A stretch of DNA of 64,000 bases from an uncultured Bacteroidales bacterium (lineage in GTDB: Bacteria > Bacteroidota > Bacteroidia > Bacteroidales > UBA932), in assembly GCA_934717185.1 (NCBI GenBank), contig CAKUYQ010000016.1, forward strand, positions 3,162-67,161, in the 5' to 3' direction. The position numbers were made by a program, and so were the translations under genes. Below the pieces are notes generated by a model. The model saw only the letters and a program-made list of their open reading frames with translations, did not search any database and was not told the DNA's origin. Each line of letters opens with the position of its first letter. The first letter of the stretch is position 1. Below, one piece after another: positions 1 through 64,000 of the stretch.

Positions 1-77
1 TTACACGATTGGAATACAAATGGAAGTGCCAATGCACATACAAACAAAACTTTTAAATTTTTTAGAACCTTTTTCAT
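1..77 (-). CDS. N-terminus of a lipoprotein (partial, runs off the window)
   Basis: The reverse strand reads ATG at 77..75, then MKKVLKNLKVLFVCALALPFVFQSC. This is a signal peptide with a lipobox Cys. Only 25 codons are visible. Confidence 0.3.
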   Translation of the reverse strand, partial: MKKVLKNLKVLFVCALALPFVFQSC

Positions 78-147
78 TTTTTATTAGTGTTATATTTTGT
101 ACATGTTAAACGCTCAAATAGAAAAATACTGCATTGCCTTTGCAAAT

Positions 148-1968
148 TTATTCAATATATTTTTTCAACCACACCTTTTCATCCTCATCCAAGTATGGCT
201 CCAATGTTGTGTAAACAGCTTCATTGTAGCTGTTTAACCAATCTATCTCATCTTTATTCAATATGGAGATAACAAGAGGGGTTTTATCAATTGGAACAAG
301 TGTAAATGTTTCAAATCTCAAAAAGCAGCCAAACTCGTTCTTAACCCAATCACGTGCGCAAATAACATTCTCTGTCCTTATTCCCCATTTGCCCTCAAAG
401 TAGATTGCAGGTTCGTTGGATATAACCATACCGTTTTTGATAGTAACAGGATTCTCCTCCATTCTTATGCTCTGCGGGCCTTCGTGTACACAAAGATTAT
501 GCCCTATCCCGTGACCTGTCCCATGGTAGAACATTGCGGCGTGGTTAAAGAGCGGACCCCTTGCAAGAATGTCCAATTGTGACCCTCTTGTTCCGGTAGG
601 AAATTTAGCCATGCTCAAATCAATCATACCCTTTAATACAAGAGTGTAGTATAGTTTCTGATTGTCGTCCAATTCTCCAATAGCTATTGTGCGTGTTGTG
701 TCTGTTGTGCCAAAGGTGTATTGTGCGCCGGTATCCATGAGCAGAAAGTTGTTTGAGCCAATTGCATTAGAGCTATCTTTGGTAGCGCTGTAATGGGGTA
801 GGGCTGCAGACGCTCCAAAGGCAACTATCGGTTCAAAGCTCTCCCCTCTGTAATCGGGGCACTCCTCTCTTAACTCCATAAGTCTTTCTCCAATGGAATA
901 TTCATCTAAAGGCTCCCCTTTATCAACAGATGAGTAGATATATTTTAACAACTTGCACCATGCAATACCGTCAAAAATGAAAGCTTTCTTAAAGCCGTTG
1001 ATCTCTGTCTCATTTTTTACAGATTTCATATTGGCTAAAATTCCACCCCTGCTGCAGTCCTCTACGCATATCCTTCCGTTGCCGGAAATCCTTAGATAAT
1101 CACTAAAGGATAATTTGTCGGGAAGATAAATCCTAACAGCATTTTGCGGAAGAGCAGACAGAAAATCTCTAAATTCAAAATAGTTGTGAACTCTTATCCC
1201 TGCCTTTTTTAATAAACCTTCAATTGCAGAGGGGGACTTTTCCATGTTGCAAAACAGGTTTATCCCCTTTTCATCTACCACTGCGTACGATTCAACTATG
1301 GGATTATACTCCACGTCATTGCCCCTTATGTTGCAGAGCCATGCAATGTCATCGCATGTGGTAACTATGTAGGCAAACTTTTCGGCAGGCAGGAAATATG
1401 GCTCCAGCTCCTTTACAAGCCTGTTGTACTTTGACTTTACAAGTTCTCCTGTTATCTCATAACCTCGGAGCTCTATACGTCCAAACTGCTCCGGCTTGCG
1501 TGATGGCCAGATATTGTACTCAGGCAGAGAGAATGGATCCTCCCCTGCAACAAGCTCTATTGGTTTAAGCTCTTTAGACAATGTGGCAAAATCATTTACG
1601 GAGTATAGAGTAGCATTAACACCAACCTTCTCTGCATGTTTCTCCGCCAACCACTGCGCTATTGAGGGGGTCCCGGGCATTTTCATCTTCATTAGTTTTA
1701 TTCCGGAACCATCCAATTCTCTTGCAGCCTGCACAAAATATCTTGAATCTGTCCAAAGCGCGGCATCTGTCAATGTTATTACCAATGTGCCTGCAGAGCC
1801 GGTAAATCCGCTCATCCATTCGCGTGCTTTAAAATGCTCCTGAACGTATTCGCCAAAGTGTTCACAATTGGATGGAATAACAAATGCGGACAGCCCCTTG
1901 TCTATAAGGTACTTCCGCATTCTCTCCAAACGTTGTGAAATAGTGATGGTCTCTATCTCATTACTCAT
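148..1968 (-). CDS. pepP: Xaa-Pro aminopeptidase (M24B, aminopeptidase P family)
   Basis: 606-aa ORF with the C-terminal M24 metal-binding signature HGTGHGIGHNLCVHEGP and NEPAIY. It has a long creatinase-like N-terminal half. Confidence 0.85.
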   Translation of the reverse strand: MSNEIETITISQRLERMRKYLIDKGLSAFVIPSNCEHFGEYVQEHFKAREWMSGFTGSAGTLVITLTDAALWTDSRYFVQAARELDGSGIKLMKMKMPGTPSIAQWLAEKHAEKVGVNATLYSVNDFATLSKELKPIELVAGEDPFSLPEYNIWPSRKPEQFGRIELRGYEITGELVKSKYNRLVKELEPYFLPAEKFAYIVTTCDDIAWLCNIRGNDVEYNPIVESYAVVDEKGINLFCNMEKSPSAIEGLLKKAGIRVHNYFEFRDFLSALPQNAVRIYLPDKLSFSDYLRISGNGRICVEDCSRGGILANMKSVKNETEINGFKKAFIFDGIAWCKLLKYIYSSVDKGEPLDEYSIGERLMELREECPDYRGESFEPIVAFGASAALPHYSATKDSSNAIGSNNFLLMDTGAQYTFGTTDTTRTIAIGELDDNQKLYYTLVLKGMIDLSMAKFPTGTRGSQLDILARGPLFNHAAMFYHGTGHGIGHNLCVHEGPQSIRMEENPVTIKNGMVISNEPAIYFEGKWGIRTENVICARDWVKNEFGCFLRFETFTLVPIDKTPLVISILNKDEIDWLNSYNEAVYTTLEPYLDEDEKVWLKKYIE

Positions 1969-2777
1969 TATAAAAGCGATTCTGAGTTAAGGTTCTTTTT
2001 CTCAATATCCTTGTAGTAGTTTACCGTGCCAACTTTAAGCTCGATTGTGGCCGCATCGTCGCATACAATTATCCCTTTTGGATGCATCTGCAGGATACTT
2101 ACTGTCCACATGTGGTTTACGGCACCTTCAACAGCTTGATACAGTGCGCGGGCTTTGTTATGTCCGTTTACAAGTATGAGTACCTCTTTTGCATCCATTA
2201 TGGTTCCAACGCCAACAGTAAGAGCTGTTTTTGGAACCTCGTTTATGTTATTGTTAAAGAAGCGTGAGTTGGCAATGATTGTATCTGTAGTAAGGGTCTT
2301 TACCCTGGTTCTGGATGTTAGGGATGACCCGGGTTCATTGAAAGCAATATGGCCGTCCGGGCCTATGCCTCCCATAAACAACTCAATACCGCCGTATGAT
2401 TTGATTTTCTCCTCATATCTCCGGCACTCCTCCTCTAAGTTTTTTGCGTTTCCGTTAAGTATATTAATGTTTTCAGGTTTTATGTTAACATACTTAAAGA
2501 AGTTGTTGTGCATGAAAGAATGGTAACTTTCGGGATGTGACTCCGGAATACCTATATATTCATCCATGTTAAATGTGACAACATTTTCAAAAGATACCTT
2601 ACCTGCCTCGTATAGATTTATAAGTTCTTTGTATGTCCCAAGAGGTGTAGAACCGGTTGGCAGACCCAATACAAATGGTTTATCTTTTGTAGGACCAAAA
2701 GCATTTATTCTACTAACAATGTATGCAGCAGCCCATTGTGAGAGTTGCTTATACGATTCCTGAATAATTAGTCTCAT
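1968..2777 (-). CDS. nagB: glucosamine-6-phosphate deaminase
   Basis: 269-aa ORF with GLPTGSTP and [17 protein letters not shown] motifs typical of NagB. Overlaps the pepP start by 1 nt. Confidence 0.92.
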
Positions 2778-4450
2778 ATCTTATTTTTTAATAAATATTT
2801 TGCATTCTCAATTGCCGCCTCAGACAATACCTCTCCGCTGAGCATTCTTGCTATCTCCATAACCCTCTCCTGCGGTGTGAGTATCTTGAGCCTGGATTTT
2901 GTCTGCCCGCCATCCGTCTCCTTGTAAACAAGTATATGTGTGTCCCCTTTTGATGCAATTTGCGGAAGATGCGTTATTGAAAATATCTGCATATTCCTCC
3001 CCATCTCATCAATCAGAGCCCCCATCTTGTCTGCAATCCTGCCGGAAACGCCTGTGTCTATCTCATCAAATATCATTGTAGGCATGCCCGTGTACTTGGC
3101 CATAAGCCATTTTATGCAGAGCATCAGCCGCGATAACTCACCGCCGGAAGCAGCTTTTTGCACCGGCGCAGGGGCTATCCCCTTATTGGCGCTAAATAAA
3201 AACTCAATCTTGTCTTTACCGTTATGCTCATAATCGTCAGCAGGGCACAAAGATACAGTAAAAATTGCATCTTGCATCTCCAACCGGCGTATTCTTTCCT
3301 GTAAAACACCTCCAAGCTTATTAACGGCAGATTTTCTCTTTTCAGAGAGCTTTGCAGCACACATCTCCCGCTTTTTGCGCAACACCTCAACCTCTGCCTC
3401 AATCTCCTCTATCTTTTGGGTGGCGTTATTGCTAATCTCAATCTCGTTTTGCAACCTGTTACGCTCTTCAATAAGCTCCTCAATGCTATTCACCCCATGC
3501 TTTTTCATCAAAGAGTAGAGTGTGTTCAGTCTCTCCTCCACATCCTGCAACCTTGCAGGCGAAATTACAACTCTTTCGGCCTCATCTTGCAGATCACTCT
3601 CCAAATCCTTAAGCTCAATTCTAATGCTCTCAAACCTCTCGCTTAGTTCAGCTAATTTTGGGTGTGCATCTGTATGTCTGTTCAAAAGGTGTGAGATATC
3701 TTTAAGATTCTGTACAAACGAACGGTCTGCATTGGCAGACAGCATATCAATAGATGCACATAGGTCATTTTTATACTCCTCGGCTGTTGAAAGCTGTTTC
3801 TGCTCCTCCTCCAACCCCTCCAACTCACCCTCTTTAAGAGCGGCCTCCTGCAATTTTTCAAGCCGGTAAGAGATATAATCCATATTCCTCTCATTTGCGG
3901 CTGCCCTCTCCTTAACCTCCTTAAGCTCCGCATATTTTTTAGAAAGCAAGCCATTAGCTTCCCGATAAGCCTCCAATTCCTTTTCAGCTCCGCAATAATA
4001 GTCTAATACACTCATCTGGTAATCTTTATCGTTGAGCCTGAGCGTTGCGTGCTGTGCATGAATATCTATAAGTTTTAGAGTAATTTGCGACAATACTGCC
4101 AATTGAACAGGAATGTCGTTTATGAAAGACCTGCTACGTCCGCTTGGAGATATGACCCTCCTTACCAAAAGCTCGTTGCATGGTAGATTATCACATTCCA
4201 AAACAGAACATATCTCTTTTAACAGAGTTGGCTGGTTATCAATAGAAAAGGTCCCCTCAACGATACAGTTGCGCTCTTTGTCCAATAGAGATGACGAATC
4301 ACTCTTGCCGCCAAGAAGTAGAGACAAGCCACCCAAAAGAATGGATTTGCCGGCTCCTGTCTCACCTGAAATGATAATCAAACCGTTAGGAAACTCTATC
4401 TCAACAGAATCTATAAGGGCAAAATTGCTTATGTAAAGTCTTTTTAGCAT
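2774..4450 (-). CDS. recN: DNA repair protein RecN
   Basis: 558 aa with N-terminal Walker A GETGAGKS, a long coiled-coil middle, and C-terminal [11 protein letters not shown] and MIFDEIDTG motifs. Confidence 0.92.
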
Positions 4451-4456
4451 GGTTTT

Positions 4457-5668
4457 TTATGCATTGAAGTATTTCTCTATCTCAGAAATGATGTCCTCTG
4501 CAACACTCATTTTAGATTTAAGGTCAAATCTAAGGATCCCTCCGCCTCTCTTGATTATGCTTATCCTGTTGGTATCTGTGCCAAATCCTGCTCCACTGTC
4601 GTTAAGCGAATTAAGTACTATCATATTAAGATTCTTGCGCTCTAATTTATGGAGAGCATTCTCCTCCTCATTATCTGTTTCAAGAGCAAATCCAACAGAG
4701 AGCTGCCCCTCTTTTTTGTGCTTTCCAACCCATGCAGCTATATCTGGATTTGATGTAAGTGCAAGAGTTGGGTTAACCTCTTTCTCCCTCTTTATTTTAG
4801 ATGAATTGAATGATGCAGGTTTATAATCTGCAACGGCAGCGCAAAGAATTATTATATCGCTATTTAAAAGATTCTCTCTCACTCCGGCAAACATCTCGTC
4901 TGCACTCTCTACATCTATCACGTTAATGCCCGGAGTCTCTGTTTTTATGTTAACCGGCCCGCTTACCAATGTCACGTTGGCTCCACGTATGGCAGCCTGT
5001 TCAGCCAAAGCATACCCCATCTTTCCTGTAGAGTAGTTGCTTATGTAACGGACAGGATCTATCCTCTCTCTCGTGGGACCGGCAGTTATCAAAACCCTTT
5101 TTCCATTTAATGGAGAGTTACTTCTTGCAGCAAAAAGAGCTTTAACAGCATCTACAATCTTTTCCGGCTCCTCCATTCTCCCCTTACCGGACAGCCCACT
5201 TGCCAATTCACCGTTTTCCGGTTCAACTATCACAGCTCCACGCTCCTTTAATATTTCAAGATTCCTGCATGTTGCAGGGTGAAGGAACATATCCATATCC
5301 ATTGCAGGTGCAATCATAACAGGGCACCGTAAGGAGAGATATGTAGTCAGTAACAGATTATCAGCAATTCCGGCAACCATCTTGCCAATTGTATTGGCAG
5401 AACATGGCGCAACAAGAAACAGATCTGCCCACAAGCCAAGACTTACGTGAGAATTCCAGTCTCCATTTTCGCAGTTGTAGAAATCAACTAAAATTGGATT
5501 TTTGCTCAATGTGGCAAGTGTTAGAGGGGTAATAAACTCCTTGGCCATCTTGGTCATAATAACTTTAACCTCGGCCCCCTCTTTAACAAGCATTCTAACA
5601 AGAAGAGCCGCCTTGTAGGCGGCAATGCTTCCTGTAACTCCTATAAGTATATGTTTCCCTTTCAACAC
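4457..5668 (-). CDS. coaBC: bifunctional phosphopantothenoylcysteine decarboxylase/phosphopantothenate-cysteine ligase
   Basis: 403 aa. It has an N-terminal flavoprotein domain (GVTGSIAAYK) and a C-terminal CoaB ligase domain (ITAGPTRERIDPVRYISNYSTGKMG). Confidence 0.92.
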   Translation of the reverse strand: MLKGKHILIGVTGSIAAYKAALLVRMLVKEGAEVKVIMTKMAKEFITPLTLATLSKNPILVDFYNCENGDWNSHVSLGLWADLFLVAPCSANTIGKMVAGIADNLLLTTYLSLRCPVMIAPAMDMDMFLHPATCRNLEILKERGAVIVEPENGELASGLSGKGRMEEPEKIVDAVKALFAARSNSPLNGKRVLITAGPTRERIDPVRYISNYSTGKMGYALAEQAAIRGANVTLVSGPVNIKTETPGINVIDVESADEMFAGVRENLLNSDIIILCAAVADYKPASFNSSKIKREKEVNPTLALTSNPDIAAWVGKHKKEGQLSVGFALETDNEEENALHKLERKNLNMIVLNSLNDSGAGFGTDTNRISIIKRGGGILRFDLKSKMSVAEDIISEIEKYFNA

Positions 5669-5683
5669 AATCCCAAAGAAAAA

Positions 5684-6001
5684 CTATGATTCTATCTTTC
5701 TGTAATAAATCTCATTGTTTTCAAACTCACTTATTGCAACAAGAGTAGGTTTGGGTAACTTCTCGTAATGTTTTGAGATCTCAATCTGCTCCCTGTTCTC
5801 AAAGGTCTCCTCAAGGGTATCCGCAGAGTTTGAGAACTCCTCTAACTTTGCACTCAGCTCCTGTTTGATCTCTGCTGCAATCTGATTAGAACGTTTTGCA
5901 ATAATCATAACAGTCTCGTAGATGTTTCCTGTTGGTTCTGCCAGATCAACAAGATTACGAGTAATTGTATTCATGGCAACATTCTTTTCTTTCTTTTCCA
6001 T
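5684..6001 (-). CDS. rpoZ: RNA polymerase omega subunit-like protein (Bacteroidetes type)
   Basis: 105-aa ORF with an Rpb6/omega-like core NIYETVMIIAKRSNQI. It sits in the bamD-rpoZ-coaBC-recN order seen in Bacteroidales. The true start may be the internal MNTITR. Confidence 0.55.
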   Translation of the reverse strand: MEKKEKNVAMNTITRNLVDLAEPTGNIYETVMIIAKRSNQIAAEIKQELSAKLEEFSNSADTLEETFENREQIEISKHYEKLPKPTLVAISEFENNEIYYRKIES

Positions 6002-6009
6002 CTTATATA

Positions 6010-6804
6010 TTAGTTCTTTAGATATTTTTGTACTTTTTCAAACAAATCCGTGAGTTCTTTCATGTGCTTTGACTCAGGAAATTCGCCCACAAAGTTATAA
6101 TAATCATCGGAAAAATTCATATACCGCTCCTTTTGTTTTTCCGCAACGCTGTTTTCTGCATATTTATATGAGGCCATCGCAGTATAATAGAGCACCTCCT
6201 CCCTGTAAACATTGTCTGCATTCTCCTTTATCACATTTTTTAGGGCGGTGTGTGCAGCCAAGTAATCCTCCATTGTATAGTAGAGTTTAGCCCCCTCAAA
6301 ACTCTTTTTGTCCAATCGCTCTTGCAGAGTCTTTAACATCTCATTGCACTTTTCATAATATTCGCTTTGAGGATTGTCATACAGAAACTCCCCAATAACC
6401 ACCATTGCTTTATGGGTAGGGGTTTGGTCCAATTCATATCTGTACGTGCTGTTAAACAGACAGTTAATCCTTAAAAATTTGGCCTCTTCCGTAAACGGGC
6501 TTCTTGGGAACTCTGTTATGAACTTGTCAAAACTTGCCTCAGCTGCAATAAGGTCGCCATAGCGGTATTTGCTAAGACCGGTGTAGAAATTGACTGTGTC
6601 CTCAATTGGTGTGCCCTGAGACAAAAGAACAAGGTCCTCATATATGTCAGATGCCTTTTTGAATTTCTTTTCGCTAAAAAACTTTTTTGCCGCTTCATAT
6701 TTGTAATCCATGTCGTTACTCTTTCTCGCAGCCTCATAATATCCGGCACAAGATGTTGTGAGGAGCAACGTTACAAAAAGAAGATAAGTTATAAATCTTT
6801 GCAT
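6010..6804 (-). CDS. bamD: outer membrane protein assembly factor BamD (YfiO-like TPR lipoprotein)
   Basis: 264 aa with lipoprotein signal LLLTTSC and TPR-like helical repeats. Gene context supports the call. Confidence 0.75.
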   Translation of the reverse strand: MQRFITYLLFVTLLLTTSCAGYYEAARKSNDMDYKYEAAKKFFSEKKFKKASDIYEDLVLLSQGTPIEDTVNFYTGLSKYRYGDLIAAEASFDKFITEFPRSPFTEEAKFLRINCLFNSTYRYELDQTPTHKAMVVIGEFLYDNPQSEYYEKCNEMLKTLQERLDKKSFEGAKLYYTMEDYLAAHTALKNVIKENADNVYREEVLYYTAMASYKYAENSVAEKQKERYMNFSDDYYNFVGEFPESKHMKELTDLFEKVQKYLKN

Positions 6805-6852
6805 TTTTTTTCTTTTTAAAGATTATCTGTATTATATCTATAAAGATCCTTT

Positions 6853-7788
6853 TTATGCGTTCTCAGAAAGAAATCTCTCTGCGTCCATTGCCGCACGGCA
6901 TCCCGACCCTGCTGCAGCTATGGCCTGCCTGTATGTGGGGTCTTGAACATCACCGGCTGCAAATACCCCCGGAACATTGGTCTTTTGGGACTTGCCATCT
7001 GTAATGATATAACCCTCGGCGTTGGTGTTAATCCACTCCTTAAACAGTTCTGAGTTAGGATGGTGACCAATGGCAAGGAAGAACCCATGAATCTTTATCT
7101 CAAAATCATCACCTGTTTTATTGTTGTTGAGCAGGGCGCCGGTAACGCCAAACTCGTCTCCAAGTATCTCTTTGGTATTGCAGTTCCACAGAATCTCAAT
7201 GTTAGGGGTCTTCATAACCCTCTCCTGCATGGCTTTTGAAGCTCTTAGAACATCCCTTCTTACAATGAGGTACACCTTGTTGCATAGGCCTGCAAGGTAG
7301 GTGGCCTCTTCACACGCGGTGTCACCACCTCCAACAACGGCAACATCCTTTTTCCTGTAGAAGAACCCATCGCATGTGGCACACGCAGATACACCTTCAC
7401 CCCTGTATCTCTCCTCGGAAGGAAGACCAAGATATTTGGCCGTTGCGCCTGTTGCTATGATAATGGTCTCCGCCAACAGATTCTTCTGCCCGTCTACCTC
7501 AACTTTAAAAGGTCTGCTTCCAAGATCAACCTTTGTTATAATACCAAATCGTACCTCTGTACCAAATCTCTCAGCCTGCTTCTTAAGGTCATCCATCAGC
7601 TCATTGCCGCTTATCCCTTGCGGATATCCGGGAAAATTGTCAATCTCTGTAGTCGTTGTAAGCTGGCCACCCGGCTGGATGCCCTCATATACCACAGGAT
7701 TTAGATTTGCACGAGATGCATAAATTGCTGCGGTATAGCCTGCAGGACCGCTTCCAATAATCAGACATTTGATACTGTTATTATCCAT
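6853..7788 (-). CDS. trxB: thioredoxin-disulfide reductase
   Basis: 311 aa with FAD motif GSGPAGYTAA, redox-active CATC (SACATCDG) and NADPH motif GGGDTA. Confidence 0.93.
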   Translation of the reverse strand: MDNNSIKCLIIGSGPAGYTAAIYASRANLNPVVYEGIQPGGQLTTTTEIDNFPGYPQGISGNELMDDLKKQAERFGTEVRFGIITKVDLGSRPFKVEVDGQKNLLAETIIIATGATAKYLGLPSEERYRGEGVSACATCDGFFYRKKDVAVVGGGDTACEEATYLAGLCNKVYLIVRRDVLRASKAMQERVMKTPNIEILWNCNTKEILGDEFGVTGALLNNNKTGDDFEIKIHGFFLAIGHHPNSELFKEWINTNAEGYIITDGKSQKTNVPGVFAAGDVQDPTYRQAIAAAGSGCRAAMDAERFLSENA

Positions 7789-7821
7789 AGTAGAAAAATA
7801 TTTGCAAAGTTAGTAAAATTT

Positions 7822-8781
7822 TTATCTCTTGTTTATTAATTGTTCCTTAACGTAATACACTAAACGCAATCCCCATACGATTGCCATTGCCCCTATCCAT
7901 CTCGATACCAAAAGGACATACCATATACCTCCTATGGCCGAGAGCAAAAACAGATCCTCAAAATTACTATGTGAGATACAGATGTGGTAATTGAGCAGAT
8001 CTATATCCCTTTTGCCTATCTGTCCGCTTTTACTCTCATCTATCATTACCGCAGCACCGTATGCCAAACCTAATGTATTGGCAACGATCCACAAGAATGC
8101 AGTTTTTGCCGGCAGACCGAAAAACCTTAACAGCGGCATAAGGAGTTTTGCAAGCAATTTTATTACACCAAACTCGTTCATGAGTTTTTGGAGAATGCCC
8201 AAGATGTATATTAGCGTAACCATCTTAACTACAAGCCTGCCTGTTGAAAACAACCAGCTTTTGAGCATCTCTAAAAGAGTTTGCGTGCCCTCCGCATTTT
8301 CAATAAAATTCGTGCCACTATGGCCCGGCAACACCTTGTTGAGACAAAAAGCAAGGATAAAAGCCATTAAGGTTCTGCAGAGTGTGATACCAATTGCAGA
8401 GGAGCCGGTCTTTTTCTGCACGGCCGTCTCGGTAATCATGTTGTGGGCGCACATTACCATAACACTTAAGATGGTAATTACCCTAACATCAAAATCAAAA
8501 GCTGCCATAACGGAGATGGCGGCATAGACATTTACAAAATATCCGGTTACAAACGGAAGAGCTGCCTCTCCAGGCAATCCAATAAAATTGAATACCGGCG
8601 ACAGAAACTTTGATATAAGAGGCAGTATGTTAAAATATTGCAGGAAAACAATCAACAAAGAGACAATAACAGTAAGGCGCACTATCCAAATGCAGGTTTT
8701 GGTTGTATTTGGAAGCACCTCTTTAATGGAACGTATAACTCTTTGCTTTACAGACTCTTCATTTGAGCTTTTGCAGTTCAT
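7822..8781 (-). CDS. polytopic membrane protein, nucleoside-recognition (Gate) domain family
   Basis: 319 aa with multiple hydrophobic helices. It resembles Gate-domain/SpmA-like membrane proteins. The assignment is from memory only. Confidence 0.5.
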   Translation of the reverse strand: MNCKSSNEESVKQRVIRSIKEVLPNTTKTCIWIVRLTVIVSLLIVFLQYFNILPLISKFLSPVFNFIGLPGEAALPFVTGYFVNVYAAISVMAAFDFDVRVITILSVMVMCAHNMITETAVQKKTGSSAIGITLCRTLMAFILAFCLNKVLPGHSGTNFIENAEGTQTLLEMLKSWLFSTGRLVVKMVTLIYILGILQKLMNEFGVIKLLAKLLMPLLRFFGLPAKTAFLWIVANTLGLAYGAAVMIDESKSGQIGKRDIDLLNYHICISHSNFEDLFLLSAIGGIWYVLLVSRWIGAMAIVWGLRLVYYVKEQLINKR

Positions 8782-8874
8782 TATCTATTTTGGCTTAAAA
8801 ACAATGCCTGCAAAGGTAATTAATTTGGTAACCTTCAAAAAATAACCTGAGGCAACTTATTTTTTTCATGTTAC

Positions 8875-10251
8875 TTAGAACGAGAATCTAAGTCCGGCAT
8901 CGAATGTAACGGAAAAGTCCTTGTCTGAATAGTAGTTCTGTACTGTAAAGTTATTGAACTTGGTAAGCTCTTCGTTATCTGACAGCATAAAACTTACTCC
9001 GGGCTGTACAAAAATTCCAACATTCCTGCTCAGCTTCCCAAGAAAGCCTGCCTGCAGATTTAAAGAGGATTCAAACTGGCCTATACCAAAACTCTCATGG
9101 CCTATACTTGCGCTTATGCACTTGTTTATATTGCAGCCTGCTCCAAGATAAAGCCCTGCAGCCTTGCCATTTACAAAATACCAGTTAAGATTTACAGGCA
9201 CCCCTATGTAATGTAGCTTCTGGCTTATTTTCTCGTTATTTTTCTTTATATCAGACCGCAGATATGAGTAAGAAAGCCCTGTTTCAAAATAAAGATTCTT
9301 GGATACCTTTACAGCTACGGTAACCCCAAACTTAAGTGGAAGTTTATGATTGTAGCTACCACCCCTCAGGTCTATCTTATTCTCCCTAATACCCGTTACA
9401 TGGCTCAAGTTCTTTTCTGTGGTGGAGAAAGCACCTTTATCAAATTTCCCCAAATCTTTATTTTCGACCCTGTTAACCCCTTGGTTAATATCATACAGAA
9501 AATTAGGGGAAGATTCCATGTCCTGGAGGCTTTTAATATCATCATCATAACCACTCTCTAAAAACATCCCTCCACCGGCCGCATTTCCGGCATTAAGGGC
9601 AATTGAAACCCCTTTTTCTTCCCGATAAATCTTTCCCTTTCTGCCTTTCCTGCCATTTTCCGCCACTGCTTTATCCCACTCCTTTTGATCTGAGAATGTT
9701 AGATTAACAACATTGTTAACCACATCCGCATTTGATTTCTCCTCCTCTGCACTGTTCTCTATTACAGTACTTTCCATTGCTATACTCTCAGTTTTGGTAT
9801 TTTCTGTTAAAGCAACCTCTGTAATGGCATTTTCTGCAGATGCACTCTTTTCAGTTACAGCATTTTCTAATGCGGGGTTGTCAGTTACCTCAACTTCCTT
9901 ATACCCATTATCTGCTACATTTTTAGTTCTCTGCCCAGGCAGACTGTTTTGGGCAATATAGTATGGAGCAGAGGTTTTTTTTACAACTGCAATCATATCT
10001 GTACTACTGTTTGCTTTAAAATTGCCAACAAACTCCCTGTTTATGTATATAGTAGGTAAAAGAAGCAGAACGATTGCAGCCGCAGCGCAGTAACTTATCA
10101 ACTTTATCACTTTTGCACGCTTTCTCCTCATTATGCTGTTCATAACAGCGCCAAAACCATCCGCAGGCAACTCAGTCTCTATACTGTTTACCTTGTTCTT
10201 TATCTCTTCAATCCACTCTTCATGAAGATTATTTTTATCTAACGGTTTCAT
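8875..10251 (-). CDS. membrane-anchored anti-sigma factor with C-terminal outer-membrane beta-barrel (porin/PorT-like) domain
   Basis: The ORF track starts at 10299. The MKPLDK start at 10251 avoids overlap with the upstream sigma gene. Domains: short cytoplasmic N-terminus, one TM helix (VIKLISYCAAAAIVLLLLPTIYI), an acidic low-complexity TEN-rich linker, and a C-terminal beta-strand-rich domain ending in an aromatic residue (LRFSF). Confidence 0.55.
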   Translation of the reverse strand: MKPLDKNNLHEEWIEEIKNKVNSIETELPADGFGAVMNSIMRRKRAKVIKLISYCAAAAIVLLLLPTIYINREFVGNFKANSSTDMIAVVKKTSAPYYIAQNSLPGQRTKNVADNGYKEVEVTDNPALENAVTEKSASAENAITEVALTENTKTESIAMESTVIENSAEEEKSNADVVNNVVNLTFSDQKEWDKAVAENGRKGRKGKIYREEKGVSIALNAGNAAGGGMFLESGYDDDIKSLQDMESSPNFLYDINQGVNRVENKDLGKFDKGAFSTTEKNLSHVTGIRENKIDLRGGSYNHKLPLKFGVTVAVKVSKNLYFETGLSYSYLRSDIKKNNEKISQKLHYIGVPVNLNWYFVNGKAAGLYLGAGCNINKCISASIGHESFGIGQFESSLNLQAGFLGKLSRNVGIFVQPGVSFMLSDNEELTKFNNFTVQNYYSDKDFSVTFDAGLRFSF

Positions 10252-10255
10252 CCTG

Positions 10256-10813
10256 CTATCTGTTTTGCATTTGTAAATAATCGTTAACCATTTTTGCAAG
10301 TGAACTCTTTGCTCTTGCCAATTGGGAAGATGAACTTCTCTCGTTTATTCCCAACTTTTGTGCTATTTCCTTATGAGACAAATTCTCAAATACATAGAGG
10401 TTGAACACTGTTCTATATCCAACCGGCAGCCTGCCAATAAACTTTAAAAGCACATCATTCGGAACAGTAGACAATGACTCTGCATTAGGAGGATCCTCCT
10501 CAACATAATATTTGGCTTCGTTGAGGTCTGTCATAGCCAACTTCCGCTCCCTAAGATACTGGATAGATACATTTGCCGTGAGCTTGCACATCCAGGCCTT
10601 GAGAGAACCTTTCCCTCTCCATCTGAATTTGTCAAACGATGAAAAAATCTTTATAAAACTATCATGAAGAATATCCTCTGCAAGCTCCCTCTCCCCAAGG
10701 TAACGTAGGGCAACGACAAACAGCACCGGAGCATAACTCCGGTATAACTCCGCCATAGCCGTTTTATTGCCGTTTTTGCACTCTTCAACGATAGTTTCCT
10801 CTTGCATTGTCAA
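10256..10813 (-). CDS. ECF-type RNA polymerase sigma-70 factor
   Basis: 185 aa with region 2 (LRYLGERELAEDILHDSFIKIF) and region 4 HTH (LSHKEIAQKLGINERSSSSQLARAK). Confidence 0.85.
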   Translation of the reverse strand: MTMQEETIVEECKNGNKTAMAELYRSYAPVLFVVALRYLGERELAEDILHDSFIKIFSSFDKFRWRGKGSLKAWMCKLTANVSIQYLRERKLAMTDLNEAKYYVEEDPPNAESLSTVPNDVLLKFIGRLPVGYRTVFNLYVFENLSHKEIAQKLGINERSSSSQLARAKSSLAKMVNDYLQMQNR

Positions 10814-10866
10814 GCCTCATTCGCAATTAAAACGCAAAAAATAGAAAATACTGCTTACTAATCAGA

Positions 10867-12423
10867 TTAATTTTCTACAGAAATTGTAAAATCTTTATTG
10901 TACACGATATTCTTTGTTCCGGTGTTAAAGAATCCTGCATAATATCCAAAGTTGCTTTTGATTACAAAATTGGATTGAAACGCATTGTAGTCCCCATGCA
11001 GTCTTGCATAAGCCATATAGAATATGATATCGTATCCCTGAAAGGCGTATGGAGTAGGATATGTATTGTACAGAGCCTTATACCTCTCTACAAAAGACTT
11101 TGTCTGCGGATTGTCATAATCTACATAGTATGGCAGGGAGAGGTGCAGGTTAAGCTGATGCAGCTGGTAGATATCCAAGACCTCAAAATTTTTCCATTTA
11201 GGCATCCCAAACAACATTATAGGTCTCTCCTCTGTATTAAGAAGTGACAGATTTCTAATGGCATCGCTTACAAAAGCCTCATTGTTAGACGGTACTATTA
11301 CTATATTCATAATACGGTCTCTAAGAAGATTCTTTATTCTGCCCTCTACGGCCCTCCCCTCCAAAATATTGTAATGAAGCGAGCTGTAGCCTATATGCCT
11401 TTCGCTCAAACCTTTTGCAATGCTGTTCACATACAGCGAATCTGTATTGCCGCTTTCGTATATTATGACAACATTGGCAAAACTTCTGCTAAACTTGTCT
11501 GCGATATTATCAACTATTGAGTTGAGCTGGTGTTTAAGATCTGTGGGTATCTGTACAAATCTGTTGTAATGTGCGGCTAAAGAGGCTGCATTATGGTCCA
11601 TAGGAGAAACCAAGATGGTTCGGCCCTCAATGTATGGATGAATTGTCTCCAATTCGGCTTTTTTAACCGGGCCTATAACAATATCTTTTGCAGAAAACCT
11701 GCCGCTCTGCCCTATATCATCTATAGAGTTATAATCTCTCTGGTCTATTACATCCAATGAGACATCTACACCAAGAGAGGAGAGTGAATCCAATGCAAGG
11801 AGCGAACCAGCATAGAAGTCCATGAAGTTTGAGTTGAGATTGGCTGTGTCATTAGAATTGAATGGGAGAATTAGAGCGATATCTGTTTTTCTACCATACA
11901 GATCCGTTGTAAGGTTCTCATTGGTAAAAAACTGATCAGCTGTTGCGTTAACATTCTCCGTTTCATTCAAGGCTGTGCTATCTGCATGCAATTCCGTCTC
12001 ATTATCATTTTTTACCTCATTGCTACTCTCTTTGCTCTCGGCCTCTTCATTAGATCTTCTCAGTGCGAGAGCTATGCGCTCCTGTCTCGACAATCTCCTT
12101 TTCCTCTTGGACTCCTGCTTGCCGCTGCTCTTTTCATCAACGTTACCGCTTTGGTTGCTGCTTTGAGACAATTTGTCGGGAATATAAAGAATCATACCTG
12201 TCTTTAAGCCGTTGCCTAACACAGGGTTATTCTCTACAATCTCCTTTATGGAAACGTTATACGCCTTGGAGATAGAGTAGAGAGTCTCGCTTTGCTGCAC
12301 ATTGTGGACATATACAACAACTCCATCTTTCTTTATCTTGTCTTGCGCTATTTTCACATTGGTCTGGGCAGGTGCCGCGATTGTAACGGCAAGTATAATT
12401 GCCAAGGCATATAAACGTCTCAT
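10867..12423 (-). CDS. LysM domain protein with periplasmic-binding-protein-like C-terminal domain
   Basis: 518 aa. Signal peptide, then a LysM motif (VYVHNVQQSETLYSISKAYNVSIKEIVENNPVL), a low-complexity linker, and a large alpha/beta domain. Confidence 0.65.
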   Translation of the reverse strand: MRRLYALAIILAVTIAAPAQTNVKIAQDKIKKDGVVVYVHNVQQSETLYSISKAYNVSIKEIVENNPVLGNGLKTGMILYIPDKLSQSSNQSGNVDEKSSGKQESKRKRRLSRQERIALALRRSNEEAESKESSNEVKNDNETELHADSTALNETENVNATADQFFTNENLTTDLYGRKTDIALILPFNSNDTANLNSNFMDFYAGSLLALDSLSSLGVDVSLDVIDQRDYNSIDDIGQSGRFSAKDIVIGPVKKAELETIHPYIEGRTILVSPMDHNAASLAAHYNRFVQIPTDLKHQLNSIVDNIADKFSRSFANVVIIYESGNTDSLYVNSIAKGLSERHIGYSSLHYNILEGRAVEGRIKNLLRDRIMNIVIVPSNNEAFVSDAIRNLSLLNTEERPIMLFGMPKWKNFEVLDIYQLHQLNLHLSLPYYVDYDNPQTKSFVERYKALYNTYPTPYAFQGYDIIFYMAYARLHGDYNAFQSNFVIKSNFGYYAGFFNTGTKNIVYNKDFTISVEN

Positions 12424-12443
12424 AATAAGTGTACTATATTAAA

Positions 12444-13397
12444 TTACATAAGTCTTGCGAGCATGTTCTTCACATTTGTTTCAATACGCTCGTAAACATT
12501 GTTGTTGTATGGAGCCTTCTTGAACTCCTCACCTGTAATATGCTCGTAAAGCTCTATATATCTGTTTGAAATAGACTCAACTATCTCGTCTGTCATCTCG
12601 GGAACCTTCTGCCCGGGTTGTCCGCTGAATCCGTTGTCCATAAGCCATTCGCGAACAAACTCCTTGGACAACTGCCTCTGCGGCTCCCCTTTGGCAAATC
12701 TCTCCTCGTACCCGTCCGAGTAGAAATATCGGCTGCTGTCCGGAGTGTGAATCTCATCAATAAGATAGATCTCTCCATCCTTCAAGCCAAACTCATATTT
12801 TGTATCTACAAGAATCAATCCCCTTTTGGCGGCAATCTCTGTGCCTCTCTTGAACAGGGCCAGCGAAATCTCCTCCAACTTCTCATAAACATCCTTTGCA
12901 ACTATCCCCTTTGCAATAATCTCCTCCTTGGAAATATCCTGGTCATGCCCGCCAATCTCGGCCTTTGTAGTAGGGGTGATTATAGGGTGGGCAAACCTCT
13001 CGTGCTCTCTCATTCCATCCGGAACAGGCACTCCGCAAATCTCTCTTGCTCCGCTCTTGTATGTTCTCCAAGAACTTCCTGTAAGATAACCTCTTACAAT
13101 CATCTCAACAGGCAGGCTTTCACATCTGTGTCCAACAGTAACCATAGGATCCGGTGATGCAATCTTCCAGTTCTTTACAATATCCTGCGTATCATCCAAA
13201 AATTTTGAAGCTATCTGGTTCAATACCTGTCCCTTGTATGGAATCCCCTTTGGCAGTACAACGTCAAAGGCAGATATTCTGTCTGTGGCAACCATAACCA
13301 TCAGCTTGTTGTCAATTGTATAGACATCCCTCACCTTTCCAACATATTTGGAGGTCTGTTTGGAAAAATCAAATTCTGTAGATGTAATGGATTTCAT
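12444..13397 (-). CDS. purC: phosphoribosylaminoimidazole-succinocarboxamide synthase (SAICAR synthetase)
   Basis: 317 aa with [16 protein letters not shown] and [11 protein letters not shown] motifs. Confidence 0.92.
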
Positions 13398-13477
13398 ATT
13401 ATTATTTTTTAACGCTTACTAAAAATTAAACAAATTCTATAAATGTCCCGCTTCTGTCCCCCTCTTGTCTTTTCCTA

Positions 13478-14614
13478 TCATCTGCTTCCCGACAAATCTT
13501 TTTTGTAAAACTCTATAAGTCTGTTGCAGAAGGTTTTCCAAGACAACTCCTCCTTAACCCGCTCAATATTCTTTACATACTCCTCCCTAAGGGAGCTGTT
13601 GTCAAAATAGCTCTTTATGGCATTGGCTATAGTCTCCTTCCTGCAATCCTTTATTATCATGCCGGTACCCTTGTCGCCAATGGTCTCCTTAAGACCTCCA
13701 ACATCTGTTGTAATCATCGGGAGGTTAAAATTAAAACAGATGGAACTTATGCCGCTTTGAGTGGCAGACCTGTAAGGCAGCACACATACATCGGATGCAG
13801 AGAAATATGGTGATACGCAACTATCCTTAATGTAGCTTGTAGTTACACTTATGTTATCTCTGTAAGGAGAGCTGTCTATTAATGCCTCATATTTATCAAA
13901 ACTGCCGTATGGTTCTCCTGCAATGATAAGTTGGTAGGAGCCGTCCAAAAGATTAAAAGCCTCTATAAGCAGATCCAACCCTTTGTACTCTCTTATAAGC
14001 CCAAAAAAGAGAATATTCCTTTTATTGGGTTTTATTCCCAACTGTCTGCAAGCCTGTTCTTTGGAGATCTTTGCTCCAAAATGGGAGTAGAGTGGGTGAG
14101 GGGTAACCAAAACAGGCTTCTCTCTGTCGAACGAAAGAAGATCATTCCTTACAGCGTCACACAACACCACAAAGCCGTTGTTGGGCTTTAAGAACCATTT
14201 GGTAAACGGACGGTCAAAAAAATGCGGCTCATGCGGAATAACATTATCCAAAATGGAAACAACCTTGCAATCTCTTCCAACATGTCTCGCAACATAACCC
14301 AATGACGGAGCAAACCAACTCATCCAATACCTCATTATAAGAAGATCCGGATTAAATCTCCTAATAGCCTTTGCAGTAGAGATATATGTAAAAGGATTTG
14401 CCGTATCCAATAGAGCACAAGACTCTACCGGTACGGCATCATCATCTTTCGTAACATATTGAGTCTTACCCGGAAAGAGAATGTCTGGATACTGTCTCTT
14501 AAAATTAAAAGCTTTTACAGAATGCTCCTTTCCCAGTTCCTGCATCAAATATGTGTTAAACTGAGAAATACCACCTCTGTACGGGTAAAAGCAGGATAAT
14601 ATTGCTATTCTCAA
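13478..14614 (-). CDS. glycosyltransferase family 4 (group 1)
   Basis: 378 aa with a GT-B fold pattern and a C-terminal EX7E-like region (PYRSATQSGISSICFNFNLPMITTDVGGLKE). Confidence 0.75.
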   Translation of the reverse strand: MRIAILSCFYPYRGGISQFNTYLMQELGKEHSVKAFNFKRQYPDILFPGKTQYVTKDDDAVPVESCALLDTANPFTYISTAKAIRRFNPDLLIMRYWMSWFAPSLGYVARHVGRDCKVVSILDNVIPHEPHFFDRPFTKWFLKPNNGFVVLCDAVRNDLLSFDREKPVLVTPHPLYSHFGAKISKEQACRQLGIKPNKRNILFFGLIREYKGLDLLIEAFNLLDGSYQLIIAGEPYGSFDKYEALIDSSPYRDNISVTTSYIKDSCVSPYFSASDVCVLPYRSATQSGISSICFNFNLPMITTDVGGLKETIGDKGTGMIIKDCRKETIANAIKSYFDNSSLREEYVKNIERVKEELSWKTFCNRLIEFYKKDLSGSR

Positions 14615-15205
14615 CTATTTTGTTTTAGATTTTACATACTCCTCGTTCAAACCTACAAGAACATTGTTGGTAATGTCAAGCTGCGAATTGCCAACTATAA
14701 CCGTATTTGTACTTCCGCTGGTTGTAAGGATAAGTGCATAATTGTGCTCTGCATTATACTTCTCAACGTAAGTCTGGATGGCATCCATAACCTTGTTAAG
14801 CATAACCTGCTGCTCCTCCGCCATCTCCATGCTCTTTTGCTGTCTCAGGCCCTCAAGAGACTGCTGGCGTTGGTATAGCTGCTGTTGCTGCTCCTCTGCC
14901 TGTGCACGAGTCAGCAACCCTTTGTTTATCTTGGTCTCAAAATCCTTGGCCGCACTTTCAAATGCCCGTCCCTTCTTGTTGAGGTCTTCCTGAATAACCT
15001 GTGCTTTAGCTTCAAGCTCAGACTTAAGATCGTTGAACATGTCGTAGTTGTTTACCAAAGAATCCATCTGAATGTAGACAATGCTCCCCGAAGGTGCTAC
15101 AGTGGCAGTCTCAACTGAGGCAGCCGCCTTTGTGTCTGAGGCCGTGTTATTGTTACAAGAAACAAGAATTGTTGCAAGCGCAACAGCTAGAATTGCTTTT
15201 TTCAT
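14615..15205 (-). CDS. OmpH/Skp family periplasmic chaperone
   Basis: 196 aa with a lipoprotein-like signal (LVSC) and a coiled-coil Q/E-rich core typical of OmpH. Its stop directly abuts the GT4 start. Confidence 0.75.
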   Translation of the reverse strand: MKKAILAVALATILVSCNNNTASDTKAAASVETATVAPSGSIVYIQMDSLVNNYDMFNDLKSELEAKAQVIQEDLNKKGRAFESAAKDFETKINKGLLTRAQAEEQQQQLYQRQQSLEGLRQQKSMEMAEEQQVMLNKVMDAIQTYVEKYNAEHNYALILTTSGSTNTVIVGNSQLDITNNVLVGLNEEYVKSKTK

Positions 15206-15270
15206 ATTATTTATTTGTTAATTATTTAACATCCCTATGCATACAACCTGCAAATATAGCAATAATTATG

Positions 15271-15984
15271 CTATTTCAATCTGTCCAAGTATTCTTTTAT
15301 AGTCTGCTCAAGCCCTAAGTAGAGCGCGTCACATATAAGTGCGTGCCCAATGGAGACCTCATCTAACCAATTTATAGTTTGATGAAAATATCTCAGATTG
15401 TCTAAGTTGAGGTCGTGGCCGGCGTTTAGCCCCAATCCGCATCTGCGGGCCTCCTCTGCCGCCTTAAGATAAGGCTCTATGGCTTTTTCCCTGTTAGCAG
15501 AGTAGTTTTTTGCGTAAGCCTCGGTATAAAGTTCAACCCTGTCGCAACCGCACTCCGCTGCATTCGTAACCATCTCAACAACAGGATCCACAAAAATGGA
15601 TACCCTTATGCCGTAACTCTTAAAAAAACTACAGATCTCCTTAAGATAACTCTTGTTCTTAATGGTGTCCCACCCAGCATTTGATGTTAACACGTTCTCT
15701 GCGTCGGGAACTAAAGTTACCTGATTGGGAATAACCTTGGTAACCAACTCCTTAAAAGAATCTATAGGATTCCCCTCTATATTGAATTCTGTTTTAAGCA
15801 CCGGCCTAATCTCTAATACATCGCTATATCTTATATGTCTTTCATCCGGCCTTGGGTGAACCGTAATACCTTGAGCACCAAATTTTTCACAATCAATAGC
15901 ACATTGCAGGACATTAGGCATGTTGCCACCCCTCGCATTACGGATAGTGGCTATTTTGTTTATGTTAACGCTAAGTTTAGTCAT
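15271..15984 (-). CDS. pdxJ: pyridoxine 5'-phosphate synthase
   Basis: 237 aa with [25 protein letters not shown] and GHALI motifs. Confidence 0.92.
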
Positions 15985-16238
15985 AAGTATATCTGTTTGG
16001 TAATCTTAAAAAAATAACTTGGTAATCTTTAATTGTCTTTTTGGTCTATATTTCTTTTCTCATCAGTCATGTGCCACCGGCACACTCCCTCTTCAAAAAG
16101 ACATCTATCCTCAAAAATACTGCTAAATCTTTACCAATTTGTTTTTAACGCTTACTTAAAGCAGTACAAAATTATAGAATTTTTTATATTTGCATTATCT
16201 GAGAGGATAAATTAGGTTGCAGAATAAAAAAAATAAGG

Positions 16239-17156
16239 ATGAAGATTGCACTTTTTGGAAAAAACATAGATGAACGATCAATGGGAGATTTCATAAGACT
16301 TATGCATCTCCTCAATAATAAACCAAACATAGAGTGGACAGTCTATGCCCCTTTCTATGAAAGATATAAAGAGAAAGTGCAGTTTCCCAAAGGATCCCTT
16401 TTTAATGATTATTCAGATCTGCTTCCTAACAACGATCTTTTTTTGGCCCTTGGTGGAGACGGAACAATTTTGGATTCCCTTACATTGGTACGAGATAAGG
16501 AGATTCCGGTAGCCGGAATCAATTTCGGGCGATTGGGTTTTCTTACAACAGAAAGCGTAGATGAACAGAATCTCTGGATGGATGATATACTTAAAAAGAA
16601 CTACAAGGTTAACAGTAGAACATTGCTACATGTATGTAAGCCGGGTTTGGATTGCGGTATGTACGGTGCGGAAGAGATCTACCCGTATGCCCTTAACGAG
16701 GTATCCATACAGAGAATAGAGCCGGCAATGTTGGAGATTCATGTAAAGATAGACGGAGAGCCGATACCTGTATATTGGGCAGACGGAATACTCATAGCTA
16801 CTGCAACGGGTTCCACAGCCTATTCGCTCAGTGTGGGAGGTCCTGTTGTCACACCGGATTCCAAAGTTCTTATCATATCGCCTATTGCACCGCATAACCT
16901 TAATGTAAGACCGCTCATAGTGCCGCAATCCTCAATGGTAGAACTCTTTTTCACAGGACGTGTAGATGAGGCGCAGCTTACAATGGACAACAGATATTTT
17001 AAGATTGGGAAAGATGAGCCGGTTGTTGTACGCACGGCAGACTATACGCTTAACTGCATAACACTCAATAATAACTTTTTCAGAGCGCTGAATGAAAAAC
17101 TCCTGTGGGGAGAGGATAAAAGGAATATGCGCAAGTCTGCAGGCAGTTTGTTGTAA
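16239..17156 (+). CDS. nadK: NAD kinase
   Basis: 305 aa with the GGDGT motif (LALGGDGTILDS) and ATATGSTAYSLSVGGP. Confidence 0.9.
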   Translation: MKIALFGKNIDERSMGDFIRLMHLLNNKPNIEWTVYAPFYERYKEKVQFPKGSLFNDYSDLLPNNDLFLALGGDGTILDSLTLVRDKEIPVAGINFGRLGFLTTESVDEQNLWMDDILKKNYKVNSRTLLHVCKPGLDCGMYGAEEIYPYALNEVSIQRIEPAMLEIHVKIDGEPIPVYWADGILIATATGSTAYSLSVGGPVVTPDSKVLIISPIAPHNLNVRPLIVPQSSMVELFFTGRVDEAQLTMDNRYFKIGKDEPVVVRTADYTLNCITLNNNFFRALNEKLLWGEDKRNMRKSAGSLL

Positions 17157-17181
17157 TATCCCCAAGCATTCACTATATTTG
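17147..17181 (+). promoter_or_regulatory. candidate Bacteroides-type promoter for uppS-bamA-skp
   Basis: TTTG (17147..17150), a 23-nt spacer, then TATATTTG (17174..17181), which matches the TAnnTTTG -7 consensus. It lies 26 nt before the uppS ATG. The spacer is longer than the canonical 19-21 nt. Confidence 0.4.
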
Positions 17182-17206
17182 CAATTTGTTTGTTTAATTG
17201 CCCATT

Positions 17207-17899
17207 ATGAATGATGATATGAAATTGCCGTTGCACGTCTCCATGATAATGGATGGAAACGGGCGTTGGGCCAAAGAAAAGGGGAAAGAGAGGCTGTTTG
17301 GTCATGCAGAGGGGATAGAGAGCGTACGAGCATGCACGGAGTATGCTGTAGAGAGAGGTATAAAGTATCTCAGCCTGTTTGCTTTTTCCACGGAGAATTG
17401 GAACCGGCCTGTAGAGGAGGTTGAGGGGCTTATGCGAATGATGATAAAGGCAATATCCAATGAAACGCCAACATTTGTGAAAAACGGAATAAGGTTTAGA
17501 GTCATAGGAGATTTTTCTGGACTTTCACAAGAGCTGCAACAGGAGATAGAAGATTGTCAAAAACTTACAGAAAAGTTTAGCAATCTCACACTTATAGTTT
17601 TTTTGAGCTATAGCGGAAAATGGGATATCCTGCAAGCTGCAAGAAAGGCGGCACAGGCAGGAAAGAGTGATATTTCAGAGAAGGATTTTGAATCCTACCT
17701 GAGTACTGCCGGTATTCCGGACCCTGATCTGATTATCAGGACAAGCGGAGAGCAGAGAATCAGCAACTACATGCTTTGGCAAGCGGCTTATTCGGAGCTT
17801 TACTTTACAAAAACACTTTGGCCTGATTTTCGCAAAAATGAGTTCCGTCTCGCTTTAGAGGAGTACGCATCCAGGAGCAGACGCTTTGGAAAAATATAA
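17207..17899 (+). CDS. uppS: isoprenyl transferase (undecaprenyl diphosphate synthase)
   Basis: HVSMIMDGNGRWA and ERLFGH motifs. The ORF track begins at a TTG (17198); the ATG at 17207 is preferred. Confidence 0.9.
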   Translation: MNDDMKLPLHVSMIMDGNGRWAKEKGKERLFGHAEGIESVRACTEYAVERGIKYLSLFAFSTENWNRPVEEVEGLMRMMIKAISNETPTFVKNGIRFRVIGDFSGLSQELQQEIEDCQKLTEKFSNLTLIVFLSYSGKWDILQAARKAAQAGKSDISEKDFESYLSTAGIPDPDLIIRTSGEQRISNYMLWQAAYSELYFTKTLWPDFRKNEFRLALEEYASRSRRFGKI

Positions 17900-17921
17900 T
17901 AACTATTGCATTAACAATTCA

Positions 17922-20435
17922 ATGAGATTATTTAAAATACTCGTGCTCGCAAGTCTTTTGGTTCCTTGCGGTCTGTTTGCACAAGAGCATAAAAATGAGG
18001 TTGTAGTAGACTATAACAATCCCAAAACCTATACCATAGGAGACATTAAGATTAGTGGTGTAGACTATCTTAGAGAGGAGCAGATATTGTCTTTGACAGG
18101 ATTACAACCTGGGGACGTCATAACAATACCTGGTGATGAGATCTCGCAGATCTTAAAAAGAATCTTAATGCAGCGCAAATTTTCCGATGCAGGTTTTTAT
18201 ATAGACTCGTTGAAAGGCAAAGACACCATAGTTCTTGGGTTGCGTTTAGTTGTAAAACCCCGTGTCTCAAGGTGGGTTTTCACAGGAACAAAAAAGAGTG
18301 AAGAATCTGAGCTGTCTGAGAGACTTAAATTAAGGAGAGGGCAGGAGTTGTCTGATTACGTAGTAAAGTCATCTACAGATATCATTAAAAGGTATTACAA
18401 AGAGAAGGGATTTCTAAAAACAGAGGTAAGGGTAGAGCAGACCAACGATACGGTTGTCAAAAATGCGGTAAGGGTGAATTTTGTTGTAGACAGAGGCCCA
18501 AAAGTAAAGATTCAAAGAATAACATTCAAAGGCAACGATGAGATAAAGGCTTCCAAATTGGCAAGAGCCATGAAAAAGACAAAGGACAAAAGGATTGTCA
18601 ATTTCTTGAGGAGCAAAAAATTCAACGAGAAGGAGTACCCCAACGATAAGGAGAACATGATTCAGGTGTTCAACGAAGCCGGTTACAGAGATGCGAGGAT
18701 AGTGAAAGACTCCATGTACTATGTGGAACCGGGAAGAATGAACATAGATTTTACAATAGACAAGGGTAAAAAATACTACTTTAGGGAGATTACATGGACA
18801 GGAAACTCCGTATACACAGCCCAACAACTCTCTCAAGTACTTCATTTGGAGAAGGGAGATGTGTATGATGTGGTAAATATGAGAAAGAGACTGTTTGGAG
18901 ATGGAAAAGGGCAGAACCCCGATGTTAACAAAATGTACACAGACAACGGCTATCTCTTCTTTAACATAACTCCTGTTGAGGTAAACATAGACGGCGATTC
19001 CGTAGATGTGGAGATGAGGATAGTTGAGGGGAAACCGGCTACATTTAACAATATTATAGTGAACGGCAACACAATAACCAACGAGAAGATAGTAAGAAGG
19101 GCCCTGTTCACAAAACCCGGATACCTTTACAGCCAGACAGACTTTGAGCGTTCCATGAGGGAGATTGCCTCAATGGGGCATTTTGAAGCGGAGCATGCCT
19201 ATTCAGATAAAGGATACAACATAATGCCAAACCAGAATAACAATACGGTAGATATAGCATTTAACGTGGAGGAGAAGCCTAACAGCCAGTTGGAGCTCTC
19301 CGGAGGATGGGGAGGCAACACTTTTGTAGGAACATTGGGCGTAAGTTTTAACAACTTCTCGTTTAAGAGAATGTTTGAGAAGAATGCATGGAGGCCTGTA
19401 CCACTTGGAGACGCACAGACCTTGGCCATAAGATTCCAGACCAACGGTACATACTATACGGCACTCTCGGCATCTTTCATGGAGCCGTGGCTTACAGGCA
19501 AGAAACCTACATCATTGAATGTTCAGGTATACTTTACACGTCAGACCAACTCATATTACTATTACCAGACCTCGGACGAATATATGGAGGTTTACGGTGC
19601 GGCGGTAGGACTTGGTAACAGACTCAAATGGCCTGATAACTACTTTGTATTGTATCATGAGCTAAGCTGGCAGACATATAAGTTAAAGAACTGGAACTAC
19701 AACTTCCTTTTCAATACGGGAATGTCTCACAATGCAAGTTACAAGATATCGCTCAACAGAAACTCAACAGACCAGCCGCTCTATCCAAGAGGAGGATCAG
19801 ACCTGTTGCTCAGCCTGCAGCTTACTCCGCCATACTCGCTATTCCGTTCAAAAAATACGGATTACAAGAATATGGATGACAAAGAGAGGTATAAATGGAT
19901 AGAGTACCACAAATGGACATTTAAGAGTACCTTGTATACAAAGCTTATTGGAGATCTTGTCCTTAAGACGGCTGCGAATTTCGGCTATCTTGGATATTAT
20001 AACAAAGATCTTGGATATTCTCCGTTTGAGGGATTCCAGCTTGGAGGCGACGGTATGAGCGGTTATAACACATACGGTTCTGAGATCATAGGACTGAGAG
20101 GTTATCCGAACAGCTCCCTCACCCCAATTAAAGACAATGCATACGCCGGTAACGTATATGACAAGTTTACGGTTGAGCTAAGATACCCTGTTGTATTGCA
20201 GCCGCAATCTACAATCTATGCGCTGTTATTCTTGGAGGGTGGTAATTGCTGGTCCGATATAAGAGAGTTCAACCCGTTCCAGATTAAAAGGTCTGCCGGT
20301 GTAGGTCTAAGGGTATTCCTCCCTATAGTTGGTATGCTTGGTATAGATTGGGGTTACGGATTTGATCCGGTACCTAACGAGAACCTCAAGAGAGGGGGAA
20401 GCCAGTTCCACTTTGTAATAGGTCAACAGTTCTAA
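17922..20435 (+). CDS. bamA: outer membrane protein assembly factor BamA
   Basis: About 837 aa from MRLFKILVLASLL (the ORF track starts at 17886). It has POTRA repeats and a C-terminal Omp85/D15 barrel ending in FVIGQQF. Confidence 0.9.
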   Translation: MRLFKILVLASLLVPCGLFAQEHKNEVVVDYNNPKTYTIGDIKISGVDYLREEQILSLTGLQPGDVITIPGDEISQILKRILMQRKFSDAGFYIDSLKGKDTIVLGLRLVVKPRVSRWVFTGTKKSEESELSERLKLRRGQELSDYVVKSSTDIIKRYYKEKGFLKTEVRVEQTNDTVVKNAVRVNFVVDRGPKVKIQRITFKGNDEIKASKLARAMKKTKDKRIVNFLRSKKFNEKEYPNDKENMIQVFNEAGYRDARIVKDSMYYVEPGRMNIDFTIDKGKKYYFREITWTGNSVYTAQQLSQVLHLEKGDVYDVVNMRKRLFGDGKGQNPDVNKMYTDNGYLFFNITPVEVNIDGDSVDVEMRIVEGKPATFNNIIVNGNTITNEKIVRRALFTKPGYLYSQTDFERSMREIASMGHFEAEHAYSDKGYNIMPNQNNNTVDIAFNVEEKPNSQLELSGGWGGNTFVGTLGVSFNNFSFKRMFEKNAWRPVPLGDAQTLAIRFQTNGTYYTALSASFMEPWLTGKKPTSLNVQVYFTRQTNSYYYYQTSDEYMEVYGAAVGLGNRLKWPDNYFVLYHELSWQTYKLKNWNYNFLFNTGMSHNASYKISLNRNSTDQPLYPRGGSDLLLSLQLTPPYSLFRSKNTDYKNMDDKERYKWIEYHKWTFKSTLYTKLIGDLVLKTAANFGYLGYYNKDLGYSPFEGFQLGGDGMSGYNTYGSEIIGLRGYPNSSLTPIKDNAYAGNVYDKFTVELRYPVVLQPQSTIYALLFLEGGNCWSDIREFNPFQIKRSAGVGLRVFLPIVGMLGIDWGYGFDPVPNENLKRGGSQFHFVIGQQF

Positions 20436-20454
20436 ACCATAAAAATTTTTGTGT

Positions 20455-20994
20455 ATGAAGAGATTTATTATTGCAATTATTGTTGTTTTGACTTCTGCTT
20501 CGTATGGCATTCTTAATGCACAGAATGTGTACTATCCAAATGGCAAGGTAGGGTATATAAATACAGATTCGATACTTGTTAAGATTCCTGCGTATGAGAC
20601 TGCAACAAAGGAGTTGGATAAATTAAGCGAGCAGTACAAACAGAAGATAGAGTCCGATGTTCAGAAGATAGAGACCTTGTATCAGAGCTACCAGTCCCAG
20701 AAGCAAAGATTAACGGAAACAGAGAGATCATACAGAGAGCAGGATATAATAAAGAGGGAAAAGGAGGTAAAGGAGCTGCAGAAACTCTATTTTGGTCCCG
20801 ACGGCTATCTTCAGAAAAAATCTGAGGAGTTGCTCTCTCCAATAAAGGAGAAAGTTCAGGCTGCCATAGATAAAATTGCTAAAGATGGGAATTTTATGAT
20901 TATCTTTGACCTTGCTGCCATGCAGGGGGTTGCTTACTATGCACCCGGAGACAATCTTAATCAATATGTTTTAAGACTATTAGGATTACAATAA
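20455..20994 (+). CDS. OmpH/Skp family chaperone
   Basis: Signal peptide MKRFIIAIIVVLTSASYG followed by a coiled-coil OmpH core. It sits in the conserved position after bamA. ATG at 20455 (the ORF track uses TTG at 20449). Confidence 0.8.
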   Translation: MKRFIIAIIVVLTSASYGILNAQNVYYPNGKVGYINTDSILVKIPAYETATKELDKLSEQYKQKIESDVQKIETLYQSYQSQKQRLTETERSYREQDIIKREKEVKELQKLYFGPDGYLQKKSEELLSPIKEKVQAAIDKIAKDGNFMIIFDLAAMQGVAYYAPGDNLNQYVLRLLGLQ

Positions 20995-21012
20995 AACTAT
21001 AACAAATACAAA

Positions 21013-21585
21013 ATGAAAAAAGTCACACTTCTTTTATTTGGGTTAGGCTTGTTGCTGTCAACATCGTCATTTGCCCAGAACCTAAAATTCGGCCAGCTGA
21101 ATATGCAGGAGCTTATAGCTCTTATGCCTGAGAGAGACTCTGCTATTGTAAAATTGGAAAAATACGGAGCCGAATTAGACGAAACTTTGCAGGGAATGCA
21201 GACTGAATTTAATACTAAGCTTCAGACCTACAACCAGAAGAGCGCAACTTGGACGGCTGCTGTTTTGGAGGCAAAAACAAAAGAGCTTCAGGAGATGCGC
21301 CAGAGATTGGAGCAGTTTCAGGTAAATGCACAGAATGAATACGGACAGATGCAGCAGGAGTTGTTTGCCCCTGTATTCAAGAAGGCTAATGAGGCTATCG
21401 ATAAATTGGGCAAGGAGAACGGATTTACATATATCTTTGACCTTTCGGCAGGAACAGTCATCTTCCATAGTGATGCGACTGTAGATGTACTTCCTTTGGC
21501 AAAGAAAGCATTGGGAATTCCTGCAAGCAAGACTACACCGTTTGTTCCGGCTTCTGCGCAACAAGCAGCTGCCGCACAGAAGTAA
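21013..21585 (+). CDS. OmpH/Skp family chaperone
   Basis: 190 aa with a signal peptide and coiled-coil OmpH core. It is the second tandem copy after bamA. Confidence 0.8.
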   Translation: MKKVTLLLFGLGLLLSTSSFAQNLKFGQLNMQELIALMPERDSAIVKLEKYGAELDETLQGMQTEFNTKLQTYNQKSATWTAAVLEAKTKELQEMRQRLEQFQVNAQNEYGQMQQELFAPVFKKANEAIDKLGKENGFTYIFDLSAGTVIFHSDATVDVLPLAKKALGIPASKTTPFVPASAQQAAAAQK

Positions 21586-21614
21586 TAACTTTCGGATATA
21601 ACTGATTATACTTA

Positions 21615-21653
21615 GCGGGTTGCCTTTATAAGTAAGGGCAACCCGCTTTTTTT
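21615..21653 (+). terminator. intrinsic terminator after the skp pair
   Basis: Perfect 10-bp stem gcgggttgcc / ggcaacccgc (21615..21624 and 21637..21646), followed by a T7 run. Confidence 0.8.
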
Positions 21654-21685
21654 AACAACACTAAAATATTATGAGAGATTCTTTT

Positions 21686-22162
21686 TTACTCATCTTCACC
21701 CCAACCGGTTCTTCTGAACCCCGAAATGGTGTAGCTATGGCCGGTAACGGATGAATAATAGGTCATTTCTATAGAGTCTTCCGTACCTCCTGAAGGTGTT
21801 GTCGCACCATTTACAACAACTTTTCCCTCTATGTCGCTTGTACCTCCGCGCAATTGGTTCTCAACCTTCTTGCCGCTAAAAGTACAGTTAGCTACATCAC
21901 ATTCTATTTTACATCTGGTGCCATACTTTAAGTTTATCCATAACCACATTACATTTTTTTCCTTATTAGCGGTGTCGTATGTGAATATTACGGCATGCTC
22001 TGACTCCTTGGTGGTATTATCTGTTATGCTAATCCTCCACTCACCGCAAAGCGGATAAATAGGGGAGAACTCCTGTTTGTACTTTTTATTGTATGTTTCG
22101 CACGAAGCAGTGCAGATAACAAGAAGTGTGAATGATATTAAAATATTCGTAATCTTATTCAT
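21686..22162 (-). CDS. small surface lipoprotein encoded downstream of SusD (function unknown)
   Basis: 158 aa with lipoprotein signal LLVICTASC and a beta-rich sequence. It is the last gene of the susC1-susD1 operon. It may belong to the small lipid-binding-like lipoprotein family found in such operons, but this is unverified. Confidence 0.5.
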   Translation of the reverse strand: MNKITNILISFTLLVICTASCETYNKKYKQEFSPIYPLCGEWRISITDNTTKESEHAVIFTYDTANKEKNVMWLWINLKYGTRCKIECDVANCTFSGKKVENQLRGGTSDIEGKVVVNGATTPSGGTEDSIEMTYYSSVTGHSYTISGFRRTGWGEDE

Positions 22163-22182
22163 AGCTTTTATTTTTGTTATTG

Positions 22183-23643
22183 TTATTTATGCCACCATTG
22201 CTTTTGTGTAAGGCTCAGTGGTTCCGGAGCATTTGGATTATTTTCGGTGGAAATTTTAGGGTAAATCATTCTTTTTGGATATTCGTCGGGATTAAGAGCA
22301 GAATCAATAACCGGTGCTAACTCTCCAACCGTATAAGCATCGTCTGAGGCAAGTTTGCTACCCAAGGCCGGTATGCCTGTCCTGTTTATGTCAAAGAAAC
22401 TGTCCCATGCCTGAGATCTGGCGGAGGCAACCCACTTTTGTGTAAGAATGCTTTTAAGCATTGTCTCTACAGATGATGTATTTAAAGCGTACGGACCCCC
22501 ATCCTTAATGAATGTCTGAGCATTGTATCCCCATCTTTCAAAAGCGGCTGTGACAGCACTGTTATAGGCGGCTTTTGCCTCATTAGCCCTTCCCAATCTG
22601 GCATACGCTTCTGCCTTGAGGAAACAGGTTTCTGCGTACGATATGAAGTAGACCGGGTCTTGTGGTGCCAACTTTGCTCTGCACACAGCTATAAAAATGA
22701 AAAAGTTTAAATTTGGACTCACTCCCTGATCTAATCCGTAGTATCCTCCAATTTTGTTTCGTTCGTAAAATGCCTCAATTCTGGGATCGTCGTGTTTGTT
22801 CAGGAATTTTACCAGAGTCTTGGATGCGGCAAGATTTTGATCTGTGTTAAGTTTTCTCCTGTCGTATTCGTAGAGCGGGTTGGAATTGTTCTCCTTGTTT
22901 GTAAAGAGATCTATCTTGCAATCTGATTTAAGAAAATTATTCTCTGCAAGCAGTGCCTCTATGGTTGCTTTGTTGTTGTTGAAATCCAACATAAGAAGTT
23001 TTAACTTAAGAGAATTGCCAAATTGAACCCATTTATTCATATCTCCACCGTTTATTATATCCTCCTTGCCCATAAGCACTTTAGATTTTGCTGCACTCTT
23101 TGCTTTTCCAAGTGCTGTATTCAGCCTCTCTATAAGTGCTCTGTTTACAGCCTTGCCGTTATCGTATTTTGGATAAAGCTGCTTATCGCCCATTAGTGCC
23201 TCACTGTATGGGATATTCTCATACCAGTTTGCAAGGATGTGGTATATAAAACAGGTCATTATTTCAGATACCATGTAATAGTTGTCTGCGCCCTCTTCTA
23301 TAGCTTTTTGCGCTATTATTTTTAAATCAGGCAGTGAATGGGTGTACGGGATGCTCCAAAATCTGGGGTAGCTTGTATTGGATATTGTATAGTTTACAGT
23401 TGTATTATATTGGTTTGCACCAACATTCTGTGTGTAATGCTGGCACCACATACTGCCAACGAGCTCCATCTCACCGCCAAGAATCCCTGCAAATGAGAGC
23501 TCTGCAGATGGCAACAACATACTGATTGGAACATCGCCCGGATAGTTTGGATCTTTGTTTATATCCATGGTCTTTTCGCATGAAGACAGTACAGACATTA
23601 CTGCCGTCAAGCATATTGTTGTATAAATGATGATATTTCTCAT
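22183..23643 (-). CDS. SusD/RagB family nutrient-binding outer membrane lipoprotein
   Basis: 486 aa with lipobox VLSSC and TPR-like helical content. It lies immediately downstream of a SusC-type gene. Confidence 0.85.
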   Translation of the reverse strand: MRNIIIYTTICLTAVMSVLSSCEKTMDINKDPNYPGDVPISMLLPSAELSFAGILGGEMELVGSMWCQHYTQNVGANQYNTTVNYTISNTSYPRFWSIPYTHSLPDLKIIAQKAIEEGADNYYMVSEIMTCFIYHILANWYENIPYSEALMGDKQLYPKYDNGKAVNRALIERLNTALGKAKSAAKSKVLMGKEDIINGGDMNKWVQFGNSLKLKLLMLDFNNNKATIEALLAENNFLKSDCKIDLFTNKENNSNPLYEYDRRKLNTDQNLAASKTLVKFLNKHDDPRIEAFYERNKIGGYYGLDQGVSPNLNFFIFIAVCRAKLAPQDPVYFISYAETCFLKAEAYARLGRANEAKAAYNSAVTAAFERWGYNAQTFIKDGGPYALNTSSVETMLKSILTQKWVASARSQAWDSFFDINRTGIPALGSKLASDDAYTVGELAPVIDSALNPDEYPKRMIYPKISTENNPNAPEPLSLTQKQWWHK

Positions 23644-23653
23644 AGCCGACTAT

Positions 23654-26600
23654 TTAAAATGTGATTTTAATGCTTCCCCCGAATGTCCTGTAGGTAGGAG
23701 CTGCTGCAAACTCGCCAAATTCAGAAAAGAGGTCATTACCGTAATTTGAAGCTTCGGGATCTACGTAGTTATTCTCTTTTGGTGTCCACATAAATAGGTT
23801 ACGTCCAATTGCACTTAATCTTATACCCTTTATGAATCTCGTCTTGTCCAACAGACTTGCAGGGAGATCATAAGAGAGAACCAATTCCCTTAATTTGAGA
23901 TAGTCTTTCTTAAGAACCCACCTTTTGAACAATGTATAGTTGGTGGCATTGTTGTAATATCCGTAGGCAGTAGACCATCTTATAGGGATGCTGTTTTCTA
24001 TATATTTTCCATTAACGTAACGGACTGAGTTAGGAACAACAAACGGTTGTCTGTTGTTGTAGACAGTAGGGGTTGCATTCCCGCAAAAATAGAGTAATTG
24101 AGCTGTGTAACAGTAGAATTTGCCACCGTTGCGCCAATCGAATAGTGCAGACAGTGATAATCCTTTCCAGGATATTTTAGTGTTGAATCCCATGTTGAAA
24201 CGTGGAGATGAAGAACCAACCTCCTCTTTTTTTGTAGGGTCTATTTGCGGAACTCCCATGGCATTCACAACAGTTCTTCCCTCGGGGTCTTTAAGAACAG
24301 CAGGTACCTTGAATACCCCAAATTCCTTTCCAACCGCAGCCACATATTGCACTTGATAGGCAGATCTTAAAACATACTCTTTTGTATTGTCCCACAGCTT
24401 AAGAACTTTAGACCGGTTTTTTGTAAAAGTGATGCCAATGTCCCAACTCCAGTCTCCCCGTTTGATAGGGGTAAAACCGGCCGTTACCTCTATTCCCCTG
24501 TTCCTTATTTTGCCAACATTTCTGGCTCTTGTAGTATAACCGCTTTCATTAGCAACTGCTGCAGCTATGATCTGGTCTTTGGTTGTTTTATTGTACAGAG
24601 CACAGTCCAACCTTATCCTGTTGTCAAAAAGGTTTACCATTAAGCCAATCTCAGCTTCTGTGGTAATCTCCGGCTTAAGTTTATTATTTGGGATAGTGTT
24701 ACCCTCTGTAAGTCCCGGTATCCCGCTTATAGGTAGATCCACACTGCCAAACCCTATGCCGAATCTTGCAGGAACAAATGATGCGGCGGTTTTATACAGA
24801 GGTGCATCATTACCTGTTTTTCCGTAAGCCAATCTCAATTTGAGAAATGATATGTTGTAATCTTTAAGACTATTTATTGCATCTGTTAATATGACCGAAC
24901 CATTGATTCCCCAATAGAAAAAAGAGTTGCTTTTAATCGGGAGCGTTGATGACCAGTCATTTCTGCAGACGGCAGTAATGTAAGCCCAATTGTTGTAGCT
25001 TAAATCCAATTGAGCGAACAAACCTTGCAATCTCCTGCATGTGTGGTATGACGTTGTCAGCGGTCTTTCTGTTCCGTTTTCAAGACTAAACCACCCTGGC
25101 AGATTCAAACCATACAAATAGGAGTCTATATATCTGCTTCTTCTCTCATTATAGTTGTAACCTATTGTCCCTCCAATATCTATTTTGTCTGCTATGCTGT
25201 AATTTGCAGTTGCCATAAATGTAAGATCAAACTGTTGCTGCCTGTCAAATACCTCCTCGTACGAGCCTGCCCGTGTTGCTTTTCTGATGTATGCAGACCA
25301 CGAATTGGGCGAGAATGTGATTTTTTCATTTCGTCTGAATATTCTTGAATTTGTTATGTCTGCGCCCAATCGTCCTGTTAACTTTAACCAATTGAGAACT
25401 TTGTATGTACACTCCGCCTTTCCAAATACTTTGTCGTCTGTATAGTTGTTTCTATTGTTGGCAAGTACCCAATATGGATTCTCTGCGTATGCAGTGTAGT
25501 AATTGTCTGTATTATTGTACAGGTCTTTGTAGTTTTTGTGCTTCCTAAATGAGATGTCGGTAGCAAACTGGAGAAGTTCCTGAAATGTTGATGCTCCGTC
25601 TCTTCCCTGTCCGGCAGATGGCTGGCTCATGTTTTTTTTCACATAATTTAGGCCTACATTTATATTGAATCGTTTATGTGTTGCATTTCCTCGTAGAGCA
25701 AAGGCATTTCTGTTGTAGGTATCTGCATTGCTTGGCATGACTCCGGATGCATGTGTGTTTCCGTAGGATATGAGTAATCCAAGACTTTCACCTCCGGCCT
25801 TTATAGAGATGTTATTGTCTGTCTCAAACCCTCTTTCGTAAAAATTGCGAATATTGTCCTTTACAAACTTAAACGATTTAAGCCTTACTTTAAAGTCTTT
25901 TGGCATAGCTTCTCCGTAGCCGGCCCATGCTCCGTATGTGTGCAATCTGCCATCTAACTTTGGTCCCCACGAGCCATTCTCCTTAGCTTCCCAGTGCGGC
26001 CACCCCTGGCCGAAAATATCCTGCACTTGAGGAACTCTTAGTACGTCGGATCCCATGAAAGAGCCGTCATAGTCAACTTGGATTTTTCCTGTTTTAGCTC
26101 TTTTTGTAGTTACCATTATTACACCGTTTGCAGCTCGCGAGCCGTAGAGCGCAGTTGCGGAGGCTCCTTTAAGAATTGTTAGCGTTTCAACATCATCGGG
26201 ATTTATGTCATTGGCTCCATTGCCAAAGTCTACAGATGATGAGGTTGATGCAGAGCCGTAAAAATTGTTGGATACAGGTATACCGTCTACGACATATAGC
26301 GGATTGTTGTTGGAGAATGATGATATGCCCCTCACGAGTACCTTCTGTGATGTACCGGTTCCTCCTTGAGATGAGATCTGTACACCTGCAATCTTCCCTT
26401 GAATGCCTCCTGCAATCGACGATGACCTTGCTTGTGTAAGATCGTCGGATTTAACGGTGGTGGTGGCATAACCAACAGACTTTTGTGATCTTGTCATGCC
26501 CATTGCCGTAATGACAACCTCATCGAGCAGGTTGGAAGACCTGAGTCCCACGTTTATTCTGCTTCTGCCATTTACAGCCTCTTCAATAGTTTCATAACCT

Positions 26601-26830
26601 AAGTATGAGAAAACAAGCACAGCATTGCTGCTGCATGCAATACTATAGTTGCCGTCTGAATCTGAAAATGTGCCTATAGTCTTCTCTTTTACCTTAATGT
26701 AAGCGCCAACAAGCGGTTCACCGCTTTCAATGTCCAAAACTTTGCCTGTTACAGTTATATCTTGAGCTCTTAACACGCTGCAACAAATAATAAAGAACAG
26801 GCCGGACAATAGTAGTTCTACCTTCTTCAT
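23654..26830 (-). CDS. SusC/RagA family TonB-linked outer membrane transporter
   Basis: 1058 aa. Signal peptide, a carboxypeptidase-regulatory-like N-domain (ITVTGKVLDIESGEPLVGAYIKV), a TonB box/plug (DEVVITAMG) and a large barrel ending in KITF. Confidence 0.92.
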   Translation of the reverse strand: MKKVELLLSGLFFIICCSVLRAQDITVTGKVLDIESGEPLVGAYIKVKEKTIGTFSDSDGNYSIACSSNAVLVFSYLGYETIEEAVNGRSRINVGLRSSNLLDEVVITAMGMTRSQKSVGYATTTVKSDDLTQARSSSIAGGIQGKIAGVQISSQGGTGTSQKVLVRGISSFSNNNPLYVVDGIPVSNNFYGSASTSSSVDFGNGANDINPDDVETLTILKGASATALYGSRAANGVIMVTTKRAKTGKIQVDYDGSFMGSDVLRVPQVQDIFGQGWPHWEAKENGSWGPKLDGRLHTYGAWAGYGEAMPKDFKVRLKSFKFVKDNIRNFYERGFETDNNISIKAGGESLGLLISYGNTHASGVMPSNADTYNRNAFALRGNATHKRFNINVGLNYVKKNMSQPSAGQGRDGASTFQELLQFATDISFRKHKNYKDLYNNTDNYYTAYAENPYWVLANNRNNYTDDKVFGKAECTYKVLNWLKLTGRLGADITNSRIFRRNEKITFSPNSWSAYIRKATRAGSYEEVFDRQQQFDLTFMATANYSIADKIDIGGTIGYNYNERRSRYIDSYLYGLNLPGWFSLENGTERPLTTSYHTCRRLQGLFAQLDLSYNNWAYITAVCRNDWSSTLPIKSNSFFYWGINGSVILTDAINSLKDYNISFLKLRLAYGKTGNDAPLYKTAASFVPARFGIGFGSVDLPISGIPGLTEGNTIPNNKLKPEITTEAEIGLMVNLFDNRIRLDCALYNKTTKDQIIAAAVANESGYTTRARNVGKIRNRGIEVTAGFTPIKRGDWSWDIGITFTKNRSKVLKLWDNTKEYVLRSAYQVQYVAAVGKEFGVFKVPAVLKDPEGRTVVNAMGVPQIDPTKKEEVGSSSPRFNMGFNTKISWKGLSLSALFDWRNGGKFYCYTAQLLYFCGNATPTVYNNRQPFVVPNSVRYVNGKYIENSIPIRWSTAYGYYNNATNYTLFKRWVLKKDYLKLRELVLSYDLPASLLDKTRFIKGIRLSAIGRNLFMWTPKENNYVDPEASNYGNDLFSEFGEFAAAPTYRTFGGSIKITF

Positions 26831-27015
26831 AGAGTTGAGTATTAGTTAATAACTTTAAATTTGAGCTATTAAGTTTGGTTAACTCGAAAAAAAGGAAACT
26901 TTGGAACAACTTGGAATTATCAGTCCTTTAGCTGATTTTTACAGGTTAATATTTGTATGGGCCAGATGGTAATTGATGGGATTAACTGCAAGTGAACGTG
27001 TAACCATCTCAGTGA

Positions 27016-27046
27016 CAAATGTAAACAAATTTTATTATAAAACAAA
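27016..27046 (-). promoter_or_regulatory. candidate Bacteroides sigma-A promoter for susC1
   Basis: The minus strand reads TTTG-N19-TACATTTG. This matches the TTTG / TAnnTTTG consensus with canonical spacing. It lies about 185 nt upstream of the susC1 ATG. Confidence 0.55.
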
Positions 27047-27067
27047 CTTCCCGACAAAAAGTTATTC
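27040..27067 (-). repeat. 28-bp repeat B, copy 1 (identical to 37046..37073)
   Basis: The reverse complement reads gaataactttttgtcgggaagtttgttt, identical to the sequence at 37046..37073. It contains the TTGTCGGGAAG motif and supplies the -33 TTTG of the susC1 promoter. Confidence 0.9.
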
Positions 27068-27120
27068 ACCTTTATGTTATTTACTGTAGTTCTTGCAGCA
27101 AGTGGGTGTCCCATCACCTC

Positions 27121-27171
27121 GCAACACCATAACCGCAATCCTTTATGGTGCACATTAGAGAAAAACTATCC
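27121..27171 (-). repeat. 51-bp repeat A, copy 1 (perfect inverted copy of 32208..32258)
   Basis: The reverse complement is ggatagtttttctctaatgtgcaccataaaggattgcggttatggtgttgc, identical over 51/51 nt to 32208..32258. It contains the internal palindrome CACCATAA-N10-TTATGGTG. Confidence 0.95.
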
Positions 27172-27281
27172 TTTATCTTGCAATCGATTGAGCAGCTTGT
27201 TTATCTTACGGATTAAATGGGCTATACAGGTTGTTGTTCAAAAAAAGTTTGATAAAAATTATAATATCCAAGAATATTATC

Positions 27282-27289
27282 TACATTTG
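27282..27289 (+). promoter_or_regulatory. candidate -7 box for korAB
   Basis: TACATTTG matches TAnnTTTG and lies 57 nt before the korA ATG. No well-spaced -33 TTTG is present. Confidence 0.35.
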
Positions 27290-27345
27290 TAATATTTTAA
27301 TAAAATAACTACTAACGTTAAGAAATCTTAGAGAATTATTCTTTT

Positions 27346-29175
27346 ATGGAAAACAAAATTATCGACGCACAAGATATTGTGATCCGTTTTACCGGAGACT
27401 CCGGAGACGGAATGCAATTGACTGGAACTCTGTTTGCAGATGCATCTGCACTGTACGGGAATGAGATATCTACCTTCCCGGATTATCCAGCTGAGATTCG
27501 TGCTCCTCATGGTACTGTAGCCGGTGTATCGGGCTTCCAGGTACATGTTGGAAATGGAGAAGTTAGAACTCCTGGTGACTATGCAGATGTGCTTGTTGCC
27601 ATGAATCCCGCCGCACTTAAAGCTAACGCAAAATGGTGTAAGAAAGGTGGCACTATCATTTTGGATGAAGATTCTTTTGATGAGAAAGGTTTGGAGAAAG
27701 CAGGATTCAAGACAATGGATCCTATTGCAGAGATGAATCTTAGTGACTACCATATTGTATGGTCACCAATTACCTCTCTTACAAAGGAGAGCTTAAAGGA
27801 TAGCGGGTTAGATCTTAAGGCTATCGTTAGGAGTAAAAACATGTTTACTCTTGGTATGTGCTACTTTATGTTCAGCAGACCGCTGCATTTTACAGAGGCA
27901 TACCTCGAAAAGAAATTTGCAAAGAAACCTAATCTTATAGAGCCAAACAAGAAGGTTCTCAGAGACGGTTACAATTATGCACATAATATTCACGCTATAC
28001 CTAATACTTATCGTATTGCTCCTGCAAAAGTTGCCCCCGGCAAATACAGAAGCATTAACGGTAATCAGGCTACTGCATGGGGACTTTTGGCTGCATCCGA
28101 GAAATCGGGCAGACCTCTTTATTGTGGTTCATACCCTATTACCCCTGCAACGGTTATTCTTGAAGAGCTTGCAATTCACAAAGAACTTGGAGCAAAGACT
28201 GTTCAGTGCGAAGATGAGATTGCCGGTATATGTACAGCCATTGGAGCTGCATACGCAGGTAACTTTGCTGTAACAACAACATCGGGTCCCGGTCTTTCTC
28301 TAAAATCAGAGGCTATGGGCCTTGCAATGATAACAGAGTTGCCTCTTGTTATTGTAGATGTTCAGAGAAGCGGCCCTTCTACAGGTATCCCTACAAAAAC
28401 AGAGCAGACAGACCTTAATCAGGCACTATACGGAAGAAACGGAGAGTGTCCCATTATGGTAATGGCTGCAAGAACACCATCTGATTGCTTTAGGGCGGCT
28501 TTCTATGCAGGTAAATATGCTATGGAGCACATGATGCCTGTCATTCTTCTTTCGGAGGGTTTTATAGGTAACGGTTCAGAGCCTTGGAAGATCCCTTCTA
28601 TGAGTGATTTCCCTGAGATCCATCCACCTATTATAGATAAGTGTGAGGGTAAGTTCAAACCATTTGAAAGAGATCCTGAGACATTGGTGCGTAAATGGGC
28701 TTTACCCGGCACTCCCGGATTGGAGCACAGAGTAGGCGGTCTTGAGAAGGATGAGAACGGTGCGGTTTCATCTGATCCTATAGTTCACGACAGAATGGTT
28801 AACGCCAGAGCAGAGAAGATTGCGAGAGTTGCCAACTGCATTCCACCTCTTGAGGTTGTTGGAAAACAGGAGGGCGATGTTCTTATCGTTGGCTGGGGCG
28901 GTACATACGGACACTTGTACACAGCAACTAAGGAACTTTTAGACGAGGGGGCAAGTGTAGGTTTTGCACATTTCGATTACATTAATCCTCTTCCTAAGAA
29001 TACTGTTGAGGTATTCTCAAAATTCAAGAAGATTATTGTATGCGAGCTTAACTCAGGCCAGTTCGTTAACTACCTAAGGGCAAAAGCTCCTCAGTTCAAA
29101 TATGAGCAGGTTAATAAAGTACAGGGCCAGCCTTTCATAGTTAAGGAGATAATTGAGGCCGTTAAAGCATTATAA
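27346..29175 (+). CDS. korA: 2-oxoglutarate/2-oxoacid:ferredoxin oxidoreductase, alpha (fused gamma-alpha) subunit
   Basis: 609 aa. The N-terminal gamma-like domain (RFTGDSGDGMQLTG) is followed by the alpha domain (GSYPITPAT, TTSGPGLSL). Confidence 0.85.
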   Translation: MENKIIDAQDIVIRFTGDSGDGMQLTGTLFADASALYGNEISTFPDYPAEIRAPHGTVAGVSGFQVHVGNGEVRTPGDYADVLVAMNPAALKANAKWCKKGGTIILDEDSFDEKGLEKAGFKTMDPIAEMNLSDYHIVWSPITSLTKESLKDSGLDLKAIVRSKNMFTLGMCYFMFSRPLHFTEAYLEKKFAKKPNLIEPNKKVLRDGYNYAHNIHAIPNTYRIAPAKVAPGKYRSINGNQATAWGLLAASEKSGRPLYCGSYPITPATVILEELAIHKELGAKTVQCEDEIAGICTAIGAAYAGNFAVTTTSGPGLSLKSEAMGLAMITELPLVIVDVQRSGPSTGIPTKTEQTDLNQALYGRNGECPIMVMAARTPSDCFRAAFYAGKYAMEHMMPVILLSEGFIGNGSEPWKIPSMSDFPEIHPPIIDKCEGKFKPFERDPETLVRKWALPGTPGLEHRVGGLEKDENGAVSSDPIVHDRMVNARAEKIARVANCIPPLEVVGKQEGDVLIVGWGGTYGHLYTATKELLDEGASVGFAHFDYINPLPKNTVEVFSKFKKIIVCELNSGQFVNYLRAKAPQFKYEQVNKVQGQPFIVKEIIEAVKAL

Positions 29176-29193
29176 TCAATAAAAATCACTGCA

Positions 29194-30210
29194 ATGAAAT
29201 ATACATCACAAGATTTTAAAAGCGATCAGGAAGTAAAATGGTGTCCCGGATGCGGTGACCATGCCGTACATGCATCTGTTTTGAGGGCTATGCCTGAGGT
29301 TTGTGAGGCATTGGGCTATACAAAAGAGAGATTTGTGTTTGTTTCCGGTATTGGTTGTTCATCGAGGTTCCCATACTATATGAATACATACGGATTCCAT
29401 GGTATTCATGGTAGAGCTACAGCACTCTCTACAGGTATGAAGGTTGCAAATCCAACCTTGTCTATATGGCAGATGACAGGTGACGGCGATGCCTTGGCTA
29501 TTGGCGGTAACCATTTCATACATGCAATAAGAAGAAACATAGATATCAACATTATATTGTTCAACAACAGGATTTACGGTCTTACAAAAGGACAGTATTC
29601 ACCTACATCAAAACTTGGTTTGGTTACAAAGACGTCTCCTTACGGAACAGTTGAGTATCCTTTCAATCCCGGGGCGTTGGTACTTGGTGCAAGAGGTACT
29701 TTCTTTGCCCGCAGTTTGGATTCTGAGCTTAAGTTGAATCAGGAGATAATGGTTGCTGCTGCCAAACACGATGGTACATCTGTTATGGAGATGCTCGTAA
29801 ACTGCGTTATCTTTAACGATGGAACACACCTTGAGTTCTCTGAAAAATCTGTAAGGGCAGACAGAACTATTGTCTTGAGACATGGCGAGCCAATGATCTT
29901 TGGCGCCAACAGAGACAAAGGACTTATCCTTGAGAACATGAAACTTAAGGTTGTGAAGATTGGTGAGAACGGCATAACAGAGAAGGATATCCTTGTTCAT
30001 GACGCGCATACAGACAATATTGGTCTTCACAGCATGCTTGTTGATATGAAGTATCCTGATTACCCTGTTGCTCTTGGCGTTATAAGGGATGTTAAGGATA
30101 TGACATACGATGACAGGGTAAGAGATCAGGTTGCCGAGGTTAAGGAGAAGGCAAAAATCAAATGTGTTGATGACCTTCTTAATTCCGGTGCTACCTGGAC
30201 TGTAGAATAG
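29194..30210 (+). CDS. korB: 2-oxoglutarate/2-oxoacid:ferredoxin oxidoreductase, beta (TPP-binding) subunit
   Basis: 338 aa with WCPGCGDH and the GDGDALAIGGNHFIHAIRRN TPP-binding motif. Confidence 0.85.
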   Translation: MKYTSQDFKSDQEVKWCPGCGDHAVHASVLRAMPEVCEALGYTKERFVFVSGIGCSSRFPYYMNTYGFHGIHGRATALSTGMKVANPTLSIWQMTGDGDALAIGGNHFIHAIRRNIDINIILFNNRIYGLTKGQYSPTSKLGLVTKTSPYGTVEYPFNPGALVLGARGTFFARSLDSELKLNQEIMVAAAKHDGTSVMEMLVNCVIFNDGTHLEFSEKSVRADRTIVLRHGEPMIFGANRDKGLILENMKLKVVKIGENGITEKDILVHDAHTDNIGLHSMLVDMKYPDYPVALGVIRDVKDMTYDDRVRDQVAEVKEKAKIKCVDDLLNSGATWTVE

Positions 30211-30295
30211 TTGTTGGGAAGAAAAATTTAATGATAAGAGAGATTAGTAGAGATAAACTCTAATTTTATAAACACTAAATAACATTTATATCAGT

Positions 30296-31636
30296 ATGAA
30301 AACATCTGAGATAATGGCTAACCTTAAAAGGAAATATGGCCATGAGCCTGAGTACCTTCAGGCAGTTCAGGAGGTTTTGGAGTCTATAGAAGAGACCTAT
30401 AACCAGCATCCTGAGTTTGAGAAAGCTAAAATTGTAGAGAGAATTGTTGAACCAGACAGAATCTTTACTTTCCGTGTTACATGGATTGACGATAAAGGTG
30501 AGATCCAGACTAACTTGGGTTACAGAGTTCAGTTTAACGCAGCTATCGGCCCATACAAAGGCGGTCTTCGTTTCCACAAAGCTGTTACACCTTCTATGCT
30601 TAAATTCTTGGGCTTTGAGCAGACTTTCAAAAACGCTCTTACTACTCTTCCTATGGGTGGTGGTAAAGGTGGTTCGGATTTCGATCCTGTTGGAAAATCT
30701 AACGCCGAGATTATGCGTTTCTGCCAGGCTTTCATGTTAGAGTTGTGGCACAACATTGGTCCTGATCAGGATGTTCCTGCAGGTGATGTTGGAGTTGGCG
30801 GAAGAGAGATTGGTTTCTTGTTTGGTATGTACACCAAACTTGCTCGCCAGTACAATACAGGTGTTCTTACCGGTAAAGGTCTTAACTGGGGTGGTTCTAA
30901 GATCCGTCCTGAGGCTACAGGTTTCGGCGCTCTATACTTCACTCAGCACCTTCTTCACAAAGCTGGTAAGGATGTTAAAGATAAAACTATCGCTATTTCA
31001 GGTTTTGGTAACGTTGCATGGGGTGCTGCTACAAAAGCAACTCAGTTAGGTGCTAAGGTTATCGCTATCTCAGGTCCTGATGGCGTTTGCCATATTCCTG
31101 CAGGTTTGACTCCTGATATGATAGACTATATGCTGGAGCTTAGAGCTTCTAACAAGAACATCGTTTCTCCTATGGCAGAGAAGTTCCAGGGCGTTACATT
31201 CACTCCTGGTAAGAAGGCTTGGAGCATTAAGTGTGACATAGCTCTTCCTTGCGCATTCCAGAACGAGCTTAACGGTGACGATGCTAAAGAGCTTCTTGCA
31301 AACGGTACATGGTGCTGCTGCGAGGTTTCTAACATGGGTTGTACTCCTGAGGCTATCAAAGCATTCCAGGATGCAAGAATCTTGTTTGCTCCGGGTAAGG
31401 CTGTAAACGCAGGTGGTGTTGCTACATCGGGTCTTGAGATGACTCAGAACGCTATGCATATCAGCTGGTCTGCAGAAGAGGTTGACAAGAAACTTCACGA
31501 GATTATGCAGAATATCCACGAGGCTTGCGTTAAATTTGGTACTGAGCCAGACGGTTATATCAACTATGTTAAAGGTGCAAACATTGCAGGCTTTATGAAG
31601 GTTGCTAATGCTATGCTTGAGCAGGGTATTATCTAA
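30296..31636 (+). CDS. gdhA: NAD(P)-specific glutamate dehydrogenase
   Basis: 446 aa with the catalytic-Lys motif LPMGGGKGGSDFDP and dinucleotide fold ISGFGNVAWGA. Confidence 0.93.
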   Translation: MKTSEIMANLKRKYGHEPEYLQAVQEVLESIEETYNQHPEFEKAKIVERIVEPDRIFTFRVTWIDDKGEIQTNLGYRVQFNAAIGPYKGGLRFHKAVTPSMLKFLGFEQTFKNALTTLPMGGGKGGSDFDPVGKSNAEIMRFCQAFMLELWHNIGPDQDVPAGDVGVGGREIGFLFGMYTKLARQYNTGVLTGKGLNWGGSKIRPEATGFGALYFTQHLLHKAGKDVKDKTIAISGFGNVAWGAATKATQLGAKVIAISGPDGVCHIPAGLTPDMIDYMLELRASNKNIVSPMAEKFQGVTFTPGKKAWSIKCDIALPCAFQNELNGDDAKELLANGTWCCCEVSNMGCTPEAIKAFQDARILFAPGKAVNAGGVATSGLEMTQNAMHISWSAEEVDKKLHEIMQNIHEACVKFGTEPDGYINYVKGANIAGFMKVANAMLEQGII

Positions 31637-31663
31637 TCGGTGAATAGTCGATTATTTTATATG

Positions 31664-31694
31664 GGGGCGGTCTTTAATGACTGCCTCTTTTTTT
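31664..31694 (+). terminator. intrinsic terminator after gdhA
   Basis: 9-bp stem ggggcggtc / gactgcctc (two G-U pairs), a 6-nt loop, then a T7 run. Confidence 0.7.
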
Positions 31695-32207
31695 GTATTT
31701 ATTTGTAGTTTTTTCTGCAAAATCTAAACAAAAAGTTAGATGAGTAGATTAAATATTGTGAATTTATTATAAAAACATACCGAATTTTATCTTTTTTTTA
31801 CATAAGAATGCTTGTTTTGTAATTTTTTTATTATATTTGTAAGCCCGCTTGTTCCGAGGTTTCAATTATAAATCTGTTAGGATTACTGTTTGATAGGCAG
31901 TTGGTGGGTGAAACCAAGGAATAGGGAGGAAAGAACACAGTTATTATTAGTCAAATCTTAACATAATGTTAACTTTATTTTACTAAATGAACACTTTCGG
32001 CACGTTTAGTAAATATTAGATGATAAACAAATTTGTGAAGAATTGATTATCTATTTTAACTGTTTTAAAAACTTTTTTTACCATTATTGGTTGTGAATAC
32101 ATTTAATTATTACGCGTAAAAGCCCCATAATGGTTGTTGACAAATTTTTTTATTGATTATTATTTTACAATTTTGTAGACGAGAAAGAGAATAAAAAACA
32201 TTAATGC

Positions 32208-32258
32208 GGATAGTTTTTCTCTAATGTGCACCATAAAGGATTGCGGTTATGGTGTTGC
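32208..32258 (+). repeat. 51-bp repeat A, copy 2
   Basis: Identical to the reverse complement of 27121..27171. It ends 68 nt before the susC2 ATG. Confidence 0.95.
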
Positions 32259-32325
32259 AGAGGGGAGCAGACTATATAATTGAATCCATTTTTATTAACT
32301 TATTATTAACTAATTAAAGTAACTG

Positions 32326-35300
32326 ATGAAAAACATGCGACTATTGCTTACAGGGCTGTTGTGTTTTATAGCTGTGGGATTTGCATCTGCACAGAATATA
32401 AACGTTACAGGTACTGTTAAGGATGCGACCAACGGCGAGCCGGTTGGTTTCGCGTATGTGCAGATTAAAGGCACTACAACGGGAACTTCCACAAATGACG
32501 ATGGAACATTCTCAATTAAGGCCCCAAAAGACGGAGTCCTTATCTTCTCTTTTGTTGGCTACAAGACCACAGAAGTTGAGGTTAAAGGAAGAACTCACAT
32601 AGACGTTCTAATGGAGAGTGATGCCCTTGAGCTTGACGAGACCCTTGTTGTAGCCTATGGTACACAGAAAAAATCATCATTCGTAGGATCTGCTACCCAA
32701 TTGAAGGGTGAGTCTTTAAAGAAGATGCAGACATCAAACGTTTCCAAAGCACTTGAGGGTGCTGTAGCAGGTCTGCAGACTTCAAGTTCTTCCGGAACTC
32801 CCGGTTCGGGCGCAAGCATACAGATCCGTGGATTTGGCTCTGTAAGTGCTTCGAGAGATCCTCTTATTGTAGTGGACGGTACCCCTTATGAGGGCGGTTT
32901 GAACTCTATTCCGCCTCAGGATATTGAGTCTATTACAGTTCTTAAGGATGCTGCTGCAAACTCTATGTACGGTGCCCGTGGTTCTAATGGTGTTATCATG
33001 ATCACAACCAAGAGAGGTGTAGAGGGTAAAGTTACCATCAACTTTGATGCTAAGGTTGGTGTTAACTCAAGAGCTGTGCCTGCTTACGATGTAATCAGCA
33101 ATCCGGGCCAGTACTATGAGATGGCTTGGGAGGCAATGAGAAACTCTGTTTATTATGCAGGTACAATAGCAGATCTTGCAGAGGCAGGCAGATACGCTTC
33201 AGCTAATCTCATAAATGGTGACGGTGGCTTAGGCCCATATAACATCTATAAGAATGTTGCAGATGATGCCATTATAGACCCAACAACCGGCAAACTCAAT
33301 CCAAATGCCACAACCCGTAAATGGAATGACGACTGGAACAAAGATGTATTCCGTAACGGTTTACGTCAGGAGTACAGTTTGTCTGTATCAGGTGGTTCAG
33401 ACAAGACTCAAGGGTATATGTCTGTTTCTTACCTCGATGATGAGGGATATGTTCCAAAATCTGGTTTCAAGCGTATAGCTGTTAGAACCAAGTTGGATCA
33501 GACTGTTACAAGCTTCATTAAGGCTGGTATCAACCTTGCATACTCAAACACAGATCAGAATAGATATAATGACAATGAGAGTAACAACTACTCAAATATG
33601 TTCATGTTCACTCAGAATATAGCTCCTATCTATCCTATCTACCTTTATGATGAAAACGGTGTACGTCAGTACAATGCAAAGGGTGAGACCCTATACGATT
33701 GGGGTGAGACAGGCCGTGCATACGCACCTACCAGCAACCCTTACGGACAGGCTCTTACATCAAAGGCAAAGGATATTTCAGATAACGTGTCAACAAGAGG
33801 TTATGTGAATGTTAACATATTAAAGGATTTAGTATTCACTGCAAATGTTGCGTACGATGTATTCAACACAAAGAGAGATTACTATACAACTCCAAACGGT
33901 GGTGATGCAAAGAATGTTGGCGGACGTGGTGAACAGTATGGTGAGAGATATACAGCTCTTAATGCCAACCAACTTTTGACATGGTCTCCTTCATTTGGTG
34001 AGCACAATCTTAATGTACTTGTCGGTCACGAGACAAAATCAGACGACAGCTATGTCCTTTACGGTCACATGACAAACTTTGTAAACCCAACTGTAAGTGA
34101 CTTTGCTAATGCAACAGTTTATCAGGATCTGTCATCTTATAGAAGCGATTACTTCCTCGAGGGTGTATTCGGTAGAGTAGAGTATAACTATGCAAACAAA
34201 TACTACTTTACAGCATCATACCGTACAGATGGTTCATCTCGTTTTGCAAAAGATAAACGTTGGGGTAGCTTCTGGGCTGTTGGTGCATCTTGGAATGCAA
34301 AGGCCGAGAACTTCTTAAAGGATGTAGATTGGGTTGAACTTCTAAAGGTTAAGGCAAGTTACGGTACTCAAGGTAACGATAATATTGGTTACACCAAAGT
34401 ATATGAGAATCTATACAGAGTAGACAGGGTAGACGGTAGTGCTTCACTAACGCAGACTTTCCGTGCAGCTCCGGATGTAACTTGGGAGAAATCAAACAAC
34501 TTTAACGTTGGTATTGAGACAAGATTGTTCAACAGATTGTCTGTTAACGTTGAGTACTTCGTTAAAGAGACAAAGGATATGATCTATGCACAGCCTCTTG
34601 CTCCATCACAGGGTACTCCTGCTTCACAGCTTGTGAATGATATGGATATGAAGAATAGCGGTATTGAGTTTGAGATTAGCGCAGATCTGTTTAGAACAAA
34701 AGATTTCTCATGGAATATCTCATTGAACGGAACTCATTACAAGAACAAGATTACAAAACTTCCTTCGGATTATCCTGCAGAGGGTAAGCAGTATGGCGCA
34801 TTCTGGCGTGAAAAAGGCGGTTCACTGTTCAACTACTATATGTATGAGTGGGCCGGCGTAGACCAGACTAACGGTCTTCCTCAGTACTACAAATATGATG
34901 ATAACGGAGAGCGCTCTATTGTTAATACTACATCTGAGGCAACTTACCGCAAAACAGGCAAATCACCTATTCCTGATCTTTATGGTGGTATTGCTACAAC
35001 ATTTACATTCAAAGGCTTTGATTTGAGTGCAAACTTTGCATACCAGATTGGCGGCTATACAATAGACTATGCATATCAGGGTTTGATGTCTGCAGGTAGT
35101 TCAGGTACCAACTGGCATAAGGATATCCTAAACAGATGGACATCTGACAACACCAACACAGGTACTCCTCGTGTTCAGATGAACTATCAGGAGGCAAATG
35201 CTACTTCAACAAGATGGCTTACAAAATCATCTTACTTTAGCATAAGGAACCTTACTTTGGGCTACACAATTCCTCGCAGCATTACAAGCAAGATAGGCTT

Positions 35301-35466
35301 GTCTAATTTGAGAGTATATGTAACAGCAGATAATCTGTTCTATACATCTGCCAGAAAGGGTCTGGATGTACGTAGATCGTTCGAAGGTGGTGCAGGTTCA
35401 GATGATGTTAATTTCACCTATTCAGCTCTTCGTACAATTTCCGGAGGATTGTCTATAACACTATAA
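32326..35466 (+). CDS. SusC/RagA family TonB-linked outer membrane transporter
   Basis: 1046 aa. Signal peptide, carboxypeptidase-regulatory-like domain (INVTGTVKDATNGEPVGFAYVQI), plug (DETLVVAYGTQKK) and a barrel ending in LSITL. Confidence 0.92.
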   Translation: MKNMRLLLTGLLCFIAVGFASAQNINVTGTVKDATNGEPVGFAYVQIKGTTTGTSTNDDGTFSIKAPKDGVLIFSFVGYKTTEVEVKGRTHIDVLMESDALELDETLVVAYGTQKKSSFVGSATQLKGESLKKMQTSNVSKALEGAVAGLQTSSSSGTPGSGASIQIRGFGSVSASRDPLIVVDGTPYEGGLNSIPPQDIESITVLKDAAANSMYGARGSNGVIMITTKRGVEGKVTINFDAKVGVNSRAVPAYDVISNPGQYYEMAWEAMRNSVYYAGTIADLAEAGRYASANLINGDGGLGPYNIYKNVADDAIIDPTTGKLNPNATTRKWNDDWNKDVFRNGLRQEYSLSVSGGSDKTQGYMSVSYLDDEGYVPKSGFKRIAVRTKLDQTVTSFIKAGINLAYSNTDQNRYNDNESNNYSNMFMFTQNIAPIYPIYLYDENGVRQYNAKGETLYDWGETGRAYAPTSNPYGQALTSKAKDISDNVSTRGYVNVNILKDLVFTANVAYDVFNTKRDYYTTPNGGDAKNVGGRGEQYGERYTALNANQLLTWSPSFGEHNLNVLVGHETKSDDSYVLYGHMTNFVNPTVSDFANATVYQDLSSYRSDYFLEGVFGRVEYNYANKYYFTASYRTDGSSRFAKDKRWGSFWAVGASWNAKAENFLKDVDWVELLKVKASYGTQGNDNIGYTKVYENLYRVDRVDGSASLTQTFRAAPDVTWEKSNNFNVGIETRLFNRLSVNVEYFVKETKDMIYAQPLAPSQGTPASQLVNDMDMKNSGIEFEISADLFRTKDFSWNISLNGTHYKNKITKLPSDYPAEGKQYGAFWREKGGSLFNYYMYEWAGVDQTNGLPQYYKYDDNGERSIVNTTSEATYRKTGKSPIPDLYGGIATTFTFKGFDLSANFAYQIGGYTIDYAYQGLMSAGSSGTNWHKDILNRWTSDNTNTGTPRVQMNYQEANATSTRWLTKSSYFSIRNLTLGYTIPRSITSKIGLSNLRVYVTADNLFYTSARKGLDVRRSFEGGAGSDDVNFTYSALRTISGGLSITL

Positions 35467-35477
35467 TTTTAAATGAG

Positions 35478-37001
35478 ATGATTATGAAAAAATATATATC
35501 AATATTAGCTTCAACAGTACTTTTGTTTACAGCCTGCGAGAAGTCTTTTGATGTAGAGAACACCAATCGCATGACCGGAACAGATGCTATTGCAAAAGTT
35601 GAGGAAGATCCTGAATTTCTTACCTCGTACGTAAATGGCTGTTATGCATGGTCAATTGAGTATAACAGCGGTGGTGGAAGCCACGGTGACTTTGGATTCT
35701 TGGGGGTAGTCTATAACACAGATATGATGGGTTTGGATATAGCCATCAAAGGATCATGGAACTGGGGTACATACGATATTAACCATGATTATGGTGCATA
35801 TAACTACAGACGCCCTTATCAGTTCTGGAACTTTTTCTACACCCAGATTAAAAAGGCTAACGAGATTATAGATATGTTTGGAGAAGAAGATCCAACAGAT
35901 TCAAATCTAAAAGGATGGCTTGGACAGGCATACGCCCTTAGAGCATTTGGATATACTTATCTTATACAGCTTTTCCAGGATCCTGTTGAGGGAACTACCC
36001 CTAATGCAAAATTTAGGGATTCTGCCCCTGCAGTTCCAATTATCTACTCTGTAAGAGATGGTAAATCAAATGAGGAGGCAGCACAGGTTGGTGGACGTAA
36101 CACAATGGCAGATCTTAAGACAGAGATTGAGCGTAATATAGAGAAAGCTCTTCCTCTTCTTCAAGGCTATAAGAGGGCTTCCAAAAATGAGATCAACTAT
36201 GAGGTTGCTCAGGGTATAGCAGCACGCTACTACCTTCTTACCCAGCAATGGAGCAAAGCTATTTCAGCTGCTCAGGCTGCTCAGAATGGCTTTGATATAA
36301 TGGATCAGACCCGTCTTCTTTCGGGCTTTATGGAGATAGAGGACGCAGAGGTTATGTGGGGATTCAACCATACAACCGAGACTATGACATCATACGCTTC
36401 ATTCTTCTCACACCTAAGTAACGACAGCCCGGGTTATGGTGGAGTAGGCCAGTCTATTCACTGTATAGACCGCAGTTTGTATGATCAGATTCCTGCTACA
36501 GACTATAGAAAGGATCTGTTTAATGATGAGAACGGTGATCCTAATGCAGAAATGACAGGTGCAAAGATGGCATACGCTGCAAGAAAATTCGGCTATGCTG
36601 CCTCATGGTTGCAGGATTACATCTATATGCGTAATGCAGAGATGGTTCTTATAGAGGCTGAGGCTCATGCACGTCTTGCAGACGGTCAGGCAGCTTCAAC
36701 TCTTGCAAAACTTATGGCAAAAAGAGATCCTGCATGGTCTGCATCTAATGTTACTGTAGACGATGTTCTTCTCCAGAGAAGAATTGAGTTGTGGGGCGAG
36801 GGCTTTGAGTACTTCGACCTAAGACGTAACGGTATAACAGTTAACAGAAAATATGAGGGCACTAACCATGCAGCAGCTGCTCAGTATGAATTCCCTGCTC
36901 ATAGCGCAAGCTGGAATTTCCAGATTCCTAGACAGGAGATGCAGAATAATATGTACATCACAGAGGATGAACAGAATGATTGGGTAACAGGCGCTATGTA
37001 A
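35478..37001 (+). CDS. SusD/RagB family nutrient-binding outer membrane lipoprotein
   Basis: 507 aa with lipobox LLFTAC. The C-terminal RRIELWGEGFEYFDLRR motif is characteristic of the RagB/SusD family. The start may be M3 (35484). Confidence 0.88.
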   Translation: MIMKKYISILASTVLLFTACEKSFDVENTNRMTGTDAIAKVEEDPEFLTSYVNGCYAWSIEYNSGGGSHGDFGFLGVVYNTDMMGLDIAIKGSWNWGTYDINHDYGAYNYRRPYQFWNFFYTQIKKANEIIDMFGEEDPTDSNLKGWLGQAYALRAFGYTYLIQLFQDPVEGTTPNAKFRDSAPAVPIIYSVRDGKSNEEAAQVGGRNTMADLKTEIERNIEKALPLLQGYKRASKNEINYEVAQGIAARYYLLTQQWSKAISAAQAAQNGFDIMDQTRLLSGFMEIEDAEVMWGFNHTTETMTSYASFFSHLSNDSPGYGGVGQSIHCIDRSLYDQIPATDYRKDLFNDENGDPNAEMTGAKMAYAARKFGYAASWLQDYIYMRNAEMVLIEAEAHARLADGQAASTLAKLMAKRDPAWSASNVTVDDVLLQRRIELWGEGFEYFDLRRNGITVNRKYEGTNHAAAAQYEFPAHSASWNFQIPRQEMQNNMYITEDEQNDWVTGAM

Positions 37002-37035
37002 TTAATTAGCCAACAAGTACTTAGTTGGTTTTATG

Positions 37036-37073
37036 CTTCCCGACAGAATAACTTTTTGTCGGGAAGTTTGTTT
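37036..37073 (+). terminator. intrinsic terminator after susD2, built from an inverted pair of the CTTCCCGACA motif
   Basis: Perfect 10-bp stem cttcccgaca / tgtcgggaag (37036..37045 and 37057..37066), an 11-nt loop, then tttgttt. Confidence 0.75.
37046..37073 (+). repeat. 28-bp repeat B, copy 2
   Basis: gaataactttttgtcgggaagtttgttt, identical to the reverse complement of 27040..27067. Confidence 0.9.
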
Positions 37074-38370
37074 ATTGATTGTTTCTGTTGTATTTCTCAA
37101 AGAAGTTGTTCTCTATATTGTACCACTCCTTTCTGTTGAAGTCTTTTGGCATGGTGTACAGATAGTACTCTTTGGATGATGGTATGAGATTGTAGATGAA
37201 AAAGTTGTTTAGAGGATGACTCTCGCTCTCCTGCAATCCTATCTCTATTAAAAACGGAGCGTTAAGGGCTTTTGCTATATATGGAAATCTGAATTTGGTG
37301 CTGTTGAGCAGTTCATCTGTAAACAGCGGAGCGTATGTTGCGCATCCGCCAATCCTTTTGTCTGTTGCCGCAATGGTTGTTGCAATTACTGCTCCTTTGC
37401 CGCAACCCTCCGTAAAGATTTTATCTTTGTCTGTAATCCTCTTGCTGTCAATAAAATCTACTACCATAGACGCATCTCTGCAGAGCTGCAGATAGTCTGT
37501 ATCTTGTGTGCTTTTTATAACAACAAACTCAATCAGATTGGGATTGTCGTTTGGATTAACAGCGCATTCATTCTCTTTGCAGTAGTCAAACCGTATTACA
37601 GTAGGATGGCTTCTTTTCTTTACAAGTGAGAATACACCATCTTTTGGCACAAAGTAGTAACCTTTTATTGTGCGGTTGTTTTTGGCCGGAATCTCAACCA
37701 AATACATTTTCCGTTCTTTGTTATCTGATGATTTTATTTTTGTAATCCTATAGTCCTGCTTCACAACCAACGGCTTGTTGTTTATGGCAGATGCCAGGGA
37801 ATCGCAATATTTTGCGGCTGCCTCTTTGGATACCTCCTTCATATTTGGAAATCTTCCTAATCCAGATTCGCTGTCTATCCTCTGCGGCTCGTATGCTATG
37901 TTGTACCTGTAGTAGAAATGTACCCCCGAATCTTGCTGGTTTCTTATCTCAACATTGTATATTCCCGGCAACGGTGAGTTAAATGCAAATGAGATAAGAG
38001 TACTGTCTCCGCTGTCTATAGATGTCTCCTGTACAAATGAGTAGAGTGGCTTGCCGGGGAGCTGTTCAATATTGCATTTTATGTTAAACTTTTCTTTCTT
38101 GTAGTTTGTGTTGACTGCAGATAATGAGACTTTCGGGCTTTCACTTCCGTAGTATACCCAAGAACTGTTCATATAAAGGTAGTAGATGAAATCCCCTTTT
38201 ATGAATTTTAGTTTATCTTTTGTCCTTATTGGCTCTTCGTAGGCTTTCTGATACAGCCTTATCTCCTCTCCGTTTCTCTCCTGTGCACTCATTGGATGAT
38301 ACAGTGTGCTGCAAACAAGAGTTGTTGCCAATATTAGTTTAATGGAGTATGTGATCTTCTTTTTTGTCAT
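37072..38370 (-). CDS. secreted CE7/acetyl-xylan-esterase-like alpha/beta-fold protein, nucleophile motif apparently degenerate
   Basis: 432 aa with a signal peptide. The C-terminal half resembles the AXE1/CE7 layout, but GCGKG occupies the GxSQG position. Its start overlaps the murI stop by 4 nt. Confidence 0.4.
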   Translation of the reverse strand: MTKKKITYSIKLILATTLVCSTLYHPMSAQERNGEEIRLYQKAYEEPIRTKDKLKFIKGDFIYYLYMNSSWVYYGSESPKVSLSAVNTNYKKEKFNIKCNIEQLPGKPLYSFVQETSIDSGDSTLISFAFNSPLPGIYNVEIRNQQDSGVHFYYRYNIAYEPQRIDSESGLGRFPNMKEVSKEAAAKYCDSLASAINNKPLVVKQDYRITKIKSSDNKERKMYLVEIPAKNNRTIKGYYFVPKDGVFSLVKKRSHPTVIRFDYCKENECAVNPNDNPNLIEFVVIKSTQDTDYLQLCRDASMVVDFIDSKRITDKDKIFTEGCGKGAVIATTIAATDKRIGGCATYAPLFTDELLNSTKFRFPYIAKALNAPFLIEIGLQESESHPLNNFFIYNLIPSSKEYYLYTMPKDFNRKEWYNIENNFFEKYNRNNQ

Positions 38371-39167
38371 ATCTGCAAGTTTTGGTAATAAGTCTTATGG
38401 TCCTCTGTTGTACTGCTTTTGATTATTGATTCCGCCATGTTTCTCACAAGAGAAAGGTTCTCTCCCGTGCTGCAAAAGGTTGTTGTTCCCGTTGAATCAT
38501 TGTCGGGAAGCAGATTCATGTTTTTTAAAATGTTGGCGGCCCTCTGTGCGACTGCCGGAGCGGGGTTTACTATTTTCATCCGCTTCCCGACAATTTTTCT
38601 TATAGGCTCTATAAGGAAAGGGTAGTGGGTGCACCCAAGAACGAGCTGGTCTGCATTCTGCGCAAGCATTGGGGTTATATATTGAGACAGCAGTGCAAGT
38701 GCCTCTTCTGTATCTGTTTTTCCCTCTTCGACCAACTCTACAAGGCCGTCTCCTGCCTGCTCTATAACTTTCTTGTTGTAGGCGTATATGTTTCTGGTAT
38801 TCTGGTAAAGAGTGCCTTTAAATGTTCCTCTTGTGGCAAGAACACCAATTACTCCTGTCTTTGTATTAAGCGCGGCCGGTTTTACTGCCGGCTCCATCCC
38901 CACTATTGGCAGGGTGTAGAGCTTTCTTAATGTGCTTATAGCTCCTGCGGTGGCTGTATTGCAGGCTATGACAATTATATCTGCCTTCTGTGCAATAAGG
39001 TAGTCGCAGATGACTCTGCATCTGTCTATTATCTCCTCTCTATGCTTTGGACCGTACGGACAATTGCCGGAATCTGCTATGTAGAGATAATTGGCATTGG
39101 GCAGTAACTTTATAAGCTCTTTCCATACGGAAAGCCCACCTACACCTGAATCGAATACGCCTATCAT
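38367..39167 (-). CDS. murI: glutamate racemase
   Basis: MIGVFDSGVGGLSV at the N-terminus, with IVIACNTA and LGCTHYP catalytic-Cys motifs. The ORF track starts at 39236, but the conserved N-terminus begins at 39167. Confidence 0.9.
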   Translation of the reverse strand: MIGVFDSGVGGLSVWKELIKLLPNANYLYIADSGNCPYGPKHREEIIDRCRVICDYLIAQKADIIVIACNTATAGAISTLRKLYTLPIVGMEPAVKPAALNTKTGVIGVLATRGTFKGTLYQNTRNIYAYNKKVIEQAGDGLVELVEEGKTDTEEALALLSQYITPMLAQNADQLVLGCTHYPFLIEPIRKIVGKRMKIVNPAPAVAQRAANILKNMNLLPDNDSTGTTTFCSTGENLSLVRNMAESIIKSSTTEDHKTYYQNLQI

Positions 39168-39273
39168 TTCTTTATTTTTTAGGGTGACAAATATACAAAA
39201 GAAGAAGCTGAATAAAAAGGTAATCGTTTTACACATTCTATTCAGCTTTATCTTTTATCTGTTTAGGAGACCG

Positions 39274-40422
39274 TTATAGTCTTTCGCTAAGTATCTGTTC
39301 TATCTCCTCCTCTGTTGCTCTTCTCTTGATTATTGTTCCGCTCTGGTCTACGAGTACGTTCTGTGGAATATATTTTACCATATATGGTGTGCCTGCTGCA
39401 TTCTCCCAGCCTTTAAGGTCTGAAACATGAGGCCATGTCAGACCATCTTTTTTAATGGCCTCTTCCCATTTTGCCTTGTCTGTATCGAATGATACTCCAA
39501 GCACCTCAAATCCTTTGCTGTGGTATTTCTTGTATATCCTTACAAGAGTAGGGTTAAATGCACGGCATGGACCGCACCAAGATGCCCAAAAATCAAGCAT
39601 TGTAACTTTGTTCTTTGAGTAAACATCTGAGAACTTGATCATTGTTCCGTCCGGAGCTGCCTGCTCAAAATCCGGTGCAACTTTACCGTTTTCAAGAGCT
39701 TTCATGCTCTCGATTGTAGATGCAATTCTCTTTACAATACGGTTCTCCTTAAAGTTGACAGTATCTGCGGCAAATGGTTCAAATGCGGCAAGAAGTTCGT
39801 CTAACTCAAGTGAGTAAAGATCTTCGTCGAGCTTATAGAGTGCAAACAAAGATGTAGGATTGAGTTTTACATAGTTGTTGACAGCATCGCGGAACGCCTT
39901 ATTGATCTCTGCGTCTACCTTTATTATCTCCTCTCTTCTCTCTGCTGTGGTCTCCTCTTTCTGGTATTCATCTATAAGCGCTTCAAAGTTATGCTCCTTC
40001 TGCATGCTAAGCATTATGTTCTCAAGAGAGTCAATAATACCCTGTGTCTTTCCGCCTTTGATTGTGCTTATAGACTCTGTAAATGTTCCCTCTTTAATTT
40101 TTGTGAAATCAAGATCTACAACATAATTCTCATTCTCTACAAACAATCTTGCAAAAGCGTTTCTTTCTTTGCCGGAGAATGCTATGTAGTACATCTCCGG
40201 AGTTGTTACTGTACCTGTAAATACAGCTTTGCCGTTCTTTATGGCAACTGTCTGTTTTATAAGGTCTTCACCTCTTTGATAATTTGTCAGCACCAATGAG
40301 TCAGATGTTATCTGTGTGCTGTCTCCCTGCAAGTTTACAGTAATATTGTAAGATGCAGTGTTGTTTTTGTTAGTGCAGGCAATTGCTAAAATTGCGGCAC
40401 CTATCAATAATAAATGTCTCAT
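39274..40422 (-). CDS. TlpA-family thiol:disulfide oxidoreductase lipoprotein (thioredoxin fold)
   Basis: 382 aa with lipobox LAIAC and an N-terminal beta-rich domain. The C-terminal thioredoxin-like domain carries WASWCGPC. Confidence 0.8.
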   Translation of the reverse strand: MRHLLLIGAAILAIACTNKNNTASYNITVNLQGDSTQITSDSLVLTNYQRGEDLIKQTVAIKNGKAVFTGTVTTPEMYYIAFSGKERNAFARLFVENENYVVDLDFTKIKEGTFTESISTIKGGKTQGIIDSLENIMLSMQKEHNFEALIDEYQKEETTAERREEIIKVDAEINKAFRDAVNNYVKLNPTSLFALYKLDEDLYSLELDELLAAFEPFAADTVNFKENRIVKRIASTIESMKALENGKVAPDFEQAAPDGTMIKFSDVYSKNKVTMLDFWASWCGPCRAFNPTLVRIYKKYHSKGFEVLGVSFDTDKAKWEEAIKKDGLTWPHVSDLKGWENAAGTPYMVKYIPQNVLVDQSGTIIKRRATEEEIEQILSERL

Positions 40423-40547
40423 GTTTAGTTAATGATTTATAAATCTACGTGCGACCAAGTTAGTAATGTTATTTTGAATCTTTACCTAAATCTTTATTTC
40501 TTTAACAATTTTTTAATAATATTGTTGTGCAGATTATAACTATATAA

Positions 40548-40582
40548 TAATAAAAGGGATAGCCGTTTCGCTCGGTTATCCC
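40548..40582 (-). terminator. intrinsic terminator after rpoC
   Basis: The minus strand forms a gggataaccg / cggctatccc hairpin (one G-U pair), followed by TTTTATTATT. Confidence 0.65.
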
Positions 40583-40608
40583 TTTTATCGCTCTGTATAG
40601 CTTGTTTG

Positions 40609-43600
40609 TTATTCCTCTGTAACTGTCTCTTTAGCCAATTTTGCTTTAGCCATTCTCTGATAGTCGTCCATAGAAGCAACAACAAGTTTTTCGTACTCTC
40701 TTAAGCCTGTACCTGCAGGAATAGGGTGTCCGCATATAACATTCTCCTTTAGACCCTCCAAGGTATCTACTTTACCGTAGATAGCGGCTTCGCTAAGTAC
40801 TTTGGTTGTCTCCTGGAATGATGCGGCAGACATAAAGCTGCTGGTCTTTAATGCTGCACGTGTAATACCCTGAAGCACCTGATTAGAGGTTGCAGGTACC
40901 GCATCTCTTGCCTCTACAATCTTCTTGTCCATACGTTTAAGCATAGAGTTCTCATCTCTAAGCCTTCTCACTGTAACAATTTGGCCGGCTTTGAGGTTCT
41001 CTGAGTCGCCTGCATCAAGGATAACCTTCTTATCCCAGATATTGTCGTTCTCCTGCATAAACTCCCATTTGTCAACCAACTGCTCAGGCAAGAACTTGGT
41101 GTCGCCCGGATCAACAATCTCAACCTTACGCATCATCTGTCTTACGATAATCTCAAAGTGTTTGTCGTTGATCTTAACACCCTGCATACGGTAAACCTCC
41201 TGTACCTCGTTTACAATGTACTCCTGTACTTTGGTAGGTCCCTGTATTGCAAGAATATCTGCAGGAGATATAGCACCGTCAGACAATGGCATACCTGCAC
41301 GTACATAGTCGTTCTCCTGTACCAAGATCTGCTTTGAGAGTGGAACAAGGTAATGTTTCTCCTCTCCGGTCTTGGATTTGACTATAATCTCGCGGTTACC
41401 TCTCTTTATCTTACCCATTACAACCTCTCCGTTTATCTCGGAAACAATTGCAGGGTTAGATGGGTTACGTGCCTCAAACAGCTCTGTAACACGTGGAAGA
41501 CCACCGGTGATATCGCCCGATTTACCAATTGCGCGAGGTATCTTTATGAGGACATCTCCGGCTTTCAGATCCTGATTGTTCTCAACCATGATATGTGCGC
41601 CAACAGGCAGGTTGTACTGTCTAAGCTCGTTGCCTTCGCTGTCCAAGATCCTTATTATAGGGTTCTTTGATTTGTCCCTCGACTCAATTACCACCTTCTC
41701 TCTGTGCATTGAGTACTCGTCTGCAGCCTCTTCTCTGTATGTAAGACCCTCAACAAGACCGTCATAAGCTACTTTACCGGACAACTCTGTAATGGTTGTT
41801 GCGTTGTAAGCATCCCACTCGCAGATTCTGTCACCCTTTTTAACCATGTCGCCATCCTTAAAGTACAGGATTGCTCCATATGGAATATCGTGCTGGGAGA
41901 GTGTGATTCCGGTATTTGCATCAACTATACGCATCTCTGCAGTACGGCCGATTACTATATCCTGTTTCTCTCCGTTGTCAAGCTCTTTTACAATAGTCCT
42001 AAGCTCTTCAAACTCCAATTTACCATCATATTTGGTAATAATTTCATTCTCTGTTACGCTGCTCGATGCAGTACCTCCCACGTGGAATGTTCTAAGTGTA
42101 AGCTGTGTACCGGGCTCACCAATGGACTGTGCTGCAATGACTCCAACAACCTCACCCTTCTCAACCATCTTTCCTCTTGCAAGGTTACGGCCGTAACATT
42201 TTGCACATACACCTTTTCTCGATTCACAGGTAAGCACAGACCTTATCTCAACAGCCTCAATAGGAAGCGATTCTATTGTGGATGCAATCTCCTCTGTAAT
42301 CTCCTCGCCTGCACCTACAATCAACTCACCTGTAAGAGGGTTGTATACATCGTGAACGGTTGTACGTCCTAATATTCTCTCGTACAGGGTCTCGACAATG
42401 TCATCTTTGTTCTTGATGGCTGTTGCAATAAGTCCCCTTAGTGTACCGCAATCCTCCTCGTTAATAATTACATCGTGCGATACATCTACAAGCCTTCTTG
42501 TAAGGTAACCGGCGTCTGCAGTCTTCAACGCTGTATCTGCCAAACCTTTACGTGCACCGTGTGTTGAGATGAAGTACTCCAATACAGACAGACCCTCTTT
42601 AAAGTTTGCCAAGATTGGGTTCTCAATAATCTGAGGACCCTCAGATCCTGATTTCTGAGGTTTTGCCATCAAGCCACGCATACCGCACAACTGACGGATC
42701 TGCTCTTTTGATCCACGGGCTCCCGAGTGAAGCATCATGTATACAGGGTTGAATCCATCGTTATCTGCAGCAATCTGCTTCTCTACGATATTTGTAAGTC
42801 TGGAGTTTGTATTTGTCCAGATATCAATAATCTGGTTGTATCTCTCGTTGTTGGTTATCAAACCGTTGTTGTAGCTGAACATAATGTTCTCAACGGCTTT
42901 GTAACCCTCTTCAACAAGCTCTTTCTTTTCTGCAGGGATAATAACATCTCCAAGGTTGAATGATAGGCCACCTTTGAATGCCATTGTGTATCCTATGCTC
43001 TTTATATCATCAAGGAACTGTGCTGTTCTTGCAACGCCCGATACCTTAAGAACCTTACCAATGATATCCCTTAGTGATTTCTTTGTAAGGATCTCATTTA
43101 TATATCCTACTTCCGGAGGTACTACCTGGTTGAATATAACTCTTCCGGCGGTTGTCTCCTTCATCTCATATCCGTTCTCCGGGTGCATGAAATCTTTTGG
43201 AAGTCTTACAGAGATTTTTGCATGAAGATCCAATCTCTTTTCGTTCAATGCAATGATTATCTCCTCAGGTCCGTAGAATCTCATACCTTCACCCTTTACG
43301 TTTGGCCTTGGTTTGGTAATGTAGTACAGACCAAGCACCATATCCTGAGACGGAACTGTGATAGGGGCTCCGTTGGCAGGGTTAAGGATGTTGTGAGAGC
43401 CTAACATAAGTAGCTGAGCCTCAAGTATTGCGGCATTGCCAAGAGGTAAGTGAACCGCCATCTGGTCACCGTCGAAGTCTGCATTGAATGCCGTACATGC
43501 AAGCGGATGCAGCTGAATGGCTTTTCCCTCTATAAGTTTTGGCTGGAATGCCTGAATACCAAGTCTGTGCAGGGTAGGGGCACGGTTAAGAAGTACAGGG

Positions 43601-44892
43601 TGTCCCTTCATCACATTCTCCAAAATATCCCAAATTACAGCCTCTTTCTTGTCTACTATCTTCTTTGCGGATTTAACTGTCTTTACAATACCTCTTTCAA
43701 TCAGTTTCCTAATGATGAATGGTTTGTAAAGCTCTGCAGCCATATATTTAGGAAGTCCGCATTCGTGCATCTTAAGCTCGGGGCCGACAACGATTACCGA
43801 ACGTGCCGAATAGTCTACACGTTTGCCCAACAGGTTCTGACGGAATCGTCCCTGTTTTCCTTTCAAACTGTCTGAAAGTGACTTTAGTGTTCTGTTGGCC
43901 TCTGTCTTTACTGCATTGGATTTCTTTGAGTTGTCGAACAGTGAGTCAACAGCCTCCTGAAGCATACGTTTCTCATTTCTAAGAATAACTTCAGGCGCTT
44001 TAATCTCTATAAGTCTCTTTAGACGATTGTTTCTTATGATTACTCTTCTGTAGAGGTCGTTGAGGTCTGATGTTGCAAACCTTCCTCCGTCTAACGGAAC
44101 CAATGGTCTCAAATCCGGTGGAATGACAGGTATAACCTTAAGAATCATCCATTCGGGTTTGTTTATATCTTTAGACTCCCTGAATGCCTCAATTACGCTT
44201 AATCTTTTTAGTGCCTCTGCCTTCCTCTGCTGTGATGTCTCTGTCTCTATCTTGTTTCTCAATTCGTATGAGAGGTTGTCTAAATCAATCTGAGACAGCA
44301 GTTTGTATATGGCATCTGCTCCCATGCCGGCAACGAACTTGTTAGGGTCTTCGTCGGGAAGCATCTGGTTCTCTTTTGGAAGAGAGTCGAGTACGCTCAA
44401 ATACTCCTCTTCTGTAAGGAGATCTAACTTATGTATGCCGTTCTCTGCTGCAAGCCCGGGCTGAATGACTACATATTTCTCGTAATAAACTATAGTATCC
44501 AACTTCTTTGAAGGAATGCCGAGCAGGTAACCTATCTTGTTTGGTGTTGAACGGAAATACCATATATGCGCTACAGGAACGGTAAGGGTTATGTGTCCCA
44601 TTCTCTCTCTACGAACCTTCTTCTCTGTTACCTCTACACCGCAACGGTCGCAGATGATTCCTTTGTAGCGGATTCTCTTGTACTTTCCACAATGGCACTC
44701 ATAGTCCTTAGACGGGCCGAAGATTCTCTCGCAGAAAAGTCCGTCTCTCTCCGGTTTGTAGGTACGGTAGTTGACAGTCTCAGGCTTTAGAACCTCGCCC
44801 GAAGATCTTTCCAAAATCTCTTCGGGTGAAGCCAATCCTATGCTAATTCGGTTGAAATTGCTTTTAACCTTAATCTCTTTCTTAAAAGACAT
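40609..44892 (-). CDS. rpoC: DNA-directed RNA polymerase subunit beta'
   Basis: 1427 aa with the catalytic NADFDGDQM motif and a zinc-binding [20 protein letters not shown]. Confidence 0.97.
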
Positions 44893-44920
44893 ATTATTGT
44901 GATTTCTTATTTATTAACAA

Positions 44921-47900
44921 TTAATCCAAATTCACGCTGAGTCCAAGGCCTCTTAGTTCGTGAAGCAATACATTGAGTGATTCAGGAATGCCCGGTGTAG
45001 GCATAGGATCACCTTTTACTATAGCCTCGTATGCTCTTGATCTTCCGGTAACATCGTCTGACTTTATAGTAAGGATCTCCTGAAGTACATTCGATGCTCC
45101 GAATGCTTCAAGTGCCCAAACCTCCATCTCTCCAAATCTCTGGCCTCCAAACTGTGCCTTACCTCCCAACGGCTGCTGGGTAATAAGTGAGTATGGTCCA
45201 ATTGAACGTGCGTGCATCTTGTCATCTACCATGTGTCCCAATTTGATCATGTAGGTAACGCCAACGGTAGCAGGCTGGTCAAAGTACTCTCCGGTACCGC
45301 CGTCCCTCAAATATGTCTTACCATATCTTGGCAGACCTGCCTTGTCTGTATATTCGCATATATCCTCCAAGGTAGCACCGTCAAAGATAGGGGTGGCGAA
45401 CTTAAGACCAAGCTCTTTACCTGCCCATCCCAATACAGCCTCGTAGATCTGTCCCAAGTTCATACGAGATGGCACACCAAGAGGGTTAAGTACAATATCT
45501 ACCAATGTACCGTCATCAAGGAAAGGCATATCCTCATCTCTTACAACTTTGGCAACGATACCTTTGTTACCGTGTCTACCTGCCATCTTGTCTCCAACTC
45601 TAATCTTTCTCTTCTTGGCAACATAAACCTTGGCAAGCTGCATGATACCTGTTGGAAGTTCGTCTCCGATTGTGAGATTGTATTTTATCCTCTTAAGCTC
45701 TGCATCGTACTCCTTATGAGCAATAAGGTAGTTGTTAACAAGAGACTTTATCATGTCGTTGGTGTGAGCGTCCGATGTCCAGTTGACAGGATTTATATTC
45801 TCATAATCCAATGTCTCCAAAACCTCAAAGCTGAATTTGCTTCCTTTGGCAATAAGCTCCACACCGTAAAGGTCGTTTACACCCTGAGACTCTTTACCTT
45901 TAACAAGAATCATCAGTTTGTCCAAGAATTTGGCTCTCAACTCTCCTGCCTTTCGGTTAAAGTCATCCTCTGCCGCCTGAATCTGTACCTTTGTGTTATT
46001 CTTTATCTTCTTGCCTGAACCCTCTTTACCTACGCGGGCAAACAGTCTTTTTCCTATTATAGTTCCCGACAACGATGGAGATGCCTTTAATGATGCATCC
46101 TTTACATCACCTGCCTTGTCGCCGAAGATTGCTCTAAGAAGTTTCTCCTCCGGAGATGGATCGCTTTCACCCTTAGGGGTAATCTTACCTATAAGAATAT
46201 CACCAGGCTCAACATTGGCACCAACCCTAATAATACCGTTAGAGTCAAGATCCTTGGTGGCATCCTCGCTTACGTTAGGAATGTCTGAGGTCAACTCCTC
46301 CATTCCGCGTTTGGTATCTCTTACCTCCATTATATATTCATCTACGTGAATAGATGTAAAGATATCCTCTCTTATTATTCTTTCAGACAAAACAATAGCA
46401 TCCTCAAAGTTGTATCCCTTCCAAGGCATGTACGCAACCTTAAGGTTTCTTCCAAGAGCGAGCTCTCCGTTTTGTGTTGCATATCCCTCTGTAAGAATCT
46501 GACCTTTTACTACATGGTCTCCCTTTCTTACAATAGGTTTAAGCAGGATGGATGTGCTCTGGTTGGTCTTGCGGTAGATTGGCAGATTGTAGACTGTAAT
46601 CTCAGGATCGAAGCTTACAAATTTTTCGTCATCTGTACGCTCGTATTTAACATGAATCTGAGTAGCGTCTACATACACTATCTCGCCATCTTTCTCTGCA
46701 GATACCTGTGTGCGTGAGTCCTTTACAACAGGACCCTCAAGACCTGTTCCAACGATAGGAGCCTCGGGCGATACCAAAGGTACTGCCTGTCTCATCATGT
46801 TTGATCCCATCAACGCACGGTTGGCATCATCGTGCTCGAGGAATGTGATGAGTGATGCGGCTATTGAGGCAATCTGGTTAGGAGCAACATCCATAAGGTC
46901 TACCTCATCCTTGCCTACTACAGGGTAGTCTGCCTCAAGACGGCACTTGATACGCTCATCTGTGAGGTTACCCTCCTCATCCAAATGTGCGTTTGCCTGT
47001 GCCACCATCTTGTCCTCCTCCTCCTCTGCACTCATATATACGCATCCGTTTGGAGACATATCAACCTTACCGTTGTTTACCTTTCTGTAAGGGGTCTCTA
47101 TGAAACCAAGGTCGTTGATTCTCGCGTACACGCAAAGTGAGGAGATAAGACCAATGTTAGGTCCCTCAGGTGTCTCAATAGGGCACAAACGTCCGTAGTG
47201 AGTATAGTGTACGTCTCGCACCTCAAATCCTGCGCGGTCTCTTGAAAGACCTCCGGGACCCAAAGCGGAAAGCCTTCTCTTGTGGGTCATCTCTGCCAAT
47301 GGATTGGTCTGGTCCATGAACTGAGACAACTGGCTGGTTCCAAAGAATGAGTTTATGACAGATGAGAGTGTTTTTGCATTGATAAGGTCTATTGGTGTAA
47401 AGACCTCATTGTCTCTCACATTCATTCTCTCCCTTATTGTTCTTGCCATACGTGCAAGACCAACGCTAAACTGGTTTGCCAACTGTTCGCCAACGGTTCT
47501 TATACGACGGTTACTAAGGTGGTCTATATCGTCTACGGTAGCTTTACCGTTTATAAGTTGAATCAAATATCTTATAATCTCAATTATGTCTGCCTTTGTA
47601 AGTACCCTTACATCTGTAGGTGTGCTGAGATTAAGTTTTCTGTTAAGGCGGTAACGACCTACATCGCCAAGGTCATAACGTTTGTCGGAGAAGAACAACT
47701 TGTCTATTACATCTCTTGCAGTAGCCTCGTCCGGTGGTTCCGAACTTCTTAGCTGTCTGTATGTAAATATGATAGCCTCTTTCTCCGTATTTGTCTGGTC
47801 CTTTTGCAAGGTATTGTGGATGATTGCGAACTCATTGGTAGAGGGATCGTCCTTGTGTACTAAAATGGTACTTACGCCGGAATCCAATATCTCGTCTATG

Positions 47901-48742
47901 TTCTCTTCTGTAATCTCTGTCTCCCTGTCTACTATGATATCGTTACGCTCAATGGATACAACCTCTCCGGTATCCTCATCCACGAAATCTTCGTTCCATG
48001 TCTTTAGGACTCTGGCCGCCAACTTGCAGCCAATGCATTTCTTAAGGTTTGCTTTGGTTACTTTTACCTCATTTGCAAGGCCGAATATGTCCAATATCTC
48101 TTTATCGCTCTCAAACCCTATTGCTCTCAGCAATGTGGTTACAGGCAATTTTTTCTTTCGGTCTATGTATGCGTACATGACATTGTTGATGTCTGTAGCA
48201 AACTCAATCCATGAACCTTTGAATGGTATTATCCTGGCTGAGTACAGTTTTGTTCCGTTAGCGTGCATGCTCTGACCAAAGAACACGCCGGGCGAACGGT
48301 GCAACTGAGATACAACGATTCTCTCTGATCCGTTGATGATGAATGTGCCCCTTGGGGTCATATATGGAATTGCTCCAAGATAAACATCCTGGATAACAGT
48401 GTCAAAATCTTCGTGTTCCGGATCTGTACAGTATAGTTTTAGTTTCGCTTTCAACGGTACGCAGTATGTGAGACCTCTGTCTAAGCATTCATCCATTGAA
48501 TAGCGTGAAGGATCTATGAAATAGTCTATAAACTCAAGAACAAAATTATTCCTGGTATCAGTTATTGGAAATACCTCCTGAAAGACTTTGTATAACCCTT
48601 CGTTTTTTCTGTTTTCGGCAGTAGTATCTAATTGAAAAAAGTCTTTGAAGGATTTAAGCTGTACTTCCAGAAAATCCGGATACTCTAAAAGTGATTTGGA
48701 AGTCGCGAATGTAATCCGCTGATTATTTGTTGTTTGCGACAT
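44921..48742 (-). CDS. rpoB: DNA-directed RNA polymerase subunit beta
   Basis: 1273 aa with conserved RpoB blocks ([34 protein letters not shown]). Confidence 0.97.
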
Positions 48743-48765
48743 TGTTTTAGGGTTGGTTGAAAATA

Positions 48766-48814
48766 AACTTAAAAAAACGACAAAAAGGTTTAGAGCTATA
48801 TTTAGCTCTAAACC
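48766..48814 (-). terminator. rplL-rpoB intergenic hairpin (attenuator/partial terminator)
   Basis: Perfect 11-bp stem ggtttagagct / agctctaaacc (48787..48814). On the minus strand it is followed by TTTTTGTCGTTTTTTT. Confidence 0.6.
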
Positions 48815-48845
48815 TGACTATTTCCCGTTTGACGGGGAGAGAAGT

Positions 48846-49220
48846 TTATTTAACTTCAACTTCTCCTCCGGCTTCTTCAAGTTGTGCTTTAATCTGCTCA
48901 GCCTCAGCTTTAGATATTTTCTCTTTAACAGCCTTAGGTGCACCGTCTACCAACTCTTTAGCCTCTTTAAGACCAAGACCGGTGATCTCTTTTACAGCCT
49001 TAACGATCTGTAGTTTTGCCTGACCGGCTGATTTAAGGATAACGTCAAACTCAGTCTGCTCAGCTGCAGCAGCAGGACCGGCAGCAGGGCCGGCAGCAAC
49101 AGCAACGGCAGCAGCAGCAGGCTCAATTCCATATTCCTCTTTAAGAACTTTAGCAAGTTCCTGTACATCTTTTACAGATAGATTCACTAACTCTTCCGCA
49201 AATTTTTTGATATCTGCCAT
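48846..49220 (-). CDS. rplL: 50S ribosomal protein L7/L12
   Basis: 124 aa with an Ala/Pro-rich hinge and a conserved C-terminal domain ([15 protein letters not shown]). Confidence 0.95.
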
Positions 49221-49252
49221 GATTTCTAATTTTTATGTGTTATTATTATTAT

Positions 49253-49780
49253 TTACTCTTTTTCTGATAAAGTTTTTACGATACCTGCAATCTTGCCACC
49301 ACCTTGTGATGTAAGAGCTGAAATAACGTTCTTAACAGGCGACTGCAGTAATCCGATAATATCTCCGATAAGTTCCTCTTTAGATTTGATATTAACCAAA
49401 GTCTCAAGATTGTCTGCACCAATGTACGCGCAGCTGTCAACGAATGCACCTTTAAGTGCTGGTTTTCCGTTTGCCTCCTTGCTGAACTCTTTCATAAGTT
49501 TTGCAGGAGCGTTGCCAACGCTTGTAAACATTATAGCAGATGAACCTTTCATGATAGGCTCAAATTGCTGGTAGTTTTCAATACCTTTCTGCTCCAAAGC
49601 CTTGTAGAAGAGGGTATTTTTAACTACAACAAGTTTTATCTGTTTTTCGAAGCAAGCACGACGCAATTTTGATGTGAGCTCTGCATTGAGTCCTTCAATG
49701 TCTGTCACATAAAAATTAGGAGTCTCCTCAAGACGTGCTGCTATGCTATCAATAATTTGTACTTTTTCTTCTTTTCTCAT
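49253..49780 (-). CDS. rplJ: 50S ribosomal protein L10
   Basis: 175 aa at the position between rplA and rplL, with L10-like sequence. Confidence 0.9.
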   Translation of the reverse strand: MRKEEKVQIIDSIAARLEETPNFYVTDIEGLNAELTSKLRRACFEKQIKLVVVKNTLFYKALEQKGIENYQQFEPIMKGSSAIMFTSVGNAPAKLMKEFSKEANGKPALKGAFVDSCAYIGADNLETLVNIKSKEELIGDIIGLLQSPVKNVISALTSQGGGKIAGIVKTLSEKE

Positions 49781-49793
49781 AACAGATTATTTT

Positions 49794-50495
49794 TTATTCA
49801 GCAGCACCAAAGGTCTTGCTATCAATACAAATACCAGGGCCCATTGTAGAAGAGATAAAGATACTCTTAATATATGTTCCTTTAAGCGCCTGAGGTTTAA
49901 GTTTAACAATTGTATTGAGGAACTCAGTAGCATTTTCTGAAAGCTGTTTTGCATCAAATGATACCTTTCCAATGCTGCTGTGGACAATACCTTGTTTGTC
50001 AACTTTAAAGTCGATTTTACCGGCTTTAACCTCTTTTACTGCCTTGCCTATCTCCATGGTAACAGTACCGGTTTTAGGGTTTGGCATAAGGCCTCTAGGT
50101 CCGAGTATCCTACCAATAGCACCTATCTTAGCCATTACTGATGGTGTACAGATAATTACGTCAACATCTGTCCATCCACCTTTTATTTTATCAATATACT
50201 CATCCAACCCAACAAAGTCTGCTCCGGCCTCTTTGGCCTCGTTTTCTTTATCGGGGGTACACAATACCAATACGCGGGTTTGCTTTCCTGTTCCGTGCGG
50301 AAGTGTCACAACGCCGCGAACCATCTGGTTGGCCTTACGTGGGTCAACTCCTAAGCGAACAGCAAGATCAACTGATGCATCGAACTTGGTAAAGCTGGTT
50401 GCTTTTGCAAGTTCACAAGCCTCAGTAAGCTTGTACTGTTTGCCAGCCTCTACTTTTGCTTCAGCTGCCTTTAGATTCTTTGTAAGCTTGCTCAT
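49794..50495 (-). CDS. rplA: 50S ribosomal protein L1
   Basis: 233 aa with the VTLPHGTGK and [10 protein letters not shown] motifs. Confidence 0.95.
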
Positions 50496-50507
50496 GTGCG
50501 TGTGATT

Positions 50508-50954
50508 TTATTTTACGTCGGCAGGAAATGTTCCTTCCACATTAATACCCATACTTCTTGCAGTACCTGCTACCATGCTCATCGCTGCTTTAAGAGTGAA
50601 TGCGTTCATATCCGGCATTTTGTCTTGTGCTATTGCGCGAACCTGATCCCAAGTTATAGTTGCAACCTTCTTACGGTTTGGCTCTGCAGAACCAGACTGT
50701 ATTTTAGCAGCTTCCTTTAACTGTACAGCTACAGGTGGTTGCTTAACTACGAAAGTAAATGATTTATCACTGAAAACTGTAATAATCACTGGCAATACCT
50801 TACCGGCCTTGTCTTGAGTACGAGCATTAAATTGCTTGCAGAAATCCATAATATTCACACCTTTTGAACCAAGTGCCGGTCCTACAGGAGGTGATGGATT
50901 AGCGGCTCCGCCTTTGATCTGCAATTTAATGAATGCGGCAATTTCTTTAGCCAT
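50508..50954 (-). CDS. rplK: 50S ribosomal protein L11
   Basis: 148 aa with the PPVGPALG motif. Confidence 0.95.
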
Positions 50955-50966
50955 AATAATTAATTT

Positions 50967-51509
50967 TTATACTTTTACTATTTGAACAAAATTTAGCTCT
51001 ACTATTGTCTTTCTGCCAAAGATCATTACGCTTACCTTGAGTTTCTTCTTGTCATCCAAGACCTCCTCAACCACTGCGTTGAAATCTTTGAAAGGGCCAT
51101 CCGTAACTTTTACCTTTTCTCCTTTGATGAATGGAGTCATATTCTCCTCATCTTTCTCAATAGACTCATCTACCTGTTGCAGAATCTGTCTTATCTCTGC
51201 CGGTCTTAAAGGAATAGCTTTATCTTTGGTTCCCATTATGTCTACAACACCGTTAACACTCTTTATTGCAGAGTAGACCTCTTTGGTCATCGCTGCCTCA
51301 ATAAAGAGGTAACCTGGGTATAAAAGCTTTTCGGAATTGACTTTTTTACCGTTCTTTACTTGAAAGATTCTTTCTGTAGGAATGAGAATTTTAGAAACTG
51401 AAGAAGAGAGGTTCAACCTCTCGATTTCATTTTCGATATATTCCTTTACTCGTTTCTCGGCACTGGAGAAAACTCTGAGTGCATACCAGTCTTTGGTTGT
51501 GTTTGCCAT
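50967..51509 (-). CDS. nusG: transcription termination/antitermination factor NusG
   Basis: 180 aa with WYALRV at the N-terminus and a C-terminal KOW domain (GEKVKVTDGPFKDFNAVV). Confidence 0.93.
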   Translation of the reverse strand: MANTTKDWYALRVFSSAEKRVKEYIENEIERLNLSSSVSKILIPTERIFQVKNGKKVNSEKLLYPGYLFIEAAMTKEVYSAIKSVNGVVDIMGTKDKAIPLRPAEIRQILQQVDESIEKDEENMTPFIKGEKVKVTDGPFKDFNAVVEEVLDDKKKLKVSVMIFGRKTIVELNFVQIVKV

Positions 51510-51511
51510 GA

Positions 51512-51706
51512 TTAGTATAACATCTTATAGATCGTCTTCATAACGTTCTCAAATGCGAAATCCATTAGGAAGACAACGACAGCAATAATCACGGAAGCTA
51601 CCATAACAAGTATAGCTGAGCTCTGGAGTTGTGACCATGTTGGCCAACTCACTTTTTTTGTAAGTTCGTTGTACGACTCTTTAAAATACAAAGCTATTCT
51701 GTTCAT
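51512..51706 (-). CDS. secE: preprotein translocase subunit SecE
   Basis: 64 aa with a single C-terminal TM helix. It sits between tRNA-Trp and nusG. Confidence 0.85.
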   Translation of the reverse strand: MNRIALYFKESYNELTKKVSWPTWSQLQSSAILVMVASVIIAVVVFLMDFAFENVMKTIYKMLY

Positions 51707-51784
51707 ATCATTTTAATTATGATAACTACAAATGGAAGCTTTTGCGTTACCTGATTAAATAACCAAATCGTAACTTTTGGTTAG

Positions 51785-51855
51785 CAGGGACAGAGCGATT
51801 CGAACGCCCATCAATGGTTTTGGAGACCACTATTCTACCCTTGAACTATGTCCCT
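51785..51855 (-). tRNA. tRNA-Trp (anticodon CCA)
   Basis: Hand-folded cloverleaf on the minus strand. Acceptor AGGGACA/TGTCCCT, anticodon loop CTCCAAA, T-loop TTCGAAT. No CCA is encoded. Confidence 0.88.
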
Positions 51856-51908
51856 ATAAAAAGCTATCATCATCTTTTGGTGATGATAGCCTTTTTATTT
51901 GATATTAA

Positions 51909-53096
51909 TTATTCCAAAATCTTGGTTACCTGGCCGGCACCTACTGTTCTACCACCCTCACGGATTGCAAAACGTAGACCCTCGTTGATAGCTACAGGGT
52001 AGATAAGCTCTACTGTAATTGTAACGTTATCACCTGGCATTACCATCTCTACACCCTCTGGAAGAAGAATCTCTCCTGTTACATCCAATGTACGGATGAA
52101 GAACTGAGGACGATATTTGTTGTGGAATGGAGTGTGACGTCCACCCTCTTCTTTCTTAAGAACGTAGATCTCAGCCTGGAATTTCTTATGAGGAGTGATT
52201 GTACCAGGTTTAGCAATAACCTGACCTCTCTTAATCTCTTTCTTATCAATACCACGAAGAAGCAAACCTACGTTATCACCAGCCTCACCCTCATCAAGAA
52301 GTTTTCTAAACATCTCAACTCCGGTAACAGTTGATTTCTTAGGCTCCTCGCCAAGACCGATAATCTGAACCTCTTCACCAACTTTGATAACACCGGTCTC
52401 AATTCTACCGGTAGCAACTGTACCACGACCTGTGATTGAGAATACATCCTCAACCGGCATTAGGAATGGTTTTTCGTTATCACGTGGAGGAAGCGGAATG
52501 TACTCGTCAACTGCATCCATAAGCTCCATGATCTTAGCCTCCCATTTAGGGTCACCGTTAAGAGCACCTAAAGCAGAACCGCGGATGATAGGGGTGTTGT
52601 CGCCATCGAAGTTGTAGAAGCTAAGAAGCTCACGAACCTCCATCTCAACAAGGTCAATCATCTCAGGGTCGTCAACGATATCAACTTTGTTCAAGAATAC
52701 AACGATTCTAGGAACGTTTACCTGACGAGCAAGAAGGATGTGCTCACGAGTCTGAGGCATAGGACCGTCGGTAGCAGCAACAACCAAGATAGCACCGTCC
52801 ATCTGTGCAGCACCTGTAACCATGTTCTTTACATAGTCGGCGTGGCCGGGACAGTCAACGTGAGCATAGTGACGTTTTGCAGTCTGATACTCTACGTGTG
52901 CAGTATTAATAGTGATACCACGCTCTTTCTCCTCCGGAGCGTTGTCGATAGAGTCAAATGAACGTAACTCAGAAAGACCCTGCTTTGCAAGTACTGTAGT
53001 AATAGCAGCAGTCAAAGTGGTTTTACCGTGGTCAACGTGGCCGATAGTACCAATGTTAACGTGTGGTTTATCCCTTTTAAAAGTTTCTTTTGCCAT
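51909..53096 (-). CDS. tuf: elongation factor Tu
   Basis: 395 aa with the [14 protein letters not shown] and NKVD GTPase motifs. Confidence 0.98.
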
Positions 53097-53139
53097 AATA
53101 AATAAATTAATTAATTGTATATTTTTTACACACTGATAG

Positions 53140-53211
53140 AGCCGGTGATGAGATTTGAACTCATGACCTCTTCCTTACCAAGGAAGCGCTCTACCCCTGA
53201 GCTACACTGGC
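53140..53211 (-). tRNA. tRNA-Thr (anticodon GGT)
   Basis: Cloverleaf with anticodon stem-loop CTTCC-TTGGTAA-GGAAG and T-arm ATGAG-TTCAAAT-CTCAT. Acceptor GCCAGTG/CACCGGC has an A4:C69 mismatch. Confidence 0.88.
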
Positions 53212-53225
53212 GAACACAAAAAAAG

Positions 53226-53298
53226 AGCGGAAGACGAGGTTCGAACCCGCGACCCTCAGCTTGGAAGGCTGATGCTCTACCAACTGAGCTACTTCCGC
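53226..53298 (-). tRNA. tRNA-Gly (anticodon TCC)
   Basis: Acceptor GCGGAAG/CTTCCGC, anticodon stem-loop TCAGC-CTTCCAA-GCTGA, T-loop TTCGAAC. Confidence 0.88.
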
Positions 53299-53303
53299 AA
53301 TTG

Positions 53304-53386
53304 TGGGGAGAGCAGGATTCGAACCTACGAAGTCGTACGACAGCAGATTTACAGTCTGCCCCAGTTGGCCACTTTGGTATCTCCCC
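53304..53386 (-). tRNA. tRNA-Tyr (anticodon GTA), long variable arm
   Basis: Acceptor GGGGAGA/TCTCCCC, anticodon stem-loop GCAGA-CTGTAAA-TCTGC, long variable arm, T-loop TTCGAAT. Confidence 0.88.
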
Positions 53387-53408
53387 TAATTTACTTCAAA
53401 TAACTTTG

Positions 53409-53482
53409 AGCCGATGGAGGGATTCGAACCCACGACCCGCTGATTACAAATCAGCTGCTCTGGCCAACTGAGCTACATCGGC
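53409..53482 (-). tRNA. tRNA-Thr (anticodon TGT)
   Basis: Acceptor GCCGATG/CATCGGC, anticodon stem-loop CTGAT-TTGTAAT-CAGC, T-loop TTCGAAT. Confidence 0.9.
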
Positions 53483-53539
53483 AATATGTCAATCCCCTCT
53501 GATGCGTGTCTAAAACACTTTTCTTTTCGTTTGGGATTG

Positions 53540-53571
53540 CAAAGATATGTGTTTTGTTTTTATCTACCAAA
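53540..53571 (-). promoter_or_regulatory. candidate Bacteroides-type promoter of the tRNA-tuf operon
   Basis: The minus strand reads TTTG-N20-TATCTTTG, with canonical -33/-7 consensus and spacing. It lies about 58 nt upstream of tRNA-Thr(TGT). Confidence 0.55.
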
Positions 53572-53597
53572 TATTTTTGGCATATTTTTTTGTAAAT

Positions 53598-55463
53598 TTA
53601 GTTGCTTCTATTCCATTCCTCTATTAATAAGGCAACTATATCATCTACATTGTACCTGCACATACTTATAAGTTCCTCCACCGTCCCCTGTTCAACAAAT
53701 TTGTCGGGAATACCCATACCTATAATCTTTACGGGTTTTCTGCATGACACATATTCGCATATTGCACCGTAGAGCCCCCCCTTAACGGTACCGTCCTCTA
53801 TGGTTATTATCTTGTCGTAGCTGTTGAGGATTTTATCTACAAGTTCTGTGTCTAAGGGTTTAAGGAAGCGCATGTCGTAGTGCCCCGGGGTTATTCCCTG
53901 TGCCTTGAGCTGTTCTGTTGCTTTGGCTACCCTGTTGCCGGTTGTTCCCAACGAGAGGATTGCTATTCTGCTTCCCGACAATATCTCGCGGCCCTTTCCC
54001 GGCTCTATAAAGGTGTATTCGTTTGGGAGCGGAAGGCCTTCGCATTTGCCTCTTGGGTATCTTATGGCGGTGGCTCCGTATTGCTCCTGAGTCGCCGAGT
54101 ACATTATGTTACGCAGCTCTATCTCATTCATGGGAGCGGCTATCGTAATGTTTGGAATGGGACGTAGGTAGGCAAGATCGAATGCGCCGTGGTGTGTTGC
54201 GCCATCCTCGCCAACCAATCCTGCCCTGTCTATGCAGAAGATTACCTTAAGGTTCTGCAGGGCTACATCGTGTACGATGTTGTCGTATGCTCTCTGCAGG
54301 AATGTTGAGTAGATATTGCAGAACGGAAGTGCCCCTGCTGCTGCCAATCCTGCCGAAAATGTTACCGCATGCTCCTCTGCTATGCCAACGTCAAAGCTGC
54401 GGTTGGGGAACACCTTCATCATGCCTGTCATGGAGCAACCGCTTGCCATTGCCGGTGTTATTCCAACAATATTTGGATTGGTTTCTGCTAAATCTATTAT
54501 GGTGCTGCCAAAGATCTCTTGGTATTTGAGCCTGTTGTCGCTGCTTTTTACCCTTTCTCCGGTCTTAATGTCAAAGGTGCCGGGTGCGTGCCAGACGGTC
54601 TGGTTCTGCTCGGCAGGTTTGTAGCCTTTCCCTTTTATTGTGCGTACATGCAGGATTTTTGGCCCGCGTATATCCTTTATGTTGGTGAGGGTTGTTACAA
54701 GCTGCCCTATATCGTTGCCGTCTATTGTGCCAAAGTACCTGAATCCCATGGCTTCAAAGAGGGTTCCGTTTTTAAGTAGTGCAGATTTTGTTGTAATCCA
54801 GAATTTTTGGATTAACCTGCGTACGCGCCCGTTGCCAAGCCTGTTCCAGACTTTGTTCTTTACCTTATTATATAAAGGGGAGGTGGACAGCTTCACAAGA
54901 TAGTTGTGCATTGCACCTACATTCTTGTCTATTGAGATCTGGTTGTCGTTGAGGATAACTAAAATGTCTGAATTCATTGAGCCTGCATTGTTCAATGCTT
55001 CGTATGCCAAGCCTCCCGACAAAGCACCGTCTCCTATCACCGCTATTATGTGGTTATGCAGCCCCTGCAGCTGCTCCCCAACGGCAATACCAAGCGCCCC
55101 CGAAATGGAGGTTGATGTGTGTCCTGCTCCAAATGGATCGTATTCGCTCTCCGATCTTTTTGTGAAACCGCTCAGCCCGTTGAGTTTTCTGTTGTTCTTA
55201 AAGGCCTCTTTTCTGCCGGTTAGAATCTTGTGGGCGTATGCCTGATGTCCTACATCCCAGATGAGCTTGTCGTTAGGTGTATTAAAGACGTAATGTATAC
55301 CCACGGCAAGTTCAACAGCACCAAGACTTGCTCCAAGATGCCCGGGATTCTTTGCGCAGCACTCTATCATATATTCTCTTATCTCATCGCACAGAATGCC
55401 GAGCTTGTCTATGCTCAGGCCTCTTATATCTTTGGGATAGTTGATATTGTCTAATAGTTTCAC
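53598..55463 (-). CDS. dxs: 1-deoxy-D-xylulose-5-phosphate synthase
   Basis: 621 aa with GHQAYAHKILTGR and the GDGALSGGLAYEALNNAG TPP motif. The layout is transketolase-like. Confidence 0.95.
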   Translation of the reverse strand: MKLLDNINYPKDIRGLSIDKLGILCDEIREYMIECCAKNPGHLGASLGAVELAVGIHYVFNTPNDKLIWDVGHQAYAHKILTGRKEAFKNNRKLNGLSGFTKRSESEYDPFGAGHTSTSISGALGIAVGEQLQGLHNHIIAVIGDGALSGGLAYEALNNAGSMNSDILVILNDNQISIDKNVGAMHNYLVKLSTSPLYNKVKNKVWNRLGNGRVRRLIQKFWITTKSALLKNGTLFEAMGFRYFGTIDGNDIGQLVTTLTNIKDIRGPKILHVRTIKGKGYKPAEQNQTVWHAPGTFDIKTGERVKSSDNRLKYQEIFGSTIIDLAETNPNIVGITPAMASGCSMTGMMKVFPNRSFDVGIAEEHAVTFSAGLAAAGALPFCNIYSTFLQRAYDNIVHDVALQNLKVIFCIDRAGLVGEDGATHHGAFDLAYLRPIPNITIAAPMNEIELRNIMYSATQEQYGATAIRYPRGKCEGLPLPNEYTFIEPGKGREILSGSRIAILSLGTTGNRVAKATEQLKAQGITPGHYDMRFLKPLDTELVDKILNSYDKIITIEDGTVKGGLYGAICEYVSCRKPVKIIGMGIPDKFVEQGTVEELISMCRYNVDDIVALLIEEWNRSN

Positions 55464-55582
55464 CTCTTTTTTAAGTTTGTTGGGGGCGCAAGTTACAACT
55501 TTTTTTGACAGTTATAATAAAAATGCCTAACTTGCTTGGCGTTTTTCGTACCCTAAGGTAGAAATTATTAAATTATACAATA

Positions 55583-57004
55583 GTGAATAATACAATCAAA
55601 ACTTTAAAGGATTCGGCGGCTATGAGGTGGACCGCCTTGGTGTTGCTTGCAATGGCAATGTTCTTTGGGTATATCTTTATGGATATACTGTCGCCTCTAA
55701 TGAGTATGTTACAGGATTATAGGGGTTGGGATCCAACTGCTTACGGCAGATACGCCGGTTCCGAGACCTTCCTTAACGTATTTGTCTTCTTCCTCATATT
55801 TGCAGGTATTATCTTGGATAAGATGGGGGTAAGGTTTACAGCTATTTTGTCGGGAGCTGTAATGGTAGCGGGTGCTTCTATAAACTACTTGGCTGTTTCA
55901 GACGCTTTTGTGGGCAGCTCCATAGAGGCTTTCTTTACAAATAACCTTAATATTCCGGAGCAGTGGTGGAATATAACACCGTTCTATGCAGGTATGCCCG
56001 CTTCTGCCAAATGCTCGGCTATAGGCTTTATGATTTTTGGCTGTGGCGTTGAGATGGCAGGTATAACGGTTTCACGCGGAATTGTAAAATGGTTTAAGGG
56101 AAAAGAGATGGCGCTTGCAATGGGTTGCGAGATGGCGTTGGCAAGAGTTGGTGTTGCCGTGGTGATGGTTGGTTCTCCATTTGTAGCATCAAAGATTGGG
56201 GCTGTTCCAAGTGTTTCAAGGCCGGTTCTGTTTGCCGTTATACTTCTTATTATAGGCCTTATCTCATTTATCGCATACGCGTTCATGGATAAGAAACTTG
56301 AGAAACAGATGGGCGAGAGCGGAGAGGAGAAGGATGATCCGTTTAAGTTGTCTGATCTTAAATATCTGTTTGGTAGCAAGGTCTTCTGGCTTGTGGCTAT
56401 CTTGTGCGTGCTATATTATTCTGCAATATTCCCGTTCCAAAAGTATGCGATAAATATGTTGCAGTGTAATCTTGGGCTTTCTGCAGAGACAGCCGGCCTT
56501 ATATTCTTCTGGTTCCCTATTGGAGCGGCTGCAATCACACCGTTCTTGGGTAATTTCTTGGATAAGAAGGGTAAGGGTGCAACAATGCTTATATACGGTG
56601 CACTTCTTATGATATTGTGCCATCTTACATTTGCATTTATACTTCCTGCAACCAAGTCTGTTGTAGTTGCGGTTATAGGAATTGTGCTGTTGGGCATATC
56701 GTTCTCGTTGGTTCCGGCCTCTTTGTGGCCATCTGTTCCTAAGCTTGTGGACGAGAAGCTGTTGGGTTCTGCATATGCAGTTATTTTCTGGATTCAGAAT
56801 ATAGGTCTGTATCTGTTCCCTATGATTATAGGTATGGTTATCTCTGCAACCAATCCCGGTGTTACAGATCCTTTGAAATACAATTATACTGTTCCTATGG
56901 TGGTGTTTGCATCTCTTGGAGTACTTGCCCTTGTATTCGGGTTGTGGCTTAAGGCTCTTGATGCAAAGAAACATTACGGTTTGGAGCAGCCTAACATCAA
57001 ATAA
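55583..57004 (+). CDS. MFS transporter (paralog 1)
   Basis: 473 aa with about 12 predicted TM helices. The GTG start is supported because the N-terminus MNNTIKTLKDS aligns with MNKAIKTLKDS of the downstream paralog. Confidence 0.8.
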   Translation: MNNTIKTLKDSAAMRWTALVLLAMAMFFGYIFMDILSPLMSMLQDYRGWDPTAYGRYAGSETFLNVFVFFLIFAGIILDKMGVRFTAILSGAVMVAGASINYLAVSDAFVGSSIEAFFTNNLNIPEQWWNITPFYAGMPASAKCSAIGFMIFGCGVEMAGITVSRGIVKWFKGKEMALAMGCEMALARVGVAVVMVGSPFVASKIGAVPSVSRPVLFAVILLIIGLISFIAYAFMDKKLEKQMGESGEEKDDPFKLSDLKYLFGSKVFWLVAILCVLYYSAIFPFQKYAINMLQCNLGLSAETAGLIFFWFPIGAAAITPFLGNFLDKKGKGATMLIYGALLMILCHLTFAFILPATKSVVVAVIGIVLLGISFSLVPASLWPSVPKLVDEKLLGSAYAVIFWIQNIGLYLFPMIIGMVISATNPGVTDPLKYNYTVPMVVFASLGVLALVFGLWLKALDAKKHYGLEQPNIK

Positions 57005-57049
57005 TAAAGTGGAATTCAATTTTAATTACTAATACTTACCTAAAATTTT

Positions 57050-58435
57050 ATGAATAAGGCGATAAAAACCTTGAAAGACAGTAAGACAGCTTGCTGGATA
57101 GCCTTGGCACTGTTGGTTGTGCCAATGTTTGCATCCTATTTCTTTGACGATATGTTCTCAACCATATCGCACATTTTTAAAAATCCAAATTTGTTAGAGT
57201 TAGGTTGGAACTCGGGTGAATACGGCTTCTATGCCGGTGGATATTCATTCTTGTGCGTTTGGGGCGGACTTATAATATGCGGTATGCTGTTGGATAAATG
57301 GGGCGTAAGGGTAACAGGCTCTATTTTCGTTGGATTGATGGTTGTTGGTGCAGCATTGGTATCGTTTGCCATATCTGCCGGATTTGAACCAAAAACCTCT
57401 CTCGCGGTTGCATATACAGGATGTATGATATTCGGATTGGGAAGTGAGATTGCAGGTGTGGCTGTGACCCGTTCAATTGCCAAATGGTTTAAAGGAAAAA
57501 ATATGGCTTTGGCAATGGGCTTGCAGCTTGCTATTGCCAGATTGGGAACTGCGTTGGCATTCTTCCTATCACCTATACTTGTAACAATGAAGGCACAGGG
57601 CGAGATCTATCACCTTACAGATACCAATAAACCTGCATTGTTTGGCCTTATGCTATTGTTCTTAGGTGCTATCCTTTGGGCAATATTTGTTGCAATGGAT
57701 GCTAAATTTGACAGACAGCTTGGTACAACAGACAAAGTTGTAACATCTGAGGAGGATAAATTCAAATTTTCAGACATATTCAGGGTACTTGGTAACAAGC
57801 ATTTTATTTTAGTGTCACTGCTTTGCGTATTCTTCTACTGCTGTATTATCTCATTCAAGAAGTTTGGAACATCTATCCTTATCCCAAGATTCGGTATTGA
57901 CGTAGATACTGCAAAGTGGATGGTTACAATGATACCTTTCTTTACAGTTATATTTACTCCGTTGTTCGGTACATTGGTAGACAAGATTGGAAAAGGTACA
58001 AGATGGATGATAATAGGTTCTGTACTGGTATTGACATCGCATCTTATCATTGCATTTGCACCAAGTGTAACTTACTTTGGATATATAGGCATTGCATTGT
58101 TGGGCGTTGGTTATTCATTAGTTCCTGCTGCCATGTGGCCATCTGTTCCTAAAATTATCCCTGAGAAGAATTTGGGAACAGCCTACTCTCTTATCTATTG
58201 GATTCAGAATATGGGTATGCTTATAGTGCCTATTTTTGTTGGATTGATATTCAATAAATATATTACAGCCGATGAAGGCGATGCCATGAGAATCGCTCAG
58301 GAGCAGACTGCTGCGGTAGGAGCAGAGTATATATTTATAGGTCTTGGCATTGTGGCTGTTGTGGTATCTCTACTGTTTGCTGCCTCTTCCAAGAAGAATC
58401 CTCAGTTGGAATTGGATATGCCTAACAAGAAGTAA
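57050..58435 (+). CDS. MFS transporter (paralog 2)
   Basis: 461 aa, collinear with paralog 1. Shared blocks include AKWFKGKxMALAMG and PASLWPSVPK versus PAAMWPSVPK. Confidence 0.8.
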   Translation: MNKAIKTLKDSKTACWIALALLVVPMFASYFFDDMFSTISHIFKNPNLLELGWNSGEYGFYAGGYSFLCVWGGLIICGMLLDKWGVRVTGSIFVGLMVVGAALVSFAISAGFEPKTSLAVAYTGCMIFGLGSEIAGVAVTRSIAKWFKGKNMALAMGLQLAIARLGTALAFFLSPILVTMKAQGEIYHLTDTNKPALFGLMLLFLGAILWAIFVAMDAKFDRQLGTTDKVVTSEEDKFKFSDIFRVLGNKHFILVSLLCVFFYCCIISFKKFGTSILIPRFGIDVDTAKWMVTMIPFFTVIFTPLFGTLVDKIGKGTRWMIIGSVLVLTSHLIIAFAPSVTYFGYIGIALLGVGYSLVPAAMWPSVPKIIPEKNLGTAYSLIYWIQNMGMLIVPIFVGLIFNKYITADEGDAMRIAQEQTAAVGAEYIFIGLGIVAVVVSLLFAASSKKNPQLELDMPNKK

Positions 58436-58496
58436 AAAATGGTGTTGTCTTAAGAGACAACCTAAAAGCAGGTCCTGCATTTGCAAGACAATAATA

Positions 58497-58528
58497 AGGG
58501 TGGCTCGTTTGAGCCACCCTGTTTTTTT
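58497..58528 (+). terminator. intrinsic terminator after MFS paralog 2
   Basis: Perfect 10-bp stem agggtggctc / gagccaccct, a 4-nt loop, then gTTTTTTT. Confidence 0.8.
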
Positions 58529-58603
58529 GACTTCTCGCATTTTACAGCTATCTTTACAGAGATTACAAAACTGCTTTAGGAATAAATATACCGCTTTAGA
58601 AAA

Positions 58604-59323
58604 ATGGAACTTGAAATCTGCGCATACTCCATAGAATCTTGCCGTAATGCAAGAGAAGCTGGAGCCAACAGAGTAGAGCTCTGCTCATCACCCCAAGAAG
58701 GTGGAACCACCCCATCCATGGGGATGATTGCTGCTGCATCAAAATTATTGAAGAGGCAAACGGAATTCCAAGGAGATAAACCTTTGGAACTATATGTTAT
58801 GATAAGACCGCGCGGAGGAGACTTTGTATATACAGATGAGGAGTTTGATGTAATGCAGAGAGACATCTCTGCTATTGGAGAATCCGGCATAGCTGTAGAC
58901 GGTGTGGTTTTTGGCATTCTCACGCAAGACGGCCATATAGATATTGAGCGGAACAGACAGCTTGTAGAATTAGCCGGCAAATATAATCTTAAAGTCACAT
59001 TCCACAGAGCAGCAGACAGATGCACCTCTGCACCGGAGCAGATAGTTGAGGATATTATAGAAACAGGTGCATACCGCATATTAACATCGGGGCAGAAACC
59101 AACAGCCGAGGAGGGTATAGATAATATAAGGTGTATGGCAAAGGCAGCTGCAGGCAGAATAAAAATAATGTGCGGCAGCGGGGTGACAGAGAAAAATGCT
59201 TCACTCTTAAAAGAGTGTGGTGTTGATGCGGAACATGCAACAGCCAAAAACTTCCGTACAAGCAACGCCTGCAATATAATGAATGAGACAGATACAATAA
59301 TGTATTCAGATAAAACAAAAATT
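58604..59323 (+). CDS. cutC: CutC-family (copper homeostasis protein CutC-like TIM barrel) domain; no stop codon before the next coding unit
   Basis: The first 240 codons of the 1139-aa ORF match the CutC pattern (MELEICAYS, GANRVELC, IRPRGGDF, TFHRA, ILTSGQ). The frame then continues without a stop into a lipoprotein signal peptide. Confidence 0.75.
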
Positions 59324-62023
59324 ATGAACATATTAAAAGAACTTAAACTAATTGTTCTGTTTGCTCTGCTGCCAATTCTATCATGCACAGTAACAGAAAA
59401 GGATTACCGCTATTGCAAGGAGATACAGGAGAATCCAAACCTCTCAAAAGAGGAGAAGGAGGCGCTCGACTTTATCTACAGATATTCTCCGTTAGAGGAT
59501 ATAACAGAGTATGGGCCGAATTTCTGGATTGCCAATGTCAAACAGACTTTTAAAGTTAGGGAGTCCACCCCATGGGGTAATACTATTCCCCACAATATTT
59601 TCAGACACTATGTCCTTCCCATAAGGGTAAACAATGAGGCTGTGGACTCTGCTCGGATAGTCTTTTGGAAAGAACTTGAGCCACGAATAGCAAACTGTAA
59701 GACTATGGAGGAGGCTGCCCTTGCTGTTAACCATTGGTGTCACGAAAAAGCCAACTATCAGCCTACAAATGCAAGGACTTGCAGCCCTACTGCCATGATA
59801 TTAAGGACATACGGCAGATGTGGCGAGGAGTCTGTATTTGCTGTTGCAGCACTAAGAGCCGCAGGACTTCCTGCCCGGCAGATCTATACCCCGCGCTGGG
59901 CGCACTGCGATGATAACCATGCTTGGATTGAGGTTTGGATAGATGGGCAGTGGAAATATCTTGGCGCTTGCGAGCCGGAGCCTGCACTTAACATGGCCTG
60001 GTTTACATTCCCTGCCAGCAGAGGTCTGTTCATGCAGACAAGGGTGTTTGGTAAATATACAGGTGATGAGGAGGTTGTGAAAGAGGGTGATCTGGTGACA
60101 TATATAAATGCAACCCCTACATACGCAGAAACGTCTAAACCTGTCATAAAGGTGACAGATGCCAACGGCAAACCTGTGGAGGGGGCAACTGTCGATTACA
60201 GAGTATATAACTATTCGGAACTATTCCCTGTTGCAACGCTTAAGACAGACAAGAAAGGGGAGTGTTCATTGACAATAGGTAATGGAGATTGGGTTATATG
60301 GGCGAGCAAAGGGGGGCTTTATAACTATGTAAAGGTAAATCCTGCCGGTAAAGATGTGATTACTGTAGTAATTGATAAGGATAACAGTAACTTTATAACA
60401 GATACGCTTTCCATTGTACCTCCTGCCGGACGTGCATTTGCTTTGAGCGTAAGCGAAAAGGAGAGGGAGGCAAATGATCGTATGCTTGTCGCAGAGGATT
60501 CTATTAGGGCGGCATATGCAGCTACATTTTTAGGCAAAGACGAGACATTCGGCTGGGGTGGCTGCCTTGGTTTTTACAATGACAAAAAAGAGCGTTTGTG
60601 GAATATAGTTAAAAATTCATACGGAAATTACGGACAGATAATAGATTTCTATAATGAAACCTATAACGACAAGATACTTCCCGATAACAGGACAGTTATA
60701 GCGCTGGCACTGCTTGAAGCATTGGAGGAGAAGGATCTTCAGGATCTTAAGGGGGATATGCTCTTCTCACATCTTCATGCGGCATTCGCTAACGGTAAAG
60801 AAAATTCTTTAATTGCAGCACTATACAACAAAGATGATTTGCAGGGAAGCGACATGGCTATAAAATATATCATATCTCCACGAATAAGCACAGAGAGCCT
60901 TACACAATGGAGAGGAAAGATATACAATTGGCTATCTTCCAACAAATTACTTTTATCCGGGGTAAAAGACAATAATGCACTTGCCCGGTCTGTAATGGAT
61001 TTTGTAAAGACTAATGTCATTATTGATCCAACAACAGGGCGCGGCGATGTACACTTGTCACCTGCAAGTATGCTTAAAAGGATGAGAGGGGAGAAGAGAT
61101 CTGCAGATATTTTTTTGGTTGCATGTTTAAGGACGGCATGTATTCCTGCAAGACTGAACCCAATAGACGGCAAGCCTCAATACTTTGCAGATGATTGGAT
61201 TACCTGCGACATATTCGCAGAAACTTCCGTAGCACAGAATTCAAGCGCATCTTCACAGAAGTATGGATGGCTGTCATTAAAATGCAATGGTGATAATCCG
61301 TTGTACTACATAAACTTCACTGTTTCAAAAATGGAAAAAGGACGCCCTTGGCTAAGGGATCTAGGAAGCTCTGCAGAGGGTGATATGGGCCCGGGTATGA
61401 GACTCAACTCTATTTTTGCATCACCTGTAAAGTTGGAAGCCGGTACATATCTGCTGACTACGGGCAACCGTAAAAGCGACGGCAGTGTTAAATGCCAACT
61501 TAAAATGTTTGAGATAAAGGCAGACGATACAACTGCGTTCTATTTTGAACTGCCTGCAATGGAGGAGACCTTTACACCGCTTGCAACTATTCCACAATTG
61601 GCCGATTATCTTCCTCTTCCTAACAACAACTACACAGCTGTAGCCATCATATCATCTTCAAATGAGCCTACAAACCACATGATTAGGGATATAAGTGCAA
61701 TGGCAGGAGATTTTGAAAAATATCCCGTAGAGTTCAGCTTCCTTCTTAGGAACGATATGGAATTTAAACAGTTTGTTTCCGGCAACAAGCGCCCACTTCC
61801 ACAGAATCTTACGCTTAAGGTAGACAAGGGGCAAAAAGTTGAATCACTTATAACATCTGCTCTTGCTGAAGCGGGACTGATGCCGGCAGATGGAGAGGCT
61901 CAATTGCCGCTGCTTGTTATGGTAAACAAAAAAGGAGAAGTGGTTTACTTCTCCTCCGGATATAGGATTGGAACAGGTTACCAGATCTCAAAATATCTTG
62001 TTTCTACAGGAACAAATGAATAG
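59324..62023 (+). CDS. large lipoprotein with a transglutaminase-like (Png1/NGLY1-type) cysteine-protease core
   Basis: Internal ATG at 59324 gives MNILKELKLIVLFALLPILSC (signal peptide plus lipobox). The core YGRCGEESVF...NHAWIEVW...YLGACE lies at about 59807..59983. This unit is in the same frame as cutC, with no intervening stop. Confidence 0.7.
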   Translation: MNILKELKLIVLFALLPILSCTVTEKDYRYCKEIQENPNLSKEEKEALDFIYRYSPLEDITEYGPNFWIANVKQTFKVRESTPWGNTIPHNIFRHYVLPIRVNNEAVDSARIVFWKELEPRIANCKTMEEAALAVNHWCHEKANYQPTNARTCSPTAMILRTYGRCGEESVFAVAALRAAGLPARQIYTPRWAHCDDNHAWIEVWIDGQWKYLGACEPEPALNMAWFTFPASRGLFMQTRVFGKYTGDEEVVKEGDLVTYINATPTYAETSKPVIKVTDANGKPVEGATVDYRVYNYSELFPVATLKTDKKGECSLTIGNGDWVIWASKGGLYNYVKVNPAGKDVITVVIDKDNSNFITDTLSIVPPAGRAFALSVSEKEREANDRMLVAEDSIRAAYAATFLGKDETFGWGGCLGFYNDKKERLWNIVKNSYGNYGQIIDFYNETYNDKILPDNRTVIALALLEALEEKDLQDLKGDMLFSHLHAAFANGKENSLIAALYNKDDLQGSDMAIKYIISPRISTESLTQWRGKIYNWLSSNKLLLSGVKDNNALARSVMDFVKTNVIIDPTTGRGDVHLSPASMLKRMRGEKRSADIFLVACLRTACIPARLNPIDGKPQYFADDWITCDIFAETSVAQNSSASSQKYGWLSLKCNGDNPLYYINFTVSKMEKGRPWLRDLGSSAEGDMGPGMRLNSIFASPVKLEAGTYLLTTGNRKSDGSVKCQLKMFEIKADDTTAFYFELPAMEETFTPLATIPQLADYLPLPNNNYTAVAIISSSNEPTNHMIRDISAMAGDFEKYPVEFSFLLRNDMEFKQFVSGNKRPLPQNLTLKVDKGQKVESLITSALAEAGLMPADGEAQLPLLVMVNKKGEVVYFSSGYRIGTGYQISKYLVSTGTNE

Positions 62024-63687
62024 GAGATTTGGCTGTTGAATCTATTATAGAGCTTTACAGTAATATTGTTTTCACCCTTTACAACCGGAACTGCAACAAC
62101 AAGCGGTTTCGGTTGTTCTTTTGTGTACATTCTCTCTGCTATAAGCTTTCCGTTATGCCATACCTCAACGGCATCTGCTGTGCCAACTTCAAATGACGCT
62201 GTTCCTCTCTCGTTGGATTGAAACTTGTACCCCTTGATAATATTTGTCTGTGGCTTAGCGGAAATTACCTCCCGATCTTGAATATTCAGCTGTTTGCTGT
62301 CTATGTTTTTAGGTAATAATAACATATCATAATCTGCGGGTTCTATCTCCCTTTTATGTGTAAGTTTTATGACCTTCCCATTTTTGTAGACAGCCTCAAA
62401 ATCTGTCTCTATATTGGGCACAATTATTCTTATTTTGGAACTGTTTGTGCTATACGGAAAATTCCATCTGTAACCGCAAACAGCCTTTTTTGTTCTGTAA
62501 TAGTCGAACATTGAGTAATGGTAGAGAGTGTCTGCATCCTTTAATTTGTAGATCCTGTTTCCTTTTTCGTCAACCAAAACGGCAATGGCATCACTGCGCC
62601 GTGCATTCCTGTTTTTTACGGCTTTTCTATTTATTACGCCATTGCATCTGTACAGTGAATCTCTTGCTGTCGCCAACCAACCGGAGCTGTCTATCCATTT
62701 TCCAATGGAGATGAAAAGATCCTTTTCATAGTTAGTTACTGCCCCGTCTCCTGTTGGTCCTATATTTAAAAGATAGTTTCCACCGGCCCCTATAACTCTT
62801 TTTAACGAGTTTATCTTCTCTGCAAGTTTTTCTTCCATTGGAACATGTTTTTGCCAGCTTCTGTAGCCCCAGGTCTCCTTATAAACAGACTCCGCTGTCT
62901 GCCATGGTTTGTTAGGGATAAAATCCGGAATTACATTGTCGGGCATTACGGCAAAATCACCGTAATCGTTACCTATTCTGCCGCTTACCCTGCAGTTTGG
63001 TTGTATGCTTTTTACCAAATTGTACAGTTCGCTGCTCTGCTCGCGGGTAAGCGAACCCATATCAAACCATAGTTCGCTCACAGGTCCGTAATTTTCCAGC
63101 AGCTCCTTAACCTGTCTCTTGTTGTATTCATGATGCTCCGGTGTAATTGGATCTGCATTATGGCTTGAGATTGGGTATGCCTGTGGATAATGCCAATCTA
63201 TAAGGGAAAAATAGATACCTAAGTTCAACCCGTGCCTTTTGCAGGCTTGGCTCAGCTCCTTAAGGGCATCCCTTCCAAACGGGGTGTTCATTATGGTAAA
63301 ATCTGTCTCTTTGGAATTGTACATGCAGAAGCCGTCGTGATGTTTTGATGTAAAGACAACGGCATCCATTCCGGCACTTCTAGCCAATACGGCTATTGAA
63401 TCTGCATTCCATTGTTTTGCCGAAAACTGCTCTGCCGCACGTGCATACCAATCCGAAAAAATGCCGGCAAAGGATTGTATCTGCTCGCTGTAACCCCACT
63501 CCACGTTTTTTCCACGGTATACCCCTCCGTAAACAGAGTATAGTCCCCAGTGTACAAACATTGAAAAGCGCCCCTTATCTTTAACAGGCTCCTGTTTTGT
63601 GGTTGCCATAACGATATCTGCTGATACAAACAGCATTGCCAACAACAACGCTGTCTTTGAATATAAAATTGTTCTTTTAAACATCAT
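61978..63687 (-). CDS. alpha-L-fucosidase (GH29)
   Basis: 569 aa. The signal peptide is followed by the GH29 N-terminal pattern FSMFVHWGLYSV, HHDGFCMY and NYLLNIGP. Its 3' end overlaps the convergent ORF by 46 nt. Confidence 0.88.
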   Translation of the reverse strand: MMFKRTILYSKTALLLAMLFVSADIVMATTKQEPVKDKGRFSMFVHWGLYSVYGGVYRGKNVEWGYSEQIQSFAGIFSDWYARAAEQFSAKQWNADSIAVLARSAGMDAVVFTSKHHDGFCMYNSKETDFTIMNTPFGRDALKELSQACKRHGLNLGIYFSLIDWHYPQAYPISSHNADPITPEHHEYNKRQVKELLENYGPVSELWFDMGSLTREQSSELYNLVKSIQPNCRVSGRIGNDYGDFAVMPDNVIPDFIPNKPWQTAESVYKETWGYRSWQKHVPMEEKLAEKINSLKRVIGAGGNYLLNIGPTGDGAVTNYEKDLFISIGKWIDSSGWLATARDSLYRCNGVINRKAVKNRNARRSDAIAVLVDEKGNRIYKLKDADTLYHYSMFDYYRTKKAVCGYRWNFPYSTNSSKIRIIVPNIETDFEAVYKNGKVIKLTHKREIEPADYDMLLLPKNIDSKQLNIQDREVISAKPQTNIIKGYKFQSNERGTASFEVGTADAVEVWHNGKLIAERMYTKEQPKPLVVAVPVVKGENNITVKLYNRFNSQISYSFVPVETRYFEIW

Positions 63688-63725
63688 AAAGATTGCTGTA
63701 AAGTAGTAAGTAATTCCAAAGGTAC

Positions 63726-63753
63726 AAAAAAAGGTGACTCAAACGAGCCACCT
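63726..63753 (-). terminator. intrinsic terminator after purA
   Basis: The minus strand forms an aggtggctc / gagtcacct hairpin (one mismatch/wobble) followed by TTTTTTT. The sequence is related to the terminator at 58497. Confidence 0.65.
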
Positions 63754-63809
63754 TTATTGTATTGTCAAATAACCGTATTGCGGGTTGTGATAGACAAGAT
63801 ACTATTCTG

Positions 63810-64000
63810 CTATCTCTCAATAGTCTGTTCTCTGTCGGGACCTAAAGAGATCATACTTACAGGAACGCCAAGCTCCTTCTCAATAAACCTTACATAGTTC
63901 ATGAACTCAAATGGAAGCTCCTCCTCCTTCTTTATGCCGGTAAGGTCTTTTTTCCACCCTTTGAACTCTTTGTAAACAGGCTCAACCTCTGCGTATGTAT
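63810..64000 (-). CDS. purA: adenylosuccinate synthetase, C-terminal end (partial, runs off the window)
   Basis: The reverse strand translates to ...YAEVEPVYKEFKGWKKDLTGIKKEEELPFEFMNYVRFIEKELGVPVSMISLGPDREQTIER*. This matches the conserved PurA C-terminus pattern. It is too short to appear in the ORF track. Confidence 0.75.
   Translation of the reverse strand, partial: TYAEVEPVYKEFKGWKKDLTGIKKEEELPFEFMNYVRFIEKELGVPVSMISLGPDREQTIER

Follow-up and report, generated by a model that had tools for sequence, protein, structure and literature searches.

The closest described systems are the DNA uptake sequences (DUS) of the Neisseriaceae, which are words of 10-12 nucleotides read by the minor pilin ComP, and the uptake signal sequences (USS) of the Pasteurellaceae, in which a 9-mer core is accompanied by flanking AT-rich segments. 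These classical sequences number 1,471-1,892 per roughly 2 Mb genome, and they are reported to favour poorly conserved amino acids and particular reading frames (PMC2817400). Natural competence is present in the Bacteroidales, viz. in P. gingivalis (PMC3268665), and the Bacteroidota species Riemerella columbina prefers its own DNA, a convincing uptake word not having been found there (PMC7965970). The original prediction for the DNA considered here, a 64-kb stretch from an uncultured Bacteroidales bacterium that we will refer to as the window, was that a strongly over-represented 10-mer, TTCCCGACAA, constitutes a candidate uptake signal. To our knowledge, uptake signals have not been described from this phylum.

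In the window, TTCCCGACAA is by a wide margin the top over-represented word. All ten exact copies that had been reported, five per strand, were confirmed at their coordinates and on their strands, which amounts to about one copy in every 6 kb. The expected count is 0.13 based upon 100 dinucleotide shuffles, none of which gave 10 copies, and 0.03 under an order-3 Markov simulation, and hence the strong excess over chance is borne out. Two of these copies (27048 and 37056) are part of a single 28-nt repeat and are not independent, so that the ten copies represent nine independent events. The 15-mer TCTGCTTCCCGACAA was likewise found to occur three times, being exact at 13481 (+), 38500 (-) and 53967 (+). 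The copies and related features are listed below.

1115..1124, minus strand: exact copy, sense in the M24 (Xaa-Pro) peptidase gene 148-1968; CTT CCC GAC AAA = LPDK; present also in conspecific contigs L315-L318
12173..12182, minus strand: exact copy, sense in the LysM-domain protein gene 10867-12423; ATT CCC GAC AAA = IPDK
13481..13495, plus strand: exact 15-mer, antisense in the final codons of the group-1 glycosyltransferase gene 13478-14614; TTG TCG GGA AGC AGA TGA = LSGSR and stop
27048..27057, plus strand: exact copy, intergenic; flanked by a susC-like gene (23654-26830) and, divergent from it, the POR gene (27346)
30211..30220, minus strand: one-mismatch copy TTCCCAACAA, exact in five other conspecific assemblies
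37035..37067, no strand assigned: bidirectional terminator-like hairpin between convergent susD-like (35478-37001) and AXE1-like (37072-38370) genes
38500..38514, minus strand: exact 15-mer, sense in murI; CTG CTT CCC GAC AAT = LLPDN; hypervariable protein loop
38584..38593, plus strand: exact copy, antisense in murI, 84 nt from the preceding copy and inverted to it; ATT GTC GGG AAG = IVGK
46063..46072, plus strand: exact copy, antisense in rpoB; TTG TCG GGA ACT = LSGT
53701..53710, minus strand: exact copy, sense in dxs; ATT CCC GAC AAA = IPDK; conserved GIPD[KR] peptide
53967..53981, plus strand: exact 15-mer, antisense in dxs; TTG TCG GGA AGC AGA = LSGSR; variable protein part
59586..59595, plus strand: one-mismatch copy TTCCCCACAA, exact in all ten conspecific contigs L249-L258
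3959, 9619, 30211, 37037, 37962, 44351, 55013, 55847, 59586, 60678, 62936: starts of the one-mismatch copies

The genes which harbour these copies are six housekeeping genes, and they carry the word in both orientations and in several frames. Eight of the 10 window copies lie inside conserved housekeeping genes, where no insertion is seen in comparison to the homologues, and when the related loci are included 34 of 44 copies are genic and 10 intergenic, with the genic ones located in variable regions of housekeeping proteins. The spread of the word through core genes that was proposed earlier is upheld. Upstream of the word the flanks of different copies resemble one another for about 8 nt and downstream for 2 nt, and beyond this they are unrelated, due to which a mobile repeat is rejected. 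The REP and MITE elements that were considered as candidates are set aside on these same observations. An artefact, whether from a dispersed mobile repeat of this kind, from a single recurrent peptide whose codons are fixed or from base composition, could draw upon the two of ten copies that share a 28-nt repeat and upon the limitation of the sense-strand window copies to one frame. However, it is contradicted by the unrelated flanks, by the uninterrupted housekeeping genes, by the use of three frames in the window and six in related loci in addition to intergenic copies, and by an expectation of at most 0.13 copies from the shuffles and the order-3 Markov model, and it is already refuted. On the sequence examined, neither a near-expected frequency, nor a single fixed-codon peptide, nor a mobile repeat was found.

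The motif is wider than the 10-mer. Its extended consensus is approximately A-w-T-n-T-G-C-T-TCCCGACA-A-A, or in short form ATCTGC-TTCCCGACAA with the core TCCCGACA. The 10 motif positions are invariant and the flanks are informative at -8, -6 and -4 to -1, so that the information extends asymmetrically over about 16-18 bp. The window contains 11 one-mismatch copies in comparison to 2.4 expected, and 50 two-mismatch copies in comparison to 44 expected; hence, the excess peaks sharply at the exact word, around which the one-mismatch copies make up a small halo. The existence of one-mismatch variants was correctly noted, but their number was given as six rather than 11 and their coordinates were displaced by 0-17 nt.

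The peptides that had been read from the copies, LPDK, IPDK and LPDN in sense and LSGS(R), LSGT and (I)VGK(R) in antisense, agree with our translations. Genic copies in the window comprise four in sense and four in antisense orientation, those in sense all being in a single frame. The several reading frames that had been claimed are indeed used, the window alone accounting for only three of six and all six being represented once the related loci are added. Within the window, the word spells 4/5 of the [LIVF]PD[KN] peptides, 3/5 of the LSGx peptides and 1/5 of the xVG[KN] peptides, whereas codon usage predicts only 0.3-1.6%. With other loci added these proportions are 16/19, 9/16 and 5/10, respectively. 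The codons needed are rare ones (CCC makes up 11% of the codons for Pro, TCG 9% of those for Ser, GTC 7% of those for Val and GGG 11% of those for Gly). The rpoB copy is purely synonymous: LSG is written TTG TCG GGA here and CTC AGC GGT in the motif-free relative L319, in which the entire LSGT reads CTC AGC GGT ACA, and among strains the motif is invariant in rpoB and the adjacent synonymous sites vary. Amino acid changes are needed for one dxs copy and for a third dxs copy present in L255 only; at this additional site, 4 of the 10 motif positions are changed. The codon and peptide tests, together with the synonymous rpoB site, bear out the claim of selection on DNA and not on protein; neither the peptides nor codon usage, but the DNA itself, is what the constraint acts upon.

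A bias in repair or gene conversion that is sequence-specific, for example by a very-short-patch-like (VSP) nickase or a mismatch system, could also write at the DNA level by converting near-cognate sites to the cognate word, in which case the word would be a by-product with no signal function. The sharp peak of the exact word with its small halo, the clustered changes among strains at motif sites, as in the dxs gene of L255, and the near saturation of compatible peptides are all consistent with such a process. However, known VSP-type systems act at methylation sites of 4-5 bp and not at asymmetric words of 10-15 bp, and none of the one-mismatch variants was depleted in particular, TTCCCGATAA instead recurring with three copies. 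The genes near the copies included no candidate for a methyltransferase or an endonuclease. Conversion bias is considered an improbable source of the word.

The orientation of the copies is also informative. The strand totals are 21 (+) and 27 (-), and adjacent copies are co-oriented in only 11 of 32 cases over 182 kb, which differs from a polarity of 75% (p = 0.001) and of 90% (p = 4e-9). Even within an 18-kb run of same-strand genes (37-55 kb) there are three copies per strand. The absence of strand skew noted at the outset, with five copies on either strand of the window, is therefore confirmed. These results bear on the possibility that the word is a recombination hotspot of the Chi type or an architecture signal similar to KOPS or AIMS, with RecBCD/AddAB or FtsK as its reader. 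Such signals resemble the present word in their dispersal and enrichment in core genes, their upkeep at the DNA level, including synonymous sites, and their spacing of one per few kb, the present word, at about 1 per 6 kb, being similar in density to Chi in E. coli. However, they are polar and strongly co-oriented with replication, and in every known Chi or KOPS the information is limited to 5-8 nt, whereas the present word is polarity-free and holds 10-15 nt or more. In view of the lack of polarity, a signal of this type is rejected, and we regard it as very improbable.

The terminator between the susD-like and AXE1-like genes was originally described as formed from two inverted copies of the word. 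The terminator itself is well supported, as the hairpin has a 14-pair stem followed by the T-rich TTGTTTATTG and a folding z-score of -6.8, but only one of its arms is an exact copy (37056-37065, minus strand), the other being a one-mismatch copy (37037-37046, plus strand, TTCCCGACAG). A perfect inverted pair occupies the same terminator place in L003, and in L001 the inverted pair is absent from it. The stretch 27040-27067, which includes the copy at 27048, is identical to the terminator arm at 37046-37073, which includes that at 37056, and the two form a 28-nt perfect inverted repeat. The copy at 27048 forms no hairpin. As the same 28-mer sits after a susD gene in strain L333, this copy looks like a former terminator arm, now a relic. 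Four close inverted pairs are present outside the window, but three of them came from a search aimed at just this arrangement, and hence an enrichment of the word in terminators is not established by them.

Orthologous sites are retained among conspecific strains, and also among sister lineages whose nucleotide identity is 91% and 76-84%. In murI, the two sites are invariant in L001 and in L003 (76% nucleotide identity), and the rpoB and dxs sites are retained in 10/10 strains (L249-L258; 92-98% identity), the rpoB site also in L001. Two one-mismatch sites of the window (30211 and 59586) are exact in other strains. In the sister lineage L259, both murI sites have decayed. Four distinct relatives with EF-Tu at least 90% identical have no exact copy in about 84 kb, the word being absent from L319 and L325-L330; conservation in sister lineages and absence from outgroups are therefore both observed. 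No alternative dialect of the word was clear in the relatives, TTCTCGACAA, found twice in L319, being at most a hint. The distribution across Bacteroidales is patchy, with the murI sites lost in L259 and with one exact and one near copy in 21 kb of the outgroup L262. Among the matches listed, UMGS715 is the only genome with multiple matches to the 15-mer, and it contains seven copies beyond the seven seeds in 54 kb over seven contigs; similarly, the hairpin-seeded contigs L146, L185 and L186 contain, over 26.5 kb, five copies in addition to their seeds. Single matches to the 15-mer numbered 51 in IMG/VR, which is about the chance level, with two extra copies of the 10-mer in 426 kb, in viruses not tied to this host.

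A genome-wide signal on double-stranded DNA, free of orientation, confined to one or a few lineages and maintained by selection or drive upon the DNA, is the best explanation of these observations. Its reader may be a protein unconnected with uptake. The word would then be the high-affinity site of another lineage-specific chromosomal DNA-binding protein, such as a factor for nucleoid organisation, segregation or occlusion, or else a mark of 'self' for a defence or repair system, with selection keeping a site every few kb. This possibility, which we consider unlikely though worthy of attention, predicts the same footprint (DNA-level, orientation-free, dispersed in core genes, conserved and lineage-specific), and the asymmetric information of about 16-18 bp fits the site of a monomeric protein. 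The density is also below that of classical uptake sequences. Additionally, the same 11-mer occurs as a perfect palindrome in ParB genes and in palindrome arrays on other elements, and in view of these locations the palindromic form looks like a protein-binding site there. However, single copies are not dispersed around the palindrome loci, the GC content of which is also different, and the ParB link is therefore probably coincidental. The known sites of this kind, viz. NBS of Noc, SBS of SlmA, matS of MatP and parS, are palindromic and intragenic and number tens per genome, as against one per 6 kb here. Palindromic sites of the parS, NBS or SBS type were rejected as candidates, the window copies being single half-words and the 23-bp palindrome being found only on other elements. 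Further, organismal selection hardly accounts for the use of the word in more than 80% of compatible peptides, a saturation which self-reinforcing drive fits better.

Based upon our analysis, a DUS/USS-like uptake or self-recognition motif is the most probable of the readings, and we place its probability at roughly 0.45. Part of the machinery for DNA uptake (natural competence) would bind the word preferentially, and the uptake and recombination of fragments from the own species would be more frequent when they carry it. Alleles creating or keeping the word would then spread by molecular drive wherever the protein tolerates them, and intergenic copies may be recruited in inverted pairs as terminators. 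We infer in this reading that an uptake machine would be the reader of the word and that these bacteria would be competent. The patchy distribution and low density count against uptake. The window and some 100 kb of related contigs, amounting to about 5% of a genome, showed no gene for ComEC, ComEA, DprA, ComF, a pilus or a secretin. The sequence-level arguments of the original prediction all stand and are now stronger, and its functional part is that of a candidate only.

Among other known systems, HIP1 (GCGATCGC) of cyanobacteria is similarly hyper-abundant, intragenic in all frames, lineage-specific and kept up at synonymous sites; however, it is a palindromic octamer with a cognate methyltransferase, whereas the present word is asymmetric and longer. 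The function of HIP1 is still debated. With USS, the word shares a core with graded flank information, a one-mismatch halo, a preference for particular frames and poorly conserved residues, and an inflation of the encoded peptides (PMC2817400). It differs in that the frames of USS track preferred codons and the present word uses rare ones. The density here is about five times lower than that of classical DUS and USS. In comparison to DUS, the word is unrelated in sequence and belongs to another phylum, and neither a ComP-like receptor nor a type IV pilus nor a competence phenotype is known for the present lineage. It is alike in being short and asymmetric, with a strong core that is extended more weakly on the 5' side, and in being enriched hundreds-fold in both orientations, with intragenic copies, inverted pairs in terminators and orthologous sites shared by related species. 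Of the attributes that mark DUS and USS, over-representation (in the window and in UMGS715), absence of orientation bias, origin at the DNA level with one terminator pair, and conservation of orthologous sites with lineage restriction and absence from distant relatives are demonstrated for this word. As judged from its nucleotide pattern, the word in these human-gut Bacteroidales resembles the imprint that uptake signals have left in Neisseria and Haemophilus.

The word TTCCCGACAA was originally predicted to occur ten times in the window, and all ten exact copies were recovered at the predicted positions, five on the plus strand (13486, 27048, 38584, 46063, and 53972) and five as reverse complements (1115, 12173, 37056, 38500, and 53701), together with the three predicted occurrences of its 15-mer extension TCTGCTTCCCGACAA. 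The expected number of 10-mer copies is 0.13 based upon dinucleotide-preserving shuffles of the window, none of which (0 of 100) reached ten, and 0.03 based upon order-3 Markov simulation. In the latter simulation, the 11 one-mismatch copies observed compare with 2.4 expected and the 50 two-mismatch copies with 44 expected, and the mismatch spectrum peaks sharply at the exact word and has a small halo around it. Relative to the order-3 Markov expectation, the 10-mer is enriched 190-fold and CTTCCCGACAA about 590-fold, and an unbiased k-mer census of the window at lengths 8 to 11 picked out no strongly over-represented word other than this one and its sub-words. The predicted list of one-mismatch variants required correction, as copies were missing from it and coordinates were wrong by up to 17 nt. 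One such variant, TTCCCGATAA (GAC to GAT), is present three times in the window (at 3959, 9619, and 60678), with two of these three sites retained in other strains (L315–L317), being either tolerated as a variant or the decay product that arises most often.

Eight of the window copies are located within genes, viz. those for an M24 peptidase, a LysM protein, a group-1 glycosyltransferase, murI (two copies, both in variable regions of the protein), rpoB, and dxs (two copies), all of which are housekeeping genes. Every one of the four sense-strand copies reads xTT CCC GAC AAx, encoding [LI]PD[KN], and the four antisense copies read either TTG TCG GGA Axx (LSGx) or xTT GTC GGG AAx (xVGK). As sense and antisense copies are equal in number, an RNA-level signal is ruled out. 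Rfam and tRNA scans found no RNA gene overlapping a motif copy. The two other copies, at 37056 and 27048, are intergenic. Two inverted copies had been predicted to form a terminator, and a terminator-like hairpin of 14 pairs, flanked by convergent genes, is indeed present, but it is formed by the exact copy at 37056 and a one-mismatch copy at 37037. The copy at 27048 forms no hairpin. It lies within a 28-nt segment that is identical to one arm of the 37037/37056 terminator and that was found 3' of a susD gene in another strain; being probably a relic terminator arm, this copy was not counted as an independent event. On the upstream side the flanks of the copies are unrelated past about 8 nt, and on the downstream side past about 2 nt. 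On the sequence examined, the word was neither close to its expected frequency, nor explained by one repeated peptide with fixed codons, nor part of a dispersed mobile repeat, and an origin from a mobile repeat, a repeated peptide or a composition artefact is refuted.

The codons that make up the word are uncommon in the window, where CCC accounts for 11% of Pro, TCG for 9% of Ser, GTC for 7% of Val, and GGG for 11% of Gly codons, and the share of peptides spelled with the word that is predicted from codon usage is 0.3–1.6%. The observed shares in the window are 4 of 5 for [LIVF]PD[KN], 3 of 5 for LSGx, and 1 of 5 for xVG[KN]. When other motif-rich loci are added, some of which were themselves retrieved via the motif, the totals become 16/19, 9/16, and 5/10, respectively; all six frames are used in these other loci, and intergenic copies number 10 of 44. 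The encoded peptides are ordinary and their codons unusual, and the force acts on DNA. The clearest single case is provided by rpoB, where Leu-Ser-Gly is written TTG TCG GGA in four motif-carrying lineages that differ from each other at the flanking synonymous positions; in L319, a motif-free relative, the same Leu-Ser-Gly-Thr is written CTC AGC GGT ACA. In dxs, one copy lies on the conserved GIPD[KR] peptide and arises through synonymous choice, and the second is in a variable stretch whose residues differ in relatives. The dxs gene of strain L255 carries a third copy, which arose via four changes in ten bases, including Asn-Glu to Asp-Lys. A sequence-specific conversion bias, which would have produced the word at the DNA level, is regarded as an improbable source of this pattern.

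The predicted lack of polarity was borne out in 182 kb of motif-rich sequence. The strand counts there are 21 and 27 copies, and neighbouring copies share the same orientation in 11 of 32 cases, by which 75% polarity is rejected at p = 0.001 and 90% polarity at p = 4e-9. Adjacent copies lean, if anything, towards inverted orientation. The missing polarity and the length of the word argue against signals of the Chi, KOPS, or AIMS type, and a Chi-like signal is considered highly improbable. A profile built from 76 instances of the core TCCCGACA, with search seeds excluded, indicates that the extended site is asymmetric and about 16–18 bp long, with a graded flank 5' of a hard core.

Table. Preferred bases around the core (76 instances).
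Position -8: A in 42/76
Position -6: T in 53/76
Position -4: T in 35/76
Position -3: G or T in 62/76
Position -2: C in 43/76
Position -1: T in 56/76
Position +8: A in 66/76
Position +9: A or T in 63/76

The source organism is an uncultured Bacteroidales of the human gut. Its EF-Tu and M24 peptidase recur as exact copies in a large number of gut assemblies, among them Hadza samples, and one retrieved contig matches 21 kb of the window at 100% identity. In ten conspecific contigs (L249–L258) of 92–98% identity, the rpoB copy and both dxs copies are retained in all ten, some other copies are polymorphic among strains, and at two of the window's one-mismatch sites, 30211 and 59586, most other strains have the exact word. 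Both murI copies are unchanged in the sister lineages L001 (91% nucleotide identity) and L003 (76–84%), where neighbouring bases differ; at the terminator position, L003 has a perfect inverted pair and L001 has lost the pair. In the L259 lineage, at a distance similar to that of the sister lineages, both murI sites have decayed and there are zero copies in 5 kb. A switched "dialect" of the word in this lineage was rejected, as the two murI sites bear different substitutions, which points to decay. In a scan with the 15-mer of one genome per species, the matches listed were mostly single chance matches; the uncultured Bacteroidales UMGS715 had seven 15-mer blocks among the matches listed, and these contain seven more copies beyond the seeds in 54 kb. 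Other enriched Bacteroidales-like contigs are L095, L098, L012, L051, L146, L185, and L186. Four distinct relatives with EF-Tu at least 90% identical (rpoB about 72% identical in nucleotides, GC 48–50%) contain no exact copies in about 84 kb over the same genes. Based upon the conservation among strains and sister lineages, UMGS715, and these negative controls, the enrichment is real, spread across many contigs, heritable, and confined to certain lineages. Extension to the left of the window added 3.5 kb of new sequence and zero new copies, and a scan of viral contigs found no phage enriched in the word.

A number of other features were noted in these contigs. L319 contains TTCTCGACAA twice in 21 kb (at 17456 and 20345), once with the full upstream flank ATCTGC, and this may be a variant word of that lineage or chance. 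Segment 61035–63130 of the window, covering a fucosidase and the end of a CutC-transglutaminase gene, is only 87–89% identical in 6 of the 10 conspecific contigs (L249, L251, L252, L255, L256, and L258), in which the adjoining 19 kb is 92–95% identical to the window. This drop in identity indicates two haplotypes, probably due to recombination import, and the divergent one carries two additional exact motif copies. L012 and L051, which hold extra motif copies, are MAG contigs labelled Candidatus Egerieisoma (Clostridiaceae in the NCBI taxonomy); their ORFs have Bacteroidetes-type lipoprotein signals and lack Shine-Dalgarno-like sequences, and the label or else the binning is doubtful. Additionally, a 68-nt intergenic segment of L146 (11811–11876), an unrelated motif-rich metagenome contig, is 96% identical to segments of L331 (17750–17817) and L335 (10992–11059), both conspecific with the organism of the window.

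A metagenome search for inverted pairs of the word yielded Bacteroidales-type hairpins in 5 of 125 matches and was dominated by a perfect 23-bp palindrome, CTTCCCGACAA-N-TTGTCGGGAAG, which contains the 11-mer of the window motif. This palindrome lies within ParB-family genes (peptide ...DLTSRQ[VLIF]VGKLE...) with ParA adjoining, at loci L125–L244 (e.g., L144 2283–3338) and L245–L248; the contigs concerned are four viral ones and human-gut contigs with a GC content of about 49%. Two palindromes a few hundred bases apart occur at some of the loci. Dispersed single copies of the word are absent from the palindrome loci, and a PLSDB search with the palindrome-bearing ParB gene gave no near match. 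In L219 (6480–7200), an intergenic array between an HsdR-like type I restriction gene and a large serine recombinase gene holds no fewer than 12 different palindromes, built as CTTC..CAA-N-TTG..GAAG or xCCAA-N-TTGGx, of which the motif palindrome is one member; their stems co-vary around a constant CAA-N-TTG centre. The ParB palindrome is probably separate from the window motif, its resemblance being coincidental, and an integrative element or plasmid may use it as a parS-like site.

The window also contains a POR-TPP-gdh module at 27.1–32.4 kb, bordered by a perfect 51-nt inverted repeat that is located upstream of two divergent susC-like genes.

Table. The 51-nt inverted repeat and the partners of the module (loci L331–L336).
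27121–27171 and 32208–32258: inverted repeat I1, within 27114–27171 and 32208–32360
Window and L332: susC (1058 aa) and susC (1046 aa)
L331 and L334: inverted susC1046-susD-AXE1-murI and susC (1003 aa)
L333: susC1003 and another susC1058-susD528

In conspecific assemblies, the module is thus found in three different susC-locus combinations, and the sister contigs L001 and L003 also break close to the repeat. This rearrangement resembles the outcome of recombination or inversion between the leader repeats of susC genes, in the manner of a promoter- or PUL-switching shufflon. Inversion between such repeats has been described for the SusC/SusD loci of Bacteroides fragilis.

The original prediction of an uptake-signal-like motif was soundly reasoned, and the observation behind it is confirmed. 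Natural competence occurs in the Bacteroidales, in P. gingivalis (PMC3268665), and Riemerella columbina, also of the Bacteroidota, prefers its own DNA, a k-mer hunt there having led only to weakly enriched A-rich words (PMC7965970). Competence is thus far reported in this phylum for P. gingivalis and Riemerella, and a convincing uptake word has not been found (PMC3268665; PMC7965970). Our literature searches with the 10-mers and 11-mers, over 8 million papers, returned only primer or oligonucleotide coincidences, and those on uptake sequences in Bacteroidetes found nothing relevant; the literature searched held no description of the word. Given its match in properties with DUS and USS and the competence reported in Bacteroidota, the most likely mechanism, with a probability of roughly 45%, is that the word serves for uptake or self-recognition and is maintained by uptake-biased recombination. 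From a DNA word under drive or selection we infer one that would be read by an uptake machine, and uptake function is proposed as a well-founded hypothesis. No competence gene was seen in the window and the related contigs inspected. The main rival, that the word is the site of some other lineage-specific DNA-binding protein, is considered unlikely.

Sequence-specific DNA uptake is, to our knowledge, confined to two proteobacterial families, and gene flow in gut Bacteroidales is usually ascribed to conjugation and phages. It is possible, with the odds somewhat against it, that this word is a true DNA uptake sequence, which would make it the first one known from outside the Proteobacteria, such that a group of uncultured gut Bacteroidales would be naturally competent and recognise their own DNA via approximately ATCTGCTTCCCGACAA, uptake-biased recombination having remodelled the codons and even amino acids of their core genes. 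A DUS/USS-like word would imply own-DNA-preferring transformation in a major gut order, and its addition to donor DNA could provide genetic access to uncultured or recalcitrant lineages. Since the motif is present in some close relatives and absent from others, the receptor question would be open to phylogenetic profiling, and comparison of motif-rich and motif-free genomes could lead to a new kind of uptake-specificity receptor, in uncultured Bacteroidales of the human and animal gut. Should the word be read by something other than an uptake machine, it remains a clear case in which a DNA-level force prevails over the codon usage and the protein sequence of essential genes, and it can serve as a practical marker to bin these genomes and to detect foreign DNA in them.

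We know of no signal class other than the DNA uptake sequences of Neisseriaceae and Pasteurellaceae that has all of the properties seen here. Like DNA uptake sequences, the word is asymmetric, about 10–15 nt long, enriched hundreds-fold and orientation-free, it is co-opted in a terminator and common to close relatives only, and it is written into core genes at the cost of codon usage and sometimes of residues; its hard core and graded 5' flank are also the architecture of DUS and USS. Its density is five-fold below that of the classical cases. The frame preferences, poorly conserved residues and inflated encoded peptides described for uptake sequences by Findlay and Redfield (PMC2817400) are matched in part by the behaviour of the word in coding regions.

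Follow-up and report, generated by a model that had tools for sequence, protein, structure and literature searches.

A close described counterpart of the locus analyzed here is the BT1032-BT1053 PUL shufflon of Bacteroides thetaiotaomicron, in which a local tyrosine recombinase (BT1041) is required, the crossover maps to 7 bp within the susC coding region, and the alternative genes are 5'-truncated; one expressed 5' end or promoter is re-linked to alternative susC bodies, and a role in changing surface receptors is suspected (Porter et al., bioRxiv 10.1101/521070). The SusC/SusD shufflons of B. fragilis are attributed to a global invertase, Tsr0667, which is encoded far away and acts in trans, according to the primary study as it is cited in later papers (Nakayama-Imaohji 2009, cited in PMC4747536 and PMC9881135). 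The invertase Mpi also acts globally in trans (PMC4747536).

The switch proposed below, centered on korA-korB-gdhA (korAB-gdhA) in a 64-kb window (the whole stretch of DNA analyzed) from an uncultured Bacteroidales lineage, is of a known general kind, although its layout differs from those of the described systems. Like BT1032-BT1053, the locus has several SusC/SusD-type operons with common 5' ends, but it has no local recombinase, its cassettes carry a complete leader and start codon, its repeat spans the 5' UTR plus 12 codons, and what is flipped is a housekeeping operon. Inversions at susC/susD clusters are shared with the Tsr0667 shufflons, which belong to a different lineage. The consensus of the Tsr0667 repeats is reportedly AGTYYYN4GDACT; this motif was absent from the repeat, with a single, chance-level and unpaired match in the window, inside susC2, so that the locus does not fall within the Tsr0667 regulon as defined by that motif. 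Mpi targets are short promoter segments flanked by inverted repeats with the motif ARACGTWCGT, whereas the segment here is 5 kb long with three genes, and the motif was absent from the 64-kb window; the locus does not class with Mpi-controlled invertible regions, the Mpi gene having been seen only in sister species. The hix/gix sites of Hin/Gin-type serine invertases are similar in size to the 26-bp dyad at the core of the repeat. Neisseria pilE/pilS-type variation is RecA-dependent and copies silent cassettes non-reciprocally into one expression locus; the present locus likewise has one putative expression site and alternative cassettes with conserved ends homogenized by gene conversion, but at korAB-gdhA two complete operons are involved, and the observed change between them is a reciprocal inversion. 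The features discussed are listed here, with gene identities (korA, korB, gdhA, susC1/susD1, and susC2/susD2) confirmed by Pfam.

21686-27023, minus strand: operon of susC1, susD1, and a lipid-binding-protein gene, preceded by a -7 box of its own, TACATTTG (27016-27023); Pfam
27040-27067, minus strand: right half of hairpin "t", the terminator at the cassette tail, with the left arm deleted; 28/28 inverted repeat with 37046-37073
27068-27120, minus strand: 53-nt relic from the 3' region of susD4, a gene of the deleted cassette C4; 90.6% identical to L003 15436-15488, inside susD4
27121-27171, minus strand: left head copy, korA side, a 51-bp stump of a deleted C4-type cassette head; 51/51 with 32208-32258
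27125-27150, no strand: 26-bp palindrome CACCATAA-N10-TTATGGTG, left copy
27282-27289, plus strand: putative internal korA promoter, perfect -7 box TACATTTG, traveling with the block; motif match
27346-31636, plus strand: korA-korB-gdhA, the block between the heads; Pfam
31663-31688, plus strand: gdhA terminator hairpin; compensatory changes between strains
31832-31839, plus strand: P1, candidate outward promoter, perfect -7 box TATATTTG that does not vary in any strain; motif match
32168-32175, plus strand: P3, candidate outward promoter, CAATTTTG, 33 nt before the head, invariant in all strains; motif match
32208-32360, plus strand: full cassette head, gdhA side (51-mer, 67-nt leader, and first 35 nt of susC2, MKNMRLLLTGL)
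32229-32254, no strand: 26-bp palindrome, right copy, core of a predicted 66-nt leader hairpin
32326-37001, plus strand: cassette C2 at the putative expression site, with susC2 (1046 aa) and susD2 (507 aa); Pfam
37036-37073, plus strand: intact terminator "t" at the cassette tail, downstream of susD2, CTTCCCGACA-N11-TGTCGGGAAG and then a T run

Sequence comparison confirmed that 27121-27171 and 32208-32258 form a perfect inverted repeat (51/51), that the two copies bracket korAB-gdhA in the same relative orientation, each outward toward a susC gene, and that identity ends abruptly on either side, all as described in the original prediction. The 51-mer has two copies only in the window (allowing up to 3 mismatches), none of 100 dinucleotide shuffles contained any 51-mer match, and the repeat is not due to chance. 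The stated spacing of 290 nt from the left copy to the susC1 ATG (26830) was correct, while the distance from the right copy to the susC2 ATG (32326), given as 68 nt, measured 67 nt. The predicted 26-bp palindrome was located in both copies and is the best-conserved section of the head across strains, the 51-mer as a whole being 94%–98% conserved between strains versus 76%–90% for flanking intergenic DNA. A second, nested inverted repeat (28/28) pairs 27040-27067 with 37046-37073; neither this nor the ~153-bp length of the main repeat in other strains was part of the original prediction.

Comparison with conspecific metagenome contigs (94%–100% identical in their korAB-gdhA DNA) showed that the 51-mer is part of a longer head, composed of the 51-mer, the 67-nt leader, and the first 12 codons, with which three SusC/SusD cassettes begin: C2 (susC2-susD2), C3 (susC3-susD3-Calx-hyp-S8 peptidase-PorV), and C4 (susC4-susD4). 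The system is hence not the two-operon one envisaged originally, as there are at least three cassettes. Their SusC proteins are mutually 37%–44% identical with identical N-termini, and every cassette bears the same head at its start, including the complete leader and start codon, and the same terminator hairpin at its end. Two cassettes sit head-to-head around korAB-gdhA in these contigs, and 153–154-bp inverted repeats, 96%–100% identical, lie on either side of the block in L001, L003, L004, and L006, an arrangement of shared, inverted 5' ends as in shufflons; in the studied window, just 51 bp of the head is left on the korA side. C2 and C4 were considered as alleles of one cassette, and this was rejected at 44% identity. 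The two have ~70 N-terminal residues in common, a sign of deeper recombination. No further head copy or third slot was found in any locus examined. An exact 31-mer of the head had no match in 185,579 species genomes, a collection that does not include the species itself and whose best gdhA relatives (86% identical) were without the repeat. A first scan of JGI metagenomes found no match, and a looser 25-mer search of them recovered four contigs, all of the same species. Related genera have a plain OmpH-korA-korB-gdhA order without such repeats.

On the korA side, other strains carry a full ~153-bp head plus cassette at the place where the studied strain has the 51-mer, the 53-nt susD4 relic, and half a terminator, a succession that is the remnant of a deleted C4. 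The outer edge of the left copy is therefore a deletion end-point and not a site boundary. The complete "t" hairpin follows susD4 or PorV in L103 and L104, where the susC1 operon lies downstream of a complete cassette and terminator. SusC1 is 30%–32% identical to SusC2, SusC3, and SusC4, with a different N-terminus, and its operon is a separate, downstream one, outside the cassette family. The earlier view of the left copy as an element in front of susC1 consequently fails, and the idea that it regulates susC1 was rejected, as the copy is a stump followed by the relic and the half terminator; the putative susC1 promoter does lie outside the invertible segment, as was predicted. Decay of korA-side cassettes was seen in 3 of 9 lineages and of gdhA-side cassettes in 0 of 8, a difference short of significance (one-sided Fisher P about 0.12). 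The korA-side head is gone from the most common strain type (L112), which is locked.

The block (whole invertible segment, 27172-32207) occurs both ways round, relative to C2, C3, and C4 and to the conserved flanking backbone, among same-species contigs. The korA end points toward the BamA/OmpH/susC1 flank in the studied window, L112, and probably L121, and the gdhA end does so in L001, L006, L003, L094, L111, and L114. Orientation changes are scattered across at least three clades, and L006, with only 12 SNPs in 4,291 nt of the block relative to the window (0.28%), has it in the opposite orientation. The two heads of L006 differ from each other at six sites, and its assembly is thus unambiguous. 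Near-clonal contigs from different samples always had one and the same orientation. These arrangements, which differ by inversion between the repeats and include unambiguous assemblies, support natural inversion of the ~5-kb korAB-gdhA segment by recombination between the two copies, as first proposed from the window by itself.

Outward-facing Bacteroides-type -7 boxes, identified as motif matches, are present at the gdhA end only and are invariant across strains whose spacer is otherwise 76%–90% identical; in another species (L126), the DNA preceding a C3-like susC also aligns with P3. With such boxes at one end only, inversion would choose which cassette is transcribed, and the one-sidedness appears to fit a promoter-exchange shufflon. 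A weak -7-like box (TATAATTG), read from the sequence inside the head, could drive every cassette in either orientation.

We consider it reasonably probable that alternative SusC/SusD transporter cassettes are switched at this locus in shufflon-like fashion, by way of an expression site. Two cassette slots lie head-to-head on either side of korAB-gdhA, and recombination between the inverted heads would flip the 5-kb block between them. As outward promoter-like elements are confined to the conserved 571-nt region after gdhA, the flip would decide which slot is transcribed, and korAB-gdhA would keep its own promoter, carried along in the flip. In the studied strain, C2 would now occupy the expression site, the korA-side C4 having been deleted to its 51-bp stump, and a flip would silence C2, with transcription passing the broken terminator toward susC1. 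We infer that the promoter asymmetry would have a functional effect and that switching may take place inside one strain.

Inverted repeats can mislead assembly, and a perfect 153-bp repeat is longer than the k-mer of most assemblers, such that the segment between the copies could be placed either way and the inversions could be arbitrary path choices; several MEGAHIT contigs indeed end at the head (L005, L118, L124, and L125). Nevertheless, opposite orientations were found where the path is unambiguous, and several assemblies could not have guessed the orientation because the two copies differ (L006, L094, L111, and L114) or are shorter than the k-mer used (k = 141, against a repeat of 51 bp in L089 and the window). 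Only one head exists in L112, and independent samples and assemblers repeatedly gave the same arrangement, making an assembly artefact very hard to credit. An evolutionary scar is a more substantial competitor, albeit an unlikely one: the heads would be paralogous 5' regions kept alike by gene conversion, with rare RecA-mediated crossovers that inverted korAB-gdhA a few times in the history of the species and a strain-fixed orientation of no regulatory role. Non-reciprocal gene conversion is needed for the SNPs common to both heads (see below), orientation is constant among the near-identical contigs from different samples, no recombinase is local, deletions are frequent with the majority type locked, and a palindrome-spacer SNP stays with C2 in both orientations (L112 versus L006). 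A scar would not, however, lead one to expect different orientations in strains just 0.28% apart, recurring changes in several clades, a sharply bounded head common to three cassettes that are otherwise little alike, strictly one-sided promoter-like boxes, or gdhA-side cassettes that are all intact.

The palindrome may instead serve chiefly as an operator that the cassettes share for a dimeric regulator, or as an RNA hairpin in the 5' leader controlling every cassette, with inversion incidental, an alternative already raised in the original prediction and one that we regard as improbable. With P1 or P3 as the promoter, it would fall within the transcribed leader, and with the weak TATAATTG box, at about -47 of that box; it forms the core of the 66-nt hairpin, an imperfect one with several G-U pairs on the sense strand only (predicted consensus -20 kcal/mol); the 51-mer is also conserved above neighboring spacer DNA. 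Yet none of the 25 predicted pairs showed compensatory base changes, the fold z-score was just -2, and an Rfam scan of 26500-32700 gave no relevant match at E ≤1, so that the leader does not resemble a known structured RNA leader. Moreover, the C3-like susC of L126 has a homologous leader that lacks the palindrome, the palindrome is also missing upstream of susC in L063, L065, and L128, and the orientation polymorphism would be left unexplained. A more speculative and rather remote idea is that the head, with its 26-bp dyad, and the tail hairpin delimit mobile cassettes that are also exchanged between slots and strains, an ancestral gdhA-adjacent Mpi-family invertase acting on the dyad; it is similarly doubtful that such exchange would be integron-like or transformation-driven, here for nutrient transporters. 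The tail hairpin consists of two inverted copies of (G)CTTCCCGACAA, an oligomer that is specific to the species, is ~80-fold over-represented genome-wide, and resembles a DNA-uptake or Chi-like sequence.

Under the favored expression-site switch, the agent of inversion can be sought on two sides. In agreement with the original prediction, Pfam detected no recombinase gene in the window, and none was found within 27–32 kb on either side of the locus or in any cassette (Pfam scans of remaining substantial ORFs, or precomputed Pfam matches on identical contigs). Strain-specific SNPs are present in both heads of a genome, some of them lying between the palindrome and korAB-gdhA, a pattern that requires non-reciprocal gene conversion; homologous recombination hence acts here, and RecA-type recombination could suffice. 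That RecA-type recombination on the 51–153-bp repeats drives inversion has, in our judgment, close to an even chance. A trans-acting invertase using the 26-bp palindrome is a candidate nearly as likely, for which an Mpi-family serine invertase is the lead: its gene (NF009949, 334 bits) directly adjoins gdhA in two sister species, while a search of the window for an mpi gene or remnant found none. SNP tracking aimed at the crossover showed that heads are usually homogenized within a genome. In L006, all C2-lineage SNPs stay with the cassette, including the one in the palindrome spacer, and transfer between strains is possible; the movement of this SNP with C2 would argue against a crossover at the dyad center in that history.

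Gut Bacteroidota take up nutrients mainly through SusC/SusD pairs, which phages and the immune system also target, and switching between such pairs leads to population heterogeneity. The locus may extend the shufflon idea to an uncultured human-gut lineage with an unusual layout, in which the flipped piece is a central-metabolism operon (2-oxoglutarate:ferredoxin oxidoreductase and glutamate dehydrogenase) that would carry the expression site. Because C3 encodes a secreted S8 peptidase, there are hints of peptide or nitrogen uptake coupled to glutamate metabolism. The natural strains also display the decay of such a switch, as stumps, locked variants, and gene conversion, and the locus makes a clean test case for whether RecA by itself or an invertase acting in trans lies behind the inversions.

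The 51-bp inverted repeat of the original prediction was confirmed in full, with 27121-27171 being the exact reverse complement (51/51) of 32208-32258. No third copy was present in the window at ≤3 mismatches, and 100 shuffled controls yielded no match to the 51-mer. Both copies contain the 26-bp palindrome CACCATAA-N10-TTATGGTG, and the left copy lies 290 nt from the susC1 ATG, as predicted; the right copy was measured at 67 nt from the susC2 ATG, compared with the 68 nt claimed. The remaining window genes are housekeeping genes (BamA/OmpH, rpoBC, ribosomal proteins, tuf and dxs).

Operons at the inverted repeat (Pfam assignments)
22183-26830, minus strand: susD1-susC1
27346-31636, plus strand: korA, korB and gdhA
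32326-37001, plus strand: susC2-susD2

Contigs from public assemblies were gathered via exact GdhA, KorB, SusC, SusD and neighboring proteins. Many contigs of the same species were retrieved (korAB-gdhA DNA 94%–100% identical), and their gene order reveals a cassette system. The constant backbone consists of BamA-OmpH-OmpH followed by a lipid-binding-protein/susD1/susC1 operon on one side, and of an AXE1-like esterase, a racemase, a thioredoxin-like protein and rpoC on the other. Between these flanks lies korAB-gdhA with one cassette slot on each side, each slot holding one of three cassettes.

Contents of the cassettes
C2: susC2 (1046 aa) and susD2
C3: susC3 (1003 aa), susD3, a Calx-beta protein, a hypothetical protein, a T9SS-tailed S8 peptidase and PorV
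C4: susC4 (1058 aa) and susD4

The cassette proteins are only 37%–44% (SusC) and 29%–32% (SusD) identical to one another. All three cassettes start alike, with a head of ~153 bp made up of the 51-mer, a 67-nt leader and the first 12 codons (MKNMRLLLTGLL), and end alike, with a terminator hairpin (CTTCCCGACA-N11-TGTCGGGAAG) and a T run. In related genera (L009-L015, L024, L028 and others), OmpH-korA-korB-gdhA is plain and contiguous, without such repeats. The cassette system is therefore specific to the lineage of the window, the window orientation is the ancestral one, and the susC1 operon and both slots are insertions in the window species. Depending on the strain, C3 sits in the slot on the susC1 side or in that on the rpoC side, and its distal genes share only ~81% DNA identity, so whole cassettes have been exchanged between slots. 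In distant relatives (L063, L065), a susC 42% identical to susC2 recurs directly downstream of gdhA, suggesting that GdhA and a SusC/SusD importer may be linked in function.

The sequence outside the left 51-mer changes how this copy is to be read.

Features outward of the left 51-mer
27068-27120: susD4 relic of 53 nt, directly outside the 51-mer (90.6% match to the 3' part of susD4)
27040-27067: right half of the cassette terminator, next outward from the relic, with the other half missing
27016-27023: perfect -7 box TACATTTG, the own promoter box of susC1

The susC1 promoter adjoins the half terminator exactly as it does after an intact C4/C3 cassette in two other contigs (L103, L104). Together, the relic, the half terminator and the adjoining promoter show that C4 once stood here and was lost by two deletions. 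The half terminator also pairs with the C2 tail terminator as a second perfect inverted repeat (28/28; 27040-27067 versus 37046-37073), nested outside the 51-bp one. Hence, the abrupt outer edge and the 51-bp length of the left copy are deletion end-points, a meaning that the original prediction missed, and its assignment of this copy to susC1 was mistaken: susC1 belongs to a separate operon behind the C4 stump, and its product is 30%–32% identical to the cassette SusCs, with a different N-terminus.

The predicted inversion of korAB-gdhA itself proved largely right, as both orientations were found among natural strains. The korA end points towards the susC1 side of the backbone in the window type and in L112, and likely also in L121, a short contig that joins C4 to the korA end and stops before the backbone. 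The gdhA end points towards this side in L001, L003, L004, L006, L094, L111, L114 and L115. Across strains, every cassette was seen joined to both block ends.

Cassettes at the two block ends
C2: gdhA end in the window and L112; korA end in L001, L006 and L120; korA-end stump in L114 and L122
C3: gdhA end in L001; korA end in L003, L094 and L111; korA-end remnant in L112
C4: gdhA end in L003, L094, L111, L114 and L119; korA end in L121; stump in the window

Orientation changes occurred in at least three clades. Only 12 SNPs over 4,291 nt separate the window from L006, yet the block is inverted between them. An assembler can orient a segment between perfect inverted repeats arbitrarily, but the window and L089 are unambiguous (51-bp repeat versus k = 141), as are L112, with its single head, and L006, L094, L111 and L114, in each of which the two heads are not identical. 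Judging from these assemblies, inversion of korAB-gdhA is real in nature. Samples with two intact heads include ERZ4566954, ERZ26858480 and ERZ27263868, and samples of the window type include ERZ28613602 and ERZ27286942. The commonest strain type (L112 and seven similar contigs) has lost susC3-susD3, the Calx-beta and hypothetical genes and the korA-side head, and is locked with C2 adjoining gdhA. Another lineage (L114, L122) lacks the whole susC1-susD1 operon, and its C2 is reduced to fragments.

As predicted, no recombinase gene was found in the window; none lies within 27-32 kb or in any cassette. Within one genome, both heads carry the same strain-specific SNPs, including on that side of the palindrome which faces korAB-gdhA (L111, L114). 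In L001, conversion has given the head of C2 the C3 version along 115 nt or more, while L006 keeps the C2-lineage version. Such gene conversion indicates that these repeats are substrates of homologous recombination, which could by itself produce inversions; a RecA-type enzyme would be close to an even bet. An invertase stays a candidate, somewhat short of an even bet, on account of several features of the heads: the 26-bp dyad is their most conserved part, the heads of L094 are identical without interruption across it for only ~35 nt, and the palindrome is missing from the homologous leader in another species (L126). In addition, a gene for an Mpi-family master DNA invertase (NF009949, 334 bits; 201-202 aa) lies directly beside gdhA in two sister species, whose GdhA is 90% identical.

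Mpi-family genes in sister species
L127, 9962-10567: C3-like cassette, mpi, then gdhA on the opposite strand
L128, 97-705: mpi, then gdhA-korB-korA on the opposite strand

These genes are tail-to-tail with gdhA, at a place where the window has a 571-nt promoter-bearing spacer and a head; no mpi remnant was found in the window. In the history of L112 and L006, a crossover at the dyad center is disfavored by a spacer SNP that is linked to C2 whichever the orientation. The known Tsr0667 and Mpi repeat motifs have no match in the head. The Tsr0667 consensus is reportedly AGTYYYN4GDACT, and AGTTCTTCCGGAACT at 32785-32799, inside susC2, fits it at a frequency at chance level; this site is kept in all C2 copies, and C3, C4 and susC1 contain no partner for it. 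A regulatory role of the palindrome, as operator or RNA, is possible but unsupported. The full head folds as a 66-nt imperfect hairpin centered on the palindrome, with G-U pairs forming only on the sense strand, but compensatory changes affect 0 of 25 pairs, the fold z-score is -2, there is no Rfam match, and such a role would leave the inversions unexplained.

A scan with the Bacteroides -7 motif TAnnTTTG (PMC4747536) located outward-reading boxes at the gdhA end and none at the korA end.

Outward-reading -7 motif matches at the gdhA end
31832-31839: box 1, perfect, TATATTTG
32028: box 2, CAAATTTG
32168-32175: box 3, CAATTTTG, 33 nt before the head

Boxes 1 and 3 do not vary among strains, nor does the sequence around them (rest of the spacer 76%–90% identical), and box 3 aligns with the region upstream of a C3-like susC in L126. 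The korA-side flank is variable or entirely missing among strains. Decayed cassettes occur on the korA side in 3/9 lineages versus 0/8 on the gdhA side, a suggestive excess, although the difference is not significant. We infer that the gdhA end is the expression site; transcription from box 1 would start at about 31846, and from box 3 at about 32182. The head itself contains a weak box, TATAATTG, so an orientation-independent promoter is possible. A conserved block in the gdhA-head spacer (31955-31990) carries the palindrome TTAACAT-A-ATGTTAA, less symmetric in the L094/L114 clade, which may be an operator.

Versions of (G)CTTCCCGACAA(A) make up all of the most over-represented 9-12-mers in the window, and the 10-mer TTCCCGACAA occurs 10 times versus ~0.12 expected. 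Copies on both strands, mostly inside genes, lie at 1116, 12174, 13487, 27049, 37038/37057, 38501/38585, 46064, 53702, 53973, 55014, 55848 and 63833, and the terminator of every cassette tail consists of an inverted pair of the oligomer. No enrichment was detected in 80 loci of related species. The oligomer looks like a DNA-uptake-sequence-like or Chi-like element. Separately, a minus-strand gene for an ECF sigma factor (10256-10813) overlaps the start of a gene whose 474-aa product has an outer-membrane beta-barrel domain. This pair (8875-10813) lies 17 kb from the locus, and a link to the cassettes is unlikely because the cassette SusCs lack an N-terminal signaling domain. In an unrelated MAG (L051), gdhA alone lies between 51-nt inverted repeats (1-51 and 1595-1645; 46/51), the repeat beginning at the contig end.

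The closest systems are the BT1032-53 PUL shufflon of B. thetaiotaomicron, which is BT1041-dependent (bioRxiv 10.1101/521070), and the Tsr0667 SusC/SusD shufflons of B. fragilis, which have trans-acting master invertases (PMC4747536). Like these, the window locus combines inverted shared susC 5' ends with alternative arrangements. Unlike them, it flips a housekeeping operon carrying the putative expression site, its repeat spans the 5' UTR and start codon of complete operons, its cassettes have a common tail, and no recombinase lies nearby. We rate the locus as a probable variant of the SusC/SusD shufflon kind; membership in the strict sense would call for reversible, recombinase-dependent switching.
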